Shown here: one piece after another, positions 1-64,000 of the stretch | Layout: each line of letters starts with the position of its first letter | How positions within the stretch are numbered: position 1 is the stretch's first letter | NCBI GenBank assembly: GCA_964600575.1 | Contig: CAZRJH010000004.1 | Location: 70,711-134,710, forward strand | Origin: an uncultured Gammaproteobacteria bacterium | Lineage (GTDB): Bacteria > Patescibacteriota > Microgenomatia > UBA8517 | Reading direction: 5' to 3' | DNA: 64,000 nt | Program-made: the position numbers and the translations under genes | Notes under the pieces: generated by a model | What the model was told of the DNA's origin: nothing | Database searches by the model: none | Seen by the model: only the letters and a program-made list of their open reading frames with translations

Positions 1-255
1 TATAGCTCAAGTAATTTTTTTGGGAACGACAGCAATGATTATCGAAATTGTAGAAATATTTTAAACAAAGAATATTATTTATCTTGTTTTTCGGGTTATA
101 TTAAAAGGTTTATAGCCGTTAATGTAAGAAAACAGGATGATATTGTCTACAAACAAGAAGTTTGTGGCACAATTGATTTATCAGCCGAAGAGGCTAAGGT
201 TTGCCAACTTTTATTGGCTGACTTTATAAAAAACAATGAGACAGGTTTTAAATAA
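1..255 (+). CDS. 3' end (85 aa) of an upstream gene, probably another member of the Cys-rich paralog family; Cys-rich tail CxN...C...C...C, stop TAA at 253-255 overlapping the next start
   Basis: Frame 1 is open from the window edge to TAA at 253-255. The spaced-Cys tail resembles the C-termini of the downstream paralogs. Truncated, so not in the ORF track. Confidence 0.35.
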   Translation, partial: YSSSNFFGNDSNDYRNCRNILNKEYYLSCFSGYIKRFIAVNVRKQDDIVYKQEVCGTIDLSAEEAKVCQLLLADFIKNNETGFK

Positions 256-1744
256 ATATAAATTTTGGCTAATGTTGGGATCTGCAACCCTGATTGTAAT
301 TTTTTGTTATGCATTTGTGCCCAGGGTCAAGCTAGTCAAAAGCGGTACGGTTGTTATTGCTTACGATACAAAAAAGGGGTTTATCCCCAGAGAAATTGTT
401 GTAGCCAAGGGTACGACTGTACGTTTCGAAAATGTTAGCGGCACTGCTTTTTGGCCCGCCAGCGATTTTTATCCCCAAAATTCTAATTATCCCGACTTTG
501 ACCCAAAAGGTGCGGTAGAGAACGGCAAGGGTTGGGAGTTTCGCTTTGACACCCCTGGCGAGTGGGCATATCACGATCATTTGAGGCCAATAGATAAAGG
601 TTTGGTGACGGTGGTTAACGGCGGAAGAATATATTTTGAAAAGAAAAGTACCTGTGGAGATATGGATAAGCTTAGTTACAGTCAAAAACAGCTTTGTTGG
701 TATAACCAGATTAAGTCATCTGTAAAGTCAGGGGGTGTTTCTAAGGCACTTAGCCTTTTTAAAGATCTATACAATAAAGAATCATCTTTTTCCCAGGGTT
801 GTCACGATGCAATGCATTTGATTGGTGACGAGGCATACAGAGAGCATTTAAAGGGTAATAAATTTGATTTTACAGTTGAAACGACATATTGCGGCTATGG
901 TTTTTATCACGGTTTTATAGAAGCAATGCTTTATACCAAGGGGGATTATGAAGAGGTTACGAAATTCTGTGAAGACACAAAGACTAATCTTAAAACCGAC
1001 ATTGAATCACCAAATGCAATTTATTCGTGCTATCACGGAATAGGTCATTCTACTTTTGATGCTCACGATCCTTCTTCCTGGGGAAGCGAGGAAAAAATGG
1101 TAACCCCTGCCATAAAAACATGCGAAAGAATTACCTCAGGCTTTTCGGAAGAAAAGACCAAGCAATGTATTACCGGGGTGTTTAATGCGTTAGGGATAGC
1201 TTATTCAAGTGGGTTGTATAAGTTTAAATTAAATATGAAAGACCCGGTTTGGTACTGTAGACCCTTAAAAGAAAATTATAAAAAAGCCTGTTTTATCGAA
1301 GTTTCAATGGCATATGTAAACTCTCAGCTAGGGGGATATGACTTCAAATTTTCCGAAGGAGCCAATTTTATAGCAGGTCTTAAAGACCCAGTTGGTGAAG
1401 AGGCGGCAATGTTTGCCTTATCGTCTGAATTTTCTAGACTTCACTTGTCGGATTTTACAAATTCTCGGCTTTTAGGTAATTGTGAAACTGTTAAATCTGG
1501 CTTATTTGACTCCTGCTTGCAAGGTGTAGAACTTGCACTTTTAAATTGGGGCAAGCCGGGTGAGGAGTATAAAAGAGCACTGTTGTTGTGTTCTGATCAA
1601 AAATTGAACAGCAAAAACAAAGAAAAGTGTTTGACTTATATATTTAACAATCTCCCTAGTCTTTACTCGAAAAATAAAAGAACTGAAATTTGTCAAAATG
1701 AAGTGGAGGAGAACTTTAGGGAAAGTTGTATAAATATTAATTAA
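236..1744 (+). CDS. Secreted/anchored Cys-His-rich repeat protein (family A) with N-terminal cupredoxin-like domain
   Basis: 502-aa ORF with an N-terminal hydrophobic anchor. Residues ~35-130 match a cupredoxin fold (VRFENxSG...WPASDFYP...GEWAYHDHLRP). Family motifs CHDAMHLIGDEAY, CGYGFYHGF, CYHGIGHS and CITGVF follow. It is paralogous to 8+ downstream ORFs. Confidence 0.8.
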   Translation: MRQVLNKYKFWLMLGSATLIVIFCYAFVPRVKLVKSGTVVIAYDTKKGFIPREIVVAKGTTVRFENVSGTAFWPASDFYPQNSNYPDFDPKGAVENGKGWEFRFDTPGEWAYHDHLRPIDKGLVTVVNGGRIYFEKKSTCGDMDKLSYSQKQLCWYNQIKSSVKSGGVSKALSLFKDLYNKESSFSQGCHDAMHLIGDEAYREHLKGNKFDFTVETTYCGYGFYHGFIEAMLYTKGDYEEVTKFCEDTKTNLKTDIESPNAIYSCYHGIGHSTFDAHDPSSWGSEEKMVTPAIKTCERITSGFSEEKTKQCITGVFNALGIAYSSGLYKFKLNMKDPVWYCRPLKENYKKACFIEVSMAYVNSQLGGYDFKFSEGANFIAGLKDPVGEEAAMFALSSEFSRLHLSDFTNSRLLGNCETVKSGLFDSCLQGVELALLNWGKPGEEYKRALLLCSDQKLNSKNKEKCLTYIFNNLPSLYSKNKRTEICQNEVEENFRESCININ

Positions 1745-1748
1745 CCAA

Positions 1749-2984
1749 ATGAAAAAAATAATAAATATATTCAAATACTTAGTATTAGCTTCACTACTAA
1801 CCCTTGTTTCTTGGTATTTTATAGTTGTACAAAGCGGAAATATTTTGGTGTCAGGTGGTAAAGGGCTCACATACTTTGCCAGCAAAATAACAAAAATATG
1901 TTCCACCAGTGCTTATAGACCGGCATGCTATGACAAGGAAATACCAAAGCTGGTTGCAAAAAATCTGATTTCCATGGAAGATGCGTTTTCTGTAACTTCT
2001 ATCATTCAAAAAAACGATAGAGAATACTTGTATTGCCATATCTTGGGTCATAATTTGGCGGATGAAGAAACCAAGAAGGACCCGGATAAGTGGTTAGATG
2101 TTATAACACGATGTCCTGCTCTTGCTTGTAATAACGGTTGTGCGCACGGGGCGATAATGAGGAAATTTAAAGGAACGGAGATATTAAGTAATTCTCAGAT
2201 CGCAGAAATAATGCCAGATTTATCTATTGCCTGCGAGCCGAGAGATTCCTGGCTTCCGACCGAACTCGAAAGATCGATGTGTTATCACTCGCTTGGACAT
2301 TTAGGACTTTATATTACCGGCGCAGATATTGATAAGTCCCTTGAAATATGCAAAAAGGTCGGTATTAAAAGTGACGGCAGAAGTTACTATCAGACCTGTG
2401 CGTCAGGTGTTTTTATGCTTATCTTTCAGGCCTTGGATGATGACGATGCTGCCCTTGTAGCCAATGTAAAACCCGCCAAAGACCAGGTTGTTAGATTTTG
2501 TTCTAGGTATCAAGGTTTAGAAAATACCGCATGTCGTACAGAATCTTGGCCTTACTTTTTTGACGAATTTGCAAAACCCGAAGGACTGGTCAAATTTTGT
2601 AGTTTTACTTCAGATAAATATTTTCGCAATTGGTGTTTTGATACCGGTCTCAGAGGCGGATTAACTTTAAAAATACTTCAGACCCAAGGCCCAGATGGTG
2701 TTTCTAGATATTGTGCAGGTTTGCCCGAAGACATTAAAGGTAGGTGTTTTGCCTCAGTGGCAAATAGCTGGGTTCAGGATGAACCAAACTACATTAGTGA
2801 CTCAGTGGCACTATGCAAGGCTGCGGAAAAGTATGGTTTTTCTGAAGAATGCTATAACGGCCTTTTGTATTTTTCAAAATTTAGTTTCAATAAAGGGTCA
2901 GACTTATGGAAAAATTATTGCAACGAATTTCCTGAAAACTATAAAACCAGATGTTTTTCCGGAGACACCCCCGAAGGTTGGTAG
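1749..2984 (+). CDS. Secreted Cys-His-rich paralog (family B subtype)
   Basis: 411 aa with an N-terminal TM. Motifs YCHILGHNLADEE, CNNGCAHGAIM, CYHSLGHLG and CASGVF. Roughly 65-70% identical to the 4487..5710 product. Confidence 0.8.
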   Translation: MKKIINIFKYLVLASLLTLVSWYFIVVQSGNILVSGGKGLTYFASKITKICSTSAYRPACYDKEIPKLVAKNLISMEDAFSVTSIIQKNDREYLYCHILGHNLADEETKKDPDKWLDVITRCPALACNNGCAHGAIMRKFKGTEILSNSQIAEIMPDLSIACEPRDSWLPTELERSMCYHSLGHLGLYITGADIDKSLEICKKVGIKSDGRSYYQTCASGVFMLIFQALDDDDAALVANVKPAKDQVVRFCSRYQGLENTACRTESWPYFFDEFAKPEGLVKFCSFTSDKYFRNWCFDTGLRGGLTLKILQTQGPDGVSRYCAGLPEDIKGRCFASVANSWVQDEPNYISDSVALCKAAEKYGFSEECYNGLLYFSKFSFNKGSDLWKNYCNEFPENYKTRCFSGDTPEGW

Positions 2985-2990
2985 CAACTT

Positions 2991-4484
2991 ATGCCTTTTA
3001 AATTAACCAGACTCCATGTTTTAACTTTTGCAGTTCTGTCAGTTGTTCTTTTTTATTTTTTCACTACTAAAGTAAGTCTTTTTTCTCGGAATGTGGTATA
3101 TCTGACAAACGACGGATTTGTGCCATTTGGTATAAAAATAACTAAAGGTGAACCTGTAAGATTTATAAATAAAACCGATAAACCCTTTTGGCCAGCAAGC
3201 GATCCTCATCCGCAACATACTAATATTGCCGGATTTGATTCCAGTAAGGCGGTTTTGCCCAAAATGTTTTATGAGTATACATTTTCCGAGACGGGAAGTT
3301 TTAGATACCACAATCATTTAAACCCTAGTCAAAGAGGTGTCGTAAAAGTTTTGGAAACAGCAACCATCAGCGATGTTGATTGTAAAAATACAAGGGACCT
3401 ATATGAGCAAAAAGAGTGCTACTCAGGCGAACTTGCAGAAATTCAGACTTTAAAAGGAGAATTGTCTGCCCTAACACTTTTAGACAAGGTGGTTGAAGAA
3501 AATCCGGGCCTGCAAAGGGAATGTCACGATATGGCTCATTATATTGGCGAAGAAAGTTATTGGTCCTATTCTAAATCCAAAAAAATTATCAAGTCGGATA
3601 AAATTTCGATTTGCGGTTTTGGCTATGTTCATGGTTTTATGCAGGAATTTGCCCACCATTCGGTTGATTTTTACTCTAAAAGTAAAGACCTTTGTGATTA
3701 TTTTGCAAAAGACATTACATACAATGGTACGAAATGGGATATTGAGCCGGGTGATACTTGCTACAACGGTGTGGGGCACGGAGTAGTGTTTCTAAATTAC
3801 GATGACTATTCTGATAACTTAGCGCTTCTGGCTAAGGTCTCTGCAAACAAGTGTGCAGACATAAGTAACGACCCAAAAAGTCTGGACCACTGCTACCAAG
3901 GTGTTTTTAGCGGCATTTCCGGTTTATATCTTGGTACACACGGATATTTGATTCCGCTTGATGAGGAGCCGCTTAAACTTTGCACTAGTTTTGAACGAGA
4001 TTTTCGTGAGCGTTGTTTAGGAAACATGATTCCTGTTGTTGGTGTTCTTTATAACAGAGATTTGGAAAAACTTGCAAGAACAGTAAAAGGCTTTGATTTG
4101 AAGGATTCAGAATATGTATACAAGATGATTGGCAATATAGCCTCCAGTTGGTATGAGGCCGGTTATGCTAATTTGCAGTCTATCGAGAGTTTTTGCGCCA
4201 AGTCGGATTACAGTTTAAGAAAATATTGTGCTAAAGGTTTTACCGAAGGCCTGGCTTATTATTCTGAGTTTGCGAATGCCTGGAAGACGGTTAAGCTTTT
4301 TTGTAGCAACCTTGGACTTTCGGATTACGACACGAATGAGTGTAAAATGAGTTTTTTCTTAGAGTTTGAAAACCTAAATAGCGAAATGATTGAAAACAAT
4401 TTAAAAAGTTTGGATAAAAAAGACTTCCAATTTGTTTGCGGAAATAACATAATCAGTAAATATTGTTCGTATTCGAACAATTGA
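2991..4484 (+). CDS. Cys-His-rich repeat protein (family A) with N-terminal cupredoxin-like domain
   Basis: 497 aa. Cupredoxin-like segment FINKTDKPFWPASDPHPQH...GSFRYHNHLNP. Then CHDMAHYIGEESY, CGFGYVHGF, CYNGVGHG, CYQGVFSG. Confidence 0.8.
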   Translation: MPFKLTRLHVLTFAVLSVVLFYFFTTKVSLFSRNVVYLTNDGFVPFGIKITKGEPVRFINKTDKPFWPASDPHPQHTNIAGFDSSKAVLPKMFYEYTFSETGSFRYHNHLNPSQRGVVKVLETATISDVDCKNTRDLYEQKECYSGELAEIQTLKGELSALTLLDKVVEENPGLQRECHDMAHYIGEESYWSYSKSKKIIKSDKISICGFGYVHGFMQEFAHHSVDFYSKSKDLCDYFAKDITYNGTKWDIEPGDTCYNGVGHGVVFLNYDDYSDNLALLAKVSANKCADISNDPKSLDHCYQGVFSGISGLYLGTHGYLIPLDEEPLKLCTSFERDFRERCLGNMIPVVGVLYNRDLEKLARTVKGFDLKDSEYVYKMIGNIASSWYEAGYANLQSIESFCAKSDYSLRKYCAKGFTEGLAYYSEFANAWKTVKLFCSNLGLSDYDTNECKMSFFLEFENLNSEMIENNLKSLDKKDFQFVCGNNIISKYCSYSNN

Positions 4485-4486
4485 AT

Positions 4487-5710
4487 ATGAATCTAAAAAT
4501 CTATAGTCTGGCTGTTTTTATAATTGCGGTTTCCACTTTTAATTTTTTCTTAAAAAAGGACCCACCCCTGGTTTTTAAAGATAATGCGGTTGTTTTTTTT
4601 ACAGAACAGATACTAAAACGATGTTTACAGGAGAATTTTAGAAGAGGTTGTTACGATCGAGAAATTCCTAAGATTTTAGAAAAAGGCTACCTTTCTATGG
4701 AAGACGCTTTTGCAGTGACTAACGAAATCCAAAAAAGAGATACAGCCTACTTATACTGCCATACTCTAGGGCATCAACTTGCCGATATGGAAACAAAAAA
4801 AGATGTCGATAAGTGGTTAGACGTAATCGCCAGGTGTCCCAACTCTGCCTGCAACGGCGGATGCGCGCACGGAGCAGTTGTAAGGCGTTTTAAAGGTAGC
4901 GAAACCTTGACTGATTCTCAGATTGATACTATCCTTCCCGAACTTAAAATCGCTTGCGAACCAAGAAGTAAATGGCAACCCTCCGGACTTGAAATATCGC
5001 TTTGTTACCATTCGATAGGTCATCTTGGAATGTACATAACCGATGCAGACATAGATAGGTCGTTGGAGCTGTGTCGTAAAATAACAAAAAAAGACGATGG
5101 TAGAGATTATTACCGTACCTGTGCACAGGGTGTGTTTATGATAATTTTTCAGGCAAGGGATAACGATGATGTGGCGCTGGTCTCAAAAATAGTTCCCAAA
5201 AAAGAAGATGTGGAAAAATTTTGCTCTAGGTACAACGGCGAAAACCTGGTTGCCTGTAGAATTGAGTCTTGGCCGTTTTTCTCCGACGATTTGAGGTCCG
5301 CTCAAGGTCTTACAAAATTTTGCAGTTTTACGAATGTCCCCGATTTTAGAAAATGGTGTTTTGATGATTCAGGAATGAGGGGTGGTTTATCAATCGAGAT
5401 TTTGCAGTCTAAAGGTGTGGAAGGGGTTGGGGTATATTGCAGCTCATTTCCAAGTGATATAAGCGGTCGTTGTTTTGGGTCTGTGGCAACTGCGTGGGTG
5501 CAAGATGAACCCGGGGCTTTGACAAATGCTGTTTTGTTATGCAACCAGGCTGACAAATATGGATACTATAACGAGTGTTTTTCCTCTCTTGCATCATACG
5601 GGAAATTTCGTTTAAATTTTGGAAGCAGAGATTTGTCTAGTTATTGCAATAGTCTACCAACTGAGTTCTCAGGAATTTGTCAAGATAAAAATTACGAAGG
5701 TAAATGGTAA
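4487..5710 (+). CDS. Secreted Cys-His-rich paralog (family B subtype)
   Basis: The ORF track starts at 4463. ATG at 4487 lies 2 nt after the upstream stop and gives the signal-like N-terminus MNLKIYSLAVFIIAVS. The protein is near-collinear with the 1749..2984 product (LYCHTLGHQLADMETKKDVDKWLDVIARCP...). Confidence 0.78.
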   Translation: MNLKIYSLAVFIIAVSTFNFFLKKDPPLVFKDNAVVFFTEQILKRCLQENFRRGCYDREIPKILEKGYLSMEDAFAVTNEIQKRDTAYLYCHTLGHQLADMETKKDVDKWLDVIARCPNSACNGGCAHGAVVRRFKGSETLTDSQIDTILPELKIACEPRSKWQPSGLEISLCYHSIGHLGMYITDADIDRSLELCRKITKKDDGRDYYRTCAQGVFMIIFQARDNDDVALVSKIVPKKEDVEKFCSRYNGENLVACRIESWPFFSDDLRSAQGLTKFCSFTNVPDFRKWCFDDSGMRGGLSIEILQSKGVEGVGVYCSSFPSDISGRCFGSVATAWVQDEPGALTNAVLLCNQADKYGYYNECFSSLASYGKFRLNFGSRDLSSYCNSLPTEFSGICQDKNYEGKW

Positions 5711-6876
5711 AAATAAAAATAGATTATAAATTTGTTTTTGGAATCTTTTGGTCGGCATTTGTTTTTTGTTTGACAGGAATGCTGATTATTCTATTAACAA
5801 AGGATAGGTTTGGTATTAGTTCTAGATGCAGTTCTTTAAAAGAAGATGCCAAGAAGATCGAATGCTGGAAGAAAATAATTGACACGAACTTGGCAAGAGG
5901 AGATTTGGATGGCAGTATGAGCTTGGTTGCCGAGTTCTATCAAATAGATTCTGTTTTTGCTGCAAACTGCCATGATTTTACGCATTCTGTTGGTAAAAAA
6001 GCATACGAGCTGTTTTCTAAAGGTGTTAAATTCCAGGTCGGAAGTAAAACATCTTACTGTGCTTATGGCATCTATCACGGTTTTATGGAAAATCTTGTCG
6101 CCAAGAGCGGTGATATACAAACTGCTAGGGACTTTTGTAGGCAGGTGGATGCCGAGCTTTCTAAAACATCGCCGGGGGCAAAATTTGCCTGCTATCACGG
6201 AATAGGCCACGGTTGGACTAATGTGCACGATAGTAAATTTTCAGGGGATGAACTCGCTATTATTAAACCGTCCTTGGCACTTTGCGAAAAAGTAACAGAT
6301 GATTCGGAGGAGCTAAAAATATGTGCCACCGGTGTATTCGACTCAATTTCAATCGGTTATTACAACAAGATTAATAATCTAGTAATGAATAAAAAAGATC
6401 CGTATTGGTTGTGTAAACTTCAGAGCGATAAATACAAGCAGTCTTGTTATATGGATATATCACCGGCAGTTTTGTGGTTGGGTGATTACAATTTAGATAA
6501 AGCCTTGGCGTTTGTGGCGACTGTAGAACCAAAGTTTAGAAGTTTAGTAACTAAAACACTTTCAGAAGATTCGGTGAGATTCATATTACGGGATAGTAAA
6601 AATATTGAGACACAAATAGATATTTGTAGAAAAATGGGTGGTGAGATGTCGGGTATGTGTATTAAGGGTATCGCTCAAGGATATCTTCAGTTTGGGCCGC
6701 CAAAAGAAGAGGAGAGGTTGGCTTTGATTTTTTGCGGCAACAACTATTTAACAGAAAACGAGAAACAATTATGTTATGGACAGCTATCACAAAGCGTTAA
6801 AATAATTTTACCCGATGAAAGATATAAAGAAGCTTGTTCTAAGATACCGGAGCAATACCAAGAAGTTTGTATTTAA
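5704..6876 (+). CDS. Cys-His-rich repeat protein (family A, no cupredoxin domain)
   Basis: 390 aa with an N-terminal TM. CHDFTHSVGKKAY, CAYGIYHGF, CYHGIGHGW, CATGVFDS. Start overlaps the upstream stop (ATGGTAA). Confidence 0.8.
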   Translation: MVKIKIDYKFVFGIFWSAFVFCLTGMLIILLTKDRFGISSRCSSLKEDAKKIECWKKIIDTNLARGDLDGSMSLVAEFYQIDSVFAANCHDFTHSVGKKAYELFSKGVKFQVGSKTSYCAYGIYHGFMENLVAKSGDIQTARDFCRQVDAELSKTSPGAKFACYHGIGHGWTNVHDSKFSGDELAIIKPSLALCEKVTDDSEELKICATGVFDSISIGYYNKINNLVMNKKDPYWLCKLQSDKYKQSCYMDISPAVLWLGDYNLDKALAFVATVEPKFRSLVTKTLSEDSVRFILRDSKNIETQIDICRKMGGEMSGMCIKGIAQGYLQFGPPKEEERLALIFCGNNYLTENEKQLCYGQLSQSVKIILPDERYKEACSKIPEQYQEVCI

Positions 6877-7912
6877 AAAAGAAATATTGAAACATGTTTT
6901 GTTGACTCTGGGAATCAGCGCTTCGGTTTTTTTGTATGTAGCTGCAAAACCTTGGGATAAAAGCGATTGCAGAAGAAACATGAGATTGTACGGTTATAAG
7001 TTCTATCTGTCGTTTAATGAAGCTAAAAAACCGATTTTCCAGGTCCAAAACAACAACGACAAGTGCTATTACGAATTTTTTGAAGGAATACACAAAGCCT
7101 CGACCGTTTTTAGCCCAAACTATTCTAAGCTGGAGAAGGTTTGTTCATATATAAATAAGAGTTATCCCGTAAAAAGTTGGGACCAGTGCTATTTCAAAAT
7201 AGGCATAGCTTCAACCTACACCAAACGAGACACTGTTTATGATCTTCTGGATTTAGAAAAATTTATTGACAAACAAATTAAATTCTGTGAGAAATCAGGC
7301 AAACATGCCGGGGATTGTATTGTGGGTGTTTATACTGGGGTCAATTTGGCTTTTCAAAACAACGATAAAGATTCTGGATTCGGATTAATGAATGATCTGT
7401 TTTGGCCGTGCAAGACAGGCATGGGAAAAGCCTACAAGCTTCAGTGTTTCAGGGGCATGGTCTCGCTTTTATATGGATATACAAAAGGTGATTCAGCAAA
7501 AGCAAAGGAATTAATATTCGATAATCTTACAGACAAGTTTGAAAGGTTTGAGGTTACATTGACTTATTTTTCTAGTCTTGCGTATATAGACGAATATGAT
7601 CCCTATAAAGTTGCACGGCTTTGCACATCTATAGATGAAGGTTTTGTGAGATATGCTTGTATATTGGGTTATGCTACAGGGATTGACGAAGTTGCAGGAA
7701 ACGGCAATGAGGGCAAGGCTGTGGTTGATTTTTGTGTCAACGAATTGTTTTCGTTTAACGAAACAGGCGAATGTATAAGGCGAGGTTTTTTTGAACTACC
7801 CACAACTTGGAATATCGACTCTAAAAAGAAAATATGTTTGCAATTATCACCCATTAAATATAAAAACTATTGCGAGCTAAATATGGAAATGCCTAAAGCA
7901 GCTAAATTATGA
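6815..7912 (+). CDS. Secreted Cys-rich paralog, His-poor subtype (family C)
   Basis: The ORF as tracked overlaps the upstream gene by 62 nt. An in-frame TTG near 6884 would give the signal-like start (M)KHVLLTLGISASVFLYVAA, so the true start may be later. Motifs CYFKIGIASTY and CIVGVYTGVN are degenerate versions of the family A repeats. Confidence 0.7.
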   Translation: MKDIKKLVLRYRSNTKKFVFKKEILKHVLLTLGISASVFLYVAAKPWDKSDCRRNMRLYGYKFYLSFNEAKKPIFQVQNNNDKCYYEFFEGIHKASTVFSPNYSKLEKVCSYINKSYPVKSWDQCYFKIGIASTYTKRDTVYDLLDLEKFIDKQIKFCEKSGKHAGDCIVGVYTGVNLAFQNNDKDSGFGLMNDLFWPCKTGMGKAYKLQCFRGMVSLLYGYTKGDSAKAKELIFDNLTDKFERFEVTLTYFSSLAYIDEYDPYKVARLCTSIDEGFVRYACILGYATGIDEVAGNGNEGKAVVDFCVNELFSFNETGECIRRGFFELPTTWNIDSKKKICLQLSPIKYKNYCELNMEMPKAAKL

Positions 7913-8910
7913 GGAAATTATTAACTGCAACTGTTCTTTTAATGTTGAGTTTTATTTTTATTGACTTTTCCGTTGATTCTCATTCTCAGTATTGTACTTA
8001 TTTGAACAAATATTCGGGTTTTAGGTTTTATGTTTTAGATACGTTGGGTATAAAAAGCAATTTTCCCGGTTCCACAAAAGCTGAAAGTTGTAAATTGGCT
8101 TTTTATAGGGGAGTTTATGAAGGAAATAAAATTATACCCGGATACGAAAGATTAGATACGGTATGTAAAAAGATAAACGCCAACTCTGGTTACAGACTTT
8201 GGGATGTTTGTTATTTTAATTTGGGAATCTCGGTTTTGTACTACAGAAACAACGAGAATGTTAATAATCAAAATCTTGTTTTGGACACGGAAAGCGGTAT
8301 TCGTTTTTGTGGCGGTACATCTAACAAGTTGAGTTGTATCGCAGGTGTATTTACGGGAATCAATTGGTTTTTAACTGACAACCCGAAATATAAACCGATT
8401 CAAGAAAACCCCGTGTGGATTTGCCAATCTTTAAAATATCCCGATTATAAGTTGCAATGCATGCGAAACTTAATTTCTTATCTATACAGTTACTCGGGTG
8501 GTAATTTGGAAAAATCGTTACTAATAATTGAACAAAATTCATCGAACATCTTTGAAAAATATGAGGCTTCTCACACGTTGTTTTCTAGCTTAGCTTTTAC
8601 TGACGACTTTACCGAAGAAGCTGTCAAAAAGATTTGTGTCGACTACAAAGAAAGATGGTTAAAAATGGCTTGTGTTTCCGGATATGCAAATGGAATAACC
8701 GAGACTGCCGTAATCGGTACTGAGGCGAAACGTATTTTGAATTATTGCGGATCAAATATTTTTTCCTTTGAGGATAAAGCTGAATGTTACAGAAGAGCCT
8801 TTTCCGAAATTCCAGGTTTTGACAAAAAAGCTAACTGTTTGGTTAATGTGCCTGAAAATTTTAAACATGTCTGTCGTCTGGTAGAAGAAGTTGTCCCAGT
8901 ACCTCAATAA
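7909..8910 (+). CDS. Secreted Cys-rich paralog, His-poor subtype (family C)
   Basis: 333 aa with an N-terminal TM, similar to the 6815..7912 product (CYFNLGISVLYY, CIAGVFTGINW). Start is an ATGA overlap. Confidence 0.75.
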   Translation: MRKLLTATVLLMLSFIFIDFSVDSHSQYCTYLNKYSGFRFYVLDTLGIKSNFPGSTKAESCKLAFYRGVYEGNKIIPGYERLDTVCKKINANSGYRLWDVCYFNLGISVLYYRNNENVNNQNLVLDTESGIRFCGGTSNKLSCIAGVFTGINWFLTDNPKYKPIQENPVWICQSLKYPDYKLQCMRNLISYLYSYSGGNLEKSLLIIEQNSSNIFEKYEASHTLFSSLAFTDDFTEEAVKKICVDYKERWLKMACVSGYANGITETAVIGTEAKRILNYCGSNIFSFEDKAECYRRAFSEIPGFDKKANCLVNVPENFKHVCRLVEEVVPVPQ

Positions 8911-9977
8911 TGAAAAAAATAGTTTCACTTTTGATTTTGATTATCGGCATATTCTTGTATTTTTTTGGAGTTGGCAACAAAGAGTTTCAAAACAGGATTT
9001 TTACAAAGTGCAAAGAGGATAATTTCCCTAGAATTTGTCAAGAAAAAGAAGTGTCGGAAGTTTTACAAAAAAGAGGCACACATTTTGCATTTGTTGCCAC
9101 AGAATATCTTAAAAAGGCTGATCCCGAATTTGGGCCTTCTTGTCACGGCTTTGTTCATGGGTTGGGAGTTTCCGCGTATAAAATGATCCTAGAGGAAAAA
9201 AATGTTTTTGCTAAGCCTGTTTCCGCTTGTGATTATGGCTTTTATCACGGACTAATGATGGAGATTGCTATGCATTCAAGAGACGACAGAAATAAAGGAT
9301 TTGCCTTAGCCGACAAACTCTGTCAGCGGTTTTTCAAATTATCCAATAAAGATAACTCGATTTATTATCAATGTTATCATGGGATAGGGCACGGGCTTCC
9401 GTTGGCGATAACCGACTACAGACCGGAAAGCGTGGCGAGCGTCTTGGATCAAAGTCTCAAATACTGTGATGATTATTTTGACGGGAAAGAGTTTTGTAAG
9501 GTTGGTGTATATGGAGGGTTTGTTTCTTTTTTGACGGGTGAGCACAACTTGAGAATCGAAGGCTTTGAGGTTGATGATATGTTGGATATATGTTCCAGGC
9601 AAGACAGTTCAATGAAGCCATACTGTTACGAGATGGCAGCGCCAGCACTTTTGTTTTCGTTTGACGACAATGTATATAAATCAGTTGATGCTATGAATCG
9701 GGCAATTGCAGAGGACTCAGATAAAATATTGATGGCAAGGCAAATTGGACAGGCGATTCTAACTTATAAATATGACGCAACAGCACAGGACCTTAAATCT
9801 ATTTGTGGGAAAGTAAGCGGCAAAAGCCATTATAGTTGTATCGAGGGCTTTATGAACGCATTCCTAGATTCCAGGCCAGATAAAAATATTAAAAAAACCG
9901 CTGAAGTTTTTTGTAAATCCGCTAACTTTGACATCTTGGAAACAGAGTCTTGTTTAGGACCGCTCAAATATATATGA
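8910..9977 (+). CDS. Cys-His-rich repeat protein (family A)
   Basis: 355 aa with an N-terminal TM. CHGFVHGLGVSAY, CDYGFYHGLM, CYHGIGHGL, CKVGVYGGF. Confidence 0.8.
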   Translation: MKKIVSLLILIIGIFLYFFGVGNKEFQNRIFTKCKEDNFPRICQEKEVSEVLQKRGTHFAFVATEYLKKADPEFGPSCHGFVHGLGVSAYKMILEEKNVFAKPVSACDYGFYHGLMMEIAMHSRDDRNKGFALADKLCQRFFKLSNKDNSIYYQCYHGIGHGLPLAITDYRPESVASVLDQSLKYCDDYFDGKEFCKVGVYGGFVSFLTGEHNLRIEGFEVDDMLDICSRQDSSMKPYCYEMAAPALLFSFDDNVYKSVDAMNRAIAEDSDKILMARQIGQAILTYKYDATAQDLKSICGKVSGKSHYSCIEGFMNAFLDSRPDKNIKKTAEVFCKSANFDILETESCLGPLKYI

Positions 9978-11116
9978 AATTTCGATATATTGTTGCTCTC
10001 GTAGTGTTGTTTGTTTTGGCCCTCTCAGCTCTGATATCTAAAGGAAACGGAAATTTGGACAAACAAGTAGGTGAATGTGTGATTTTGCAAGGGAGTTCAA
10101 AAAATAACTGTGTTTTGGATCTGGTCAAAAATTTTACCGAAAAAGGAAAAATAAGCGAGTCGCTTTCATTTCTTAGAGCATACTCTTTAAGAGATTCTGA
10201 ATACTACGGAACTGATTGTCACGGGGCCGCGCATTTTATAGGTGATGCGGCCTACGGTTTATACAAGACTGGTAAATACACCGATTTCGGCAAAGACAGC
10301 AATGTATGTTCTTATGGCTTTTATCACGCTTTCACAAGCTCTTTTGTTGTTAGTGGAGATTTTACTAAAGTCGGAGATTTTTGCTTGGGTCTTGAGACAA
10401 AGAGCGATCAATCCGCGGTTGGATGTTATCACGGGATAGGGCATGGAGCTATATACGATTTTTTTGAAACTTATAAAATTAGAGACCCGCAAACAATCAT
10501 TAATAAAAGTGTCGCGTTGTGTCAAAAAATAATGCTAAACGAAAACGGGACGAGAGAATGTATTACAGGGGTTTACGACGGCATTGGAGATGAAGTTTTG
10601 GACCCTTCTTACACAAATCTGACTCCTACGATTATTTATTCTTACTGTAAAAATCAACCCGAGAAATACAAACCCAGTTGCTACGAAAACATATCGCATT
10701 TGGTTTTCCGTAAAACTCGGCTTGGATTCGAAAACTTGGTGAATTATGCAACAACAAAGATTGAGCCAGATTACAGAGAAAGTGCGGTTAAGGGTCTTGC
10801 AACGATTTATGTAGTTGATTTAAAGGGTGGGAACATTGAAGAAGGAGTCGGGATTTGTCTAAAGCTCGCCCCAAATATCTTGAGAGCTTGTATTAAAAAC
10901 ATGACTTACAAAATTGCTGCGGATATCGAAGACGGTTCTCAATACGAAGCGGTCAAAAATTTTTGTTACAAGGCGGTGTTTGCAGGGTCAAATAGAGATG
11001 TTTGTATAAATTCGGCTGTTGAAATATTAAGTGATTATTTTGACCCTGAAGAGTTGAAGGTGAGATGCTCAAAAGATACCGGAGAAGTGCCTAATTTGTG
11101 TAAGTTTGTTGAATAA
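9974..11116 (+). CDS. Cys-His-rich repeat protein (family A)
   Basis: The ORF track starts at 9950. ATG at 9974 forms an ATGA overlap with the upstream stop and gives MKFRYIVALVVLFVLALSAL. Motifs CHGAAHFIGDAAY, CSYGFYHAF, CYHGIGHGA, CITGVYDG. Confidence 0.78.
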   Translation: MKFRYIVALVVLFVLALSALISKGNGNLDKQVGECVILQGSSKNNCVLDLVKNFTEKGKISESLSFLRAYSLRDSEYYGTDCHGAAHFIGDAAYGLYKTGKYTDFGKDSNVCSYGFYHAFTSSFVVSGDFTKVGDFCLGLETKSDQSAVGCYHGIGHGAIYDFFETYKIRDPQTIINKSVALCQKIMLNENGTRECITGVYDGIGDEVLDPSYTNLTPTIIYSYCKNQPEKYKPSCYENISHLVFRKTRLGFENLVNYATTKIEPDYRESAVKGLATIYVVDLKGGNIEEGVGICLKLAPNILRACIKNMTYKIAADIEDGSQYEAVKNFCYKAVFAGSNRDVCINSAVEILSDYFDPEELKVRCSKDTGEVPNLCKFVE

Positions 11117-12115
11117 ATGAAATATAAAATGTTGTGGTTATTGATTAGTTTGGTAATTACCGTATTGGTTTTTTTGTTTTTTGGTAAGTTACTTTATAAA
11201 CCAATTCCTATTGGAAGTAATGTTATCGAAAATCAAAAACAACTTAAAAAAATAATTGATTCAAAAGGTATAAACGCCGCCTACAAATTTTTTAAAAACA
11301 ATTTTGTTAGGTATGACTCCGTTTCGAAACACTATGTGGGTCATTTCCTTGGACAGGAGGCATATAGAGTTTTGGGTGATGAAGGGTTGGAAATATGCGA
11401 CTTTGGTTTGGATTATGGTTGTATTCATGGGTTTGTAATCGCCGGAATCTCGGAAAAAGGTAATACATATGTAACTACGGCAATGAATCGGTGTTCGGGT
11501 TTTGAACCTGATGATGTTAGACGCGGAAGTTGTGTTCATGGAGTTAGTCATACTTTACTTTTTCTCAAAGGTTATAAAGATGCTGATTTAATTTGGGCTT
11601 TGTCCAAATGCGACGATATGTTGTCAGGCGATGAATATGTTGGGCCAAGAGGTTGCTACGAGGCTGTGTTTATGGAATACAACTTAAGAAATCTTGATGG
11701 ACGGTACACAGGAAAATGGTTTGAAACAAGACCTTTTGATTATAACAATCCGCTTGCACCGTGTGACCGCCTCGAACCCAAATACAGAGGATCCTGTTAT
11801 TCAGAACTGGGTTCAATGTGGTCTAACAATATCGGTACAGATTTTGACAAAATGGCCACTTTTTGTAGCCTTATAAAAAGCAAAGAAGACGGAAGATCCT
11901 GCTTCTGGGGAATTGGAAGGTCGATGGCGGATGATTACAATTTTGATTACCGTAAGGTTGTAGATACCTGCGAGCGAGTATCCGGGGATTATTACGCTTC
12001 CTGCATTACCGGCGCTGTGGTTGTCTTAAGCAACAACGGGGTAAGCGCTTCGGTTGAAATATGTGAGACTTTAGAAGATGATGAGATTCTGAGTTGTAAA
12101 AGTCTTTTTAAATAA
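11117..12115 (+). CDS. Divergent Cys-His-rich repeat protein (family A-like)
   Basis: 332 aa with an N-terminal TM. VGHFLGQEAY, CDFGLDYGCIHGF, CVHGVSHT, CITGAVV. The same repeat pattern but more diverged. Confidence 0.72.
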   Translation: MKYKMLWLLISLVITVLVFLFFGKLLYKPIPIGSNVIENQKQLKKIIDSKGINAAYKFFKNNFVRYDSVSKHYVGHFLGQEAYRVLGDEGLEICDFGLDYGCIHGFVIAGISEKGNTYVTTAMNRCSGFEPDDVRRGSCVHGVSHTLLFLKGYKDADLIWALSKCDDMLSGDEYVGPRGCYEAVFMEYNLRNLDGRYTGKWFETRPFDYNNPLAPCDRLEPKYRGSCYSELGSMWSNNIGTDFDKMATFCSLIKSKEDGRSCFWGIGRSMADDYNFDYRKVVDTCERVSGDYYASCITGAVVVLSNNGVSASVEICETLEDDEILSCKSLFK

Positions 12116-13842
12116 TGCCACTTCAATCTAAGTTTTCCGCTAGAAACATTCTTATATTTTTAGTACCTGTGTTTTTGTGTTTCCTATTTTTAATACCGAT
12201 ACTATTTTCGTCAGGAAAAACGGGAGTTATAGATTGGGATCAGAATATGGCCTGGAATGAATTTAATAGAGTCTCCTTATTAAAATATAAACAAATACCG
12301 TTTTGGAATCCGTATAGATGCGGAGGTATCCCTCATTTTGCCGATCCCCAAATAGGTTTAATATCAATCCAAACACCGCTGGTGTTAATATTTGGGACCC
12401 AAACAGGTTTAAAAATAAGTATATTTGTTCATTTGATTTTGGGGTTTTGGGGGGCTTACTTGCTGTTTAAAAAACGTGGGATTTCTGATATTTCTTCTTT
12501 TTATATTTCCATGCTTTTTGCGTTTAACGGTATAACCGCCTCCTTTTTGTGGGCGGGTATGTTGGTCTTTTTAAACTTTGCCTATATACCTTTTGTTTTG
12601 TATTTTATCGATAAAAAAGATATTAAAAGCCTAATTAAGGCAGGGGTAATTTTTGCCCTGTCATTTTATTATGACTACCACATCCCTTTACTTTTTTCTC
12701 CATACATAGTTTTCCAGGTGGTGCGACTATTTTATCCCTACGGAATTTTGAACATTGTTAAGAAGTTGGCTCTGTTTGTATTTGTATTTATTTTGTTTTC
12801 GTTCCCTAAACTTATACTTTCCCTGGAGTTGTATTCCAACTTTCGTAGAGTTGTCGAAAATCCTTACGGTTATCGGATTGGCAACTTGATACATAATTTA
12901 ATATCTCCAAGCCAGCCTTTGTATGAATTAAATAACGGCGGCGGGCTGGTTGGGGCAGATGAAAAATCAATATATCTTGGAATAATTCCGCTATTATTTA
13001 TTCTGTTTTTGCCTTTGCTTAAAAGAGGTCCAAAAAAGTATATTGTCCTAATTTTATTAGAACTCATTGTCTTTGTTTGGATTTCTATGGGTTCCAAGAT
13101 AAATCCATCTCTTTATGAAATCTTAAAAATTGTTCCGTTTTACGAATCTTTGAATATGGCAGAAAGATTCCGATTTGTGTTTATGATCCCTCTTTTGATG
13201 TTAATTGGTTTTGGGTTTAGTAGTTTCCTGGGTGGGTTTAAGGGGATTCTAAAGCCGCTTATGGCGGGACTCATTATAGCATCCACGTTCATAGATATTG
13301 TTATTTTTTCAAGAAACAATTTTTTAAACAATTCGCTTGTAATATCTCAAAAAAATGTTGGATATTCGGGAGGGCCTTATCGCCAAATCTTTTCGGAAAA
13401 TGATGATTATAAATACTTTAAATACTCACAAAGTTGGTTAGAACACAATTCCGACGCAGTTCAATTTTTGAAACCATGGTCTTATGAATATGAATATCTC
13501 AAAAGTGAGATTGGGGTAATCGACTGTTACTCTCCTTTTGGTGGCACAGAGTCTGTTAAGGGTGCTAATCAGAACGGGTACAAAGGGGAGTGGTATTTGG
13601 AAAAAAACAAAGGAACGATCAAGTTATTGTTTTGGTCTCCAAATAGGGTATTGATTAAGGTTGATATGCCCAAAAAAGAAAACGATGTATTAATTTTGAA
13701 TCAGAGTTATTTTAAAGGCTGGAAAATATTGGTAAACGGGAATAAGGTGACGCCTGAGAGTACATCAGGACTTATCTCTGTCAAGATCAACGAAAATTCC
13801 CATGTCGTTGATTTTGTTTATAACCCGTTTCTTTTTCGTTAG
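12115..13842 (+). CDS. Polytopic membrane protein, YfhO/GT-C-like putative glycosyltransferase
   Basis: 575 aa with at least 10 hydrophobic helices. The N-terminal loop (WDQNMAWNEF...FWNPYRCGGIPHF) resembles the YfhO-family N-terminus. Family assignment rests on pattern resemblance only. Confidence 0.6.
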   Translation: MPLQSKFSARNILIFLVPVFLCFLFLIPILFSSGKTGVIDWDQNMAWNEFNRVSLLKYKQIPFWNPYRCGGIPHFADPQIGLISIQTPLVLIFGTQTGLKISIFVHLILGFWGAYLLFKKRGISDISSFYISMLFAFNGITASFLWAGMLVFLNFAYIPFVLYFIDKKDIKSLIKAGVIFALSFYYDYHIPLLFSPYIVFQVVRLFYPYGILNIVKKLALFVFVFILFSFPKLILSLELYSNFRRVVENPYGYRIGNLIHNLISPSQPLYELNNGGGLVGADEKSIYLGIIPLLFILFLPLLKRGPKKYIVLILLELIVFVWISMGSKINPSLYEILKIVPFYESLNMAERFRFVFMIPLLMLIGFGFSSFLGGFKGILKPLMAGLIIASTFIDIVIFSRNNFLNNSLVISQKNVGYSGGPYRQIFSENDDYKYFKYSQSWLEHNSDAVQFLKPWSYEYEYLKSEIGVIDCYSPFGGTESVKGANQNGYKGEWYLEKNKGTIKLLFWSPNRVLIKVDMPKKENDVLILNQSYFKGWKILVNGNKVTPESTSGLISVKINENSHVVDFVYNPFLFR

Positions 13843-13885
13843 TTTTTGTTGCTAAGACTACTTAAAATATCTATTATGATAATGT

Positions 13886-14482
13886 ATGGAAAACGGCACA
13901 GGGGGAGTTCCTGTTATTCCCACAGATCAACCCAATCAGACTATACCTGAAGGCAATATTCCTGAAGTAAAAACTATAGAGACAGATACAGGTCAGTTTC
14001 AGGAGGAGCAAACTCCGTTTTATAAAGAGTTTAGTTTTTGGATTTTGATTTTGCTGGTTTTTTTCTTTGTCGGAATAATACTTTTTTGGGCGCTGCCTTT
14101 ATTTAAACCGCCATTTAAGGCAAGCGTAGTCATGGAGGGGGGTCAAGTTAGACTGAAGGTAGAAAACTTGAGTGTAACAAAGATAGGGTATATAGTAGTC
14201 CGTAGAGTCGTTAACGGATTGCCTGATGCCTTGGTAGAAGTAAGTACTCAAATTTTGCCGGATGATTATGAGCTTTTTTTTGTACCGCTCTCCTTTGGTC
14301 CAGATACGACACCCGAAAAATACTACCAGGATCTTGTGGGTTCGGAACTTAGGATAGACTATTTTACGGATTTGAATAGCGATAACATGTATACCAAAGA
14401 GATCGACACAGAAATTCTGAAGGACGCCGGCGGAGGCAAAAGGAGCGTCAACTTGATTAACGGAACATCCGAACAAAAATGA
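13886..14482 (+). CDS. Small single-pass membrane protein, unknown function
   Basis: 198 aa with one TM (FWILILLVFFFVGIILFWALPLF) and a C-terminal soluble domain. Confidence 0.5.
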   Translation: MENGTGGVPVIPTDQPNQTIPEGNIPEVKTIETDTGQFQEEQTPFYKEFSFWILILLVFFFVGIILFWALPLFKPPFKASVVMEGGQVRLKVENLSVTKIGYIVVRRVVNGLPDALVEVSTQILPDDYELFFVPLSFGPDTTPEKYYQDLVGSELRIDYFTDLNSDNMYTKEIDTEILKDAGGGKRSVNLINGTSEQK

Positions 14483-15012
14483 GACACTTATATTTTACCC
14501 TGAGATTGTTAGTCTTTGTTTCAGTTTTCATTTTTTGTTTTTCATCTGCAGATGGTGTGTTTGCTCACGGTACTGCACAGAGCTTTCCAAAAGATATCGG
14601 CCAGTACACGGTGGAGCTTGAGTATGACGCACTTGGCATTTTTGATGACACCACGGAGCCTTTGGTTTTTAGGCTATTAGACCAAAAGTCAAAAGAACCC
14701 GTAAAATTTAGTGCTCTTTTGGTTAGACTTGAAAGAAAGGATGACAAATCTACCACTTTTGTGGTAAGACTTTCCCCGGATGACTTCCTAGACGGTGTAG
14801 GAAGGATGACTGCCATGCTAAATAGAGGTGATTATCTAATTACTTTGATCTTTTACGGTGGGGAGAATCGACTGGTCGAGGCGGAGTACGATTTAACTGT
14901 GCAAAAGGGATCGGCTAGCGACTTTCCAGTAATTCCTGTTGTATCAGGTGTTTTGGGTGCTGTTGCCGGTTTTGTAGTAGGGAGGCTAAAAAAGACCTCT
15001 CATGAAAAATAA
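14479..15012 (+). CDS. Secreted protein with signal peptide and C-terminal TM anchor
   Basis: 177 aa. N-terminal signal peptide (LLVFVSVFIFCFSSADGVFA) and a C-terminal hydrophobic helix followed by a basic tail (GRLKKTSHEK). Start is an ATGA overlap. Confidence 0.5.
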   Translation: MRHLYFTLRLLVFVSVFIFCFSSADGVFAHGTAQSFPKDIGQYTVELEYDALGIFDDTTEPLVFRLLDQKSKEPVKFSALLVRLERKDDKSTTFVVRLSPDDFLDGVGRMTAMLNRGDYLITLIFYGGENRLVEAEYDLTVQKGSASDFPVIPVVSGVLGAVAGFVVGRLKKTSHEK

Positions 15013-16588
15013 AGTTACAATTGCTTCATTGGTTTTTATACTTCTAGTTGGTTTGTTTCTAAGATTATTCAACTTATCTGGGAGGTTTATATTCGGAGTC
15101 GATCAGGCGGAAGATATGTATAAGTTCGAAGAAATAGCAGTAAACATTTTATCCGGTAACTTTAACAGACTTCCGCTTGTGGGTGAGCCGGGGACATATT
15201 TTGGCGATAAAATAGCCTTGAATGACAATTACCCTGTTTACTCGGGTGTGATGTTTTTGTATTTTATAACACCTTTTGCTTTATTATCACAATTTGATCC
15301 GCAAATACTGATATATTCCTTTGCTCTTTTTAATTTATTTGGAGTGATATTAATTTATTTGGTGACAGAAAAAATATTCGGAAGTAGGGCTGGTATTATT
15401 TCTTCAATTCTTTATTCAGTAAATTTCTATATGTTAGTTTATTCAAGGGCAATCTGGACACCGAGCCCGATTCCAATACTTTTCCTTATAACTCTTTATG
15501 TATTAATGCTTGTTTCTATAAACGGAAGATTTAAATTGATTCCTTTGCTTATGTTTTTGGTGGGATTAATTTCACAGTTTCATGATTCGGGTTATATATA
15601 TTCGGCGTTTTTTTTAGTAGTCATTCTGTTTTCTAGAGTTCCCGTCTTTAAAAAAGAATTTTTGTTTAAATCGATATTCTTTGGAACACTACCTTTGGTG
15701 CCAACAATTCTTTATGAGATAAAAACAGGGTTTACTCTAGTTGGTACCATCCTGTCTTCATTGGTTAGTGATCATTCTTCTGTTGGGGGAAACTTTCTTT
15801 ATGAGGGCTTAAAAAAATTCTGGGAGTTTGCTGTTTCTGCAAATTTGCCGTTATATTTCAATAATTATTACAAGCAAATCTTAGGTAACGCATATTTAGC
15901 CTTTATGCTTTTGTTTTCGGCAATAACTTTTGCGTCGTTAATTCTTCCTGTGTTTTTTAATAAAAATAGATTTGTTAAAGTTTTGTTCCTGGTTTTTACA
16001 ATTGTCTTTTTGGGTGTACCGTTGGCGGCAAAAATATATTACAGAGATAACTACTTTGGCCTTTATCCGCTTTTTGGTACAACTTTCTCGGTTCTTGGAG
16101 CAATACCCTTTATGATAATTGCATTTTCGGGTGCGTTGAACTTTTTAGCAGAAAAATTTAAAAAAGTTGGTAGTCTTTTGACTTTGGCAATTCTGGTCTT
16201 CTTGGTAGTTACACAGATCAAGATGTCTTGGGGCAATGTGATAAATAACGGAGACAAAAAATACGATTATGGAGATAAATTTGCTATAGCAAATGCTTTG
16301 GGAACCGAAGTAAAAGGAACAGGATATGCTTTAGAGTATGCGGACGACCAAAGTTATGCCGAAGGTTATGAATTTTTTTATATTTTAGAAAAAGCTAAAG
16401 CACCACCTCCATACAGCTATAACGGAAAGACGAGTAAGGCTACCTTATTCCATAAATATGAATTTGGTAACAAAAACCCTGAAGCTGTTTTTGCAATAGC
16501 GGGTAAGAATAATTGGGGCCAATTTAATGTCCCTGGTTGGAATCAGGTTCATGAGTCGGGCCACTTTAGATTGTACAGGAAGTTGTGA
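15002..16588 (+). CDS. GT-C fold membrane glycosyltransferase (ArnT/PMT-like, GT39/GT83-type)
   Basis: 528 aa with at least 11 TM helices. The first extracytoplasmic loop carries an acidic DxxED motif (GVDQAEDMYKFEEIA), typical of ArnT/PMT-type GT-C enzymes. Confidence 0.6.
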   Translation: MKNKVTIASLVFILLVGLFLRLFNLSGRFIFGVDQAEDMYKFEEIAVNILSGNFNRLPLVGEPGTYFGDKIALNDNYPVYSGVMFLYFITPFALLSQFDPQILIYSFALFNLFGVILIYLVTEKIFGSRAGIISSILYSVNFYMLVYSRAIWTPSPIPILFLITLYVLMLVSINGRFKLIPLLMFLVGLISQFHDSGYIYSAFFLVVILFSRVPVFKKEFLFKSIFFGTLPLVPTILYEIKTGFTLVGTILSSLVSDHSSVGGNFLYEGLKKFWEFAVSANLPLYFNNYYKQILGNAYLAFMLLFSAITFASLILPVFFNKNRFVKVLFLVFTIVFLGVPLAAKIYYRDNYFGLYPLFGTTFSVLGAIPFMIIAFSGALNFLAEKFKKVGSLLTLAILVFLVVTQIKMSWGNVINNGDKKYDYGDKFAIANALGTEVKGTGYALEYADDQSYAEGYEFFYILEKAKAPPPYSYNGKTSKATLFHKYEFGNKNPEAVFAIAGKNNWGQFNVPGWNQVHESGHFRLYRKL

Positions 16589-16633
16589 CTTGACAGTGTT
16601 ATTTAGCTGGTGTTGAATAAACTAGATTAGAGC

Positions 16634-17020
16634 ATGAACAAAAAAACTTTCTTGGTGGCATTGGTAGTAATTGTTTTTTTTGTCGGTTACTTCATTTATA
16701 AAAATTATTTTTCGACACCACAAAGCAGATTTGTAAATCTGAGCGCAGAAAATGTCGTTAAAATGGGTGAAGATTCATACGCACCCGTTGATTTCGAAGT
16801 TAAAAAAGGAACAAAAGTCAGATTTGTTAACGAATCGGGCACCTTAAGGTGGCCCGCAAGTGACTTACATCCTTCTCATTTGATATATCCGGAATTTGAT
16901 TCCAAAGAACCTGTTAAAAACGGTGATTCTTGGGAGTTTGAGTTCGACAAAGCAGGCGAATGGAGTTATCATGATCACCTGGCCCCATATATAACAGGTA
17001 CAATCAAAGTATCGGAATGA
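16634..17020 (+). CDS. Stand-alone cupredoxin-like domain protein (membrane-anchored)
   Basis: 128 aa. N-terminal TM, then VRFVNESGTLRWPASDLHPSH...GEWSYHDHLAPYITGTIKV, the same domain that is fused at the N-termini of the 236 and 2991 ORFs. Confidence 0.8.
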   Translation: MNKKTFLVALVVIVFFVGYFIYKNYFSTPQSRFVNLSAENVVKMGEDSYAPVDFEVKKGTKVRFVNESGTLRWPASDLHPSHLIYPEFDSKEPVKNGDSWEFEFDKAGEWSYHDHLAPYITGTIKVSE

Positions 17021-18195
17021 AATCAAACCCAGCGTTTATTTTGAGATTCTTGGTACTTTCGTTTTTGGCAATATTCATTATTTTTTTTCCTTTGAGAAGT
17101 TTGATTGGGGGAGAGTTTGTAAGAATGCGGTATTCAAAATGTTCTAGTCTCACTCAATCCAAAGATAAAACAATCTGCCAAAGAAAATCAATTAAAAGCG
17201 CTGTCTATATAGGGAATGTTTCTGTTGCGGTGCAACTTTTCCAAAAATCAATTCGCAACAACGATGAGGACTGTCACTCGCTAGGGCATCAAGTTGGCAG
17301 AGACTTCTATGAAATTTTTAGAAGATACGGGTTTGTAAGAATAAACGCTCCATTATCCGAATGCGGATATGGTTTCTGGCATGGTCTAATGACAGGGTTT
17401 GGAGAAGATTCCGTGTCTGGCCTTGTCGATATTGATCTCAAAAAAGTTTGCCCTACCATATTGGGCAAACGATCAAACATTTATGATGTTTGTTACCATG
17501 GTTTTGGTATCGGTTTCGTAGGTGATCCTCCCAAAATTGAGTATTGGGGCAACCCCCAACCCTTAATTCAAAATGCCAGCGAGAAATGTTTTGAAGTTAC
17601 ACAAAATCCGCTATACCTCGAACAATGTTATTCGGGAGTGTTTCATCAAACTATTGGCTATATGCAGAACAATGAATATAAATTTTCTTTTCCTGATCAA
17701 AATGAATTATCTGGTTTTTGCGGTAAGTTTGGTGCAGACAAGATTAAGCCATGCATAGAACAATTGGGGCCCGTGATGACGGTTGTTCTTTCGCAAGATG
17801 TTCCCAAAATTGTGGCTTATATAAAAAGCAAATTTGGATGGTTGGACACAGAGACAAAGCTTCGTCTTTTGCAAACAGTAGTGGGTGGAGCAGTCCATTT
17901 AAATAACGACGACGACACAAAAAAAGCAATGGTTTATTGTTTTGGTTTAGAAGAAAACGAGGTGAAAAGTTGCCTTGTCGGCGTTTTTGGAGGTGTAAAA
18001 ACCAAAACCAGAGACGGTGATGTTGCAGCCTTAGATTATTTAATTGATCTTTGTAATCAAAAAGAAATTTCAGAGGATAATCAAAAAAAATGTACCGATT
18101 TTTTGGTGAGCTCGGTAAAAGACCCGATACTACATGCGGAAGTTTCTAAAGCATGCGGTTCGAAAAAAGCACTAAAAGTTTGTAACTTACTGTGA
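17017..18195 (+). CDS. Cys-His-rich repeat protein (family A)
   Basis: 392 aa with an N-terminal TM. CHSLGHQVGRDFY, CGYGFWHGLM, CYHGFGIGF, CYSGVFHQ. ATGA overlap with the upstream cupredoxin gene. Confidence 0.78.
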   Translation: MKSNPAFILRFLVLSFLAIFIIFFPLRSLIGGEFVRMRYSKCSSLTQSKDKTICQRKSIKSAVYIGNVSVAVQLFQKSIRNNDEDCHSLGHQVGRDFYEIFRRYGFVRINAPLSECGYGFWHGLMTGFGEDSVSGLVDIDLKKVCPTILGKRSNIYDVCYHGFGIGFVGDPPKIEYWGNPQPLIQNASEKCFEVTQNPLYLEQCYSGVFHQTIGYMQNNEYKFSFPDQNELSGFCGKFGADKIKPCIEQLGPVMTVVLSQDVPKIVAYIKSKFGWLDTETKLRLLQTVVGGAVHLNNDDDTKKAMVYCFGLEENEVKSCLVGVFGGVKTKTRDGDVAALDYLIDLCNQKEISEDNQKKCTDFLVSSVKDPILHAEVSKACGSKKALKVCNLL

Positions 18196-19392
18196 GTTTA
18201 CAAAATTCTTAATCTCTAAAGAGACCTTCGCAACATCCTTCTCATTCATGCTTTCATAAACAGGTAATGCAATACTATCTTTAATTGCCTTTGCTACTTG
18301 GGAATTTTTGGACCCTGTAAGGTTGTCTGCGATTTCATCCGCAAGGGCAATGTCGATTCCTTTTTTGGCAAGATATCGCCTTAATAAAAAGATATCAAAT
18401 TTGCAGTGAGCCAATATCATATAAAAAGAAGGGCTGTTTCCTCTTTGGATTTTTTGGAAAGTGACTATATTTTTAAGGTTTTGTACATATAGACCATGGA
18501 TTCTTCGGCGTTTTTCCAGTCTTTTTATAAAAGTAGGAATATTCATCCTGACAACCCGTGCATAAACTGAGGGTAAGCTGTAAAAGATCTTATCGTCTTC
18601 GCCTTGTCGGTAAGCCTTTACAAACATTCTTTGCCACTTTTTGTATCCAAATATATACATCATTAAATACCACATCGGAGTTTGAATTAGAAAATAACCC
18701 ACAAGCGCTTTCGTTATTTCGGAAAGGGTGGAAAGACTTGAGCCGTTGTTTCCTGTTGCCCTTGTCTTGATAAGCTTAATAATTTTTGTATTCCTGCCGA
18801 ATACAACGCCGCCCCTAATTCCTTGTAGCGGTTTAGAAATATCAAAACTGGAAAAGGCAATGTCTCCAAAGGTGCCGATCAACTTTCCGTTTAAAGTTGA
18901 ACCCAGTGCCTGTGCGCAGTCTTCTATTAGTAATATTTTTTTCGAACTGGCCGCCTTCTTAATCTTTTGAATATCGCAGGCAACTCCAAATAAATGTGTT
19001 GCTAGTATTGCTCCCGTGTTTTTATTGATTGCCTTACTAAGACTTTTGATATCGATTTCGTAGGTGTTGTAATCTATATCAACCGGTCGAGGAATATAAC
19101 CGGCAAGTTTTATAATCTTAGTGAGTGTTCCAAATGTATAGGCGGGTATTATCACCTCTTTACCTTTTGCTATTCCTGAGGATTCCAAAATTAGTTTCAA
19201 ACCCGACCTCCCTTGGCCAACCACTACGGGGTTGGGGAGTTTGAGATATAGTCTTAGGTCTCTCGTTAGCCTTTCCAACTCGTCATGTTTGACCGTTAAA
19301 TCAATTATTTTGTCTAAAGTTTTCGGGTGAAAGTAAGGTTTTCTTCTGGGAATCATAGTAAATTTAGTTTCTCGAGTCTTATCCTGATGCAA
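18187..19392 (-). CDS. DegT/DnrJ/EryC1/StrS-family PLP-dependent sugar aminotransferase
   Basis: 401 aa. ...IPAYTFGTLTKIIKLAGYIP...AILATHLFGVACDIQKI...LLIEDCAQALGS...FSSFDISKPL (PLP-lysine motif SxxxxK). Confidence 0.82.
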   Translation of the reverse strand: MHQDKTRETKFTMIPRRKPYFHPKTLDKIIDLTVKHDELERLTRDLRLYLKLPNPVVVGQGRSGLKLILESSGIAKGKEVIIPAYTFGTLTKIIKLAGYIPRPVDIDYNTYEIDIKSLSKAINKNTGAILATHLFGVACDIQKIKKAASSKKILLIEDCAQALGSTLNGKLIGTFGDIAFSSFDISKPLQGIRGGVVFGRNTKIIKLIKTRATGNNGSSLSTLSEITKALVGYFLIQTPMWYLMMYIFGYKKWQRMFVKAYRQGEDDKIFYSLPSVYARVVRMNIPTFIKRLEKRRRIHGLYVQNLKNIVTFQKIQRGNSPSFYMILAHCKFDIFLLRRYLAKKGIDIALADEIADNLTGSKNSQVAKAIKDSIALPVYESMNEKDVAKVSLEIKNFVNSQ

Positions 19393-20114
19393 CTAGTCAT
19401 ATACTCAACCGAGTCTCGGGCAAAATGTTTGATATATTTAGGGTTAAGGGAAATTTTTGATGTACCTTTGGTTCTGGGTTTAAAGTCGGTTTTAAACTCG
19501 TAGATCTTATCTGTCAGCTCTGAAGATGCATATATCAAATAATTAAAAAAACTAAATCCTTTGGGGAACCTTGAGAAGTCTAACTTTTTAACAACATTGT
19601 TAACATTTAGAGCCTTATAGGCGCTGTTGTGATCTTCTACCAGAGTAACACCTGCAACTATTTTTGCAAATAAGTCATTTGCTAAAAAATGAATCAGTAG
19701 TCTGTATTTTGGCCAGGATGATAGATTGGTTATACGTCTACTACCTGCAACCACATCCCATCCTGAGTCCAGTTTTTTAAGTATTTTGGGAATTTCCTTT
19801 GGACTATAAGAAAAGTCTGCTTCGTTTGTAACAACATAGTCTGCACTTAACTTTTTTTGAGCATAGACGAGACCTCTAATCACTGCTGCCCCCAGACCTT
19901 CTTTTTTACCTGAAAGAAGGATTATTTTGCGGTTTTTGGATGATATTTTTTTTACAATATCGCCGGTTCCGTCGGGGGATGTGTCGTCTACAACCAGAAT
20001 TTTATATTCGTATTTGGTTAACTTTTTAAATATTGAGTCTACAAGAGCTAGCATATCCTTAATGTTTTCCGACTCGTTGTAAGTGGGGATTATATATACG
20101 ACTCTTTTTTTCAT
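19353..20114 (-). CDS. Family 2 glycosyltransferase (Dpm1/polyprenyl-phosphate sugar synthase-like)
   Basis: 253 aa. VYIIPTYNESENI...YKILVVDDTSPDGTGDIV...GKKEGLGAAVIRGL, the classic GT2-A DxD architecture. Confidence 0.88.
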   Translation of the reverse strand: MKKRVVYIIPTYNESENIKDMLALVDSIFKKLTKYEYKILVVDDTSPDGTGDIVKKISSKNRKIILLSGKKEGLGAAVIRGLVYAQKKLSADYVVTNEADFSYSPKEIPKILKKLDSGWDVVAGSRRITNLSSWPKYRLLIHFLANDLFAKIVAGVTLVEDHNSAYKALNVNNVVKKLDFSRFPKGFSFFNYLIYASSELTDKIYEFKTDFKPRTKGTSKISLNPKYIKHFARDSVEYMTSCIRIRLEKLNLL

Positions 20115-20497
20115 TGTGGTGTGTATGGGCCTTGTTTTATTTCTAGTATTCTTGTTTGTTTACTGAATGTTACAGAATGAATTACTTCCATAATTAAAAC
20201 CCCGTCATTCTTTTTTAGAATATGTTTAGATATCATCTTTTTATCTTTAGAATAAAAAGTTATTTTAAGGCTTCCTTTAAGGATTATCAAAATTTCGTAC
20301 ACAGGCAATCTATTAAGTGTTTTTATGGCTTTATGAAAATGCGGTTCGTTGCTCTTCGCGGCGGTTGATTTGTGGAACCCTAGTTGTAAAAAAGATTCGA
20401 TTGGTGTTAAAAAATATGAATTTTGTTTATCCGGAAACCCTCTAAATATTAGCGCAATTTTCTTTTTTTTGTGTAAGACAACCTCTTCTTTATACAT
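20111..20497 (-). CDS. Small cupin-fold protein, WxcM/FdtA-like sugar ketoisomerase candidate
   Basis: 128 aa. HFHKAIKTL...EILIILKGS resembles the HAHK...CLNGS core of FdtA/WxcM-type cupins. The match is weak. Confidence 0.45.
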   Translation of the reverse strand: MYKEEVVLHKKKKIALIFRGFPDKQNSYFLTPIESFLQLGFHKSTAAKSNEPHFHKAIKTLNRLPVYEILIILKGSLKITFYSKDKKMISKHILKKNDGVLIMEVIHSVTFSKQTRILEIKQGPYTPQ

Positions 20498-20514
20498 TCA
20501 AGCTGAATTATATA

Positions 20515-21240
20515 TTAATTTTTTTGAGCCAAGACTATTACTGATGTGCCAAATGGAAAGTTGATATATTTAAACAAATAGGCCTCCAAGTTGATAATCC
20601 ACAAGAATATTGTATTTATAATTTTGTTTGTTTCGAATACATCAGAGGTTTCGGATTTAAACAGATTGTCTAATATTCTCCTTTTTAATAGTACTACAGG
20701 GAATAGTGACATAAAGATATAACTGGACCTTACTATCTTAAAGTTTTGAGAAAGAATTATTTTTTCCATATCACTTTTTGTATAGCGTGCTTTTCCTTGA
20801 GTTGCTATGTCGTGGTTTCCTGCAAGAAAGGGGAATGCGGAGTCGGTTATTAAAAGATATCCTTCTCTTTTTAGTACCTTAAATGCATTTTTAATTACCG
20901 TTCGCTCATCACTTATATTTTTATGATAAAGAACATCAAAAATTGTTATTAGGTCAAACTTCGGTTTTTTAAAAGGAATTCTGTCAACCGAACTTATGAG
21001 TACTTTTAATCCTCTTTTTCTTGCTAAATTAGCCGAATATCGGGATTTTTCTATACCTGTAACATTCCCAAACCTTGTAAGATGTTTAGTTAAGCCACCA
21101 GTACCCGAGCCTAAATCTAAAATTTTTGCGTCTTTTTTGACTAAATCGGAAAGTATTTGATTTATAAAAAACCTTTTACCGATGAACCAGAAATGTTTGT
21201 CTTCTACCCTGGCCATCATTTCGTATTCTCTTTTTTTCAT
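20515..21240 (-). CDS. Class I SAM-dependent methyltransferase
   Basis: 241 aa. Motif I ILDLGSGTGGLTKHL, motif II/post-I LITIFDVLYH, motif III REGYLLITD. Confidence 0.85.
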   Translation of the reverse strand: MKKREYEMMARVEDKHFWFIGKRFFINQILSDLVKKDAKILDLGSGTGGLTKHLTRFGNVTGIEKSRYSANLARKRGLKVLISSVDRIPFKKPKFDLITIFDVLYHKNISDERTVIKNAFKVLKREGYLLITDSAFPFLAGNHDIATQGKARYTKSDMEKIILSQNFKIVRSSYIFMSLFPVVLLKRRILDNLFKSETSDVFETNKIINTIFLWIINLEAYLFKYINFPFGTSVIVLAQKN

Positions 21241-21346
21241 AGTTAAAATTATATCATTAGCCTCAGTTTGTGTATTTTTTATATATAATAAGTCCGATAA
21301 TAAGCCTAAATATTTTTATTATGGATAAAATATTTGTTTATTTTTA

Positions 21347-22303
21347 TTATTGACATCCCTGAGGCCCTGTTGAAACTGCAGTGCATCTGTATCGGCTGTC
21401 GGGGCTTTCGCCACAGTCGCCGCAACCTTCCTCGTGCCATGTTTGAGTTATACAGACAGCACCAGTTTGTCCGCAGGAAAATGTAGCTCCCGGGTAATAG
21501 TTGATGTTGTTGGATCTGCATGCCGCGTTATTGTTTTTACAACTTCCTGTACCGTGCTGACCGGTCCATGTTGTTAGGTTGGGAGAGTAGTTATAAATAG
21601 TGCCACACTTTGACGAAGCTGCATTGCAATTATAATCAAAACTTCCGTCGCCTCTATTTGCACCCCCGCAATATGTGGACCCGGGTTTTGCATTAGCATT
21701 ACTGTCGTAGCAGTCGGTATTGTTTGCTACATACCCTGCGGGTTGACCACAGTTTAAAAGGCTGGAGGAGGGATTTCCATATCCGTCGGCATCAACATCT
21801 CTATACCAGATGGATGATACGCAACAAACATTGTTTTCTCTAAAATCGTTTACATCGTTACAATCAGAGGCCGAATATGATTTCATTAAAGATAATCTTC
21901 GTTTGCCTGAACCTGTTGCATCAAAAAGTGTAAAATTTGCCGGCCAACCGTCTGCATCAGAGTCTGCAATAAAAATAGGTGAAGAAGTTTTTACTAATCC
22001 GCCGTTTTGGATTGCCACATTGCCACCCGAAAACAAAATTGAACCTGCTAAAAGTTTTCCGGTTGAGTTGATAGTTATTGAGCCCGGAGAGGTGATCGTT
22101 AATATTCCCGAGTTTGATGTAGATGTTTCGGAGATGTCTGCATCTATTCCGTCAACTGCGGATACGGTACAGGTTGAATTCCAGGTAACATTTTTTGTTT
22201 GAACGGTCATGGAGGAGTAAAAGTTGCATGCAGCCAATGTGCTTTTTGCGGATAGTAAAGTTAGCAAGACAAAAAACAAACCTAAAGCAAGAATTTTTTT
22301 CAT
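21347..22303 (-). CDS. Secreted Cys/Asp-rich protein with Ca-binding-like DxDxDG motifs
   Basis: 318 aa. Signal peptide MKKILALGLFFVLLTLLSAKSTLA. DADGWP and DVDADGYGNP resemble thrombospondin type-3 / dockerin-like loops. The C-terminal ~150 aa contains about 16 Cys. Confidence 0.6.
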   Translation of the reverse strand: MKKILALGLFFVLLTLLSAKSTLAACNFYSSMTVQTKNVTWNSTCTVSAVDGIDADISETSTSNSGILTITSPGSITINSTGKLLAGSILFSGGNVAIQNGGLVKTSSPIFIADSDADGWPANFTLFDATGSGKRRLSLMKSYSASDCNDVNDFRENNVCCVSSIWYRDVDADGYGNPSSSLLNCGQPAGYVANNTDCYDSNANAKPGSTYCGGANRGDGSFDYNCNAASSKCGTIYNYSPNLTTWTGQHGTGSCKNNNAACRSNNINYYPGATFSCGQTGAVCITQTWHEEGCGDCGESPDSRYRCTAVSTGPQGCQ

Positions 22304-22373
22304 TTTAAAAAATTCAATATATCGAATATACGAATATGTTAATATTTCAAGTTAAACCTTGGAGGAAGCCAAG

Positions 22374-23612
22374 TCAATAGTTTTGTGTATTGTAACCGTC
22401 GACTTTGTAAGTTTTGTCTGATGCAATGTTTTTTTGGTTTGAACTGATTTTCGGGCATTGCACATTCAGACAGACCAAAAAGACTTTATCTGGATTTTGG
22501 ACAATTTCGGAAAAAGACTCGGTGCTAAAGTTATCTATTCGAGTAAATTTCCGGCCTGTATGTTTTTCAATCTGGGCCCATAAACCGGCCTCAATAAGAG
22601 TATTTCTTTTGTTATCTTTTAAAACTAGCATTTGAAAACTCGTTGCTTCTGAATTCAACACTATATTTTCGGAAATATCCCAGATTTTTCCTTGTGAAAT
22701 AAAATTGTAATCAAGAAATGCCCCTTTGCTTATCAATAGAATAAAGATAGGTATTATTAATATTTTTCCCAAGGCTGTTAAATTTGATCTTGTGAGTATT
22801 CCGACTGAAATTGTAATAATTAAAAAATTAAAAGCAGTTAAATATCGTAAAAACCCTCCCGTGTCATTTAGACTACCTGAGTTGAACGCGACGAATTCTG
22901 ACTCCGATTTTAAAAAATCCAACATGACGGGGTAATAACAAATCGTTAATAGTAGAGCGGATGCCAGTAAGCATCGGAGAATAGATTTTTCTTTCTTAAT
23001 AAGCAAAAAAAGAAAATATAGGCCAAGATACAAGTATCCTGCATTGTAGATGATGCCCGCAGTCGTCAAAGACAAAGTAGCGACTATATGAAAGTACTGG
23101 TTGGCTTCCTTTTTTGTACCTAAAAGTAAACCAAAAAATATTAATGGCAAATTTAAGTAGGATCCCCAGTAGGCTGAGGCAATGTCAAGAAAAAATCTGG
23201 ATTCGACTAAGGAAAATATTGAAACAAGACTGCCAAAGTAGCCGAATTTATTTTTTAGAATTAAAAAAAGTAAAAACAGTGAGTAAGACAGTATTAAAAT
23301 GTTAGCAACAAAGAATATTCGAATATCGTCCCAAAGCCTAACTAAATATGAGCACAAATAGAAATAAATTGGGCTCGATAATCTGGTATTGGTAAAATTG
23401 GAAGGCGGGCCTCTGGCAATTTTTTCTTCTGAAAAAGCTAGATGACGACCAACCAAGTAGTCGCGCCAAGTATCTTCGCGGATTGTATCAAAATCGTTTA
23501 TATAAGTTGCAAAAATCGAAGATATTCTTGTAACTATTAATAGAGCCAACAAAATAGGCAAAATCCGGAGCAGGATTTTGATTATTTGTTTCATTCCGTT
23601 TGTACTATCCAC
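22374..23612 (-). CDS. Polytopic membrane protein (≥8 TM) with C-terminal soluble domain; function unknown
   Basis: 412 aa, strongly hydrophobic over residues 1-300. Its 5' end overlaps the 3' end of the giant gene by 22 nt. Confidence 0.6.
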   Translation of the reverse strand: MDSTNGMKQIIKILLRILPILLALLIVTRISSIFATYINDFDTIREDTWRDYLVGRHLAFSEEKIARGPPSNFTNTRLSSPIYFYLCSYLVRLWDDIRIFFVANILILSYSLFLLFLILKNKFGYFGSLVSIFSLVESRFFLDIASAYWGSYLNLPLIFFGLLLGTKKEANQYFHIVATLSLTTAGIIYNAGYLYLGLYFLFLLIKKEKSILRCLLASALLLTICYYPVMLDFLKSESEFVAFNSGSLNDTGGFLRYLTAFNFLIITISVGILTRSNLTALGKILIIPIFILLISKGAFLDYNFISQGKIWDISENIVLNSEATSFQMLVLKDNKRNTLIEAGLWAQIEKHTGRKFTRIDNFSTESFSEIVQNPDKVFLVCLNVQCPKISSNQKNIASDKTYKVDGYNTQNY

Positions 23613-26600
23613 CAGTTAAAGTTGGTGTCTTCCTGGATCGGGCTTGTGAATCCTACTTTAAAGTATCCGTTGCTCTTCTCTTTTACATAAAGAACATTGT
23701 TCAAGGTGTTCGAAGTAGGAGTGATATATACAAATGTATAGTCGTTAACTTTGGGATTTCGGATTGTTATGTCTGTGGTCCCGCCCGGAAGAACGCCTTT
23801 GCCTACGGTGGAATTTGTGCTTATCTCACCGTTAACTACGGCTGAGCTTGTTGCATCTTGGGCCCCTGCAACTATTATTTGCGAAACATTAACCGAGTTA
23901 AATGTTGCGCTCCCGGAAGCGTCAATTGTAGAAACCGAGTTTCCGGTTGTGTCTTTGATAGCGAGTGTAGATGTCGAAACTGTTCCGGCTACATCCAAAT
24001 TGCCAGCGATACTTACATTTCCGTTTGTGTCAATGTTAACTAAGCCTCCCATTATTTCCACCGGGGCCAAAGCCAAATCTTGAATCTTAAGAGGCTCGGA
24101 TAGTGTGTCGATTCCTGATGCTGCAATCACCAAATCGTTTCCGATTGTTATTGTTTGCGTAACCGAAAGGGAATTAACCGCTGCTTGATTGGTAACATAT
24201 AGATCCGATACCGCAATCTGTCCGAAAGATGCAGAGGATGTTGCTGTCTGTGTGTTCCAGCTTTGCGATTCAGACAAAAGAACTTGATCTGCCTGAACCT
24301 GGGTTAAAATATCTCTTATCTGGTCGAGGTTGTCGGAATGAATGTTTCTTGCATAAAGTTCACCCGAGAAAGTTGCGTCTCCTGTTGAGGATATGGATGC
24401 AACTTCGGTTCCTTCGATGTTTGTTATGGCCAACTCTCCACTTTCTGTTGCACTGCCCAGCTGAATCGTAATATCTGTTTCCTCTGCAAGCGGGGAAATA
24501 AGTTTGGTTTTAAAATCAGGTGCAACTAGCTTCATAGAAATCAAAGCATTCTCTGCCGCAATTTGTGTCGCCTTCAAACTGTCGGTTGCAATTTCCTGAG
24601 CTTGGAGTGCGCCTGTTTTAATGTTGGCTGCTACAAAATTACCAACAGCTTCTATTCCTGCAACAACTTGTCCGCTTGCATCCTTAACAACATAGGTTGC
24701 AATCTGTGCTCCGTCTGCGACCTTTTCTGTCACAAAGTCGGTTAAGGCTGTTACTTGCAAGTTTTCTGCGAAGTTGGTTACAACATCTGCACTATTAATT
24801 ATAAAACCGACAGCTTCGCTTTCTCTTGTATTCAACCAGTTTTCTGCATCAAACCTTGGGCCTGTTAGTCTGTATGAGATTTGTGCAGGTAGGGCAGAGT
24901 AAATATTTAGTCTTCTGTTTTCTGAATCAACTTGATACCAAACTTTTGTCGGGAAGTTGGGAGTCAAAAGTGCCACAAGTTTATCGATATTTTCGTTTAT
25001 ATTTGTTGTTTTTCCGAATAGCCATAGATCACTTCCTTCGGGTTGAGCATTAAAGTCGATTGATGTTCTGTAACCGATTCCCGGGATATATTCTGAAGTC
25101 GCGAGAGATCCGGTTACTTCTTCTTTTACTCCAACCAAACCTCCCATGTATGTTGCATATTTTTTACCGTTGATTGTGTATGGAGGGTCGACGGTACCGA
25201 CATCAATTTTGCCCGTTCCGCCGCCTACGGTAAGATCCGTACCCGAATTGTCACCCAAGGTGACATCGCCGTTATTGGCAACTCTGAATTTAAGTACGCC
25301 GGATGCCGAAGCGACTATCAAATCTCCGCCTTTGGCATTGTTAACGGCCAATGCTGGTTCACCAACGTTTGCCTGGTTATCAATTATCCAGCTTCCCGCT
25401 GACAAAGTGTTCTCCAGAGCGGAAGTTGTTGCACAGGCGGCGCCGGATTGACCGGTACAAAGTAGTATAGATGCTGTTCCATTGGTATTGGATATGTTTT
25501 TGCCGTCTAGATAAAGTATACCGTCAACTTCCAAGTCTTCATTTATAAGAACGTCACCAGCGCTGGCTAGTGCGTGGTCGCTTGTGATATCGGAAGTTGC
25601 AAATCTTGAGAAGGTTCTGGTTGTTAAGCCGGTAACACTACCCACAAGCAGATTTTTTGTTACACCCAGAACACCTGCAGTTCCCGCATCGTAAAGCTGG
25701 GCTAGGGTGTTGGTTCCGTCGTTGAGTGTCAATGTTCCGCCGTCTCCAATTGTAACCAGGGGAGTAGTATCAACAAATTGGAGGTCTGTATCCCAACCCG
25801 ACCCGATTATGAATGCCGTTTCTGTACCTGCCCCAGCGCCTGAAAGGTTGGCGATATTTACACCGTATTCTGTTATTCCGCTCCCTGCAGATGTGGGGTT
25901 AACTTTGAATCCGGAAACCTGACAGGTGCCCCCAGAACATCCGGTTAGTGTGGGGGCTGCAACATTAAACATATTGAATTCTTTTGTTCCTGTTGCTCCT
26001 GTTGTGTTCAATGTGCCCGTAATATTTATGCCGTTAACGATTGAGTTGCCGGATGTATTGGAGGAAGTGTTGCTTAAGGCGAGGTTCACAAGTGATCCGG
26101 TTGCTGCTGTTGTCTCGGTGTATATTGCCGAGTTGATATCAATTACATTACCGGTAGTTAGTGCGTTACTGGCAACGATATTCATAAAGTCTCCGGTGGT
26201 TAGATTTGCAGAATCGGTATATGTCATGGCGTTGGCAGTTGTTGACGGGCCAAAGTAGTTGTAAGTAAAGTTGCCGTTACTATCAACAGACATTGCTGGT
26301 GTTTGGATTGTTTCACCGGTTGTTGAGTTTGTGGTGTTGTTGTAGGTGTTGTATACCTGGAAGACATTGTTAACTGTCATTGCATTTTTAACCGCAGTCG
26401 GACTGGTGAGTGTGGCCAAGGTGGAGTAGAGAGATGAATTGGAAGTTTCCATCCAATTTTGTGTTACGGCAGAACCGTTTTCTCCTGTTATAGAAAGTGT
26501 AGCTTTTGTTCCACATTCATCTGAGCCCGAGTTGTAGGCGATACAAGCAGATCCGGAAATGGATATAGACGATACATCGTTTGATGAGTATTGAGTATTG

Positions 26601-29600
26601 GTGTCAGTAGTCTTTGTTGTATTAGCCGTGCCGTCGTAGAGATCAATTGCTGAATCGCTATCAACCCCAATCACTGTAACTCCACCGGTATTTGTGGTTG
26701 CGTCGTTTATACCTACGTAAATTGCACGGTTACTATTGTCCAAGGTTACTGCAGTAACCTTGTTAGATGTGGTTGTACCCCCAGATGCGTTACCCATCAA
26801 TCTTTGATAGTTATCAACTCCTGTCACTCCTGCTATGCGGGAGGCCGTGTGGTTAAGTAGTGCTCTGGAACCTACCTGGTACATTCTTTTTACTTGGCTT
26901 ATCGATAATGCTTCTGCTGTTATAGACATATCGTCCAAATCTCCATTCCAGAAATTTGCACCTGTTGCACAGGCGGCTCCTGTTGAACAATCTGCGCCAA
27001 CTCCCATTATTACTCCAGTGCCTGTTAAAGTTCCCGTTGCGGTTAACGATACATCAGAGGCCGCAAGTTGTCCGTCGATATAAAGTGAAATTGAACTTGT
27101 GCCATTTTTTACAGCTACCAAATGGTGCCAGGTGTTATCCAAATAGGTTGTTGTGGTTGTAGCTTGGTCGTCTGTGGGATCGGCATTGGTCCATGTAGCA
27201 TCATCATCGATGCCAAATGAGATTGTACCTGTAGAGTTCATCCAAACTTTCCAACCTAAAACCGCAGCCGGGGTGGTGTTATAAGTGTGATCGATTATTA
27301 CATCGTCGTTGGGTGCTGCCGGGGGAGCAGAAACTGAATGCTTAAACCAGGTTGATACAGAGAAAGAACCTGTTCCAAAGTCGTAATCGCTGTCTGTGTC
27401 GCAGGTGTTGTCGTTGTTGGCATCGGAACAGAAGAAATCATCGGTGTTATCAAGCGTAACACCTGTTCCGCGGACACCCGAACCGTATGTGAATCCTGTT
27501 CCGTTGGCGTTGTCTGCATCTAAAACATTTCCCTTTACGGAAATATCTGTAGCATTGGCGTTGTCTGCAATTGATCCGCTTCCGTTGAAAGGCCACATTG
27601 CTCTAACATCTCCCGTCATGTCATCGCCTATATAATCCTTTGTGTAGTATTTTGCAGAACCGTTGCTTTCGTCTCCTTTTTTGTCGTTAACAACAGACAA
27701 ACTTCCGGTTGTATCGTTGGTTGCTGATGCAACATAGATGGTGTCTGATTTACCGTCAACTGCGGATGTTCCTGTTGCTACAAAAAGTGCATCCGGAGCA
27801 ACATTTATTATTTGTGCTGAAGAGAATAAATAAGGACCGGCGACAGCAGCTGCACCTGCGATTTTTACCCCCGTTTCGTCCCAGGCAACATCGGGGGTTC
27901 CGTTTAATTCGCTTCCGGAGTCCGTTACAACAGAGTTCCATCTTTCCAGCTGTCTTGATGTACCGTTTAATGCGTACAAGTCTCCGCTGGTGCTAAAGAA
28001 TGTGCTTTGGTACACATCGCTTGTTACATCTGAGTAGCTGTAAACAGTATTAGTTGTTTCGTTAATTACAGAGACCCCAGTGTTATTTGCTACTGCGACA
28101 AATGTTTTGCCGTTGAAAGTGATTGCATGGATGTCTTCTACCGTGCCGTTAGATATGGGGGAGGACGGGCCTGTTGTCCAGGCAACGGTTGAATTTCTGT
28201 TTGCAATGTTTTTGTCGCCAAAGTAATCGTCGGTAGCGTTGTATCTTTGAGCTCTATCGTTTTTGAAATCTATAACATAGAGTCCGCCAGAACCGCCGTT
28301 GTTTCCAAGATAAACTTTACCGTTAAGGGCAAAGATTGAAGAACCAGTGGATCCTGTCGAAGGCCCGATCATTTGTTCGGTTGCTCCCGAGCCCTTGGCA
28401 AACTCCATCCACATTGTGTTGTCTTTGGCATCAAAAATATACAAGCGTGAGCCGGAGACGGTTAATATTGCCTTTTGGGGGAATTCTCGTTTTCCGCATC
28501 GGTCGTCGCTGTCTAAAGTACATGCAGTTCCGATAGCTTGATCTATCGTTTCGTTATACCAAGATGATGTTTTGGCGCGTTCATCGTTTGTCCATATACC
28601 GCCATCTGTATCTTTAGTTGTGTCATAAACATATGTGTTAACTGCGGTTGTTGTAATTGCTTTTTCGTCTTTCTGGCCTGCAATGTTCTCGTCTGAGTTT
28701 GTCCAGGCAAATCCTGTCCTGTTTGCATCACTTGCTAAAGCCAAGAAGTTACCGGATGTGAGAGATGTGCCTGAAACATCAATTATGTTTTGCGTAGTTG
28801 CTCCGCTATTTACATTTACAGTTGTTGCAACTGCGGTATTTCCGACATTTACTGTATCCGCAGAAGTTCCGCCTGTGGCTATATTTATTGTGTCGGCTCC
28901 TGTACCTGTTGCAATGTTTAATGCATTCCCGCCGTTACCAGTGCCAAGATTTATCGCTGTATAAGCGGAGTTACCTGTGCCCAAATTAAGGGCGGTTGTC
29001 GCAGCTCCACCCAAAGACAAAGTTGTTGCATTTGTATTGAATATAGTGGCGGGACCCGATCCTGTTGTGGTTATGTCGCTTCCGTTTACTGCAGCATCAC
29101 CGTTGGCTGTTATGTTTCCCGAAGCGTCAACTACAAACATTGTTGCAAGAGAGTTGGTTGCATAGATAAAGTTACCTGTGAACGAACCTCCGCCTGTATT
29201 GTCAAAATCAAAGAATAAACCGTTTCCTGTAAAGTTTTGTGGACCGGATTCTCCCAACTTGATTATATTACCCGAAGTTATGGCGGAAGCTGTTGCCTCG
29301 AATAGATTGCCTGTTGTTATAACGGTTGAGTTGATCTTTGCTATATCACCGATCGCATTCTCAATCCCGAATACTTGGAATGCGGAATTGGTCGCCGTTC
29401 CGCCGATTGCCAAATCATAAGTTGAGTTGGCAGGGGAGAGAATTTTGTTTTGCAATTGCCACCAACCTTGAGTTCCCGTTGTTGCTGTTGTTGTGATAGC
29501 ACCCGAACATGTAAGGTTGCCGTTGGCGCCGTCCATGGTACAACCTGTATCACCACTACCACCCTCGAATAGTATAGAAGCTGTTCCGCTTCCTGTTGGG

Positions 29601-32600
29601 CCAATGTTGAATGTGGTTGCAGCACCACCAAAGTTAATCGTTGTAGCTGTTGCGTTAAGGAGTGAGAAGCTGGTCTCATCAGTTGATATAGATGCTCCAT
29701 TAACAGCCAAGGAATTATTAACTGTTGTTGTACCTGTGGCTCCTCCAATTCCCAAAGTTGTTGCATTTGTAAATATATTTCCTGTAGTTTGAGATGTTGT
29801 TAAGTCACCTCCGTTAACTGCAACATCTCCGGCACAGGTTAGGTTGCCCGTGGCGTTTGCAATGGTACAACCTGTTGCAGCACTTCCACCTGCTATCTCT
29901 ACATCTCCGGCAGAAATGTTATTCAACTGCAAAGCGGAGGAATTTCCGGAATCGAGTCTTAAAATGCTTCCTGATTGAGAGTTGGATATTGAGTGGACAC
30001 CTGTTCCTGTAAAGGATATGCCGGCGGCATTGCCGGAAAATGTTTGACCGGTTGTACCTGCTGTTGAAATGTTCCCGGTTGAATCAACTGTGTAATAAGT
30101 TGCCCCTGCATTATCAAATCTTAAGAAATTTCCGCTAAAGTTACCTCCGCCTGTATTATCAAGATCTGCAAATATTGCATTACCCGAGAAAGCGTGTCCG
30201 TCTCCGCCACTTCCCAGTTTAACTAAATTACCCGTGGTTATTGCACTTGCTGTTGCCTCGAAAACATTACCTGTTGTTATTGTATTTGAGTTGAGTTTAA
30301 CAACACCGCCGTTTGTATTTTCTATACCAAAAGCTAGGAATTTGGCGGAGGATGTAGAGTTGCCTCCAACTACAACATCGTAGGTTTGGTTGGAAGGATA
30401 AAGTGTCTGATTCAAAAGTGCCCAATGACTTGCACCTGCAGGACAGTTGGCGCCACTGCTATCACAAACTGCAAATCCGTTTTGTGTAAATGCGTCTGCA
30501 TATATATTATCCCAGGGAAGTGAGCCGCTACCCAAATCGTTTGTTCCTGTTGTTCCTATCGGAATCAAATCGCTATCCTGCGCAACTCTGGCTGTAAATG
30601 TAATATTGTCCGTTATCGCGTCTCCAAGAGCAGTGTTACCGTTAACACTCAAGTCTCCGATTCCTGTTACATTTTGTCCGTTTCCTGTAACTGCTCCAAG
30701 AAGTGTAAATGCACCCAATCTTAATGTGCCCGCAGATGCCGTTATGTCATGACTGCCTGCCCCTGTTGCAAATGTTATATCTGAGTCGACTCCCGTGAGT
30801 GTTACACCTGTTGTTCCTGTTGTTGATATATTTCCGTTGGCATCAATTTGGAACGCGTCGCCGGTTCCGCCTGTCAGAGTTCCCGAAACATCCAAGTTTC
30901 CTGTTACATTTGTATTGTCTTGTAATTCAATTGTTCCTCCTGCATTCAAAATTACTTGGTCTGCAGATGTAAGAGTTATATCGTTACCTGCACCATTTGA
31001 TGTTAAGGAAGCTGTTGAGCCTTGTAATGTGATTGTTTGCCCTGTGACACCAACTGTAAGAGCGCCGCCCGGAGTTATGTTTAGCGCACCAGATGATGTA
31101 ATGTCACCGCCGTTTACTGCCAGGTCTCCCGAAGTAACAATGTTACCGGCCGAATTTACTGTCAAAACTGTTGCACCCGCATTATCAAATCTTAAGAAAT
31201 TACCCGTAAACGAACTTCCTCCTGTGTTGTCAAAATCCATGTAGATTCCATTACCTGTGAAGTTTCCGTTATCTCCACCTGTGCCCAATTTAACCAAGTT
31301 ACCCGAGGTTATAGCCGAAGCGGTTGCTTCAAAAACATTGCCTGTTGTTATTACAGTTGAATTTAGTTTGGCAATGTCACCGCCTGCAGTTTCTACACCA
31401 AATACCTGGAAAGCAGATCCTGTTGCAGTTCCTCCGATTGTTAGATCGTAAGTTGAATTGGCAGGGGAGATTATTTTGTTGTTTAACTGCCAGTAAAGCG
31501 AACCTGCAGGACAATTTGTTCCACTACTGTCACAAACTCCAAACCCGTTTTGAGTAAACGCATTTGCATATACATTGTCCCAAGGCAGGGAAGCACTACC
31601 CAAATCATTTGTTCCCGTTGTTGTTATGGGGAGTAAATCAACATCTTGAGCTACTCTTCCGGTGAATGTGATGCTGTCGGTTATCGCGTCTCCAAGAGTA
31701 GTATTACCGTTAACACTCAAGTCTCCGATTCCTGTCACATTTTGTCCGTTTCCTGTAACCGCTCCCAAAAGTGTGAACGCTCCCAGTCTGAGTGTTCCAG
31801 AAGATGCTGTTATGTCATGGTTTGATGTACCTGAGAATGTAAAATCAGCGTCGTTGCCACTTAAGGATATTCCGGTTGTTCCTGTTGAGCTGATATTGCC
31901 TGTTGAATCAACTTGGAATGCATTTGAGCCTCCGCTTGTCAGAGTTCCCGAAACATCCAAGTTCCCTGTGATGTTTGTGTTGTCTACTATTTCTACAGTT
32001 GTCCCTGCATCGAGAATTATTTGGTCGGCTGAAGTTAGCGATATGTCATTTCCTGCGCTGTTGGAAGTTATAGATATTGTCGAACCTTGCAGTGTTGCAG
32101 GTTGGGTTGTAACACCAGCTACCAAAGCTCCCGTTGGGGTAATATTCAAAGCACCTGTTGATGTAATATCGCCACCGTTTACTGCAACATCGCTTGCTAC
32201 TATGTTTCCGCTTGAATCAAAGTGGAAAGTTGTTCCACCCCCAACAGAAAAACCGTTTGAGTTTTGTAAGTATCCCGAAACTCCCGTAAGTGTATTGGAG
32301 TTGGGAAGTGTAAAGGTTCCTGTTGCGGTTAAGTTTGCTCCGTTTGCAGTTAATGCTGCCGACCCCCTGGAATTGATAACAACATTACCTGTAGAAGATC
32401 CTCCCAAGGTTAGGTCAGCCATATTTGTTGTTGCCAAATTTCCATTACCTGTTAAATAGGTTGCAACGTTGGCAACGGAACCTGATACGGATGCTGTTGG
32501 GGTTCCAGAGGCAACATTAATAAAGGCAAACTTTGCGGATGTTGTTGCGTTGGAACCTACTAAAAGGTCAACGGTATTGTTTACATTGTATAAAGCTCCA

Positions 32601-35600
32601 AGAGCTTGAGCCCAGTATCCTGCACCGGCGGGACAATTGTTTCCGCTTGCATCACAGACCGCGTTTCCGTTTTGGAACAAGTTGACTCCGTAAATGTTAT
32701 CCCAGGGGAGTGAACCACTTCCTAAATCATTTGTACCGGTTGTTGTTATGGGCAAAAGATCTGAATCCTGTGCAACTCTTCCTGTGAATGTAATGTTGTC
32801 AGTTATTGCGTTACCGATTGTTGAATCTCCATTAAGTGTAGTATTGCCATCTACACTCAAATCTCCGATACCTGTTACATTCTGATTGTTGCCTGTGATT
32901 GCCCCAATCAATGTAGTTGCACCCAGTCTCAATGTTCCAGAAGATGCTGTTATGTCATGGTTTGATGTACCGGAGAATGTAAAATCAGCGTCATTGCCAC
33001 TTAAGCTAATTCCTGTGGTTCCGGTTGAAGATATATTTCCTGTTGAGTCGATCTGGAATGCATTTGAACCTCCGCTTGTCAGAGTTCCCGAAACATCCAA
33101 GTTTCCTGTGATATTTGTATTGTCCTGAAGCTCAATTGTTGTTCCGGCATCAAATATTATCTGGTCGGCAGAAGTTAAGGTTATGTCGTTTCCGCCACCA
33201 TTTGAGGTAAGTGACAAAGTTGATCCCTGAAGTGTTGATGTTTGTCCTGTCGCTCCCACAACCAATGCACCACCCGGTGTGATATTTAGTGCCCCCGTTG
33301 ATGTAATATCGCCTCCGTTTACTGCAACATCACTTGCTACTATGTTTCCGCTTGAATCAAAGTGGAAAGTAGTTCCGCCGCCAACAGAATAACCGCCAGA
33401 AGTTTGGACATATCCGGAAACACCTGTCAAAGTATTGGAGTTGGGGAGTGTTAATGTTCCGCTTGCAGTTAGGTTGGCTGCGTTTGCAGTTAGCGCGGTT
33501 GACCCTCTTGAATTTATGACTACATTTCCCGTAGTGGCGCCACCCAATGTTAAATCAGCCATGTTTGTTGTGGCCAAGTTTCCGTTGCCTGTTAAGTAAG
33601 TGGCGACATTGGCAACAGACCCTGCTATTGTCGCGGTTGGTATACCTGCCGCAACATTTGTAAAGGCAAACTTTGCAGAGGCTGTTGCATTTCCACCGAT
33701 AAGCAAATCTGTTGAATTGTTTGTCGGATATAAAGCACCAAGGCTTTGATTCCAATAACCCGCTCCTGCAGGACAGTTGGCACCGCTTGCGTCACAGACT
33801 GCGTTGCCATTTTGTACAAACGCATTTGCATATACATTATCCCAAGGTAGGGAGGAACTTCCCAAATCATTTGTTCCCGTTGTCGTTATCGGGATTAAGT
33901 CACTATCCTGGGCAACTCTACCCGTAAATGTAATATTGTCCGTTATTGCGTTTCCGAATATCGAATCTCCGTTTAGGTTTGTGTTTCCTGTAACACCGAG
34001 AGCGTTATTGACGGTTGTTGTTCCGCTCCCTGCACCCAATCCCAAAGTTGTTGCATTCAAAAAGACATTGGCAGTTGTCTGATTTGTTGTTAGATCGCCT
34101 CCGTTAACCGCAACATCTCCTGCGGTTACAACATCACCTGTAGAATTAACTGTGAATAGGGTTGCCCCCGAATTATCAAATCTCAAAAAGTTTCCTGTGA
34201 AGTTACCTCCGCCTGTGTTATCAAGATCTGCAAAGATTGCGTTACCCGAGAAAGCATGTCCGTCTCCACCTGTTCCTAGCTTAACCAAATTACCCGAAGT
34301 GATAGCACTGGCTGTCGCCTCAAAAACATTACCCGTTGTTATTACTGTTGAGTTTAACTTTGCTATATCTCCGCCTGCGTTTTCTATACCAAACACCTGG
34401 AATGCGGAACCGGTTGCATTTCCTCCAACTGTCAAATCATAAGTTGAATTGGCAGGGGAGAGAATTTTGTTGGCAAGTTGCCACCAACCTTGGGTTCCGC
34501 TGGTTGCGGTAGAGGTTATGTTTCCACTACAAGTAAAGTTGCCTGTAGTTCCGTCGAGTGTACAACCTGTGTCTCCTGATCCGCCTGAAATAGCAACGCT
34601 TCCTGATGCTCCCGTGGGCCCAACATTCAAAGTTGTTGCGGCACTTGCAAAGTTAATTGTTGTAGCCGTTGAATTAACTAGATTAAAAGTTGTTTGATTT
34701 GTGGTTAAAGTTCCGCCGTTAACCGAAAGGGAGTTGTTAACTGTAGTTGTTCCGCTTCCTGCACCCAATCCCAAAGTTGTTGCATTTGTGAATAGGTTTG
34801 CAGTAGTTTGAGTGGTTGTTAGGTCACCTCCGTTAACTGCAACATCTCCGGCACAGGTTAAGTTACCAGTAGCGTTTGCGATTGTACAACCTGTTGCTGC
34901 ACTTCCGCCTGCGATTTCCACATCACCTGTAGAGGAGTTGTTAAGTTGCAAATTAGCAGAGTTTCCTGAATCAATTGTTAGAGCACTTGTTGAGTTTGAG
35001 TTGCTTATCGAGTGGGTGCCTGTGCCGCTGAATGTTAAGTCTGCACCTGCTCCGCTTTCTGTTATTCCTGTTGTTCCTTGGACTGTAAGGTTTCCCGCAA
35101 CAACAGTTGATGCATTGTTGATAGTTGTTGTCCCGCTTGCGTTCCCGATAGAAATTGTTGTTGCCGCACCTCCGACATTTAGAGTGGTTGCATTGGAGTT
35201 AAACAGATTCCCTGTAGATGCTGTGGTTGTTAGGTTGCCGCTATTGGCTGCAACATCTCCAGCTGCCACTACATTGCCGGATGCATCAACTGTAAATCTT
35301 GTAGTTGTTGCATTATCAAATCTTAAGAAATTACCCGTAAACGAACTTCCTCCTGTGTTGTCAAAATCCATGTAGATTCCATTACCTGTGAAGTTTCCGT
35401 TATCTCCGCCTGTTCCAAGTTTTACCAAGTTGCCTGAAGTTATGGCTGAGGCAGTTGCCTCAAAAACATTACCCGTTGTTATTACTGTTGAGTTTAACTT
35501 TGCTATGTCTCCGCCCGCGTTTTCTATTCCAAACACCTGGAAAGCAGAACCTGTTGCAGTCCCACCGATTGCTAAATCGTAAGAAGAAATCGAAGGGGAA

Positions 35601-38600
35601 ATTATTTTGTTATTTAACTGCCAATATGTTGCATTAACAGGGCAGTTAGCCCCGCTACTATCACAGACATTAAACCCATTTTGTACAAACGCATTTGCAT
35701 ATACATTATCCCAAGGTAGGGAGGAACTTCCCAAATCATTTGTTCCTGTTGTTGTTATCGGGATCAAGTCACTATCCTGGGCAACTCTGGCTGTAAAAGT
35801 TATAGCGTCTGTTATTGCATTACCAAGTGTTGTATCTGCGTTAACCTGGAGCGAATTTGCAACTGTTGTTGTTCCTGTTGCTGCCCCCAAAGATACTGTT
35901 GTTGCTGCACCTCCTATATTCAAAGTTGTGGCGTTGGAATTAAATAGTGTTGCAGTTCCTGTTGAAGTTGTTGTTAAGTCGGCCCCGTTTACCGCAACAT
36001 CACCTGCAAATGTGCCCGCGTTTGCATTTATGTTTCCGCTCCCGTCAAAGTAATATGTAGTGCCTCCACCCACAGAATATCCTGCAGATGATTGTAGGTA
36101 GTTGGCAACACCTGTAAGTGTTATGGAGTTGGGGAGATTGATTACTCCTGTTGTTGTAACATCGCCGTTTGAGCCAACAGTAAACCTGGTGCTACCGGCA
36201 TTGTCAAACTTTACAAAGTTACCCGTAAAGCTTCCTCCGCCTGTATTGTCAAAATCTGCATAAATTCCATTGCCTGTGAAGTTTTGATTTCCGCCTTCAC
36301 CAAGTTTTACTAAATTACCCGAGGTTATTGCACTTGCTGTTGCACTCAAAACATTGCCTGTTGTGATTTCGCTAGAAGTTAAACTGGCCACACTTCCGGA
36401 CGGTGTTTCTAATGCAAATGCCTGGAATTTTGCCGATGAGGTAGCGGTTCCTCCTACTGCCAGATCGTGGGTAATGTTGGCAGGGGAGAGAACTTTGTTT
36501 TGTAATTGCCAATAGTTCACTGATGAGCTTGCAGGACATCCTGTTCCTGTTATGTCACATACAGCATTTCCATTCTGGTAAAGATTTGTTCCATAAATAT
36601 TGGCCCATTGCAGGGAAGCGCTGCCCAAGTCGTAATTGTTGTTGGTTATCGGCAGCACGTTTGTATTAACTCTTCCGTTGAACGAGACTCCGTCGGTGGT
36701 TGCATCACCCAGAGTTGTATCACCTTTAATAAGAAGTGAATTATTTAGTGTTGTGGTGCCGCTTGTTGCACCAATATTTATCGTAGTTGCAGCACCCGCA
36801 AAGTTAAGTGTGGTTGTGGTTGCATTCAAGAGTGCAAAAGATGTTTCATCTGTTGTTATCGAAGCGCCGTTAACAGCCAAAGCATTGTTGACGGTTGTTG
36901 TTCCGCTCCCTGCACCCAACCCCAAAGTTGTTGCATTTGTGAATAGGTTTGCAGTAGTTTGAGTGGTTGTTAGGTCACCTCCGTTAACTGCAACATCTCC
37001 TGCGGCTATTACATTGCCAGAAGCGTCAACGCTGAACTGAGTTGCCCCCGCATTATCAAACTTTACAAAGTTACCTGTAAAGCTTCCTCCACCAGTGTTA
37101 TCAAAATCTGCATAAATTCCATTACCTGTGAAATTTTGATTTCCACCTTCTCCAAGTTTTATTAAATTACCCGAGGTTATAGCAGAAGCAGTTGCTTCAA
37201 AAACATTTCCCGAGGTTATAACGCTCGAAGTAATCTTGGCTAAATCTCCGGTTGCTTTTTCTACTCCAAATACTTGGAATGCCGAGCCTGTTGCGCTGCC
37301 TCCTATTGTCAAATCATAAGTTGTATTAGCAGGGGATAGAACTTTGTTTTGTAATTGCCACCAGCCTTGTGTACCCGAGGTTGCTAGCGAAACTATACTG
37401 CCGGAACAAGTAAAATTACCGTTACTGCCGTCTAATGTACAACCCGTGTCTCCCGATCCTCCCGAAAGTGTAACAACTCCTGCAGCACCGTTCGGCCCTA
37501 TGTTAAGTGTATTGGCTGCCCCCGCAAAATTAATTGTGGTTGCGTTTGTGTTAAAAAGTGTTGCGCTTGAAGCCGAAGTTGTTAAGTCGCCTCCGTTAAC
37601 TGCAACATCTCCGTTAAAAGTGCCGATATTTGCATTTAGATCACCGCTTGATGAAAAGTTGAATGTGTCGCTTCCGCCTACGGAAACTCCTTGGGAAAGT
37701 CTAAGAAAATTACTTACTCCTGTTACTGTGTTGGTGTTGGGAAAAGTGAGTGTACCCACAGTTGAAAGGTTTGCACCGTTTGCGGTGAGGGCTGCAAGTC
37801 CTCTTGAATTTATTGCTACATTACCTGCAGTTGAGCCGCCAAGGATAAGATCTGCCGCATTTGTGGTTGTTAAGTTTCCGTTACCGGTTAAGTAAGTTGC
37901 AACATTAGCAACCGAACCGGATATTGATGCCGTTGGAGTTCCGCCGTTTACTCCTGTAAATGCAAATTTGGCAGAGTCAGTTGCGTTTGATCCGATTAAT
38001 ACATCCACGGAATTGTTTTTGGGGAAGAGTGCGCCGTTACTTTGGGTCCAGAAAATAGAAGCAGCAGCTGCTGCTGAAGGGTCAACCCAACTTAATGTTC
38101 CGCTGCCGTCTGTTTGTAAAATATATCCAGAACTTTGTGATCCGGGCCAGGTGTATGGGATTCCGCCAAAAGTTGTCGTTCCACTTACCACTAAATTGTT
38201 ATTAACGGTTGTCGATCCTGTACCGGCACCTAGGCTTATTGTTGTTGCGCCGCCGCCGACGTTTAATGAAGTTACGCCGCTATTTACCAAGTTAAATGTT
38301 CCGCTTGTGGAAGTTATGTCACCACCATTAACCGCCAGATCACCGGCAGTTGTTGTATTACCGTTTGCAACATTAACGCTGAAGTTTGCACCACCTACGG
38401 TAAGATTTGCACCTGTTACATCGACCCCGTTTGTAGCATCTACATTTCCTGCGATAGTAACTTGGCCTGTTGAATTCAAACTTACGGCCCCTGTTCCGCT
38501 TGTGGAGAGGGTTAATCCTCCTGTTGCGATATCTGTATTTGCGTCGAGTGTCATATTGTCTTTGAACTGGGCAAAATCAAATGAGTCGTTGGCAACCGAA

Positions 38601-40564
38601 ACATTACCCGAGCTAACTGTAAAGAAGTTGGGATCAAAAGATGCTACACCGACAGTTGATGTGGTAGCATTTGCACCCGTTACTGTAAGAGTGCTGCCTG
38701 ATTGAGATGTTGTGATACCGTTTGAACCAACTATCGTTTGAGTTCCGCCGAGTGCAATTGCAGAGCTTCCCGAATCTCCTGCAAATGTGATCGAGTTATT
38801 TGCAAGTTCTGTGTTAGATACACAACCTGTACAAGTTATTTCGGAAGCAGTGATAGTTCCTGTTCCCGAGAAGGTAAGGGAAGAGCCTGTTCCTACAACC
38901 ATGGCAGCTGTAGTATTTGTTCCACTTGTTAAATCAGCAAAAGATCCGGAAAAAGAACTTGTCCCTGTTGCAACTAAAACCCAAGTTGTTCCGTCCCAGT
39001 AATAAATTTTATCGTCGGTTGAGTTGTAAACAATCGATCCTTCTCCTATGGCCGAAGGATTGCTTGTGAATCTTCCGATTTGTACTTGGCCGTTAAATAT
39101 GGCGTTACCCGTATTTACCTTAAGTGCGGCGGCATCGTTCCAGCCGTCGTATCTATTAAGTACCAAAGTAGAATAGCTGGAGTTTGCGGTTGTCGGTTTT
39201 CCTCGTTCATCCAAAGTTAAAGTGAGTAGATCGTTAAGTGCTCCTCCCGTTGCCGGCTTTTTGATTATAGAAGCGTAATCTCCGGCACCTTGGTTAATTG
39301 TAAAATTACCCGAGGTTTGTGAATAACCTGTGATGTTTTCTAGCGCACCTCCGGAAGTCAGTCTTTGTGTACCTCCTGTTGATATATCGTTTTTAACGAA
39401 TAAGTCGTCACCGATTGTTATGTCACCAGCGCTAAACGTGTTGCCTACAGCATCTATTGTGAATTTAGATGTCATTTTTGGTGCACCTGATTGCAAATTA
39501 ACTAAGTAATAACCAGTTGAGTTATTTGGCACCATTCCGTAGTAGAGTGATCCACTTGTAAGATTTGGTCCTTGAACGTTTAACAAATTACCCTTGTTAG
39601 CTTCAAACAAAAAATGAACATAACCTTTGCCGTCCGGGTTAACTTCTATTATGCCGTCGCTACCCTCGGCGGTTTTTAGTGTGAGTGCCTGGCCTTCCAT
39701 TAAGAAGTTACCGTTTTTGGCTTTTATAGCAGGGGATTGCCCGGCCAGCAATAAAGTTCCGTTCTCGTCTAATATGGGAACTGTTAAAGGCCCTGCACCT
39801 GTATAAGGATCTGCTGCAAGGTATCCGTTAAGATTCGTAGAAGTATTAGCTGTGTTAACAGGAATTCTCATTACTCCCGAGGCAGACCCGATAGAAGGCT
39901 CCAGGAATAGCTGATCGTTTTGGAAGAAGAGATCTGTTGGAACTTGGTCTAATGATATCAAAGCAGAACCATTTGCATCAGTTTTGACTTCTTTAGCGGG
40001 GGAAGAGTAGAGAACTTCGCCGCCTGCAGATTTGTTAAAGAGTTTAAAAGATAAAGTTTCGCTACCAACTCTAGGGCTCCCATTGCTGTCTGTTAATGTC
40101 AGCTTGGCAAAAAGATTCCAGTAAGAATTTACCGCAATCTGTGCGGGGATTGCACTTGGGCTAGCCGTCTTTGTGGGGGCTGCAGGATTGTCTGTTCTTG
40201 TTTGTAAATTGGCAACAGGAGAAGTCTCTGCTGCAGGTGTAATTGTGAACGGAATTGCAAATTGTAATTTCCAAGTTAGGAGGAATAAAACAACGATTAA
40301 GGCTCCCGTTAGAGTTAAGGTTAAAAATATTTTAGGGTTCTTTTTCTTGACCGGGGTAACAACTGTGTAGGGATTGGAATTTTCTACAACAGGCCTTGGT
40401 TGGCTTAAAGGATTTTTGTCCAAATGACCTTGTCCTTCGGCCCAGTCAAAAAATCTGTTCAATGAAATTTGTTTTCTTTTGAGAGTTGCAGGGGAGGATG
40501 TTGTAGCAATCTGTTCTTGGTATGCCTTAACTAATTCGGGTGATACGTTGGATAATTTTGCCAT
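23591..40564 (-). CDS. Giant (5657 aa) membrane-anchored surface protein
   Basis: A 16974-nt ORF with no stops. Cytoplasmic N-terminus (aa 1-55) has an integrase-SAM-like motif (ATLKRKQISLNRFFDWAEGQGHL). TM near aa 79-98 (IFLTLTLTGALIVVLFLLTW). Then 5500+ aa of Thr/Gly/Asn/Ser-rich repeats, for example DVAVNGGDLTTTQTTANLF...GSGTTTVNN repeated more than 10 times and NAITDNITFTGRVAQDSDLIPITTTGTNDLGSSSLPWDNVY six times. Also Cys-pair motifs GCT...TC, a LamG-like segment, a β-propeller-like segment, and a C-terminal domain shared with the 50397..63632 product. Confidence 0.85.
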   Translation of the reverse strand: MAKLSNVSPELVKAYQEQIATTSSPATLKRKQISLNRFFDWAEGQGHLDKNPLSQPRPVVENSNPYTVVTPVKKKNPKIFLTLTLTGALIVVLFLLTWKLQFAIPFTITPAAETSPVANLQTRTDNPAAPTKTASPSAIPAQIAVNSYWNLFAKLTLTDSNGSPRVGSETLSFKLFNKSAGGEVLYSSPAKEVKTDANGSALISLDQVPTDLFFQNDQLFLEPSIGSASGVMRIPVNTANTSTNLNGYLAADPYTGAGPLTVPILDENGTLLLAGQSPAIKAKNGNFLMEGQALTLKTAEGSDGIIEVNPDGKGYVHFLFEANKGNLLNVQGPNLTSGSLYYGMVPNNSTGYYLVNLQSGAPKMTSKFTIDAVGNTFSAGDITIGDDLFVKNDISTGGTQRLTSGGALENITGYSQTSGNFTINQGAGDYASIIKKPATGGALNDLLTLTLDERGKPTTANSSYSTLVLNRYDGWNDAAALKVNTGNAIFNGQVQIGRFTSNPSAIGEGSIVYNSTDDKIYYWDGTTWVLVATGTSSFSGSFADLTSGTNTTAAMVVGTGSSLTFSGTGTITASEITCTGCVSNTELANNSITFAGDSGSSAIALGGTQTIVGSNGITTSQSGSTLTVTGANATTSTVGVASFDPNFFTVSSGNVSVANDSFDFAQFKDNMTLDANTDIATGGLTLSTSGTGAVSLNSTGQVTIAGNVDATNGVDVTGANLTVGGANFSVNVANGNTTTAGDLAVNGGDITSTSGTFNLVNSGVTSLNVGGGATTISLGAGTGSTTVNNNLVVSGTTTFGGIPYTWPGSQSSGYILQTDGSGTLSWVDPSAAAAASIFWTQSNGALFPKNNSVDVLIGSNATDSAKFAFTGVNGGTPTASISGSVANVATYLTGNGNLTTTNAADLILGGSTAGNVAINSRGLAALTANGANLSTVGTLTFPNTNTVTGVSNFLRLSQGVSVGGSDTFNFSSSGDLNANIGTFNGDVAVNGGDLTTSASSATLFNTNATTINFAGAANTLNIGPNGAAGVVTLSGGSGDTGCTLDGSNGNFTCSGSIVSLATSGTQGWWQLQNKVLSPANTTYDLTIGGSATGSAFQVFGVEKATGDLAKITSSVITSGNVFEATASAITSGNLIKLGEGGNQNFTGNGIYADFDNTGGGSFTGNFVKFDNAGATQFSVDASGNVIAAGDVAVNGGDLTTTQTTANLFTNATTLGLGAGSGTTTVNNALAVNGASITTDETSFALLNATTTTLNFAGAATTINIGATSGTTTLNNSLLIKGDTTLGDATTDGVSFNGRVNTNVLPITNNNYDLGSASLQWANIYGTNLYQNGNAVCDITGTGCPASSSVNYWQLQNKVLSPANITHDLAVGGTATSSAKFQAFALETPSGSVASLTSSEITTGNVLSATASAITSGNLVKLGEGGNQNFTGNGIYADFDNTGGGSFTGNFVKFDNAGSTRFTVGSNGDVTTTGVINLPNSITLTGVANYLQSSAGYSVGGGTTYYFDGSGNINANAGTFAGDVAVNGADLTTTSTGTATLFNSNATTLNIGGAATTVSLGAATGTTTVANSLQVNADTTLGNAITDAITFTARVAQDSDLIPITTTGTNDLGSSSLPWDNVYANAFVQNGFNVCDSSGANCPVNATYWQLNNKIISPSISSYDLAIGGTATGSAFQVFGIENAGGDIAKLNSTVITTGNVFEATASAITSGNLVKLGTGGDNGNFTGNGIYMDFDNTGGSSFTGNFLRFDNATTTRFTVDASGNVVAAGDVAANSGNLTTTASTGNLFNSNATTLNVGGAATTISIGNASGTTTINNASTVVAGNLTVQGTTGITESGAGADLTFSGTGTHSISNSNSTSALTIDSGNSANLQLNNSSTGDVEIAGGSAATGCTIANATGNLTCAGDVAVNGGDLTTTQTTANLFTNATTLGLGAGSGTTTVNNSLSVNGGTLTTNQTTFNLVNSTATTINFASAATTLNVGPTGASGSVAISGGSGDTGCTLDGTTGNFTCSGNITSTATSGTQGWWQLANKILSPANSTYDLTVGGNATGSAFQVFGIENAGGDIAKLNSTVITTGNVFEATASAITSGNLVKLGTGGDGHAFSGNAIFADLDNTGGGNFTGNFLRFDNSGATLFTVNSTGDVVTAGDVAVNGGDLTTNQTTANVFLNATTLGLGAGSGTTTVNNALGVTGNTNLNGDSIFGNAITDNITFTGRVAQDSDLIPITTTGTNDLGSSSLPWDNVYANAFVQNGNAVCDASGANCPAGAGYWNQSLGALYPTNNSTDLLIGGNATASAKFAFTNVAAGIPTATIAGSVANVATYLTGNGNLATTNMADLTLGGATTGNVVINSRGSTALTANAANLTASGTLTLPNSNTLTGVSGYVQTSGGYSVGGGTTFHFDSSGNIVASDVAVNGGDITSTGALNITPGGALVVGATGQTSTLQGSTLSLTSNGGGNDITLTSADQIIFDAGTTIELQDNTNITGNLDVSGTLTSGGSNAFQIDSTGNISSTGTTGISLSGNDADFTFSGTSNHDITASSGTLRLGATTLIGAITGNNQNVTGIGDLSVDGNTTLNGDSTIGNAITDNITFTGRVAQDSDLLPITTTGTNDLGSGSLPWDNIYGVNLFQNGNAVCDASGNNCPAGAGYWAQALGALYNVNNTVDLLVGSNATTSAKFAFINVASGTPTASVSGSVANVATYLTGNGNLATTNMADLTLGGSSTGNVVINSRGSAALTANGANLTATGTFTLPNSNTLTGVSGYLQNSNGFSVGGGTTFHFDSSGNIVASDVAVNGGDITSTGALNITPTGALVAGVTTQPATLQGSTISITSNSAGNDISLTSADQIILDAGTTVEIVDNTNITGNLDVSGTLTSGGSNAFQVDSTGNISSTGTTGISLSGNDADFTFSGTSNHDITASSGTLRLGAFTLLGAVTGNGQNVTGIGDLSVNGNTTLGDAITDSITFTGRVAQDVDLLPITTTGTNDLGSASLPWDNVYANAFTQNGFGVCDSSGTNCPAGSLYWQLNNKIISPANSTYDLTIGGTATGSAFQVFGVETAGGDIAKLNSTVITTGNVFEATASAITSGNLVKLGTGGDNGNFTGNGIYMDFDNTGGSSFTGNFLRFDNAGATVLTVNSAGNIVTSGDLAVNGGDITSSGALNITPGGALTVGVTGQTITLQGSTASLTSNGAGNDITLTSADQVILNAGGTIELQDNTNVTGNLDVSGTLTGGTGDAFQIDANGNISTTGTTGVTLTGVDSDITFATGAGSHDITASAGTLRLGAFTLLGAVTGNGQNVTGIGDLSVNGNTALGDAITDNITFTARVAQDSDLIPIGTTGTNDLGSGSLPWDNIYADAFTQNGFAVCDSSGANCPAGASHWALLNQTLYPSNQTYDVVVGGNSTSSAKFLAFGIENTNGGVVKLNSNTITTGNVFEATASAITTGNLVKLGSGGDGHAFSGNAIFADLDNTGGGNFSGNFLRFDNAGATYYTVDSTGNISTAGTTGQTFSGNAAGISFTGTGVHSISNSQSGSILRLDSGNSSALQLNNISAGDVEIAGGSAATGCTIANATGNLTCAGDVAVNGGDLTTSQTTGNIFTNATTLGIGGATGTTTVNNSLAVNGASISTDETSFSLLNATATTINFGGAATTFNIGPTGSGTASILFEGGSGDTGCTMDGANGNLTCSGAITTTATTGTQGWWQLQNKILSPANSTYDLAIGGTATNSAFQVFGIENAIGDIAKINSTVITTGNLFEATASAITSGNIIKLGESGPQNFTGNGLFFDFDNTGGGSFTGNFIYATNSLATMFVVDASGNITANGDAAVNGSDITTTGSGPATIFNTNATTLSLGGAATTALNLGTGNSAYTAINLGTGNGGNALNIATGTGADTINIATGGTSADTVNVGNTAVATTVNVNSGATTQNIIDVSGTSLTSGNFLALASDANRTGFAWTNSDENIAGQKDEKAITTTAVNTYVYDTTKDTDGGIWTNDERAKTSSWYNETIDQAIGTACTLDSDDRCGKREFPQKAILTVSGSRLYIFDAKDNTMWMEFAKGSGATEQMIGPSTGSTGSSIFALNGKVYLGNNGGSGGLYVIDFKNDRAQRYNATDDYFGDKNIANRNSTVAWTTGPSSPISNGTVEDIHAITFNGKTFVAVANNTGVSVINETTNTVYSYSDVTSDVYQSTFFSTSGDLYALNGTSRQLERWNSVVTDSGSELNGTPDVAWDETGVKIAGAAAVAGPYLFSSAQIINVAPDALFVATGTSAVDGKSDTIYVASATNDTTGSLSVVNDKKGDESNGSAKYYTKDYIGDDMTGDVRAMWPFNGSGSIADNANATDISVKGNVLDADNANGTGFTYGSGVRGTGVTLDNTDDFFCSDANNDNTCDTDSDYDFGTGSFSVSTWFKHSVSAPPAAPNDDVIIDHTYNTTPAAVLGWKVWMNSTGTISFGIDDDATWTNADPTDDQATTTTTYLDNTWHHLVAVKNGTSSISLYIDGQLAASDVSLTATGTLTGTGVIMGVGADCSTGAACATGANFWNGDLDDMSITAEALSISQVKRMYQVGSRALLNHTASRIAGVTGVDNYQRLMGNASGGTTTSNKVTAVTLDNSNRAIYVGINDATTNTGGVTVIGVDSDSAIDLYDGTANTTKTTDTNTQYSSNDVSSISISGSACIAYNSGSDECGTKATLSITGENGSAVTQNWMETSNSSLYSTLATLTSPTAVKNAMTVNNVFQVYNTYNNTTNSTTGETIQTPAMSVDSNGNFTYNYFGPSTTANAMTYTDSANLTTGDFMNIVASNALTTGNVIDINSAIYTETTAATGSLVNLALSNTSSNTSGNSIVNGINITGTLNTTGATGTKEFNMFNVAAPTLTGCSGGTCQVSGFKVNPTSAGSGITEYGVNIANLSGAGAGTETAFIIGSGWDTDLQFVDTTPLVTIGDGGTLTLNDGTNTLAQLYDAGTAGVLGVTKNLLVGSVTGLTTRTFSRFATSDITSDHALASAGDVLINEDLEVDGILYLDGKNISNTNGTASILLCTGQSGAACATTSALENTLSAGSWIIDNQANVGEPALAVNNAKGGDLIVASASGVLKFRVANNGDVTLGDNSGTDLTVGGGTGKIDVGTVDPPYTINGKKYATYMGGLVGVKEEVTGSLATSEYIPGIGYRTSIDFNAQPEGSDLWLFGKTTNINENIDKLVALLTPNFPTKVWYQVDSENRRLNIYSALPAQISYRLTGPRFDAENWLNTRESEAVGFIINSADVVTNFAENLQVTALTDFVTEKVADGAQIATYVVKDASGQVVAGIEAVGNFVAANIKTGALQAQEIATDSLKATQIAAENALISMKLVAPDFKTKLISPLAEETDITIQLGSATESGELAITNIEGTEVASISSTGDATFSGELYARNIHSDNLDQIRDILTQVQADQVLLSESQSWNTQTATSSASFGQIAVSDLYVTNQAAVNSLSVTQTITIGNDLVIAASGIDTLSEPLKIQDLALAPVEIMGGLVNIDTNGNVSIAGNLDVAGTVSTSTLAIKDTTGNSVSTIDASGSATFNSVNVSQIIVAGAQDATSSAVVNGEISTNSTVGKGVLPGGTTDITIRNPKVNDYTFVYITPTSNTLNNVLYVKEKSNGYFKVGFTSPIQEDTNFNWWIVQTE
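30400..36750 (-). repeat. In-frame tandem super-repeat (~1.1 kb units, at least 6 copies) inside the minus-strand giant gene
   Basis: The module DAITDNITFT(G/A)RVAQDSDL(I/L)PITTTGTNDLGS.SLPWDN(V/I)Y...NG..VCD.SG.NCP recurs at about 30.45-30.64, 31.56-31.70, 32.64-32.83, 33.79-33.96, 35.64-35.82 and 36.52-36.70 kb. Between copies, WQLQNK(I/V)LSPAN.TYDL..GG.ATGSAFQVFG(I/V)E and FEATASAITSGNLVKLG...FTGNGIY.DFDNTGG..FTGNF recur. Confidence 0.8.
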
Positions 40565-40570
40565 AGGTGA

Positions 40571-41098
40571 TTAGTGATTAATTTCGAAGTTTCCTTTGTT
40601 TTCATCGAGCCAGCTTAAAAACTGTCTTACATCTGAGACATAGTTTTTGAGAGTGCTTGAGCTTACCTTTTCAGCCTCCAAAAACACTTTAAAGTCGTCG
40701 ACTATATCAAAAGACATCTTTGGAGCTGGGCGGTTCTGTGCAATGTTTTCTATCCCGGTTGTGAAATCAGAATTTACGATTTGGGTTGCAACCATAAACC
40801 TGCTTAAGTGTCTAAGTGTCGAGAGTCTTCTATTCACCGACCCTATTGGCTGGCTGTTTTCGATCATGTAGTTTTTGTACTCCGTGGCAATGTTTTTGTT
40901 GAGAAAGGGAACTGCTTCTGTAAGTGTTTCGACATACGACCCGTAAGACCTAAGACGGAGGATTAACCAACCCAGAAAATGAGACAAATCGCTTCTGTAG
41001 TTTTTGTGCGATTTTGGAGTAACGCCCAAAGTATCAAGATATTTAGAAAACTCTTTGCGGATGATATCGTTATCGATTTTGGGCATTTTTGTAATCAA
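40571..41098 (-). CDS. Stand-alone protein with two tandem phage-integrase N-terminal SAM-like domains and no catalytic domain
   Basis: 175 aa. Repeat 1: PKSHKNYRSDLSHFLGWL. Repeat 2: SSSTLKNYVSDVRQFLSWLDENKG. Compare the XerC/XerD N-terminus (NTLxAYRRDLxxFxxWL). No R..HxxR..Y tyrosine-recombinase catalytic region follows. Confidence 0.72.
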   Translation of the reverse strand: MITKMPKIDNDIIRKEFSKYLDTLGVTPKSHKNYRSDLSHFLGWLILRLRSYGSYVETLTEAVPFLNKNIATEYKNYMIENSQPIGSVNRRLSTLRHLSRFMVATQIVNSDFTTGIENIAQNRPAPKMSFDIVDDFKVFLEAEKVSSSTLKNYVSDVRQFLSWLDENKGNFEINH

Positions 41099-41599
41099 AG
41101 CTAAATTAGACGAATTAGACTGATTAGACTATTATTAAAAAGCTGGAGGAGCCTGTCAAGAGGCTATTAGCAACATAAAATATTCATTACTTTACGATTA
41201 TTTTCACAGTGTATGTAGTATAATTACCGCATTCAATACACGCACAATTTTTGTTAAATGATATATTTAAGAATACCCGTATAACAGCAAAATATACCTA
41301 AAAAATGATACAAATCTAGGCACGAAGCTTGTTTTGCGGAAAACGGCGGTAATTATTTACTTTCAAAAATACTTGCGGAAATGGAACCTAAAAAGAGGAG
41401 TGTAACCGGTTTTTAACACACAATTCCTTAATAAATTACAGGATATACACTTAAGTTCAATTAATCTCAATAAAAGAGATAATTAGCACTCGAGTTTTAT
41501 TTTTGCTAATAAAAAATAGTGTCGTTTCGTTCCAATCTTTTGGGAATTATTTTAAAAATGAAGCTATTTATATTTGAGCTTGAAATTTTTTATTAAAGG

Positions 41600-41627
41600 T
41601 TGCTTTTTTTGCGTGTAATATTACAAT
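41600..41627 (+). promoter_or_regulatory. Candidate sigma70-like promoter for leuS (-35 TTGCTT 41600-41605, 16-bp spacer, -10 TACAAT 41622-41627), implying a near-leaderless transcript
   Basis: Hexamers read from the sequence. No Shine-Dalgarno between them and the ATG at 41635. Weak. Confidence 0.2.
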
Positions 41628-41634
41628 TTCAACT

Positions 41635-44229
41635 ATGGCAGATAAATATAAGCATACACCGGTAGAGAAAAAGTGGCAAGAAAGGTGGCAAGACGCAAAA
41701 TTATACGAGGCAAATATTAACGCAAAGGACGTTTTCTACAATTTATGGATGTTTCCTTATCCAAGTGCCGAAGGACTTCATGCAGGCCACGCATTTGCCT
41801 CTACAGGAAGCGACATATACGGAAGATTTATGAGAATGTCCGGGAGCAATGTCTTGCAGCCCATAGGTTATGATTCTTTTGGAATTCATTCGGAAAACTA
41901 CGCTATTAAGATAGGCGAAACCCCGCAGATAATGCTTGAAAGAACAACCAAGCATTACGAGGCACAACTTAAAAGCTTGGGACATGGTTACGACTGGACG
42001 CGTACGGTGACAACTTCTGATCCGGTTTATTATAAATGGACACAGTGGTTATTTGCTGAAATGTTTAAAGCCGGGCTTGCTTACAAAAAGAAGGCCTCGG
42101 TAAACTTTTGTCCTTCCTGTAAAACTGTACTGGCCGACGAACAGGTAATGAGCCCGAAAGAAGCAGGTAAAGATCCTAAAGACAAAGACGGCAATCCTGT
42201 AGAGGTTGGTCCGGATACAAAAGTCTGTGAGAGATGTGGCACGGTAGTAGACAAAAAAGAGTTGGATCAATGGTTCATGAGGATCACAGACTATGCAGAC
42301 AGGCTTTTAGAAGGACTTACAAAAATAGATTGGAGCGAGAGGGTTGTAATTGCACAGCGCGAATGGATCGGAAAAAAAGCAGGTGTAACAGTAAGACATA
42401 AAGTGAAAGATTCCGATATAGTTCTTGAAGCCTTTAGTGCATACCCTGCATGGCTTTATGCCGACACTTTCTTGGTTATAGCACCGACCCATCCAAAAGT
42501 GGTCGAACTAGTCAAAGGCACCGACAAAGAATCCGAAGTAATGGCTTTTGTAAAAGATTCGCAAATTCCATTATCCAACGAGGAAAAGGCAAAGAAAGAG
42601 AAGAACGGAATTTTTACAGGAAGGTATGCAGTTGATCCTTTGACCGGTAGAGTGTTTCCTATATGGCTGGCAAACTTTGCTTTGATGGACTTTGGTACAG
42701 GCATTATACGTTGTTCGTCCCACGACCCCCGTGACTACGAATTTGCTAAAAAATACGATATCCAAATAGAAGAAATAGTAGAAAGAATAGATTCCGATGT
42801 TCCCGTTAATGCCCACACCAATATAGGTAGGTTAAAAAATTCCGGGCCGTTTACGGGTCGCGATATCGATGAAAGTCTAATTAAAGATGTAACTAGCTTC
42901 ATAGTTCAAAAAAGATTTGGTGAAACTCGTACTACATACCATCTTCGTGATTGGCTGGTAAGCAGGCAAAGATATTGGGGTGCACCTATTCCTATGGTTT
43001 ATTGTGAAGACTGCAGACAAAAGGGCATAAGCTGGCTCACAGAGAACAAAGCGGCTCAGCATGCTGATCATTCGAACTGGGACCACTTTGGCTGGTGGGT
43101 AGAGGAAAGTTTACCTGTGGAGTTGCCGGAAATGAAAGATTATCAACCTGAAGGAACAGGACACGGGCCACTAAGTCATCACCCTGAATTTTATAAAGTT
43201 AAATGTCCGCACTGCGGAGGCGAAGCATTGCGCGAAACAGATGTAATGGACACATTCGTTGATTCTTCTTGGTATTTTCTTAGATATCCTTCGACTCGCT
43301 CCGCTCACTCAGGACAAGTCCCTTTTGACCCCGAAGTTACCATGAAGTGGCTGCCTGTTAACCTTTATTTTGGAGGGGCAGAACATTCCGTTCTCCATCT
43401 TATGTACGCACGTTTTGTAACTATGGTTATGCACGATAGGGGTTATATTAGTTTTGACGAGCCTTTTCCAAAATTCTTTGCACACGGGTTAATGATTAAA
43501 GATGGGGCTAAGATGAGTAAGAGTAGGGGCAATGTAGTTAACCCGGACGAATATGTAACCAAGTTTGGAGCGGACACTCTAAGACTTTATGTAATGTTTA
43601 TGGGCCCCATGGACGGTTACCCTGACTTTAGGGATACAGGAATAGAAGGCATGGCCCGTTTTGTGGGTAGAGTCTGGAAACTCTTTGCACAACATAAAGA
43701 TTTTGCCGTTTCGGCATCTGACGGCAGGGAAATAACCAGTAATTTGCATAAGACCATTGCCGACGTAACAGAAGATTTGTCTAATTTTAAATATAATACA
43801 GCCATAGCTAGCCTCATGGAGTTTGTTAATCTGCTGTATTCCAAGATACCCGAGGGGGCAGAAAAAACATCTGAAGCTACTTTTGAACCATGGGATAATG
43901 CTCTAACAAACTTATGCCTAATGTTTGCCCCGTTTGCACCGCATTTGGCAGAAGAAGTTTGGGTTGAGATATTGGGTAGGGAGTTTAGTGTTCATACCTC
44001 GTCTTGGCCAACTTTTGATTCAAGCTTAGTCAAGACTGATGTTGTAACCTTTGTTATCCAAGTTAACGGTAAACTGCGTGCTTCACTAAAAGTAACACCC
44101 GACCATGCGATGGACGAGTTAAAAATGAAAGAAATAGCAGAAACTGATACTAATGTATCAAAATGGATTGGAGAAGGTGTTAAAAAGGCTATATTTATTC
44201 CGGGAAAGCTTTTGAATCTTGTTGTTTAA
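41635..44229 (+). CDS. leuS: Leucyl-tRNA synthetase
   Basis: 864 aa. HIGH-type motif PYPSAEGLHAGHA, CP1 editing domain, KMSKS motif GAKMSKSRGN, length and order typical of bacterial LeuRS. Confidence 0.95.
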   Translation: MADKYKHTPVEKKWQERWQDAKLYEANINAKDVFYNLWMFPYPSAEGLHAGHAFASTGSDIYGRFMRMSGSNVLQPIGYDSFGIHSENYAIKIGETPQIMLERTTKHYEAQLKSLGHGYDWTRTVTTSDPVYYKWTQWLFAEMFKAGLAYKKKASVNFCPSCKTVLADEQVMSPKEAGKDPKDKDGNPVEVGPDTKVCERCGTVVDKKELDQWFMRITDYADRLLEGLTKIDWSERVVIAQREWIGKKAGVTVRHKVKDSDIVLEAFSAYPAWLYADTFLVIAPTHPKVVELVKGTDKESEVMAFVKDSQIPLSNEEKAKKEKNGIFTGRYAVDPLTGRVFPIWLANFALMDFGTGIIRCSSHDPRDYEFAKKYDIQIEEIVERIDSDVPVNAHTNIGRLKNSGPFTGRDIDESLIKDVTSFIVQKRFGETRTTYHLRDWLVSRQRYWGAPIPMVYCEDCRQKGISWLTENKAAQHADHSNWDHFGWWVEESLPVELPEMKDYQPEGTGHGPLSHHPEFYKVKCPHCGGEALRETDVMDTFVDSSWYFLRYPSTRSAHSGQVPFDPEVTMKWLPVNLYFGGAEHSVLHLMYARFVTMVMHDRGYISFDEPFPKFFAHGLMIKDGAKMSKSRGNVVNPDEYVTKFGADTLRLYVMFMGPMDGYPDFRDTGIEGMARFVGRVWKLFAQHKDFAVSASDGREITSNLHKTIADVTEDLSNFKYNTAIASLMEFVNLLYSKIPEGAEKTSEATFEPWDNALTNLCLMFAPFAPHLAEEVWVEILGREFSVHTSSWPTFDSSLVKTDVVTFVIQVNGKLRASLKVTPDHAMDELKMKEIAETDTNVSKWIGEGVKKAIFIPGKLLNLVV

Positions 44230-44285
44230 GGCTAAACGCCGATAGTTTTATTGACAGGAGTCCTATAACAATACTAGAATAAACA

Positions 44286-45200
44286 ATGACGGAAAAAAGA
44301 CAATTAAGTAATCCCGAGAGCGCTGCATTAGAAGCAATTTCCAGAGTTTGGGGCCAATCAGGTACGGCTTCAGGGATAAAAGAAAAAGGTTTGGAAATAT
44401 TAGATAATTTAAAAATAAAATCAGGTGTATTTGAGCGGGAAGCCTATGACATTAATAAGGTTGATGTATGGTACTTGGGACAAATTTACAAAGCTCTTGA
44501 ATCCGAAAACAACAGAGACCTCGAAAATTTACTTCTTTATCAGGATAGGTATTTTAGCCGAGAATTTTTTGGTAAAAGTATGCATGATGTTTTTGGTGTT
44601 GCCGAGGCCGGCCATGGCTTTGATCAAAGAAAATTTGATCGTGAACACCCTGGAAAATACGACTGGTTGAGTACGAGAGATAAGGTGCAGTCCAAATTAT
44701 TAGGGGAATACCCCGACCAACAAACCTTTCAAGGTAGAGAGGTCGCTATTTTGGTTAAAGATAAGTACCCGGACATGCCCCATAAAGTTGTTGAAGGCAT
44801 CCTCGTAAGATACCAAGACGATAAGAATCGAAGCTCGATTTATCATATAAAAACGGGAAGCGGCGAAGTCGTCGATGTTGATTTGTACAAAGGCGACTTT
44901 AGGGTTAAGGACGTTTCTAAGCCCACATATAGAGAAATAGTTGGGCGGGCACAAGACGACGGCTATGTCGAGGGTGGATACGGCCATGAATTTAATAAGG
45001 GTGAATCATTTAGATGGGTGATTCCAGACAAAGAAAACGGTAAATGGAGGATGGTTCTTGCTACTGTGGTCAAGCCAAGGAGTTTTTCGTCCTCTTTGTT
45101 TACGGTTCGGGTTGGAGAAATGCAAGTTGAGTTAAATACAAATACTTTTTTTAGTGACGGCAATCAAATGTTTGTTAGGGAACGCCACATCTTTAAATAG
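44286..45200 (+). CDS. Hypothetical soluble protein (304 aa)
   Basis: An intact ORF between leuS and comEA with no recognisable motifs. Confidence 0.55.
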   Translation: MTEKRQLSNPESAALEAISRVWGQSGTASGIKEKGLEILDNLKIKSGVFEREAYDINKVDVWYLGQIYKALESENNRDLENLLLYQDRYFSREFFGKSMHDVFGVAEAGHGFDQRKFDREHPGKYDWLSTRDKVQSKLLGEYPDQQTFQGREVAILVKDKYPDMPHKVVEGILVRYQDDKNRSSIYHIKTGSGEVVDVDLYKGDFRVKDVSKPTYREIVGRAQDDGYVEGGYGHEFNKGESFRWVIPDKENGKWRMVLATVVKPRSFSSSLFTVRVGEMQVELNTNTFFSDGNQMFVRERHIFK

Positions 45201-45235
45201 TTGCAAATTAAACTTCAAGGGAATTAAATAAATGA

Positions 45236-45865
45236 ATGGATTCGTCTAAATTCGACGAGTTTTTATATAAATTCCGCCAACCGTTGATTCTTGTTGTTCT
45301 TGGGCTCATTGTAATTGGTATAGGTTTTATTTTTGTTAAAGGCGGCATAGATACTACTCAAACAAAAGTCGAGGTGTTACAGGGTTCTACATTAACGCAA
45401 ACATCTAACGAGATTACCGCGGAAATTGCGGGACAAGTTATAACCCCGGGCGTTTACAAACTTAAATCCGATAGTAGAGTGGATGATCTCCTAATTGCGG
45501 CAGGTGGTTTTTCGGTAGACGCAGACAGAGTTTGGACAGACAAAAATCTTAATAGGGCAGCCAAACTTTTGGACGGGCAAAAGATATATATCCCTAAAAT
45601 AAACGAGCAATCGAAAGTTCTGAGTGCTAAAGATACTAGTGGAGATCAAACTATATCAACGGCATTTTTAACCGATAGTGTTGAGTTGGTTAACATCAAC
45701 AATGCCAGCCTTGAAGAATTAGATAAACTTCCGGGAATAGGCCCTGTTTACGGGAAAAACATCATTGATCACAGACCTTACTCAAATATCGAAGAGTTGT
45801 TGTCTAAGGGTGTTTTAAAGAAAAATATCTACGAAAAGATTAAAAATGTGATTTCGGTTTACTAA
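45236..45865 (+). CDS. comEA: Competence protein ComEA (membrane-anchored DNA-binding helix-hairpin-helix protein)
   Basis: 209 aa. N-terminal TM, SLBB-like middle (GQVITPGVYKL...RVDDLLIAAGG) and C-terminal HhH motif NINNASLEELDKLPGIGPVYGKNIIDHR. Confidence 0.85.
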   Translation: MDSSKFDEFLYKFRQPLILVVLGLIVIGIGFIFVKGGIDTTQTKVEVLQGSTLTQTSNEITAEIAGQVITPGVYKLKSDSRVDDLLIAAGGFSVDADRVWTDKNLNRAAKLLDGQKIYIPKINEQSKVLSAKDTSGDQTISTAFLTDSVELVNINNASLEELDKLPGIGPVYGKNIIDHRPYSNIEELLSKGVLKKNIYEKIKNVISVY

Positions 45866-45875
45866 ACATAACTCT

Positions 45876-46958
45876 TTGAAAATCTTCATTAAACTGCTCC
45901 AAAATAACCCGTTGATATTCATACTTTTATTTTTGGTTGGTATAAGGTTTTCGACTGCAAAAGATAAAACTCCGGACGGGGTAAAAGTTAGAATTACGAC
46001 AACAGTTCTGACAGATCCTATAAAGTATGACAACTCTCAGTATATTAACGCTGCCGGGTTAAAGATTTACCTACCACTTTTCCCCGAAATTTATTACGGA
46101 GATAAAATTATTTTGGAAGGTGATACTCAAAACGGATTCTTGAAAAACGCAAAACTTGTAGGTAATCATTCCCAAGATAAATTACTTTTTGACATACGGA
46201 AAAGACTTCTAAGTTTTTATCAGTCAAATTTACCGGAACCGTTTTCGGGGCTTTTGAGTGGGGTGGTTATTGGAGATAAAGGTGCCCTAACTGCAGGTTT
46301 TTGGAAAGATGTTAAAAAAGTCGGAGTTGCCCATGTTGTTGTGGCCTCGGGGACAAACATAACTTTTGTAACATCGTTTTTAATAGCTTTTTTGTCTATA
46401 TTCACAAAAAGAAAAATTTTGATACCTTTTGTAATACTAGGAATACTTTTGTATATGTTTATTTCCGGATTTCAGGCTCCGATTGTAAGGGCTGCCTTAA
46501 TGTCTTCGGCTCTTCTTTTGACACAAGCTTTAGGCAGACCTTCCTCCGGAGGGAAAGTACTTGTATCAACGGCGCTAGTCATGTTGGCAATAAACCCGGC
46601 CTGGTTGGGGGATATCGGATTTATATTGTCTTTTGTGTCTACCGCTTCCTTAATGCTCTTTCAAAAAAGAATCGATTCGTATTTTAGATTTATGCCGGGG
46701 TTAATTAGGGAAGGATTTTCCACCAGCCTTGCGGCCCAAATAGGCGTAGCACCGATACTCTTTGTTACATTTGGAGAGTTTTATATATTGTCTCCCGTTG
46801 TTAACGCTTTGGTTCTTTGGACGATACCTTTTATTATGATTTTTGGGAGTATTGCGGGTGTTGTTTCTTTAATATTTGAACCACTAGCAAAGCTGGTACT
46901 GATTGCGGCTTATCCGTTTTTGTTTTGGTTTGTTAAGATTGTAGAACTTTTTGCCTAA
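45876..46958 (+). CDS. comEC: ComEC/Rec2 N-terminal part: DNA uptake channel (competence) membrane domain
   Basis: 360 aa. Polytopic, with the ComEC signature VGVAHVVVASGTNITFV (compare GLxHLLAISGLH). Confidence 0.8.
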   Translation: MKIFIKLLQNNPLIFILLFLVGIRFSTAKDKTPDGVKVRITTTVLTDPIKYDNSQYINAAGLKIYLPLFPEIYYGDKIILEGDTQNGFLKNAKLVGNHSQDKLLFDIRKRLLSFYQSNLPEPFSGLLSGVVIGDKGALTAGFWKDVKKVGVAHVVVASGTNITFVTSFLIAFLSIFTKRKILIPFVILGILLYMFISGFQAPIVRAALMSSALLLTQALGRPSSGGKVLVSTALVMLAINPAWLGDIGFILSFVSTASLMLFQKRIDSYFRFMPGLIREGFSTSLAAQIGVAPILFVTFGEFYILSPVVNALVLWTIPFIMIFGSIAGVVSLIFEPLAKLVLIAAYPFLFWFVKIVELFA

Positions 46959-47863
46959 TGAAACAAACAAAGTACCTAATTTTATTTTTATCTTTCATTT
47001 TAATGATTACTTGGGCAGTTGCTTTGTCTATTCCTGAATTAAAACTGCGCATTATTGTTTGTAGTGTAGGACAGGGGGACGCAATACTTACTATATATAA
47101 AAATACACAAATATTAACTGACGGCGGCCCGGGAAATTCTGTTATTGAATGTTTAGGACGTCATATGCCTCCTTGGGACAGAAAAATTGAACTAGTTATT
47201 TCTACTCATCCTGATGCCGATCATTTGACAGGGTTGGTGGAAGTAGCCAAAAGATATACTGTGGCTAATATATTAATAAACCCTATCAATTCTGGCACTC
47301 AAACTATCAAAGCGCTAGAAAATCAGGTAGGGAGTAAGGGTATAGAGGTAATAAAACCCGAAGATGGTCAAAACATTGGCTTGGGTTTGATACATTTAGA
47401 TGTGGTGAACCCTTCCAAGTCTCAAGTGCTGGGTTTGGCCACAAAAGTGGATGGTGATGTCTTGGGTTTTTATAAACCGGAGGACCCGACAAACGACTAC
47501 TCGGTTACATACAAGCTTAGCTTTGGAGAGTTTAGAGGACTTTTTACAGGTGACATCGGTCCGGAAGTTTCTGAAAGGCTGGCGATAGAAAATAAAATCG
47601 GAAAGGTTGACTATATCAAAATACCTCATCATGGTTCCAAGAACGGATTAACGGAAAATCTCCTCAAACAAGTTATGCCTAAAGTTGCGGTTATTAGTGT
47701 AGGCAAAAATAGCTACGGGCATCCAAATTTCGAAGTGATTAACTTACTAAAAGATTATAAGGTGGATACTTATAGAACAGATGAAGTTGGTGATGTTGTA
47801 TTGGTTACGGATGGTAAACAGGTGTGGATGAAAAAAATGAACTGGAGGTTTCCGCAGCAATAA
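46958..47863 (+). CDS. comEC: ComEC C-terminal part: metallo-β-lactamase domain as a separate membrane-anchored ORF
   Basis: 301 aa. Own N-terminal TM. MBL motifs VCSVGQGDAILT, THPDADHLTGL, IPHHGSKNG. TAATG coupling to the upstream ComEC channel ORF. Confidence 0.82.
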   Translation: MKQTKYLILFLSFILMITWAVALSIPELKLRIIVCSVGQGDAILTIYKNTQILTDGGPGNSVIECLGRHMPPWDRKIELVISTHPDADHLTGLVEVAKRYTVANILINPINSGTQTIKALENQVGSKGIEVIKPEDGQNIGLGLIHLDVVNPSKSQVLGLATKVDGDVLGFYKPEDPTNDYSVTYKLSFGEFRGLFTGDIGPEVSERLAIENKIGKVDYIKIPHHGSKNGLTENLLKQVMPKVAVISVGKNSYGHPNFEVINLLKDYKVDTYRTDEVGDVVLVTDGKQVWMKKMNWRFPQQ

Positions 47864-47886
47864 AAAGTGAAACCTCCAGTTTTGGA
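47840..47886. terminator. Rho-independent terminator hairpin (13-bp perfect stem AACTGGAGGTTTC / GAAACCTCCAGTT, 16-nt loop containing the comEC stop, then TTTTGG); possibly bidirectional for the convergent 47888..48094 ORF
   Basis: Inverted repeat read from the sequence at 47840-47852 and 47869-47881, with a T-run after it. Confidence 0.55.
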
Positions 47887-47887
47887 T

Positions 47888-48094
47888 TTATCCTCTGAAC
47901 ATCGGTTTGGCCAGAAGCCATACCAAGTACAAAAGAAAGATTCCAGCCAGGCATAAAAGTGTCGGGACGGGCCAGACCAAATATACAAACGTCTGAACGT
48001 CTGCTGCAAACGCAGGGTCAGAGGCCATCCGAGCTTCAATATAGAAGCCAAGCAGGGACAAAACCGGGAATACAACTAAAAGAACTTTTTTCAA
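47888..48094 (-). CDS. Small (68 aa) two-TM membrane protein, hypothetical
   Basis: Hydrophobic ORF convergent with comEC. Could be spurious. Confidence 0.35.
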   Translation of the reverse strand: MKKVLLVVFPVLSLLGFYIEARMASDPAFAADVQTFVYLVWPVPTLLCLAGIFLLYLVWLLAKPMFRG

Positions 48095-48450
48095 ATTAAA
48101 TTCCTTTCTTCCATCTGTGTCACTTATCCAGATTTCATCTGGTAAACCAAAAGACTATGTCCAGATAGAAAATTACACACAATATTAGGAAAAAAGCCCC
48201 AACTACAACACCAAGGATCTTAGGCTTCTTCATTATTCCTCGTTCCTCAAAGTGCAAAAAAAGTATAATTCAGGTTTGTAATAAACCTATAGTCATTATA
48301 TCACGCACGATAATAAAAATCAAGGTTGATATAGTTATTACCAAACATTTTCATTTTTGTGCCTGGGTTTAGCCCCTAAACTACATTAATTAGGGTAACT
48401 TTGTGCCTGCAGTACACCAGTACAAACCGATATCTTTTTAGTGATAAAAT

Positions 48451-50115
48451 ATGGCCATGATCGAGACACTGGAAAGCAAAATCGCTAAAGTATTGGGCGC
48501 GGAGGCTAAGTTGGTTATGACTGACGATCCGAATTTTGGTGATTATTCAACAAATTTGGCAATGGTTAAAGCCAAAGCCGAAGGGCTAAATCCACGAGAG
48601 CTAGCCGATAAGTATAAAAATACCCTGGAATCAGACAAGGAAATATCTTCTGTTTTTGAAAAGATAGAAGTGGCCGGGCCTGGATTTATTAACTTCTACC
48701 TTAAAAAAGAAGTTTATTTTTCTGAAATCTCAAAGATCACAGACCTAAAAGACAAATACGGAAACTCGGATAGGCTCAAAGGTAAAAAGATAGTTTACGA
48801 ATATGCCCATCCAAACACTCATAAAGCTTTCCATATCGGTCATCTGCGCAATATTACAACAGGTGAAGCTCTAAGCAGGCTCACAGAAAGCCAAGGAGCT
48901 ACTGTTGTAAGAGTTAACTATCAGGGTGATGTTGGCCTGCATATAGCAAAAGCACTTTACGGAATAGAACTTATCGGGTTTGACGATCCTAAAGATATTC
49001 AAAAGCGTGCCGAATATCTTGGCAAGGCTTATGCGGCAGGGGCAACGGCGTACGAAGCAGACGAAAGAGCCAAAGAAAAAGTACATCTGATAAACGGAAA
49101 AATATATGACAAAAGTGATTCAAAAATTAACAAACTATATCAGGAAACTCGCATTTGGAGCTTGGACTATTTTGAAAGTATATATAAAAGAGTTTATACA
49201 ACCTTTGATAGGTTTTATTTTGAAAGTGAAGTTGCCGAAAGCGGAAAAGAGATCGCATTAAAAGCGTTAAAAGACGGCATTTTAAAAGAAAGCGAGGGTG
49301 CAGTTATTTTTCCGGGCTCGGAGATCGGCTTGCACGATAGGGTTTTTATAACAGGTAAAGGTGTCCCTACATACGAAGGAAAAGACTTGGGTCTTGCCGA
49401 GGTTCAGTTTGAGGAGCAGAATCCTGATCTTTTGATTCATACTGTAGGACCGGAGCAAACAGAATATTTCAAAGTTATATTTGCAGCTTTAGAACGCATT
49501 ATCCCGGAGACAAAAGGTAAAGAAAAACACATTCCATACGGTTGGGTGCGGCTCAAGGAAGGAAAGATGAGTTCCAGAACAGGCAATGTGGTTTTAGGTG
49601 AATGGCTTTTGGATGAGGCAAAAAGTAATATTAAGAATTCTTTTGATACAGAAGATGAAAAGGCAGAAAAAATCGCAGTGGCTGCAGTAAAATACTCTTT
49701 TTTGAAAAACAGTTTGGCCCAAGATATTGCTTTCGATCTTAAAGAATCGATATCAATAGAAGGTAACTCCGGCCCTTACATTCAATATACCTATGCCAGG
49801 TGTAAAAGTGTGCTTACCAGGGCAGGAAAACAAATTGAAGTAAGTATAGACGAGGTTGGTGCCTCCGAAATGCCTTTAGTTAAGTCTCTTTTTAATTTTC
49901 CGGATATAGTGGCTTCCGCGAACGATAGTTATTCACCAAACACTGTTACAAATTATCTTTTAGATCTTTCCCAGAAGTACAACGCCTTTTACAACTCCAA
50001 TAAAATATTAGGCTCAGAGCACGAAGAAACAAGATTGTTCCTTACTGAAAGTGTTTCGCAGGTGTTAAAAAACGGACTTAATCTTCTTGGGATTGAGACT
50101 GTAGAGAAGATGTAG
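48451..50115 (+). CDS. argS: Arginyl-tRNA synthetase
   Basis: 554 aa. HIGH motif HPNTHKAFHIGHLRN, KMSKS-equivalent GKMSSRTGN, C-terminal DALR anticodon-binding region. Confidence 0.93.
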   Translation: MAMIETLESKIAKVLGAEAKLVMTDDPNFGDYSTNLAMVKAKAEGLNPRELADKYKNTLESDKEISSVFEKIEVAGPGFINFYLKKEVYFSEISKITDLKDKYGNSDRLKGKKIVYEYAHPNTHKAFHIGHLRNITTGEALSRLTESQGATVVRVNYQGDVGLHIAKALYGIELIGFDDPKDIQKRAEYLGKAYAAGATAYEADERAKEKVHLINGKIYDKSDSKINKLYQETRIWSLDYFESIYKRVYTTFDRFYFESEVAESGKEIALKALKDGILKESEGAVIFPGSEIGLHDRVFITGKGVPTYEGKDLGLAEVQFEEQNPDLLIHTVGPEQTEYFKVIFAALERIIPETKGKEKHIPYGWVRLKEGKMSSRTGNVVLGEWLLDEAKSNIKNSFDTEDEKAEKIAVAAVKYSFLKNSLAQDIAFDLKESISIEGNSGPYIQYTYARCKSVLTRAGKQIEVSIDEVGASEMPLVKSLFNFPDIVASANDSYSPNTVTNYLLDLSQKYNAFYNSNKILGSEHEETRLFLTESVSQVLKNGLNLLGIETVEKM

Positions 50116-50396
50116 CTTCTACCGGTTTATCTTCCGGTGCGCTTTTAAGCCAAACAACTTGACCTTGTTCTGTTACCTCTTTAATTACTTCTTGGGGAAA
50201 AGACTGTTTTAACTCGCTGCCCTTAATATTTTCCAATGTCATATTTCAAAATTTACTACTTTGTGTTTTTGCTGTCAAATTTTGGTTATAAAACACTAAA
50301 AGGGGCTTGCAATTTTCACGAAATAATAAGTAAATTAGTGTATTACAAAGTTGGACATTTGAATATAAATGTCCAAGTTTTTAAAGACACTGCCCA

Positions 50397-53300
50397 ATGA
50401 GATATTTAAAAATTGCCCAAGCTGCCGAAAAACTAGGAGTTTCTACAAAAACTCTTAGGCGATGGGAGGCATCGGGAATACTTACTCCAAGAAGGACTCC
50501 GGGAGGCCAAAGAGTTTATCTGGCTACACAGGTCGAGAGCTTTGTTAGACCCCAAAAACAAACAGGTAAAACAAGAGAAAGAGTATACGCACGAGTTCAT
50601 GAGGTTCATAAGAGTATTAGTTATAAAAGTTTTGCCTACGGCGGTGTGATGACGGCTTTTTTGGTTTTAACTTTCTTAAGCTTATTCAAAGTAGATTTTA
50701 GATTTAGAGCTGTCTCGCAGGAATCAAATGTACTTGGTGCTGCCTCAACCAGAAACCCTGTTATAGCTTTCATAGAAGACTTTACAAGACCTGTTTACAG
50801 CCTGTTCCAAAGCACCTCAAAAGGTATCCAGATAGCCTTGGCACATTTTGATATAAGCCAAACATTTGAAGGTGCAAACATTAGCGTTACCAACAACCAA
50901 GCAGGCGGAAGCACAGGAATTGCAGATAGATCTATAACAGGCAACAAAATTGCAATCCAGACAATACTTAACGAAAACATAGCCCGGGGCCAAATAAGCG
51001 TAGACAGACTTGTAGCCACAATGTCATTTCCTTCCACTTATTTAGTTGACTTATCTGCAATCAAACACACAACAACATCAAATCAAGGCTTAGTACTTCC
51101 AAATACATCAAACTCAAATCCAAGTAAGCCAACAAGCGGCGAAGGATATTTGGCATACGATACTTCTGGGAATCAGCTTATTCTTTATAACGGCAGTAAT
51201 TGGCAAACAGTTAGCGGCGGGGGCGGGGGTAGCGGCGATATAACAACGGTAACTGCCGGGGAGGGGTTAACCGGAGGAGGAGACTCGGGAGATATAACTC
51301 TCAACATTGTCGGCGGGAACGGTTTTTTGGTTTCGGGGGACCAAATTGATTTAGATACGACAACAACCGGAACAACTTCTACAACATCTGCAAATTCCGG
51401 CCTAGAAGTTACAACCGCCGGATTGTCTTTAATTAGAGGTTGTTCCAACTCGCAAATTCTAAAATGGAACGCATCTTCATCTATTTGGTACTGTGCTTCG
51501 GATAACAGTGGTAGCGGCGGCTCTCTTGATATAGAAGAAGGTGGTTCCGTTGTAGTATCTACACCAACCGCAATTAACTTTACCGCAAGTGAATTTGCCG
51601 TAACAGAATCACCAAGTGGAGTTGGTTTGATAGCTATTGATTATGTTAATTCTAAAATCAGCAGGTACGACGCAACAGAAACTTTAACCAATAAAACAAT
51701 CGCCGCAGGAAGCAATACAATCAGCGGCTTAACAAACGCAAATCTTACGGGATCTGCGGGAATTACAAACGCCAATTTGGCAAACTCATCTGTCACAATT
51801 AATTCCTCGGGAATATTAACGGGTGGTGGGTCCGTTTCACTTGGTGGCAATTTGACATTAACGGCAACAGAGGCTGATACATTGGCAGCAGTTACAGGTC
51901 GTGGCGCAACAACTTCTACTGCTTTAACGCTATCAAATGCATCAAACGCCATCACGGCGGGTACACTAACCGTTGGAAGCGACGCGGTTACCGATTTAAC
52001 GGGTAGCGGACTAACACTTAGTACGGGAGCATTGACTGTGTCGGGACTCACTACATCAAATTTTGCCAGTCCTAACATTTCCCAGTTTACAAACAATTCG
52101 GGTTATATCACTTCTTCTTCGAGTGACACGCTTACTAATAAAACAATTTCCGGTTCTAGCAATACTATTACAAGCATTGGAAATTCCTCACTTACAAATT
52201 CATCGGTTACTATTAACTCTTCGGGAATTCTTACAGGCGGCGGATCAGTTTCCTTGGGTGGAAATTTAACACTTACAGCTACCGAAGCAGATACTTTAGC
52301 GGCAGTAGTTACAAGAGGTTCCACAACAACAGCTTTGGTTAATCTTAATGGCGGAATAATTTCCCAAGGTGCAGTTACCGGTAAAGCATTAGTTAGAATT
52401 GATGAAACAGGCGACCAGAATCTGTTTGTTGCATCCGCATCAGGCGTTACTAAATTTACAATTGATAGGTCCGGTAACGTTGCCGCATCAGGAAATGTAA
52501 CGGGATCTAATCTTAGCGGTACAAACACAGGTGACCAAACAATTACTTTAACAGGGGACGTAACAGGAACAGGAACAGGCTCTTTTGCAACAACAATTGC
52601 CGCAAACTCAGTTGCGCTTACAACGGATACAACAGGTAACTATGTTGCCGACTTAAGTGCTGGCAATAATGCGATTACCATTGCAGGCTCGGCAGGGGAA
52701 GGTTGGACCCCTTCTGTTTCTTTGGCTTTGCAGTCTGCTGCGAACGGTCTTTCTTCTACAACATCCAACGGATCGGGTTTGGAAATAACCACCGGAGGAT
52801 TAACATTGCTTCAGGGTTGTGATGACGGGCAAATAATTAAGTGGAACGAAACAACGGATACTTGGGCATGTTCCAATGATTCTACAGGCGGAAGTTCTAT
52901 TACTGCAAAAGAAGGCGGATCGACAATTATATCTGCACTTTCTGCAATAAATTTTACGAGCAATGATTTTGTTATTACAGACGAAGGATCAAATCAGGCT
53001 GGAATTGCGGTTGATTATACAAACTCCAAGATTAGTAGGTACGATGCAAGCGAAACTTTAACAAATAAAACCATTTCGGGAGCAAGTAACACAATTAGTA
53101 ACATAGGGAACTCTTCCCTTACAAATTCTTCGGTCACTATTAATTCCTCGGGAATATTAACAGGCGGCGGATCTGTTGCACTGGGGGGAACCCTCAATTT
53201 AACTGCAACAGAGGCTGATACATTGGCCGCGGTAACAGGCAGAGGTGCAACAACTTCTACTTTGGTTAATCTTAACGGTGGAATAATTTCCCAGGGAGCC

Positions 53301-56300
53301 GTTACAGGAAAAGCTTTAGTTAGGATTGACGAAACAGGTGATCAAAATCTTTTTGTAGCTTCGGCCTCGGGGGTTACTAAATTTACAATAGATAGGTCGG
53401 GCAATGTAGTTGCTTCCGGGACAATTGCGGCATCAAATTTTTCGGGATCCAGTAGCGGCACAAACACAGGCGACCAAACAATTACTCTTACGGGCGATGT
53501 AACAGGAACAGGAACGGGCTCTTTTGCAACAACAATTGCTGCTAACTCGGTGGCACTAACAACTGACACAACAGGAAATTATGTTGCAACCGGAGCGTCC
53601 GGAAACGGAGTTTCGTTAACCGGCGGCGGGTCCGAAGGTGCAACTTTAACAGCCAACTTAGGTTCTTTAACCGGAGATTGGGATCAGACTGGGGCATTTG
53701 ATATAGCACTCAATAACTCTTCTTCTGAATTAAAAATTCTGGAATCCGGGTCAACTCCCACTCTTTATGGTATTTTTGACATCGGAGATTTGAGTTCGAC
53801 AGATTCTACTTATACTTTCTCCGGAGGATCCGGGAATGTTCTTACGACAGCTAACTACACAGGCACTCTTGACTCGGTGTATGTAAACGTTGCCGAATCT
53901 CCTGCAGCTGGAGATGTTGCTGGCAGCTTCTCGGGAGGACTTACTTTAAATTCAAACACAGTTGATGACTCCGAACTTGTGGACTCGCTTACATATACAG
54001 GTGCTTTTTCTGTAGGCAACCTTACGATTTCGGACACAAACATCCCCTTAACCGGATCTTCTTTAACTTTTGATTTTAACAATGCAAGCGATAGGACTTT
54101 GACAATTGCCAATGCAGGCGCAGGAACGGCAAATTTGTCTGTTGACGGCACAATTGCAGCCAGTAATTTCTCCGGCTCCAGTAGCGGAACAAACACAGGA
54201 GATCAAACTATTACTTTAACTGGAGATGTCACCGGGTCGGGAACAGGATCTTTTGCAACAACAATTGCCGCTAATTCAGTTGCGCTAACTACCGATACGA
54301 CGGGTAACTATGTACAAAGTCTAGCAAATGGTAATGGAATAACCGGTGCGGACGGCGGAGGAGAAGGTTCTGCTTTAACTTTGGCAGTGGATCAAACTTT
54401 CGGATTTACATTAACAGGAAATAACACTTTCTCACCAAGCTCAACCAATGATCTTACAATTAATACCGATGCAGACTCAACTTTGGCTCAAGTATTTTCT
54501 AGCTCAACAAACAATACAAGTTCAAATACTGTTTCTTTGACCAACTCTGCCTCAAGCGGAACGATTGCAGTTAAAGGCTTAGATTTTACATTTACGGGAA
54601 CAGACAATGCGGGCGGTGCAAACACAATCACAGGCATTAATTTCGCAAACGCAACTGCCCATACAAATAATACTTATAACGGGCTCACATTCGGTACTGG
54701 TTACACAAACTTTTTAACAAGTGGAACTATTGATATTTCTGCAGATGGAACAATAACTGGTTCAACAATTGCAGCAGGAAGTAACACAATAACAGGACTT
54801 ACAAATTCAAATCTTTCTGGAAGCGCAGGAATCACAAACGCCAACTTGGCGAATAGTTCAGTAACGATAAACTCAAGCGGAATATTAACAGGCGGCGGAT
54901 CAGTTTCTTTGGGAGGAAATATAACATTAACTGCAACAGAAGCAGACACATTAGCCAGCGTAACAGGAAGAGGAGCAACAACTTCTACTGCATTAACACT
55001 ATCTAACGCATCAAACAGTATCACTGCAGGAACTTTGACGGCAACAGGTGGAACTATAAACGGAACAGTGATTGGCGGTTCAACACCTGCTGCTGCAACA
55101 TTTACAACTCTAAATTCTAACGGGGATACAACTTTGGGAGACGCAATAACAGACAACATTACATTTACAGGCCGTGTTGCACAGGATTCTGACCTTTTGC
55201 CTATAACAACAACAGGAACAAACGATTTGGGAAGCGGGTCTCTGCCCTGGGACAACATTTATGCAAATGCCATAACTCAAAATGGAAATCTGGTCTGTGA
55301 TGCAAGCGGCGCCAACTGCCCTGCGGGTGCAGGTTATTGGGCGCAGGCAAACGGGGCAATCAACCCAACAAACAATTCAGTTGATTTGTTGATTGGTGGA
55401 AATGCGACAACTTCTGCCAAGTTCGCTTTCCAAAATGTTCTTACAGGCACTCCCACTGCAAGTATTTCCGGCACAACTGCAAATGTTTCAACATTTTTAA
55501 CAGGTGAAGGAAATCTGGCAACTACAAACATGCAACCTTTAACAATTGGTGGATCTACAACAGGTTCGGTTCAAATTAACCCCAAGGGATCCGTAGGACT
55601 ATTTGTAAATGGTGGCGGGTCGGTAGGGGTAGGATCAACATCTGTCACCTCGGGTTACCTTTTGGATGTTGCAGGGAATATTAGATCTTCTAATCAAGTC
55701 TTTGGAGATGGTGGTTCGTTTGTGTCATTTAATGCGGCAGGCGCATATTTGGGAGACACCAACTACGCAGCAGGCGGAGGGATTGGTTATGGTGCAAGCA
55801 AAACTCAAATTTGGGCAGGGAGCGGGTTCCCACTCACATTTGGAACCGCCGGAACTGAATACATGAGGTTGAGTTCAAATGGTGGTTTGTCGTTGGGGGC
55901 TTCGTATTTAACCACCGACGCTGGTGCTGGGAATATGATAGTTACAGGTACGGCTGGTTTTGGAACATCGGGACCTGATGCAAAAGTTGATTCTCTGTCA
56001 ACCTCAGGTGAACAATTAAGGCTAACCTATACAGATGGGTCGGTTTATGCAGGCTTTACAGTTGGTAGTGGGGGTGACTTAACGATTGCACCATCTGGTG
56101 GTGACACAAATGTTACAGGTAATTTGGCAGCAACAGGCACAGTAACCGGATCCAACTTAAGCGGTACCAACACAGGTGACCAGACAATTACCCTTACTGG
56201 TGATGTGACAGGAACAGGAACAGGCTCTTTTGCAACAACGATTGCCGCTAATTCAGTTGCATTAACAACAGATACAACGGGTAATTATGTACAAACGTTA

Positions 56301-59300
56301 ACCAACGGCGCGGGTATTTCCGGTGCGGACGGCGGAGGAGAGGGATCTGCCTTAACTTTGGCGGTAGATCAAGGATTTTCACCCACTTGGACAGGTAGCC
56401 AAACATTTAGCCCGGGTTTAACGAATGCAATTGATATTAACTTGGACTCCGATTCGTTACTAACAATAGATCAGAGTTTTACAGGAACAACAACCGCCAA
56501 TAGCTCCACTCTAACGCTGACAAATACAAGTTCCAGCGGAACACAAAACGGTTTGTACGTAGACAATGCCGCTTCAAGCGGAGTAACAGAATCACTCTTG
56601 GTTCTTGATAATTCTGATACCGATACAGCTGTAACAAACGGAATACAATTTGTTGACGCAGGTGGCACGTTTACCAACCTCTTTAATGTCGCAGGTACAC
56701 TTATAAGCTCTTCCGAATTTACGATCTTGGACGGTGGAATTGCACTATCCGAACTTACAGATAGCGGAACTCTAACTGCAGGAACGGTTGATATCAACGG
56801 CGGTGCAATTGACGGTACAACAATCGGGGGCACCTCTGCAGCCGCCGGAACGTTCACAAACCTTACTGCAACAGGAGACGTGACAATGAATGATTCATCT
56901 GCTGACACGATTCTTATTGGACAAAGCGGAGCCACAGATGACACTGTAACAATTGCGGGTAATATTTCTTTGACAGATGACCAATGGTCTATTTCTGCAA
57001 CTGGGGTGGCAACTGGAATAACCGGTATTACCGCCGATAGCGTTTCCTTTGCTAATGTAACTGGCGCAACTAATACTAATACTTTGGTAATTGGTTCGGG
57101 AGGGTCTTTGGCTACAAGCGGAACAGGAACAATTACGGCAACCGACCTAAGTTGTGCCGATTGTATTGGAGGGACAGAAATTGCAGATCTTACACTTGGA
57201 ACGGATACGGCAGGTAATTATGTGGCTTCCGTTGCAACCTCAACCGGGTTAACAGGTGGTGCAGGAGGGTCGGAAGGTGCCGGTTTAACACTTTCTATCG
57301 ATCAAAGCTCATCTTTGACATGGACGGGTAATACTGCATTTAGTCCTTCTTCTACAAACGATCTAACTGTTAATACTGATGCTGATTCAACATTGGCTCA
57401 GGTGTTTTCCAGCGGTACCAACAATACGAGTTCGGAGACGATTTCTTTAACCAACTCTGCATCAAGCGGAACAATTGCAGTTAAAGGTTTGGACTTTACA
57501 TTTACAGGCACAGACAATGCGGGTGGTGCAAATACAATCACAGGCATTAACTTTGGTAATGCAACAGCCCACACAAATAATACTTATAACGGACTTACAT
57601 TTGGAACAGGATATACAAACTTTTTGACTAGCGGAACAATTAATATAGCAGCAGGCGGCACTATAACAGGTGCAACATTGGCCGCGGGAAGTAACACGAT
57701 TTCTGGACTTACAAACTCCAACTTATCAGGATCTGCGGGAATCACAAATGCCAACTTGGCAAATAGTTCAGTAACGATAAACTCAAGCGGAATATTAACA
57801 GGTGGCGGATCGGTGTCTTTGGGTGGAACCCTCAATTTAACTGCAACAGAGGCCGATACTTTGGCAAGCGTTACAGGCCGGGGGGCAACAACATCAACAG
57901 GAATTACACTGTCTTCCGCAAGTCCGCTCACACTAAGTAATTCCGCTCCGGTTATTACTTTGGGTGCGGGGGATGCAAACGGAACTCTTACCATCAAAGA
58001 TAGCGCAGGTTCCCCTAATACCTTATTAACACTCACCGATACAGGAACTGTGGGCAACTTAGCGGCAACAGGAACGGTAACCGGATCCAACCTAAGCGGC
58101 ACCAATACAGGCGACCAAACAATTACCCTTACTGGTGATGTGACAGGAACAGGAACAGGCTCTTTTACAACAACAATTGCTGCCAACTCGGTAGCATTAA
58201 CAACAGATACAACAGGTAACTATGTACAATCGTTAACCAATGGCGCGGGTATTTCCGGTGCAGACGGCGGCGGGGAAGGTTCAACTCTTACGCTCGCGGT
58301 TGATCAAGCCTTTAGTCCAACATGGACAGGTGGCCAGACATTCACCCCGGGTAGCACGAATGGTATAGATATTAATTTAGATAACGATAGCTTGCTTACA
58401 ATCGATCAATCATTTTCCGGCACGACAACTGCAAATAGTTTAGCCTTAACTCTTACAAATACCAGCTCTTCTGGAACCCAGAACGGATTATATTTGGATA
58501 ATGCTGCAAGTAGCGGTGTCACAGAATCACTTTTAGTTTTAGATAACTCTGATACAGATACCGCAGTGACAAATGCCATCCAATTTGTGGACGCGGGTGG
58601 GACATTTACAAACCTATTTAATGTCGCGGGCACTCTAATAAGCTCATCTGAATTCACGATCTTGGATGGCGGGATAATACTTTCCGAACTCACAGACAGC
58701 GGAACATTGACGGCAGGTACGGTTGATATAAACGGTGGAGCTATCGATGGAACTACAATTGGTGGTACTTCAGCAGCGTCCGGTACATTTACAACATTAA
58801 CCTCGACAGGAACGGTTGACATTTCAAGTGACTCGGGTGCTGACACAATCACAATAGGACAAAGCGGAACAACCGATGACACTGTTACGATAGCGGGAAA
58901 CATTTCTTTAACGGATGATCAATGGAGCATTGGTGCTACCGGAGTTGGTGCTTTTGTAAGCGGAACAACAATCGGTTCTCAGACATTTACAACCAACAAC
59001 ATAGCTGATTCCGGAGCGTTAACAATTAAATCTGCCTCGGGTGCAAATGCATTAACTTTGGACTCCGGCACAACAGGAAATGTTAACTTGGGTACAAGTA
59101 ACAATGCAAAGACAATCGCAATTGGAACGGGTAATGCCGGAAATACTATAAATGTAGGAACTGACAATACAGTTTCTGACACAATTAATATTGGAAGTGC
59201 CTTGGATAATGTTTCCATTACAGGTGATCAATGGAGCATAACCGATGCCGGAGTTTTGACTGTTGCCAGTTGTACAGGCTGTGGAGGCGGGGGTGGAACA

Positions 59301-62300
59301 CTGCAACAGGCTTACGATGCCAGTAGCGGCAACACAATTCTTACAACAACAGGGCGAAACATTGCATTTACTTTAGGTGAAGTTGCATCACCTACATCAT
59401 TAACTTTAACGAACCAGGATACTGCCGGTGTAACTGCCTTAGCCTTAACAAATTCAATAACCTCAGGAACCCTTACAAATGGTATTTTAATAGATCAAAC
59501 AGGTGCAGGAACGCTTACATCCGCGCTTAAAATAGTTGAGTCTGCAGGAACTATAACCGACGGAATTGTTATTTCCGGCACACTTTCTAATATACTTAAT
59601 TCGGATTCGATCGATATAACGGGCGCGGGTGCCATAACAGGTGCAACGGGCATTTCTACAACTACACTAACCTCGACCGGAACATCAAATATCGGCAGCA
59701 ACTCAGGTGCGGTTACTTTGGATTCTACGGGCACAATAACTCTTAACGATGCTATCGTTTCGGTTGCCAATCAAGCCACCGATTTTGACATAATCGACAA
59801 TACGACCAATGCCTTTACTGTTTCCGAGGGTTCAAACAATTATATTTCCTTGTCTACAAACAACGGTGCACCCGTTGTAACCATAGACACTTTGGAAAAT
59901 GGCGGAACAATGAATTTTGGTTCGAGCAACTTCTCAAGGACTGTGAATATTGGTACAGGCACTGCCGCCGACACCGTAAACATCGCAACAGGTGGAACTA
60001 CGGCAGACGCAGTTACAGTTGGTAACACGGGAGTTGCAACTACATTTACATTTAACTCGGGTGCAACAACTCAATCTCCGGTTGTGTTTAATCTTGATGC
60101 ATTAACTCAAGGAACAGGAGTCGATCTATCTTTGGACGGACTAACAACAGGCTTGGGTCTAAAAGTGGACGACAATACGGGAGCAGGTCTTTCTACGGGA
60201 AGCTTGGTATATGTAAATTCCGTATCAACCGCTCTAACATCCCCAACAAACGGCGGAAGTTTAGCTTACTTTAACTGGAATCCTGCAAGCACAACAAATG
60301 CAACGGGTGATTTGGTAAGAATAAACATAGGATCAAACGGAAATGTTGCAAACTTATTTAATGTTACCGACAATGGCACATCTTTGTTTAGAGTTTCCGA
60401 AAGTCAAATAGAATCAGCCGTGCCACATTCATTTAGTGCGGTGGGAGATGTTTCCATTGCATACGACTTGATATTGTCCAATCAAACCTCATCTAACATA
60501 AAAGCCAAAGGACCTCTGACAATCGACGGCGGAGAACTTTTTGAATCGAACGATTTAACTCTTAAAACATACAACGCCGGAGATACGATAATTACGAATG
60601 GTACAAGCGGAAATATCGCAGCCTTTGGTTTTGATGCTATTGCGGGTGCATCCGGCAATTTCTTTAGCGTCAACCCGACACTTACAGCAATGGACGGATC
60701 CGATACAGTTAGGGGTGTTTATGTAAACTTGACGAATGCTAATCACACAGGTGCCAGCAACACCCTTAATTTAGTTGATATCGGCGCTATAACGGGTGAT
60801 GCCGAGTCCACTCTTAACGCTATCAATATCGGTGCCCTCACAGGAACTGCGGCCACAGAAACTGCAATAAACGTAGGATCTGGATGGGACACAATTCTTA
60901 GCGGAACAACTGCTGGTACAAATATATTCTCATTTACAAACGCAACCCTTACCTCAGGCGGCGCACTTACTGTCACATCTTGTTCGGGTTGTGGAGGCGG
61001 GGGTGGTGCGCTTGATACATTAACAGCAGCAACGGGTGACGATGCGGCATTGTTGTCTGCGGATAACACAATCGAATGGAATTGGGCACTCACATCCGCC
61101 ACTTCTAAAGGCATAACACTTGGCGAGAGCGCCGCTTCTACCGGAGGATCGGGAGATCAACATATTCTTAGACTTGATACAGCATCGGGTTCAACGGCCG
61201 GTCCTCTGGAGATAGTTTCCAACAGTGCAGACAGTGGTGATGTAGAAATTAATCTTAATTCTTCAGGTGATTTCGAAGTTCAGGATGCAGGTACAGCCTT
61301 TGCAACTTTTGCCGACGACGGAACAATTACTCTTGGCAAATCGGCCGCTGCCTCTACTGTAAATATCGGAACAGGAACGGGAATAGACACTATAAACATT
61401 GGAACAGGTGCAACGGCGGCAGACGCTTTAACATTTGGCAATACAGGAGTTGCAACTACATTTACATTTAACTCGGGAGCAACAACTCAATCTCCGGTTG
61501 TGTTTAATCTTGATGCATTAACTCAAGGAACAGGAGTCGATCTATCTTTGGACGGACTAACAACAGGCTTGGGTCTAAAAGTGGACGACAATACGGGAGC
61601 AGGTCTTTCTACGGGAAGCTTGGTATATGTAAATTCCGTATCAACCGCTCTAACATCCCCAACAAACGGCGGAAGTTTAGCCTACTTTAACTGGAATCCT
61701 GCAAGCACCACAAACGCTACGGGTGATTTATTCAGAATAAACATTGGCTCCAGCGGAAATACTTCGGGATATTTGTTTAATATTACCGATAACGGATCGT
61801 CACTCTTTGCAGTATCGGAAAATCAAATCGTATCTGCCTTGCCTCATAACTTTACCGCGGCTGGAGATGTTTCGGTTGCTTATGACTTAGTTTTCAGCAA
61901 TCAAACATCCTCCTTGATTGATAGTTACGGACCTTTAACAATTAGGGCGGGTGAGAGCTTTGAAAACAACAACCTAACGCTTACAACATTTGGCACGGGG
62001 GCAATAATTGCAGATACCAAGTTTTCTTTTGACTCGCAGTTGACCCTGCCGGATAATACAACACCTTCCGTAACCTCGGGAAATCACTATATCGAAGCCA
62101 ATTCGACAAACAGACTTATCACAAACTTCACAAACGGCACTTCGGGTCAGGTTATATTTATCGAAATTGGTACTGCCAACTTTGACCTTGACTGTACAAC
62201 ATCGAACATTAATTGTGGAACTACGGATATGACCGGTTTTGCGGCTGGTGACCAGGTAATGCTTATTTACGACGGAACAAATTGGAACCTCCTGGGTTGG

Positions 62301-63632
62301 ATGGACGCATCGGCAAACAATAACGATAATACAGATGGTGTTGACATCGCAGAGTTTTTCCCAAGCCTTCAGGTTTTAACTGCCGGGGATGTAGTTAAGC
62401 TTGACTCGGAAAATGCTGAGCATGTTATTAAATCAGCATCCGCTTATGAAAACAAGGTTGTTGGTATAGTCTCAACAAACCCCGGTATCACATTGGGGCA
62501 AAATAACGGTTCAGCATATGCAATAGCCTTGGCAGGACGTGTTCCGGTAAAAATATCCAATAGTTCCGAAGCGATTATTCCTGGAGATTATGTTACAACT
62601 TCTACAGAAGCGGGTAAGGCTATGAAAGCTTCGGGGAACGGTCGTGTAATCGGTCAAGCGCTGGAAAGCTGGAATCCAAATTCTGGTAAATCCGAAATAG
62701 TAGTATTTATAAACAACAGCTGGTTCGAAAATGCCCCGAGCATTGCGTCGGACGGAACATTGAGTGTGGATTTGAGTGTCGAAAATATAAAAACCAACTC
62801 TATCTCTGCCAAGGACGGTTCTAGTGTTTCTTTGAATTTGGGATCTGCAGCTACAACTTCTGCTGAATTCAAGGTTAGTGATGCATCCGGATCTGCGGTT
62901 TTTGCAATAGACTCAACGGGTAATGCTACAGCCTCGGGGGACTTGTATGCGACAAATCTGCATGCACAAAATATTGAACAAATCGAGGCATTATTGGCGG
63001 ACGTTATGATTGGTCAGGACGCACTAAGTAGTGTTATAGCCGAAAAGATTGCAACGACTTCCGCCAGTTTGGTCGACCTATCAACAGAAAACCTATTTGT
63101 TACAAATCAGGCGGCTGTGTATTCGTTATCCGCAACTACAGCCGTTGCTGTGGGGAGCGATTTTATAATCCAAGGCTTAGACTCGTCCATAAATAGTCTT
63201 GTTGCTCCTCTAAAAATCCAATCACTTGCTTTAGCACCTGTCGAAATAATGGGCGGCCTTGTAAACATAGATACAAGCGGCAATATCGAGATTGCAGGAG
63301 ATTTGGATGTACAAGGTTCGGTTAGTACTGCAGAAATAATAATTACGGGCGATACAGCAGGAAAATCTAAAGTGCCTGCTGGGGCGACCGAAGTTATAAT
63401 CCAAAACCAGAATATAAAACAGGGGACATTGGTATTTATCACTCCAACATCACCAACAAGTAACGGGCTATATATAAAAGAACAAACCGACGGAGAAGTA
63501 AGGGTCGGTTTTGTACTTGCGGAAGACTTCGATGTCACATTTAATTGGTGGATAATCGGCACTGGAGTATTGGGAGAATCAACGCCTTCGGCCTCTCCCA
63601 ATGCAACCGGGTCGGGACAGCTAAATCAATAA
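50397..63632 (+). CDS. Giant (4411 aa) membrane-anchored surface protein, paralog of the 23591..40564 product
   Basis: A 13236-nt open ORF. Cytoplasmic N-terminus with MerR/excisionase-type HTH (LKIAQAAEKLGVSTKTLRRWEASGILTPRRTPGGQRVY). TM near aa 83-103. Then Thr/Gly/Ser/Asn-rich repeats: SSVTINSSGILTGGGSVSLGG...TATEADTLAAVTGRGATTST five times, GTNTGDQTITLTGDVTGTGTGSFATTIAANSVALTTDTTGNYV five times, and large duplicated blocks. Poly-Gly Cys motifs CTGCGGGGG and CSGCGGGGG. The C-terminal ~260 aa are homologous to the minus-strand giant. Confidence 0.85.
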   Translation: MRYLKIAQAAEKLGVSTKTLRRWEASGILTPRRTPGGQRVYLATQVESFVRPQKQTGKTRERVYARVHEVHKSISYKSFAYGGVMTAFLVLTFLSLFKVDFRFRAVSQESNVLGAASTRNPVIAFIEDFTRPVYSLFQSTSKGIQIALAHFDISQTFEGANISVTNNQAGGSTGIADRSITGNKIAIQTILNENIARGQISVDRLVATMSFPSTYLVDLSAIKHTTTSNQGLVLPNTSNSNPSKPTSGEGYLAYDTSGNQLILYNGSNWQTVSGGGGGSGDITTVTAGEGLTGGGDSGDITLNIVGGNGFLVSGDQIDLDTTTTGTTSTTSANSGLEVTTAGLSLIRGCSNSQILKWNASSSIWYCASDNSGSGGSLDIEEGGSVVVSTPTAINFTASEFAVTESPSGVGLIAIDYVNSKISRYDATETLTNKTIAAGSNTISGLTNANLTGSAGITNANLANSSVTINSSGILTGGGSVSLGGNLTLTATEADTLAAVTGRGATTSTALTLSNASNAITAGTLTVGSDAVTDLTGSGLTLSTGALTVSGLTTSNFASPNISQFTNNSGYITSSSSDTLTNKTISGSSNTITSIGNSSLTNSSVTINSSGILTGGGSVSLGGNLTLTATEADTLAAVVTRGSTTTALVNLNGGIISQGAVTGKALVRIDETGDQNLFVASASGVTKFTIDRSGNVAASGNVTGSNLSGTNTGDQTITLTGDVTGTGTGSFATTIAANSVALTTDTTGNYVADLSAGNNAITIAGSAGEGWTPSVSLALQSAANGLSSTTSNGSGLEITTGGLTLLQGCDDGQIIKWNETTDTWACSNDSTGGSSITAKEGGSTIISALSAINFTSNDFVITDEGSNQAGIAVDYTNSKISRYDASETLTNKTISGASNTISNIGNSSLTNSSVTINSSGILTGGGSVALGGTLNLTATEADTLAAVTGRGATTSTLVNLNGGIISQGAVTGKALVRIDETGDQNLFVASASGVTKFTIDRSGNVVASGTIAASNFSGSSSGTNTGDQTITLTGDVTGTGTGSFATTIAANSVALTTDTTGNYVATGASGNGVSLTGGGSEGATLTANLGSLTGDWDQTGAFDIALNNSSSELKILESGSTPTLYGIFDIGDLSSTDSTYTFSGGSGNVLTTANYTGTLDSVYVNVAESPAAGDVAGSFSGGLTLNSNTVDDSELVDSLTYTGAFSVGNLTISDTNIPLTGSSLTFDFNNASDRTLTIANAGAGTANLSVDGTIAASNFSGSSSGTNTGDQTITLTGDVTGSGTGSFATTIAANSVALTTDTTGNYVQSLANGNGITGADGGGEGSALTLAVDQTFGFTLTGNNTFSPSSTNDLTINTDADSTLAQVFSSSTNNTSSNTVSLTNSASSGTIAVKGLDFTFTGTDNAGGANTITGINFANATAHTNNTYNGLTFGTGYTNFLTSGTIDISADGTITGSTIAAGSNTITGLTNSNLSGSAGITNANLANSSVTINSSGILTGGGSVSLGGNITLTATEADTLASVTGRGATTSTALTLSNASNSITAGTLTATGGTINGTVIGGSTPAAATFTTLNSNGDTTLGDAITDNITFTGRVAQDSDLLPITTTGTNDLGSGSLPWDNIYANAITQNGNLVCDASGANCPAGAGYWAQANGAINPTNNSVDLLIGGNATTSAKFAFQNVLTGTPTASISGTTANVSTFLTGEGNLATTNMQPLTIGGSTTGSVQINPKGSVGLFVNGGGSVGVGSTSVTSGYLLDVAGNIRSSNQVFGDGGSFVSFNAAGAYLGDTNYAAGGGIGYGASKTQIWAGSGFPLTFGTAGTEYMRLSSNGGLSLGASYLTTDAGAGNMIVTGTAGFGTSGPDAKVDSLSTSGEQLRLTYTDGSVYAGFTVGSGGDLTIAPSGGDTNVTGNLAATGTVTGSNLSGTNTGDQTITLTGDVTGTGTGSFATTIAANSVALTTDTTGNYVQTLTNGAGISGADGGGEGSALTLAVDQGFSPTWTGSQTFSPGLTNAIDINLDSDSLLTIDQSFTGTTTANSSTLTLTNTSSSGTQNGLYVDNAASSGVTESLLVLDNSDTDTAVTNGIQFVDAGGTFTNLFNVAGTLISSSEFTILDGGIALSELTDSGTLTAGTVDINGGAIDGTTIGGTSAAAGTFTNLTATGDVTMNDSSADTILIGQSGATDDTVTIAGNISLTDDQWSISATGVATGITGITADSVSFANVTGATNTNTLVIGSGGSLATSGTGTITATDLSCADCIGGTEIADLTLGTDTAGNYVASVATSTGLTGGAGGSEGAGLTLSIDQSSSLTWTGNTAFSPSSTNDLTVNTDADSTLAQVFSSGTNNTSSETISLTNSASSGTIAVKGLDFTFTGTDNAGGANTITGINFGNATAHTNNTYNGLTFGTGYTNFLTSGTINIAAGGTITGATLAAGSNTISGLTNSNLSGSAGITNANLANSSVTINSSGILTGGGSVSLGGTLNLTATEADTLASVTGRGATTSTGITLSSASPLTLSNSAPVITLGAGDANGTLTIKDSAGSPNTLLTLTDTGTVGNLAATGTVTGSNLSGTNTGDQTITLTGDVTGTGTGSFTTTIAANSVALTTDTTGNYVQSLTNGAGISGADGGGEGSTLTLAVDQAFSPTWTGGQTFTPGSTNGIDINLDNDSLLTIDQSFSGTTTANSLALTLTNTSSSGTQNGLYLDNAASSGVTESLLVLDNSDTDTAVTNAIQFVDAGGTFTNLFNVAGTLISSSEFTILDGGIILSELTDSGTLTAGTVDINGGAIDGTTIGGTSAASGTFTTLTSTGTVDISSDSGADTITIGQSGTTDDTVTIAGNISLTDDQWSIGATGVGAFVSGTTIGSQTFTTNNIADSGALTIKSASGANALTLDSGTTGNVNLGTSNNAKTIAIGTGNAGNTINVGTDNTVSDTINIGSALDNVSITGDQWSITDAGVLTVASCTGCGGGGGTLQQAYDASSGNTILTTTGRNIAFTLGEVASPTSLTLTNQDTAGVTALALTNSITSGTLTNGILIDQTGAGTLTSALKIVESAGTITDGIVISGTLSNILNSDSIDITGAGAITGATGISTTTLTSTGTSNIGSNSGAVTLDSTGTITLNDAIVSVANQATDFDIIDNTTNAFTVSEGSNNYISLSTNNGAPVVTIDTLENGGTMNFGSSNFSRTVNIGTGTAADTVNIATGGTTADAVTVGNTGVATTFTFNSGATTQSPVVFNLDALTQGTGVDLSLDGLTTGLGLKVDDNTGAGLSTGSLVYVNSVSTALTSPTNGGSLAYFNWNPASTTNATGDLVRINIGSNGNVANLFNVTDNGTSLFRVSESQIESAVPHSFSAVGDVSIAYDLILSNQTSSNIKAKGPLTIDGGELFESNDLTLKTYNAGDTIITNGTSGNIAAFGFDAIAGASGNFFSVNPTLTAMDGSDTVRGVYVNLTNANHTGASNTLNLVDIGAITGDAESTLNAINIGALTGTAATETAINVGSGWDTILSGTTAGTNIFSFTNATLTSGGALTVTSCSGCGGGGGALDTLTAATGDDAALLSADNTIEWNWALTSATSKGITLGESAASTGGSGDQHILRLDTASGSTAGPLEIVSNSADSGDVEINLNSSGDFEVQDAGTAFATFADDGTITLGKSAAASTVNIGTGTGIDTINIGTGATAADALTFGNTGVATTFTFNSGATTQSPVVFNLDALTQGTGVDLSLDGLTTGLGLKVDDNTGAGLSTGSLVYVNSVSTALTSPTNGGSLAYFNWNPASTTNATGDLFRINIGSSGNTSGYLFNITDNGSSLFAVSENQIVSALPHNFTAAGDVSVAYDLVFSNQTSSLIDSYGPLTIRAGESFENNNLTLTTFGTGAIIADTKFSFDSQLTLPDNTTPSVTSGNHYIEANSTNRLITNFTNGTSGQVIFIEIGTANFDLDCTTSNINCGTTDMTGFAAGDQVMLIYDGTNWNLLGWMDASANNNDNTDGVDIAEFFPSLQVLTAGDVVKLDSENAEHVIKSASAYENKVVGIVSTNPGITLGQNNGSAYAIALAGRVPVKISNSSEAIIPGDYVTTSTEAGKAMKASGNGRVIGQALESWNPNSGKSEIVVFINNSWFENAPSIASDGTLSVDLSVENIKTNSISAKDGSSVSLNLGSAATTSAEFKVSDASGSAVFAIDSTGNATASGDLYATNLHAQNIEQIEALLADVMIGQDALSSVIAEKIATTSASLVDLSTENLFVTNQAAVYSLSATTAVAVGSDFIIQGLDSSINSLVAPLKIQSLALAPVEIMGGLVNIDTSGNIEIAGDLDVQGSVSTAEIIITGDTAGKSKVPAGATEVIIQNQNIKQGTLVFITPTSPTSNGLYIKEQTDGEVRVGFVLAEDFDVTFNWWIIGTGVLGESTPSASPNATGSGQLNQ
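54180..58830 (+). repeat. Mosaic segmental duplications inside the plus-strand giant gene (units of ~0.3-0.75 kb repeated at ~1.9-2.9 kb spacing)
   Basis: ADSTLAQVFSS.TNNTSS.T.SLTNSASSGTIAVKGLDFTFTGTDNAGGANTITGINF.NATAHTNNTYNGLTFGTGYTNFLTSGTI occurs at ~54470-54740 and ~57380-57650. TIDQSF.GTTTANS..LTLTNTSSSGTQNGLY.DNAASSGVTESLLVLDNSDTDTAVTN.IQFVDAGGTFTNLFNVAGTLISSSEFTILDGGI.LSELTDSGTLTAGTVDINGGAIDGTTIGGTSAA occurs at ~56460-56880 and ~58400-58810. Confidence 0.8.
60030..60330 (+). repeat. Copy 1 of a near-identical ~300-bp direct repeat within the plus-strand giant gene
   Basis: ggagttgcaactacatttacatttaactcgggtgcaacaactcaatctccggttgtgtttaatcttgatgcattaactcaaggaacaggagtcgatctatc... is virtually identical to 61446-61746. 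Encodes GVATTFTFNSGATTQSPVVFNLDALTQGTGVDLSLDGLTTGLGLKVDDNTGAGLSTGSLVYVNSVSTALTSPTNGGSLAYFNWNPASTTNATGDL. Confidence 0.85.
61446..61746 (+). repeat. Copy 2 of the ~300-bp near-identical direct repeat (1416 bp downstream of copy 1)
   Basis: Same as above, with only a few synonymous or near-synonymous differences over ~270 bp. Confidence 0.85.
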
Positions 63633-63633
63633 T

Positions 63634-64000
63634 ATGCTAAAGATATTCAATATATTTAAGTTCAAAAATACGGCTAGGAGTAACAAACTTATAACTAGTT
63701 TAATTTCTATTGTTTTAATAATCATCATTGTTAGCTTTACCTTTCTTAAACCCAGACTTGCTTTGGCGGATAGTACATTGGGGTTTGATGAAGGTTATGG
63801 CACTACAGTTTCGGACGGAAACGGTAATATTAGTGGAACGATAACTAATGCACTTTGGAGAACAGATGAACTTTGTTTCGACGGCAAATGCTTGTACTTT
63901 GATGGCTCGGGTGATTATGTAAGTTTTGGAGATGACTCGGATTTGGATAAAGCAGCCTCTGATAACTTTACCTTGGAAGGTTGGTTTAGAACACCGGATA
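63634..64000 (+). CDS. 5' part of a LamG (concanavalin-A-like lectin/Laminin_G_3) domain secreted protein, truncated by the window end
   Basis: ATG 63634 lies 1 nt after the giant-gene stop. An N-terminal TM/signal (LITSLISIVLIIIIVSFTFL) is followed by LWRTDELCFDGKCLYFDGSGDYVSFGDDSDLDKAASDNFTLEGWFRTPD, a typical start of a Laminin_G_3 domain. Frame is open to the window end. Confidence 0.6.
   Translation, partial: MLKIFNIFKFKNTARSNKLITSLISIVLIIIIVSFTFLKPRLALADSTLGFDEGYGTTVSDGNGNISGTITNALWRTDELCFDGKCLYFDGSGDYVSFGDDSDLDKAASDNFTLEGWFRTPD

Follow-up and report, generated by a model that had tools for sequence, protein, structure and literature searches.

Two giant genes, transcribed divergently, carry homologous modules on opposite strands in this 64,000-nucleotide stretch of DNA (the window), which comes from an uncultured Patescibacteria (CPR, Microgenomates-like) bacterium. 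Do the inverted modules act as a switch that recombines surface proteins, or is there another reason for their similarity? We favor, with a probability of about 0.72, the reading that the two genes, A and B, encode giant surface fibers, each anchored by a single pass through the membrane and belonging to a large family that lacks annotation, and that their repeats are old and not a switch.

Two giant genes around leuS, comEA-comEC, and argS

ORF calling returned both giant genes at the positions and on the strands given by an earlier reading of the sequence alone. As that reading had also described, leuS, comEA, comEC, and argS lie between them; in a Pfam scan, comEC was split into two ORFs. 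The same interval additionally holds a 304-aa ORF without annotation and one of 175 aa in which Pfam recognized integrase-N "SAM-like" motifs. The main features are:

23591..40564, minus strand: giant gene A, 5657 aa (ORF; identical to database protein P0071)
40571..41098, minus strand: 175-aa ORF with three integrase-N "SAM-like" half-repeats (Pfam PF02899/PF13495/PF13102)
41131..41159, minus strand: promoter-like site, TTGACA-17-AATAAT, upstream of the SAM-like ORF and A (11/12, a consensus match only)
41635..44229, plus strand: leuS (Pfam tRNA-synt_1, editing, and anticodon-binding domains)
44286..45200, plus strand: 304-aa ORF, no family match
45236..45865, plus strand: comEA (SLBB and HHH_3, Pfam)
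45876..47863, plus strand: comEC, two ORFs (Competence domain, 45876-46958; metallo-beta-lactamase domain, 46958-47863)
48451..50115, plus strand: argS (Pfam scan)
50397..63632, plus strand: giant gene B, 4411 aa (ORF)

In the nearest genome that we found (L001; LeuS 62% identical), comEC is split likewise, and the 304-aa ORF is missing from the syntenic block. An A-like gene lies 7 kb from leuS in L001, with four other genes between, and no B-like gene follows argS. The bracketing of the leuS-argS core by A and B is not conserved in L001, and the present placement of the giants around leuS-comEA-comEC-argS looks incidental. An exact look-up found no copies of LeuS, ArgS, a methyltransferase, or B from other strains; all clusters were singletons.

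Anchored N-termini and the extent of the family

A begins with one SAM-like (integrase core-binding-like) half-motif, followed by a transmembrane (TM) helix, a modular region rich in Thr, Gly, Ala, Asn, and Ser, and a conserved C-terminal domain. B begins with a MerR-type helix-turn-helix (HTH), followed by a TM helix, internal repeat families of its own, one A-type module, a domain resembling that of phage phi29 gp12, and the conserved C-terminal domain. The N-terminal features are:

40265..40336, minus strand: signal-anchor TM helix of A, aa 77-100 (hydropathy window 2.54; KKK-rich stretch N-terminal to the helix)
50409..50519, plus strand: MerR-family HTH of B, aa 5-41 (Pfam PF00376, 46.2 bits against a cutoff of 28.2, E = 3.8e-12)
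50631..50687, plus strand: predicted TM helix, B aa 79-97, FAYGGVMTAFLVLTFLSLF (no other 19-aa window of B is as hydrophobic; KD 1.89)

Both helices have basic residues on the N-terminal side. In B, a basic linker joins the HTH to the helix at aa 79-97, and the >4300 residues that follow are predicted to be extracellular. Cysteines occur almost exclusively in close pairs (36 in A, 14 in B), the pattern expected of extracytoplasmic loops.

The 175-aa ORF upstream of A is in frame with it, and only a TAA plus two codons lie between them. In at least 30 family members, the giant itself includes a region homologous to this ORF. The in-frame TAA prompted us to consider an alternative genetic code, which we rejected since neither giant ORF is interrupted when read with code 11 and the closest homologs begin at the same Met.

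The first 400 aa of A matched 433 cluster representatives, many of them 2000-5800 aa long, and the closest approximately 30 of these align from residue 1-3. Named homologs come from Woesebacteria, Beckwithbacteria, and the "Patescibacteria group." Among the 150 best representatives, the C-terminal domain lies at the very end in 91 and a gp12-like domain is present in 52, while the first half of the module shared by A and B occurs in 26 (0-6 copies). A has the A-type N-terminus of the family, consisting of a SAM-like motif, a TM helix, and a first extracellular domain; the first 1500 aa of B are unrelated to it. Both proteins carry the C-terminal domain at the extreme C terminus. A search with the MerR-TM N-terminus of B detected no homologs and returned only proteins that have a short Gly-rich fiber motif in common. 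We found no published description of the giant family, an absence that is no proof.

One explanation for these N-termini is that the giants bind DNA from the membrane, either as regulators or as tethers of DNA. The TM helix would then pass on contact between the extracellular fiber and a host cell to the MerR HTH of B, or to the core-binding-like domains of A and its upstream ORF. The cytoplasmic part would regulate transcription or keep DNA where contact is made, possibly in connection with uptake by ComEA/ComEC, whose genes adjoin those of the giants. The MerR HTH scores far above the Pfam threshold, and SAM-like motifs are conserved at N-termini across the giant family. ToxR, CadC, and TcpP are built likewise, with the DNA-binding domain at a cytoplasmic N-terminus, one TM helix, and the C-terminal part outside the cytoplasm. 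However, these proteins have an OmpR-type winged helix, whereas the domain in the giants is MerR-type or integrase core-binding-like, the external part would be a fiber of >4000 aa, and a regulatory role is hypothetical. DNA binding by the N-termini is itself a prediction. MerR regulators are soluble proteins of about 130-270 aa, with a dimerization coiled coil and an effector-binding region; neither the coiled coil nor a C-terminal effector-binding region follows the HTH of B. The N-terminus of B also lacks detected homologs, and the adjacency of a B-like gene to comEC is not kept in L001. We consider a regulatory or tethering function unlikely; if true, it would amount to a giant-scale ToxR-like one-component system in an epibiotic bacterium.

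The inverted modules and their age

The sequence-only reading had proposed that a near-identical module and a collinear C-terminal domain form long inverted repeats between A and B, and that recombination between them could invert the core or exchange modules. The elements that bear on this proposal are:

23597..24556, minus strand: A aa 5337-5656, conserved C-terminal domain (40% identical in amino acids to that of B; aligned with 30 database homologs)
29084..38221, minus strand: array of about ten module copies or part-copies in A (detected with an HMM derived from these copies; domain hits from 5e-35 to 6e-100)
32243..32866, minus strand: A module copy aa 2567-2774, the partner named in the sequence-only reading (71.1% nucleotide identity to the B module over 450 nt)
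33383..34009, minus strand: A module copy aa 2186-2394 (71.4% nucleotide identity to the B module over 437 nt; 85.6% aa identity over the best 97 aa)
55083..55706, plus strand: the sole module copy of B, aa 1563-1770 (HMM and alignment search)
59940..61912, plus strand: the most DNA-similar direct repeat pair within B (59940-60493 and 61356-61912, 85% nucleotide identity)
62745..63563, plus strand: conserved C-terminal domain of B, aa 4117-4389 (alignments and AF2 model)

The module is truly homologous between the two genes (blastn E = 5e-59, 55118-55565 against 32387-32834). The earlier figure of about 85% nucleotide identity is wrong, the named pair being 71.1% identical; 85% fits instead the best 97-aa tile at the amino-acid level. 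All six A-B matches found with blastn, 105-450 nt in length, are 71-76% identical, and 83% is reached only in a 144-nt core (32691-32834 and 55118-55261). The longest exact inverted run between A and B is 24 nt and lies inside a coding module, compared to 15 nt in a reversed-sequence control.

Nor do the named copies form a unique pair. In A the module recurs about ten times, in full or in part, beginning at aa 782, 1047, 1268, 1563, 1937, 2186, 2567, 2940, 3296, and 3610; B has one copy, and the module is also present in related giants of other genomes. Alignment of the copies revealed a mosaic, in which a first half is joined to one of two alternative second halves. Two A copies are equally similar to the B module: that at aa 2186-2394 and that at aa 2567-2774, which is 64% identical to it in amino acids over 207 aa and 72.9% over a 170-aa core. 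The common module start at aa 1563 in A and B appears coincidental. As a monomer the module was modeled poorly, and its pLDDT of 61 made the model unusable for a fold search. Tandem Repeats Finder reported nothing at a score of at least 100 in 23591-63632, the length and divergence of the repeats being too great for it.

The C-terminal domain is common to both proteins and collinear, with 40% amino-acid identity over 323 columns and a 46-aa insertion in A relative to B. Its DNA similarity had been placed at 800-1100 nt; we detected just 105 nt at 72%. The description of A and B as paralogs holds for the module, the C-terminal domain, and the general composition, but not for the N-terminal ~1500 aa, which are unrelated and whose diagonal identity equals background. 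Each gene has its own internal repeat families. We also rejected collinear whole-gene duplication: identity on the zero diagonal was 0.096, against a background of 0.096 +/- 0.008, except at the module.

The geometry is as had been proposed. The homologous segments are inverted, with module arms 19-24 kb apart and the C-termini about 39 kb apart; an in-register crossover would flip the DNA from leuS to argS and leave A and B with each other's C-terminal halves. Active homologous recombination of this kind, by core inversion with C-terminal swapping or by gene conversion, could be a continuing source of variation in antigens or host range. In-frame chimeras would be compatible with the orientation and reading frame, A offers about ten alternative registers, the B module resembles an acquired A-type unit, and there is the one core at 83% identity. 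In E. coli, RecA-dependent recombination requires a perfectly matched stretch of about 25 bp at least, and at >10-20% divergence it becomes rarer by orders of magnitude. At about 71-83% identity recombination is very inefficient, yet possible, especially where mismatch repair is weak, and an occasional inversion within the population is conceivable. To judge from their identities of 71-76% overall and exact runs of at most 24 nt, the A-B inverted repeats are too diverged for frequent RecA-type recombination today. All of these values lie above the 60% nucleotide identity below which the sequence-only reading would have called the recombination potential negligible, a threshold that we judge too lenient.

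Synonymous positions have come close to saturation. Within conserved codons, A and B agree at 41-48% of four-fold degenerate sites, where chance alone would give about 34%; the similarity would thus be kept by selection on the protein and not by recent exchange. Homogenization is lacking even among direct repeats inside one gene, which are 85-91% identical in protein and only about 48% at four-fold sites; the most similar pair in B contains a 203-nt exact run (60063 and 61479). By this measure, there is almost no concerted evolution in these giant genes. In Neisseria pilE/pilS, Borrelia vlsE, and Mycoplasma genitalium MgPa, partly homologous surface-protein modules are likewise dispersed in one genome, but there tracts of high nucleotide identity flank the variable regions and mosaic exchanges are recent. 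Since the A-B arrangement is also not kept in L001, we regard active recombination as quite improbable.

Past exchange is another matter. One copy of a super-repeat in B has some 360 aa (about aa 1540-1902) that the second copy lacks. The B module lies in this additional part, and in a neighbor-joining tree (no support values) it groups with the two alpha-type copies of A. It is 72-73% identical in amino acids to these copies and at most 65% identical to copies from other genomes. As the module is an insertion in one super-repeat copy and clusters with the A copies, the exchange probably took place long ago. The A copies are slightly nearer to the P0074 copy of another organism (75%) than to that of B (72%), and the donor could thus be another A-type gene; the best database relatives of the module are 58-63% identical. 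The tree, which the earlier reading had suggested as a check, speaks for an old exchange, and we saw no sign of recent gene conversion. Of the proposed recombination route, past module exchange is probable, while present-day inversion or conversion does not fit identities of 71-76% and near-saturated synonymous sites.

Diversity-generating retroelements are common in CPR bacteria. We rejected the giants as targets of such an element, since there was no reverse transcriptase among the scanned window ORFs and we found no near-identical repeat pair of the TR/VR type.

A phage-type fold in B, a probable surface fiber

AF2 and Foldseek assigned one further domain of B:

62322..62741, plus strand: phi29 gp12 / pre-neck-appendage-type C-terminal domain fold, B aa 3976-4115

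In an AF2 model of the C-terminal 421 aa of B, pLDDT was 79.5 overall and about 97 within this domain. Foldseek matched it to PDB 3suc/3gqh_A (E = 1.2e-4; TM 0.52, normalized to the 163-aa target). In BFVD there were 107 matches at E <= 1e-3, to phage pre-neck appendage and tail-fiber-like proteins, the best being a "preneck appendage protein" (E = 5e-10, rmsd 2.2 Å over 136 columns). The domain starts with D-x-A-E, and D9 and E12 are invariant across 12 homologs. In gp12, an Asp/Glu pair cleaves the protein autocatalytically at the start of the domain, with release after trimer assembly, and the invariant residues may be its counterparts. After it, the C-terminal domain of B is modeled as beta strands, one long helix, and a terminal beta-sandwich that closes in an FNWWI motif. 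A has no gp12-like domain.

Sequence searches returned little for these regions. Pfam gave no Peptidase_G2 match in the gp12-like domain at E <= 1, and the sole match there, PF23982 (phage minor capsid), was below threshold (17.3 bits against a cutoff of 27). A profile of the domain searched against PDB sequences found nothing relevant, and PDB sequence searches found nothing. The MerR HTH was the only Pfam match in the two giants, with no recognized domain in the extracellular parts. The PHROGs search gave just one solid match, between PHROG 6002, a "virion structural protein," and the module region of A (E = 1.4e-22).

The autochaperone domain of the phi29 gp12 tailspike (PDB 3suc, 3gqh; Peptidase_G2) and aa 3976-4115 of B have the same fold and lie near the C terminus of a long repetitive fiber-like protein; the Asp and Glu at the domain start, invariant among the homologs aligned, may be a further resemblance. 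Unlike gp12, in which the domain is terminal, B has about 300 further residues after it and is a membrane-anchored, cellular protein; autocleavage in B is hypothetical.

Given these matches to phage fiber and appendage proteins, A and B might be tail-fiber genes of a prophage or tailocin, remnants of a mobile element. GC content, 44-45% in the giant genes and 37-39% in the flanks, could be read in the same way, but it is explained by their Gly/Ala/Thr-rich composition. Moreover, virion fibers lack the cytoplasmic N-terminal domain and the membrane anchor that both giants have, and hundreds of family members have the same anchored architecture. The neighbors are leuS, argS, competence, and glycosylation genes, with no capsid, portal, terminase, or tail gene in the vicinity. 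We think a phage origin of this direct kind very improbable.

Phage tail-fiber genes are classic targets of inversion switches (Mu Gin, P1 Cin, R64 shufflon), and in the Gin, Cin, and Rci systems, as with A and B, distal parts of fiber-like genes can be exchanged by inverting the DNA between opposed homologous segments. Site-specific inversion of this type, in which the ORF with Phage_int_SAM motifs directly upstream of A would flip short sites to switch fiber tips, has hardly any chance of being correct: that ORF has N-terminal core-binding-like motifs only and no catalytic recombinase domain by Pfam, in other family members the SAM-like region is the giant's own cytoplasmic N-terminus, no recombinase catalytic domain (Phage_integrase, Resolvase) occurs in the scanned window ORFs (those of at least 150 aa), no short conserved inverted crossover sites were found (inverted pairs outside the module are 24-31 nt at 74-88%), and the segment to be inverted would be 19-24 kb with essential genes, its arms being diverged coding modules.

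We return to A and B as anchored surface fibers. Each would have a cytoplasmic DNA-binding-type domain at the N-terminus (MerR HTH in B, integrase core-binding "SAM-like" motifs in A), a single TM helix oriented N-in/C-out, and then thousands of residues in Thr/Gly/Ser/Asn/Ala-rich modules resembling those of phage tail fibers. The conserved C-terminal region would come last, with the gp12-type domain just before it in B. The giants would assemble into long fibers, probably trimeric, that project from the cell and may serve in adhesion by binding a host cell or surface; the fold of one B domain and one PHROG match in A point to fibers and trimers. These matches suggest that the cell borrowed phage fiber architecture, including the gp12-type C-terminal domain. 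The inverted repeats would be the DNA shadow of protein modules drawn from a family-wide pool, old and kept alike by selection at the protein level. The single A-type module of B was probably gained by ancient insertion or exchange, presumably in the direction of B. The inverted arrangement of A and B may have mediated fiber-tip swapping in the past, with this lone module as its fossil.

Episymbiotic Patescibacteria have very large surface proteins, such as those of >1500 aa in Absconditicoccaceae (PMC13059738), as do DPANN archaea. A and B, at >4000 aa, resemble the Absconditicoccaceae proteins in coming from an ultrasmall-bacterium lineage and in having a membrane anchor, a predicted extracellular bulk, and a proposed role in host recognition or attachment. 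Published examples were described by adhesion domains, among them fibronectin III, Ca-stabilized adhesin repeats, concanavalin A, and integrin-like domains. In contrast, A and B have no extracellular domain recognized by Pfam, are phage-fiber-like, and have cytoplasmic N-termini of DNA-binding type, which were unexpected.

Long "inverted repeats" that link repetitive genes for surface proteins can be purely a matter of protein-level conservation with saturated synonymous sites, and such repeats should not be taken for recombination switches. How Patescibacteria recognize and attach to their hosts is largely unknown beyond a few cultured Saccharibacteria, in which type IV pili are implicated. 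The giant family, built from a common pool of modules, provides concrete candidates for host-binding structures.

Two divergent giant genes and their neighborhood

The sequence-only reading placed two giant genes on opposite strands around leuS, comEA-comEC and argS. Both giant ORFs, here A and B, are present at the positions and on the strands it gave, and Pfam found these housekeeping and competence genes between them, with comEC divided into two ORFs.

Features of the locus (window positions; Pfam assignments for leuS, comEA, comEC and argS)
21347-22303: signal-peptide protein, downstream of A
22374-23612: membrane protein, overlapping A's stop
23591-40564, minus strand: giant A, ORF of 5657 aa
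40565-41098, minus strand: 175-aa ORF directly upstream of A, with integrase-N "SAM-like" motifs
41635-44229: leuS
45236-45865: comEA
45876-46958, plus strand: comEC, Competence-domain ORF
46958-47863, plus strand: comEC, metallo-beta-lactamase-domain ORF
48451-50115: argS
50397-63632, plus strand: giant B, ORF of 4411 aa
between A and B: unannotated 304-aa ORF

Within the species-representative collection, L001 (CAYSAY010000004.1; LeuS 62% identical) was the nearest genome; it keeps the leuS-comEA-comEC block with comEC also split. Since the comEC halves overlap by 1 base in the window (45876-47863, plus strand) and have 80 nt between them in L001 (13066-15072), the split is conserved. An A-like giant lies 7 kb upstream of leuS in L001, with four genes intervening, and has SAM-like repeats and a TM helix. 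Downstream of argS, L001 has no B-like gene; a gene for a 426-aa product unrelated to B is found there. Given the closest LeuS, the gene block and the A-type giant, L001 is clearly CPR-like and the label "uncultured Gammaproteobacteria" is probably wrong.

Downstream of A (window 15002-23612) are genes for a methyltransferase, a GT2 glycosyltransferase, a DegT-type aminotransferase and a PMT_2-like glycosyltransferase, which could be glycosylation machinery for a Thr/Ser-rich fiber. Eleven same-strand ORFs of 330-500 aa (236-12115 and 17017-18195, plus strand), all with an N-terminal hydrophobic helix and 21-53% pairwise identity, make up a tandem array whose products, by sequence, are membrane-anchored paralogs of no assigned function; none of the 11 had a Pfam match at E ≤ 1e-5.

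Extent and age of the similarity between A and B

The homology of the segments common to the giants is secure (blastn, E = 5e-59), but at the DNA level it is much weaker than the near-identity first proposed. Comparison of A with B by blastn gave only six HSPs: five join a single B site (55118-55565) to five A sites at 71-76% identity, and the sixth covers 105 nt of the C-terminal region at 72%. For the pair at about 32400-32830 and 55141-55590, read earlier as about 85% identical, we measured 71.1% over 450 nt, with 83% identity confined to a 144-nt core; the higher figure probably reflects the 85.6% protein identity of the best 97-aa tile. The longest exact run common to A and B is 24 nt, versus 15 nt in a reversed-sequence control. 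Protein identity of the C-terminal domains is 40% across 323 columns, A having an insertion of 46 residues. Outside the module, as we call the common segment, and the C terminus, we found no collinearity between A and B, and zero-diagonal identity was at background. Each giant has its own internal repeat families (A, aa ~700-3900; B, aa ~300-3900); in B, tiles reach 97% protein identity.

An HMM built from the module copies detected ten full or partial copies in A and exactly one in B (aa 1563-1770).

Start residues of the module copies in A (HMM)
782, 1047, 1268, 1563, 1937, 2186, 2567, 2940, 3296, 3610

The module is a mosaic of one first half (ITFTGRVAQDSDLLPITTTGTNDLGS.SLPWDN.Y plus a Cys-x6-Cys loop) and either of two second halves: alpha in the copies starting at residues 782, 2186 and 2567 of A and 1563 of B, and beta in the remainder. 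One copy in A (aa 1563-1774, window 35243-35878) begins at the same residue as that in B (55083-55706), at nt 4722 in both, and the sequence upstream is unrelated; because A has ten copies, this is probably coincidence. P0047, a partial Patescibacteria protein with the module, has a precomputed Pfam intein-splicing domain (PF14890).

To gauge age, third positions were compared at conserved Ala/Gly/Pro/Thr/Val codons only. Identity between the B module and the best A copies was 41-48%, where codon usage alone gives ~34%. Intragenic repeat pairs in both giants are 85-91% identical in protein and 76-81% in DNA, with ~48% identity at four-fold sites, which makes collapsed assembly of these repetitive genes unlikely. 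Third positions near saturation both between and within the genes mark the modules as ancient duplicates under strong purifying selection on the protein. The internal repeats imply that dN/dS is very low and that the copies have long persisted without being homogenized, and on this evidence concerted evolution is nearly absent, even for direct repeats 1-4 kb apart. The single exception is a B pair at 59940-60493 and 61356-61912 (plus strand), 85% identical overall and 75% identical at four-fold sites, in which 203 nt match exactly (60063-60265 and 61479-61681); recent duplication within the gene or gene conversion over a short tract may explain it.

Inversion and module exchange

Recombination between inverted repeats had been proposed to flip the leuS-argS core. 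The inverted geometry is correct, with module copies 19-24 kb apart, but active recombination is unsupported. In E. coli, RecA-dependent recombination requires a perfectly matched stretch of ~25 bp and becomes rarer by orders of magnitude past 10-20% divergence, values that may not carry over to this lineage. The copies here are 71-76% identical with nearly saturated synonymous sites; the window ORFs scanned contained no recombinase catalytic domain and no reverse transcriptase, and no short conserved inverted sites were found between A and B. As even direct repeats within each gene are not homogenized, these inverted repeats are very unlikely to recombine at a useful rate. The source genome was a singleton in every collection compared.

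We rejected the 175-aa SAM-like ORF as a degenerate integrase: at least 30 of the more remote family members have the homologous 160 residues as the N terminus of the giant itself, and in L001, too, this region is part of the giant. In the window, the ORF is in frame with A, and only TAA and two further codons part the two; a single promoter-like site lies upstream, and no terminator-like site is present. Because the ~30 closest homologs share A's start Met, a sequencing error seems unlikely; the split resembles a conserved gene fission, or possibly a read-through site.

Module exchange between the giants is plausible as an ancient event but is not supported as an ongoing one. Two copies of a super-repeat are present in B (aa 1300-2165 and 2270-2810; flanks 84% and 90% identical), the first with ~360 extra residues (aa ~1540-1902) where the second has ~38, and the A-type module sits within this extra segment. 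In a neighbor-joining tree without support values, which took in 42 alpha-type modules of A, B and relatives in the database, the B copy came out as sister to A's two alpha copies. The B copy is 72-73% identical to the A alpha copies and at most 65% to those of other genomes. Thus, exchange probably happened, long ago. As the A copies are marginally nearer to the copy in P0074, a protein of another organism (75%), than to that of B, either A or a different A-type gene may have been the donor, and the exchange dates back about as far as the divergence of those organisms.

Architecture and family of the giants

Residues 5-41 of B match a MerR-type helix-turn-helix (Pfam, 46.2 bits; cutoff 28.2), followed by a basic linker and the protein's most hydrophobic segment (aa 79-97). 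In A, a single SAM-like half-motif comes first, then a KKK-rich linker leading to a TM helix (aa 77-100). From these layouts, both are predicted to be signal-anchored, N-in/C-out. Database searches detected no homolog of B's MerR-TM N terminus. That the cytoplasmic DNA-binding-type domains serve as a membrane-tethered regulator or DNA tether seems improbable to us.

The extracellular remainder of A and B is rich in Thr, Gly, Ser, Asn and Ala and has no Pfam domains. Cysteines occur almost only as close pairs, which fits an extracytoplasmic protein. Pairs 3-17 residues apart number 18 in A (aa 578-5044) and 7 in B (aa 349-3940), one per module, and suggest that a small disulfide loop closes each unit. 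Against PHROGs, the A module region matched a phage virion structural protein family (E = 1.4e-22). An AlphaFold2 model of the last 421 residues of B, from 32 sequences, had pLDDT 79.5, and ~97 in its first domain (aa 3976-4115). As modeled, this domain resembles the C-terminal domain of the phi29 gp12 pre-neck appendage (PDB 3suc/3gqh, E = 1.2e-4) and, in BFVD, "preneck appendage" and tail-fiber-like proteins (107 matches at E ≤ 1e-3; best E = 5e-10, rmsd 2.2 Å). Its family alignment starts with invariant Asp and Glu (D-x-A-E), which we take to resemble the gp12 autocleavage site. The modeled terminal beta-sandwich of B gave weaker matches to tailspike and pyocin-fiber tips. A lacks the gp12-like domain; its pre-C-terminal domain is a different one, common to the database proteins P0018 and P0020.

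Of the 433 cluster representatives that the first 400 residues of A retrieved at E ≤ 1e-3, 72 were at ≤ 1e-30, and many are 2000-5800 aa long; named relatives were Woesebacteria, Beckwithbacteria and "Patescibacteria group" MAGs. Among the best 150 of the 433, 91 end in the C-terminal domain, 52 contain the gp12-like domain and 26 the module first half (0-6 copies). B repeat types also recur in family representatives. This distribution identifies the module as one item of a family-wide pool of fiber modules, with no special tie between A and B.

Architecture, family and fold affinities are what the analysis shows directly. The function is inferred, with a probability of about 0.7: the giants would form long, probably trimeric, membrane-anchored fibers by which the cell attaches to a host or a surface. 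Very large proteins in other Patescibacteria are preferentially surface-targeted, with host recognition proposed (PMC13059738), in agreement with this role. A and B belong to the known giant surface proteins of episymbiotic ultrasmall prokaryotes, set apart by their phage-fiber-like build and DNA-binding-type cytoplasmic anchors. Variation in the family appears to arise through module gain, loss and occasional transfer over long evolutionary times.

Follow-up and report, generated by a model that had tools for sequence, protein, structure and literature searches.

The question raised by this locus is what integrase-type domains are doing in two adjacent ORFs, one small and one giant, within the window (the whole 64,000-nucleotide stretch of DNA analysed). 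A sequence-only reading had proposed integrase N-terminal SAM-like, or core-binding (CB), domains without a recombinase catalytic domain, one fused to the giant protein and the others in a stand-alone small protein that carries the domain twice. The two ORFs, 40571..41098(-), 175 aa, and 23591..40564(-), 5657 aa, are present, as are the peptide motifs quoted from them.

40571..41086, minus strand: small ORF, 171 aa, with ATG at 41086 and TAA stop at 40571-40573.
40565..40573, minus strand: junction, consisting of TAA, TCA CCT (Ser, Pro) and then the ATG of the giant, in the same frame.
23591..40564, minus strand: giant ORF, 5657 aa, encoding a cytoplasmic tail, one TM helix and a repetitive ectodomain of very large size.

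The 175 aa are the longest extension in the ORF listing, from TTG at 41098; the homologue alignment favours the start that reads MP..., and database protein P0001, found in NCBI and Logan assemblies, is 100 % identical to the 171-aa form. Only the stop and two codons separate the ORFs. No Shine-Dalgarno (SD) motif is found at the junction, and 33 of 35 homologous junctions have nothing SD-like between -5 and -15.

The small ORF matches PF02899 (Phage_int_SAM_1; 41.8 bits against a gathering threshold of 22.3, E 1.3e-10), PF13495 and PF13102 in Pfam. The two ORFs and the 536 nt of intergenic DNA beside them were examined for a recombinase catalytic domain, and none was found. The module is therefore not an integrase, and the proposed absence of that domain from both proteins is supported. 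The domain is not, however, carried twice by the small ORF, since the second copy (aa 134-168) spans only profile positions 2-37 of 83. For the giant, the proposed signature does not hold as stated: no SAM-like family in Pfam matches its N-terminus alone, which aligns only weakly (E 0.03) with the XerD model, over positions 39-101, corresponding to the later half of the domain. When the translation is read across the stop, one complete domain is obtained (PF02899 positions 2-81 of 83, E 2e-12). Together, the two ORFs carry exactly two CB domains, which form one tandem module.

40787..41065, minus strand: CB (SAM-like) domain 1, complete (TIGR02224/02225 positions 2-106; AF2 pLDDT above 90; invariant columns).
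40709..40786, minus strand: flexible linker, aa 101-126 (AF2 pLDDT about 57-73, without secondary structure; length varies in the alignment).
40601..40708, minus strand: first half of CB domain 2, helices A2 and B2 (PF02899 positions 2-37 of 83 only).
40409..40564, minus strand: second half of CB domain 2, helices C2-D2, giant aa 1-52 (XerD-model match and PF02899 completion).
40271..40330, minus strand: single TM helix of the giant, aa 79-98, IFLTLTLTGALIVVLFLLTW (Kyte-Doolittle maximum 2.54 at aa 79).

The helices of domain 1 (aa 8-19, 24-47, 55-61, 64-76 and 81-100) include the invariant motifs HKNYRSD in helix B and NRRLSTLRH in helix D. In the homologue alignment A2 (aa 127-138) and B2 (aa 143-162) retain invariant core and surface residues, among them KNY.SD, F156 and W159, and in the AF2 model of the small protein alone they form an isolated C-terminal two-helix hairpin (pLDDT 87-92). 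The C2-D2 half, SPELVKAYQ...ATLKRKQISLNRFFDWA...GHLDKNP, is the best-conserved part of the first 300 aa of the giant, with a value of 0.64; the linker has 0.30 and the ectodomain 0.38-0.48. Fission has thus cut CB domain 2 in its B-C loop, leaving domain 1 and A2-B2 in the 171-aa protein and C2-D2 at the start of the giant, rather than giving a fused module and another that stands alone. The earlier reading had overlooked the shared frame of the ORFs and the complete read-through domain. It had correctly placed the module in the cytoplasm, directly before the only strong hydrophobic segment of the giant, which follows a positive-inside KKKNPK. No Pfam family was found in the ectodomain. The analysis shows that a single ancestral N-terminal cytoplasmic module, consisting of a tandem pair of tyrosine-recombinase-type CB four-helix domains, is divided between the two ORFs; the module continues into a signal-anchor TM helix and then a giant extracellular protein.

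Homologues of the small protein form more than 100 clusters of 160-181 aa with 55-80 % identity, within a family of more than 150 clusters at 50 % identity; among the best 150 representatives at that identity, about 110 measure 140-217 aa, and about 25 exceed this range, the longest reaching 2652 aa. The gene is split at the same B-C loop in 32 of 56 genomic loci and fused, in the order CB-CB-TM-giant, in the other 24, with only two changes of state needed on the tree. Among split loci, the frame of the giant relative to the small ORF is 0, +1 or +2 and the spacing runs from an 8-nt overlap to ~180 nt. The unsplit homologues P0006, P0009 and L028 have full-length PF02899 matches (E 1e-13 to 4e-21). 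In an AF2 model of P0006, two four-helix modules (pLDDT 76-97) precede a TM helix; high-probability Foldseek matches of the model include XerD 1a0p (rmsd 1.9 Å over 91 columns), 3nrw (TM 0.74), IntI and lambda Int, with weak E-values (0.02-0.2) because the query is multi-domain. These comparisons show an ancient gene fission, present here and across a large Microgenomates (Patescibacteria) clade. By the Rosetta-stone argument, the occurrence of the module split in some loci and fused in others is evidence of interaction between the two proteins.

The region 5′ of the small ORF contains the following.

41154..41159, minus strand: -35 hexamer TTGACA of the operon promoter (promoter scan; invariant in 23 aligned homologous loci).
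41131..41136, minus strand: -10 hexamer (T)AATAAT (promoter scan; most of the 23 aligned loci have TAATAAT).
41105..41129, minus strand: three tandem direct repeats, GTCTAAT-CA-GTCTAAT-TC-GTCTAAT, a candidate operator.

The scan identified TTGACA-17-AATAAT (11/12 matches), and the two genes are shown to be co-transcribed from this one conserved promoter and tightly coupled. The repeats, each -10-like, lie directly 3′ of the -10 box and 18 nt 5′ of the ATG; the array is unique within the 64-kb window (0.03 expected) and conserved in the 23 aligned loci. All 14 exact metagenome matches to it sit 6-17 nt 5′ of a homologous small ORF. Across 54 loci (567,615 nt), 44 of 44 tandem-repeat sites are at the start region of the module gene and none elsewhere, an enrichment of about 1,745-fold, and about 10 of the 54 have no detectable repeat pair within 250 nt. 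Tandem GTCTAAT/GTATAAT repeats, common to split and fused clades, are thus shown to be exclusive to these operons.

Taken whole, the explanation favoured here is reasonably likely. In the soluble protein, the A2-B2 hairpin is acidic (aa 125-171, pI 4.55) and would dock on the basic C2-D2 hairpin of the giant's tail (pI 9.3-9.9), the charges of the halves being complementary. Docking would rebuild the four-helix bundle by fragment complementation and keep the smaller protein at the membrane, beneath the giant. The module may then bind double-stranded DNA in the manner of CB domains and FliZ, by way of helices B and D, with the -10-like array at its own promoter as the putative target, so that the operon would be autoregulated. 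In fused relatives, it would serve as a membrane-tethered DNA-binding domain. As the DNA-contact helices of domain 2 are on separate polypeptides, DNA binding or promoter occupancy would depend on how much of the giant there is or on its state; if so, this is a feedback or checkpoint linking surface-protein production and transcription.

Alternatively, the repeats could represent a stack of -10 elements, or a leader for translation that works without an SD. They are AU-rich with a 9-nt period, which is not helical, neither ORF has an SD at its start codon, TAAT-rich sequence precedes the giant's ATG as well, and three repeats do not match two CB domains in number. No conserved RNA structure was found at the array. 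An adaptor or signalling role for the module is also possible. In HTH-TM proteins such as RodZ the HTH binds a protein, not DNA, and a DNA-binding fold alone is therefore no proof of DNA binding; the cis-element evidence favours a narrower role, sequence-specific DNA binding at the promoter of the operon itself. A domesticated phage-gene remnant, as a recent event, is not supported, given the size of the family and the conserved chromosomal synteny (ArgRS, ComEC, ComEA and LeuRS) in every relative examined. Decay, sequence error and read-through are rejected, since the ~170-aa length is kept in more than 100 clusters, the split point is constant and the frame varies; the two checks for ordinary integrase decay set beforehand were run, and both spoke against it, with a significant SAM-like match and no catalytic domain in a shifted frame close by. 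Together with the conserved repeat element that the operon carries, this suggests a membrane-tethered regulator, not a decayed phage integrase.

A paralogous giant in the window (50397..63632) bears a MerR HTH (E 1.2e-13), an unrelated DNA-binding fold, where the CB module sits, and a palindrome with 18-nt arms lies 5′ of it; outside this genome, the MerR paralogue is confirmed in the closest relative alone. A known parallel to the CB module is FliZ, a CB-like domain that lacks a catalytic domain; the extended -10-like DNA to which it binds includes a site just 3′ of a promoter, and the contact is made by its counterpart of helix B (PMC3367168). Like FliZ, the module is CB-like and lacks a catalytic domain, and its repeats are also -10-like and 3′ of a promoter. 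It is probably a FliZ-like, membrane-tethered DNA-binding module that autoregulates its operon.

Both ORFs named in the sequence-only reading are present on the minus strand, a small one of 175 aa at 40571..41098 and a giant one of 5657 aa at 23591..40564. Read from the ATG at 41086, the small ORF has 171 aa and is identical to the database protein P0001. It matches PF02899 (Phage_int_SAM_1; 41.8 bits, gathering score 22.3, E 1.3e-10) as well as PF13495 and PF13102, and aligns with only the N-terminal ~105 positions of the NCBIfam XerC/XerD models (~41 bits, against cut-offs of ~330). The same reading had placed an integrase N-terminal signature on the giant protein in its own right and twice in the small ORF, and here it needs correction. 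The giant alone has no Pfam SAM-like match, positions 39-101 of the XerD model being matched weakly (E 0.03), and its N-terminus corresponds to the second half of the domain only; the second match in the small ORF (aa 134-168) covers PF02899 positions 2-37 of 83, the first half only. Translation of 40200-41140(-) places both ORFs in one frame, separated by TAA (40571-40573) and two codons (Ser, Pro) ahead of the giant's ATG. With the stop bridged, residues 134-222 match PF02899 positions 2-81 of 83 (E 2e-12, 47.6 bits), and PF13495 is matched over positions 3-80 of 85. Because the half-matches of the small ORF and the giant join into one full domain, the module has exactly two predicted core-binding (CB) domains, domain 1 wholly in the small ORF and domain 2 shared between both ORFs.

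The giant has a single hydrophobic segment (aa 79-98), with KKKNPK on its N-terminal side. Pfam finds nothing in the whole giant, leaving ~5,550 residues after the transmembrane (TM) helix without a match. The order of a cytoplasmic DNA-binding-type domain, one TM helix and an extracytoplasmic C-terminal part is that of a membrane-tethered protein, and is the same in homologues that carry the module in one gene. One copy of the CB module is present in the window. That a recombinase catalytic domain is lacking, as had been proposed, is borne out: PF00589 is absent from the small ORF, the giant's first 254 aa, the read-through product and the whole giant, and the six frames of the 536-nt upstream intergenic spacer likewise hold no PF00589 domain.

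The natural unsplit homologue P0006 was modelled with AlphaFold2 as a stand-in for the joined module. Domain 1 is predicted to form helices 8-19, 24-47, 55-61, 64-76 and 81-100 (pLDDT above 90) and domain 2 helices 127-138, 143-163, 174-187 and 190-209 (pLDDT 76-96), followed by a TM helix (237-271) and β-rich domains. Foldseek comparison with the PDB matched XerD (1a0p, rmsd 1.9 Å over 91 columns), 3nrw (TM 0.74, rmsd 1.7 Å), IntI (2a3v), lambda Int (5j0n) and stand-alone integrase N-domains. The recombinase CB matches have a probability of 1.00 and E-values that are modest (0.02-0.2) because the query is multi-domain; the best matches include SpyCatcher/Ig-like structures, to the β-rich ectodomain. 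A profile search of PDB sequences gave no match at E <= 0.01. In the MAFFT alignment the internal repeat drew the giant's N-terminus onto domain 1, at its second half, and this row was left out. The gene split in the window maps to the loop that joins helices B and C of domain 2. When the small protein is modelled by itself, domain 1 is connected by a disordered linker (aa 101-126) to an isolated two-helix hairpin (helices 127-138 and 143-162, pLDDT 87-92), one half of a four-helix bundle. The region of the hairpin has an acidic pI (4.55), and the pI of the matching half and of the tail on the giant is basic (9.3-9.9).

The protein search identified 278 relatives in Woesebacteria, Microgenomates and other Patescibacteria, nearly all of 160-181 aa with 55-80% identity. 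Two are longer, P0006 (432 aa) and P0009 (241 aa), and in these domain 2 continues unbroken into a TM helix. An exhaustive profile search gave 83 clusters (50% identity level) at E <= 1e-30, and among its best 150 clusters ~110 are of 140-217 aa and ~25 are longer, to a maximum of 2652 aa. Of 80 genomic loci retrieved, the junction could be scored in 56, with the module split between two genes in 32 and fused in one in 24. At two of the split loci, L009 and L029, the tblastn match runs on into the downstream ORF. In every split locus the upstream ORF stops after helix B of domain 2, and the giants start M..LP.ISPE.VK.YQ.E....S.AT.KRK..SL.RFFDWA...GHI..NP (helices C-D), followed by the TM helix. 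The frame of the downstream ORF varies by genome (0, +1 or +2), as do the stop codon (TAA, TAG or TGA) and the spacing from this stop to the giant (from an 8-nt overlap to ~184 nt); frame 0 with 1-3 codons from stop to ATG is found in the window and eight other loci. Since frame, spacing and stop codon all vary among split loci, the small ORF and the giant are, on this comparative evidence, two separately initiated genes, and conserved read-through or frameshifting is excluded.

A Shine-Dalgarno (SD) motif is absent at 33 of 35 junctions, which are A/TAAT-rich, and this suggests that translation of the giant ORF starts by termination-reinitiation coupling or independently of an SD. The C-terminal tail of the small protein (window 40574-40600) is low-complexity, N/Q/T/S/K-rich and variable, and the DNA encoding it is A-rich, with CTAAAT/TAATCAC-type repeats right before the giant's ATG, as at homologous junctions. 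Selection here may act on the nucleotides, through their part in starting the giant ORF, rather than on the peptide they encode.

A crude, midpoint-rooted neighbour-joining tree built on the module separates one large clade of fused forms (Collierbacteria-type plus a second group) from another of split forms; the fused locus L028 is nested among split loci, so that at least two state changes are required. As the clades separate and L028 alone is nested among the split loci, the history is, as far as this approximate tree resolves it, one of ancient gene fission with occasional re-fusion. Helices A2-B2 of domain 2, in the small protein, have the invariant residues K147, N148, Y149, S151, D152, F156 and W159, and aa 1-52 of the giant have the highest conservation in its first 300 residues (0.64 vs 0.30-0.48). 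Judged from this conservation, selection acts on both halves of domain 2. At the P0006 locus (L004 6001-9700), a number of short ORFs on the same strand and a gene for a Y1 transposase lie downstream of the 432-aa unsplit homologue; this genome may have a fragmented or decayed giant gene.

A strong sigma-70-like promoter (TTGACA-17-AATAAT, 41159..41131) lies ahead of the small ORF, and the interval between the small ORF and the giant has no promoter and no terminator. Immediately after the -10 box there is a repeat array.

41105-41129, minus strand: three direct repeats with a 9-nt period, GTCTAAT-CA-GTCTAAT-TC-GTCTAAT, right after the -10 box

The array is unique within the window (0.03 expected). 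Across 23 aligned loci, whose proteins are 32-80% identical, the order TTGACA, TAATAAT, AGTCTAAT, nAGTATAAT, nnGTATAAT, yTAGCC is conserved. In an exact-pattern scan of a metagenome collection, all 14 matches sit 6-17 nt upstream of a homologous small ORF, each of which precedes a giant's half-domain. The fused-clade genes have tandem copies of the repeat unit upstream, at -72 to -198. As a control, both strands of 54 loci (567,615 nt) contain 44 tandem-repeat sites, 42 of them within 250 nt upstream of a module gene, the other two also at a module gene start and none elsewhere, a ~1,745-fold enrichment; about 10 loci have no detectable repeat pair. No conserved RNA consensus structure was found in the leader, and Rfam gave no match in window 40300-41700, which includes the leader and junction. 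Each repeat unit resembles a -10 hexamer, and the repeats could be promoter or translation signals instead of an operator.

Read by eye, the sequence of the fused locus L043 has a mini-ORF (~5824-5961) that separates the GTCTAAT repeat pair from the fused CB-giant ORF. In fused (Collierbacteria-type) loci it is of ~46 aa, has a C-terminal hydrophobic helix (...AEILTAGIIFVLPVIFLLVLATN, then stop) and ends at the giant's ATG; similar mini-ORFs are seen in L045, L050, L054, L056 and L057.

The window also encodes a second giant and a set of genes for DNA uptake.

50397..63632, plus strand: second giant ORF, 4411 aa, paralogue of the first giant
50343-50360 / 50367-50384, plus strand: inverted repeat with 18-nt arms (TTACAAAGTTGGACATTT / AAATGTCCAAGTTTTTAA), 89% complementary, 6-nt spacer
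41635-44229, 44286-47863 (plus strand) and 48451-50115: DNA-uptake cluster, its place beside the operon kept in L001, L004 and L099-L101

The two giants share their C-terminal ~320 aa (40% identity, E 6e-56), with internal segments up to 76% identical. The second likewise carries a single TM segment (aa ~79-97, window ~50631-50687), and its cytoplasmic head is a MerR-type HTH (PF00376, E 1.2e-13; window ~50403-50549). A syntenic MerR-headed giant of 3816 aa is present in L099, the closest relative, so that this paralogue is documented, by synteny, in two genomes only. A homologue search with the MerR and TM head gave no match, and a search with the giants' shared C-terminal domain returned short fragments only, giving no census of N-terminal domains. 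The inverted repeat lies 13-54 nt upstream of the ATG of the MerR-headed giant and is conserved with that giant in L099; it could be an operator for the giant's own MerR domain, or a 5′ hairpin. As two unrelated DNA-binding folds hold the same position, it can be argued that nucleic-acid binding, or a property common to both folds, is what is selected in the heads.

In all relatives checked, the CB-giant locus is flanked by ArgRS, ComEC, ComEA and LeuRS. The DNA-uptake genes, between leuS and argS and beside the CB-giant operon, are ComEA-like (SLBB/HHH_3), ComEC (Competence) and Lactamase_B-type. A spacer of ~540 nt (window 41180-41634, transcribed towards leuS at 41635) separates the small ORF from leuS; this is unusually long for such compact genomes, and relatives keep the length (464-579 nt). 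The spacer holds a conserved TTTCAC...TAGTATAATT.CCGCA block with complementary TTTGCGG/TGCGG blocks downstream. It may act as a leader of leuS or encode a small RNA; Rfam gives no match to it, and its consensus fold is weak (-8.6 kcal/mol; single-sequence z -0.9). The G+C content of both giant ORFs is 0.44-0.455 (24000-40000 and 52000-63600), against 0.35-0.39 in the surrounding housekeeping genes, probably reflecting their Gly/Thr/Ser/Ala/Asn-rich repeat composition.

A mechanism in three steps is proposed for the architecture, the B-C-loop fission, the co-transcription signals, the absent catalytic function and the operon-exclusive array established here. In the first, the A2-B2 hairpin of the soluble protein and the C2-D2 hairpin of the giant would rebuild domain 2, and it is probable from the sequences that the domain reassembles from two polypeptides in this way, tethering the soluble protein to the giant's cytoplasmic tail. 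CB domains bind double-stranded DNA in the major groove, and in the second step the module would bind the repeat array and autoregulate the operon in a FliZ-like manner, a suggestion that is put forward tentatively, with the balance tipped slightly against it. In the third, occupancy of the promoter would depend on the amount or state of the giant, because the DNA-contact helices B2 and D2 sit on different polypeptides, creating an assembly or contact checkpoint; this step is doubtful. Equally speculative is the circuit as a whole, a proteolysis-free path from surface to gene in which the giant's half-domain would capture a soluble FliZ-like regulator by split-domain complementation, and occupancy of the array would report the membrane level of the giant, or its mechanical or host-contact state. 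Functional analogues would be anti-sigma/sigma sequestration and Notch, the part here being played by a domesticated recombinase DNA-binding domain. If the circuit is true, MerR and other DNA-binding heads would serve paralogous giants in the same way.

The head may instead be an adaptor that does not bind nucleic acid, the CB module or MerR HTH being a small, basic, fast-folding domain that fixes the N-in topology and/or links the giant to a cytoplasmic partner (e.g. cytoskeleton, secretion or division machinery), with the upstream repeats as unrelated promoter or translation signals. The filling of one position by two unrelated small basic domains in paralogous giants would fit this, as would the basic tail (pI 9.9), the absence of an SD at either start codon with TAAT/A-rich sequence before both, as in an SD-independent translation leader, and the precedent of RodZ, whose HTH binds MreB. 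A generic anchor, however, would need neither a separate soluble 171-aa partner nor the near-invariant HKNYRSD, NRRLSTLRH, KNY.SD and KRK..SL motifs on the helices through which recombinases and FliZ contact DNA. The array is, moreover, tied only to these operons across clades with proteins 24-33% identical, an exclusive pairing that is expected of a cognate protein-DNA pair and not of a general translation leader. An adaptor of this kind is considered unlikely.

A function at the RNA level, in which the tethered module would bind the array within the 5′ leader of the 17-kb mRNA that encodes it and bring translation of the giant to the membrane, would realise the co-translational targeting suggested in the sequence-only reading. 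With a transcription start beyond the TAATAAT box the repeats would fall within the 5′ UTR; the leader lacks structure, which makes it accessible, and the element is operon-specific. However, the CB domain's mode of binding is to the major groove of double-stranded DNA (PMC3367168), no precedent was found for single-stranded RNA binding by CB domains, and in the fused clade the repeats are ~190 nt upstream, with the mini-ORF between them and the giant ORF, making this function quite improbable.

Programmed read-through, in which partial suppression of the TAA would give a fused CB-CB-TM-giant and the 171-aa protein would be the termination product, is more improbable still. The in-frame spacing of 1-3 codons in the window and eight other loci would permit it, and the fused homologues show that such a product would be functional, but other split loci are in frame +1/+2, overlap by up to 8 nt or are 93-184 nt apart, they use TAA, TAG or TGA (in one locus two consecutive stops), and an ATG of its own, placed at the conserved M..LP.ISPE motif, is present in every downstream ORF. 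The junction also has no RNA structure or Rfam element, and the code is standard.

Decay of an integrase, a pseudogene or an assembly error, with the catalytic domain lost and the frame broken by a recent nonsense mutation or sequencing error, is hardly credible: the public annotation is 'site-specific integrase' or 'recombinase XerD' and the stop is one single in-frame codon, but the 171-aa protein is identical in two independent assemblies, the split is kept in 32 loci and in over 100 clusters of proteins, both halves being under strong purifying selection, no catalytic-domain remnant lies nearby in any frame, the TM helix directly follows domain 2 in all forms, and chromosomal synteny with housekeeping genes is conserved.

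Several other identities were considered and rejected. The module is not a tyrosine recombinase or phage integrase, having the CB domain without the catalytic R-K-H-R-H/W-Y domain, nor a mobile-element remnant, as the housekeeping synteny is conserved and the associated DNA is a direct-repeat array at a promoter, not inverted core-type sites. It is not a member of the FliZ family TIGR03823 (14 bits, E 0.028, against a cut-off of 159.3). An OmpR/PhoB-type winged helix is rejected, Pfam giving SAM-like families only, or MerR in the paralogue. Likewise, a split intein or trans-splicing pair is not supported: Pfam gives only SAM-like families around the junction, and once joined the sequence runs through one CB domain without an insert. 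An altered genetic code is rejected by the 5657- and 4411-codon ORFs, free of all three stops.

Hundreds of Patescibacteria proteins annotated as 'site-specific integrase' or 'XerD' are the soluble half of the cytoplasmic module of giants, not recombinases, and counting them as integrases inflates estimates of mobile elements in CPR genomes. In episymbionts, giant CPR surface proteins presumably serve attachment to the host, and the module offers a first handle on how they might be regulated or tied to the cell interior. Giants that are annotation deserts, with no Pfam match in 5,600 aa, gain a defined module, a defined partner and a defined 25-nt DNA element, all of which can be studied in vitro with no need for a culture of the organism. 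A search of the accessible literature found no prior description of CB domains on giant or CPR/Patescibacteria surface proteins. What is unusual is the natural, conserved intradomain gene split together with a dedicated repeat element; a small helical domain split in nature at the loop used by the engineers of split-Cre is useful for understanding and designing fragment complementation.

The tyrosine recombinases (XerC/XerD, lambda Int, Cre, IntI) resemble the module in their PF02899/PF13495/PF13102 matches and in the predicted four-helix fold, which superposes on XerD, 3nrw, IntI and lambda Int; the (K)NYRSD of helix B is similar to AYRRDL of XerD, and helix D is basic (RRLSTLR, KRK..SL). Unlike them, the module is a tandem CB pair without a catalytic domain, followed by a TM helix and a giant ectodomain, its second domain is divided between two genes, and its DNA element is a set of direct repeats at a promoter rather than inverted core sites flanking a crossover region. 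Membrane-tethered one-component regulators include ToxR, CadC and TcpP, and RodZ is an HTH-TM protein; all share with the giants an N-terminal cytoplasmic DNA-binding-type domain, a single TM helix and an extracytoplasmic domain. In contrast to these proteins, the fold here is CB or MerR, not an OmpR-type winged helix or Xre, the extracytoplasmic part is of 4,300-5,600 aa rather than a small sensor, and a soluble polypeptide of its own supplies part of the DNA-binding module.

Engineered split-Cre is cut after aa 59, in the loop between helices B and C of its N-terminal domain (PMC5633763), the same topological cut as in the module and a site that is experimentally permissive for reassembly. 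However, split-Cre is artificial, usually needs added dimerisation domains and retains the catalytic domain, whereas the split here is natural, ancient and non-catalytic. FliZ of E. coli and Salmonella is a regulator with an integrase CB-like domain and no catalytic domain. Its counterpart of helix B binds DNA that resembles extended -10 elements, one such site lying immediately downstream of the flhDC promoter (PMC3367168). The module is likewise CB-like and non-catalytic, with -10-like GTCTAAT/GTATAAT repeats just past the -10 box of the operon, but FliZ is a soluble, single-domain, global repressor, whereas the module is tandem, split, membrane-associated via the giant and apparently devoted to one operon. 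If the module binds DNA, as its sequence suggests, the FliZ precedent is extended, with recombinase core-binding domains recruited at least twice as non-catalytic DNA-binding modules. By analogy, the module appears to be most like FliZ, a non-catalytic CB domain on -10-like DNA, set in a ToxR/CadC-like topology, and a member of neither family.
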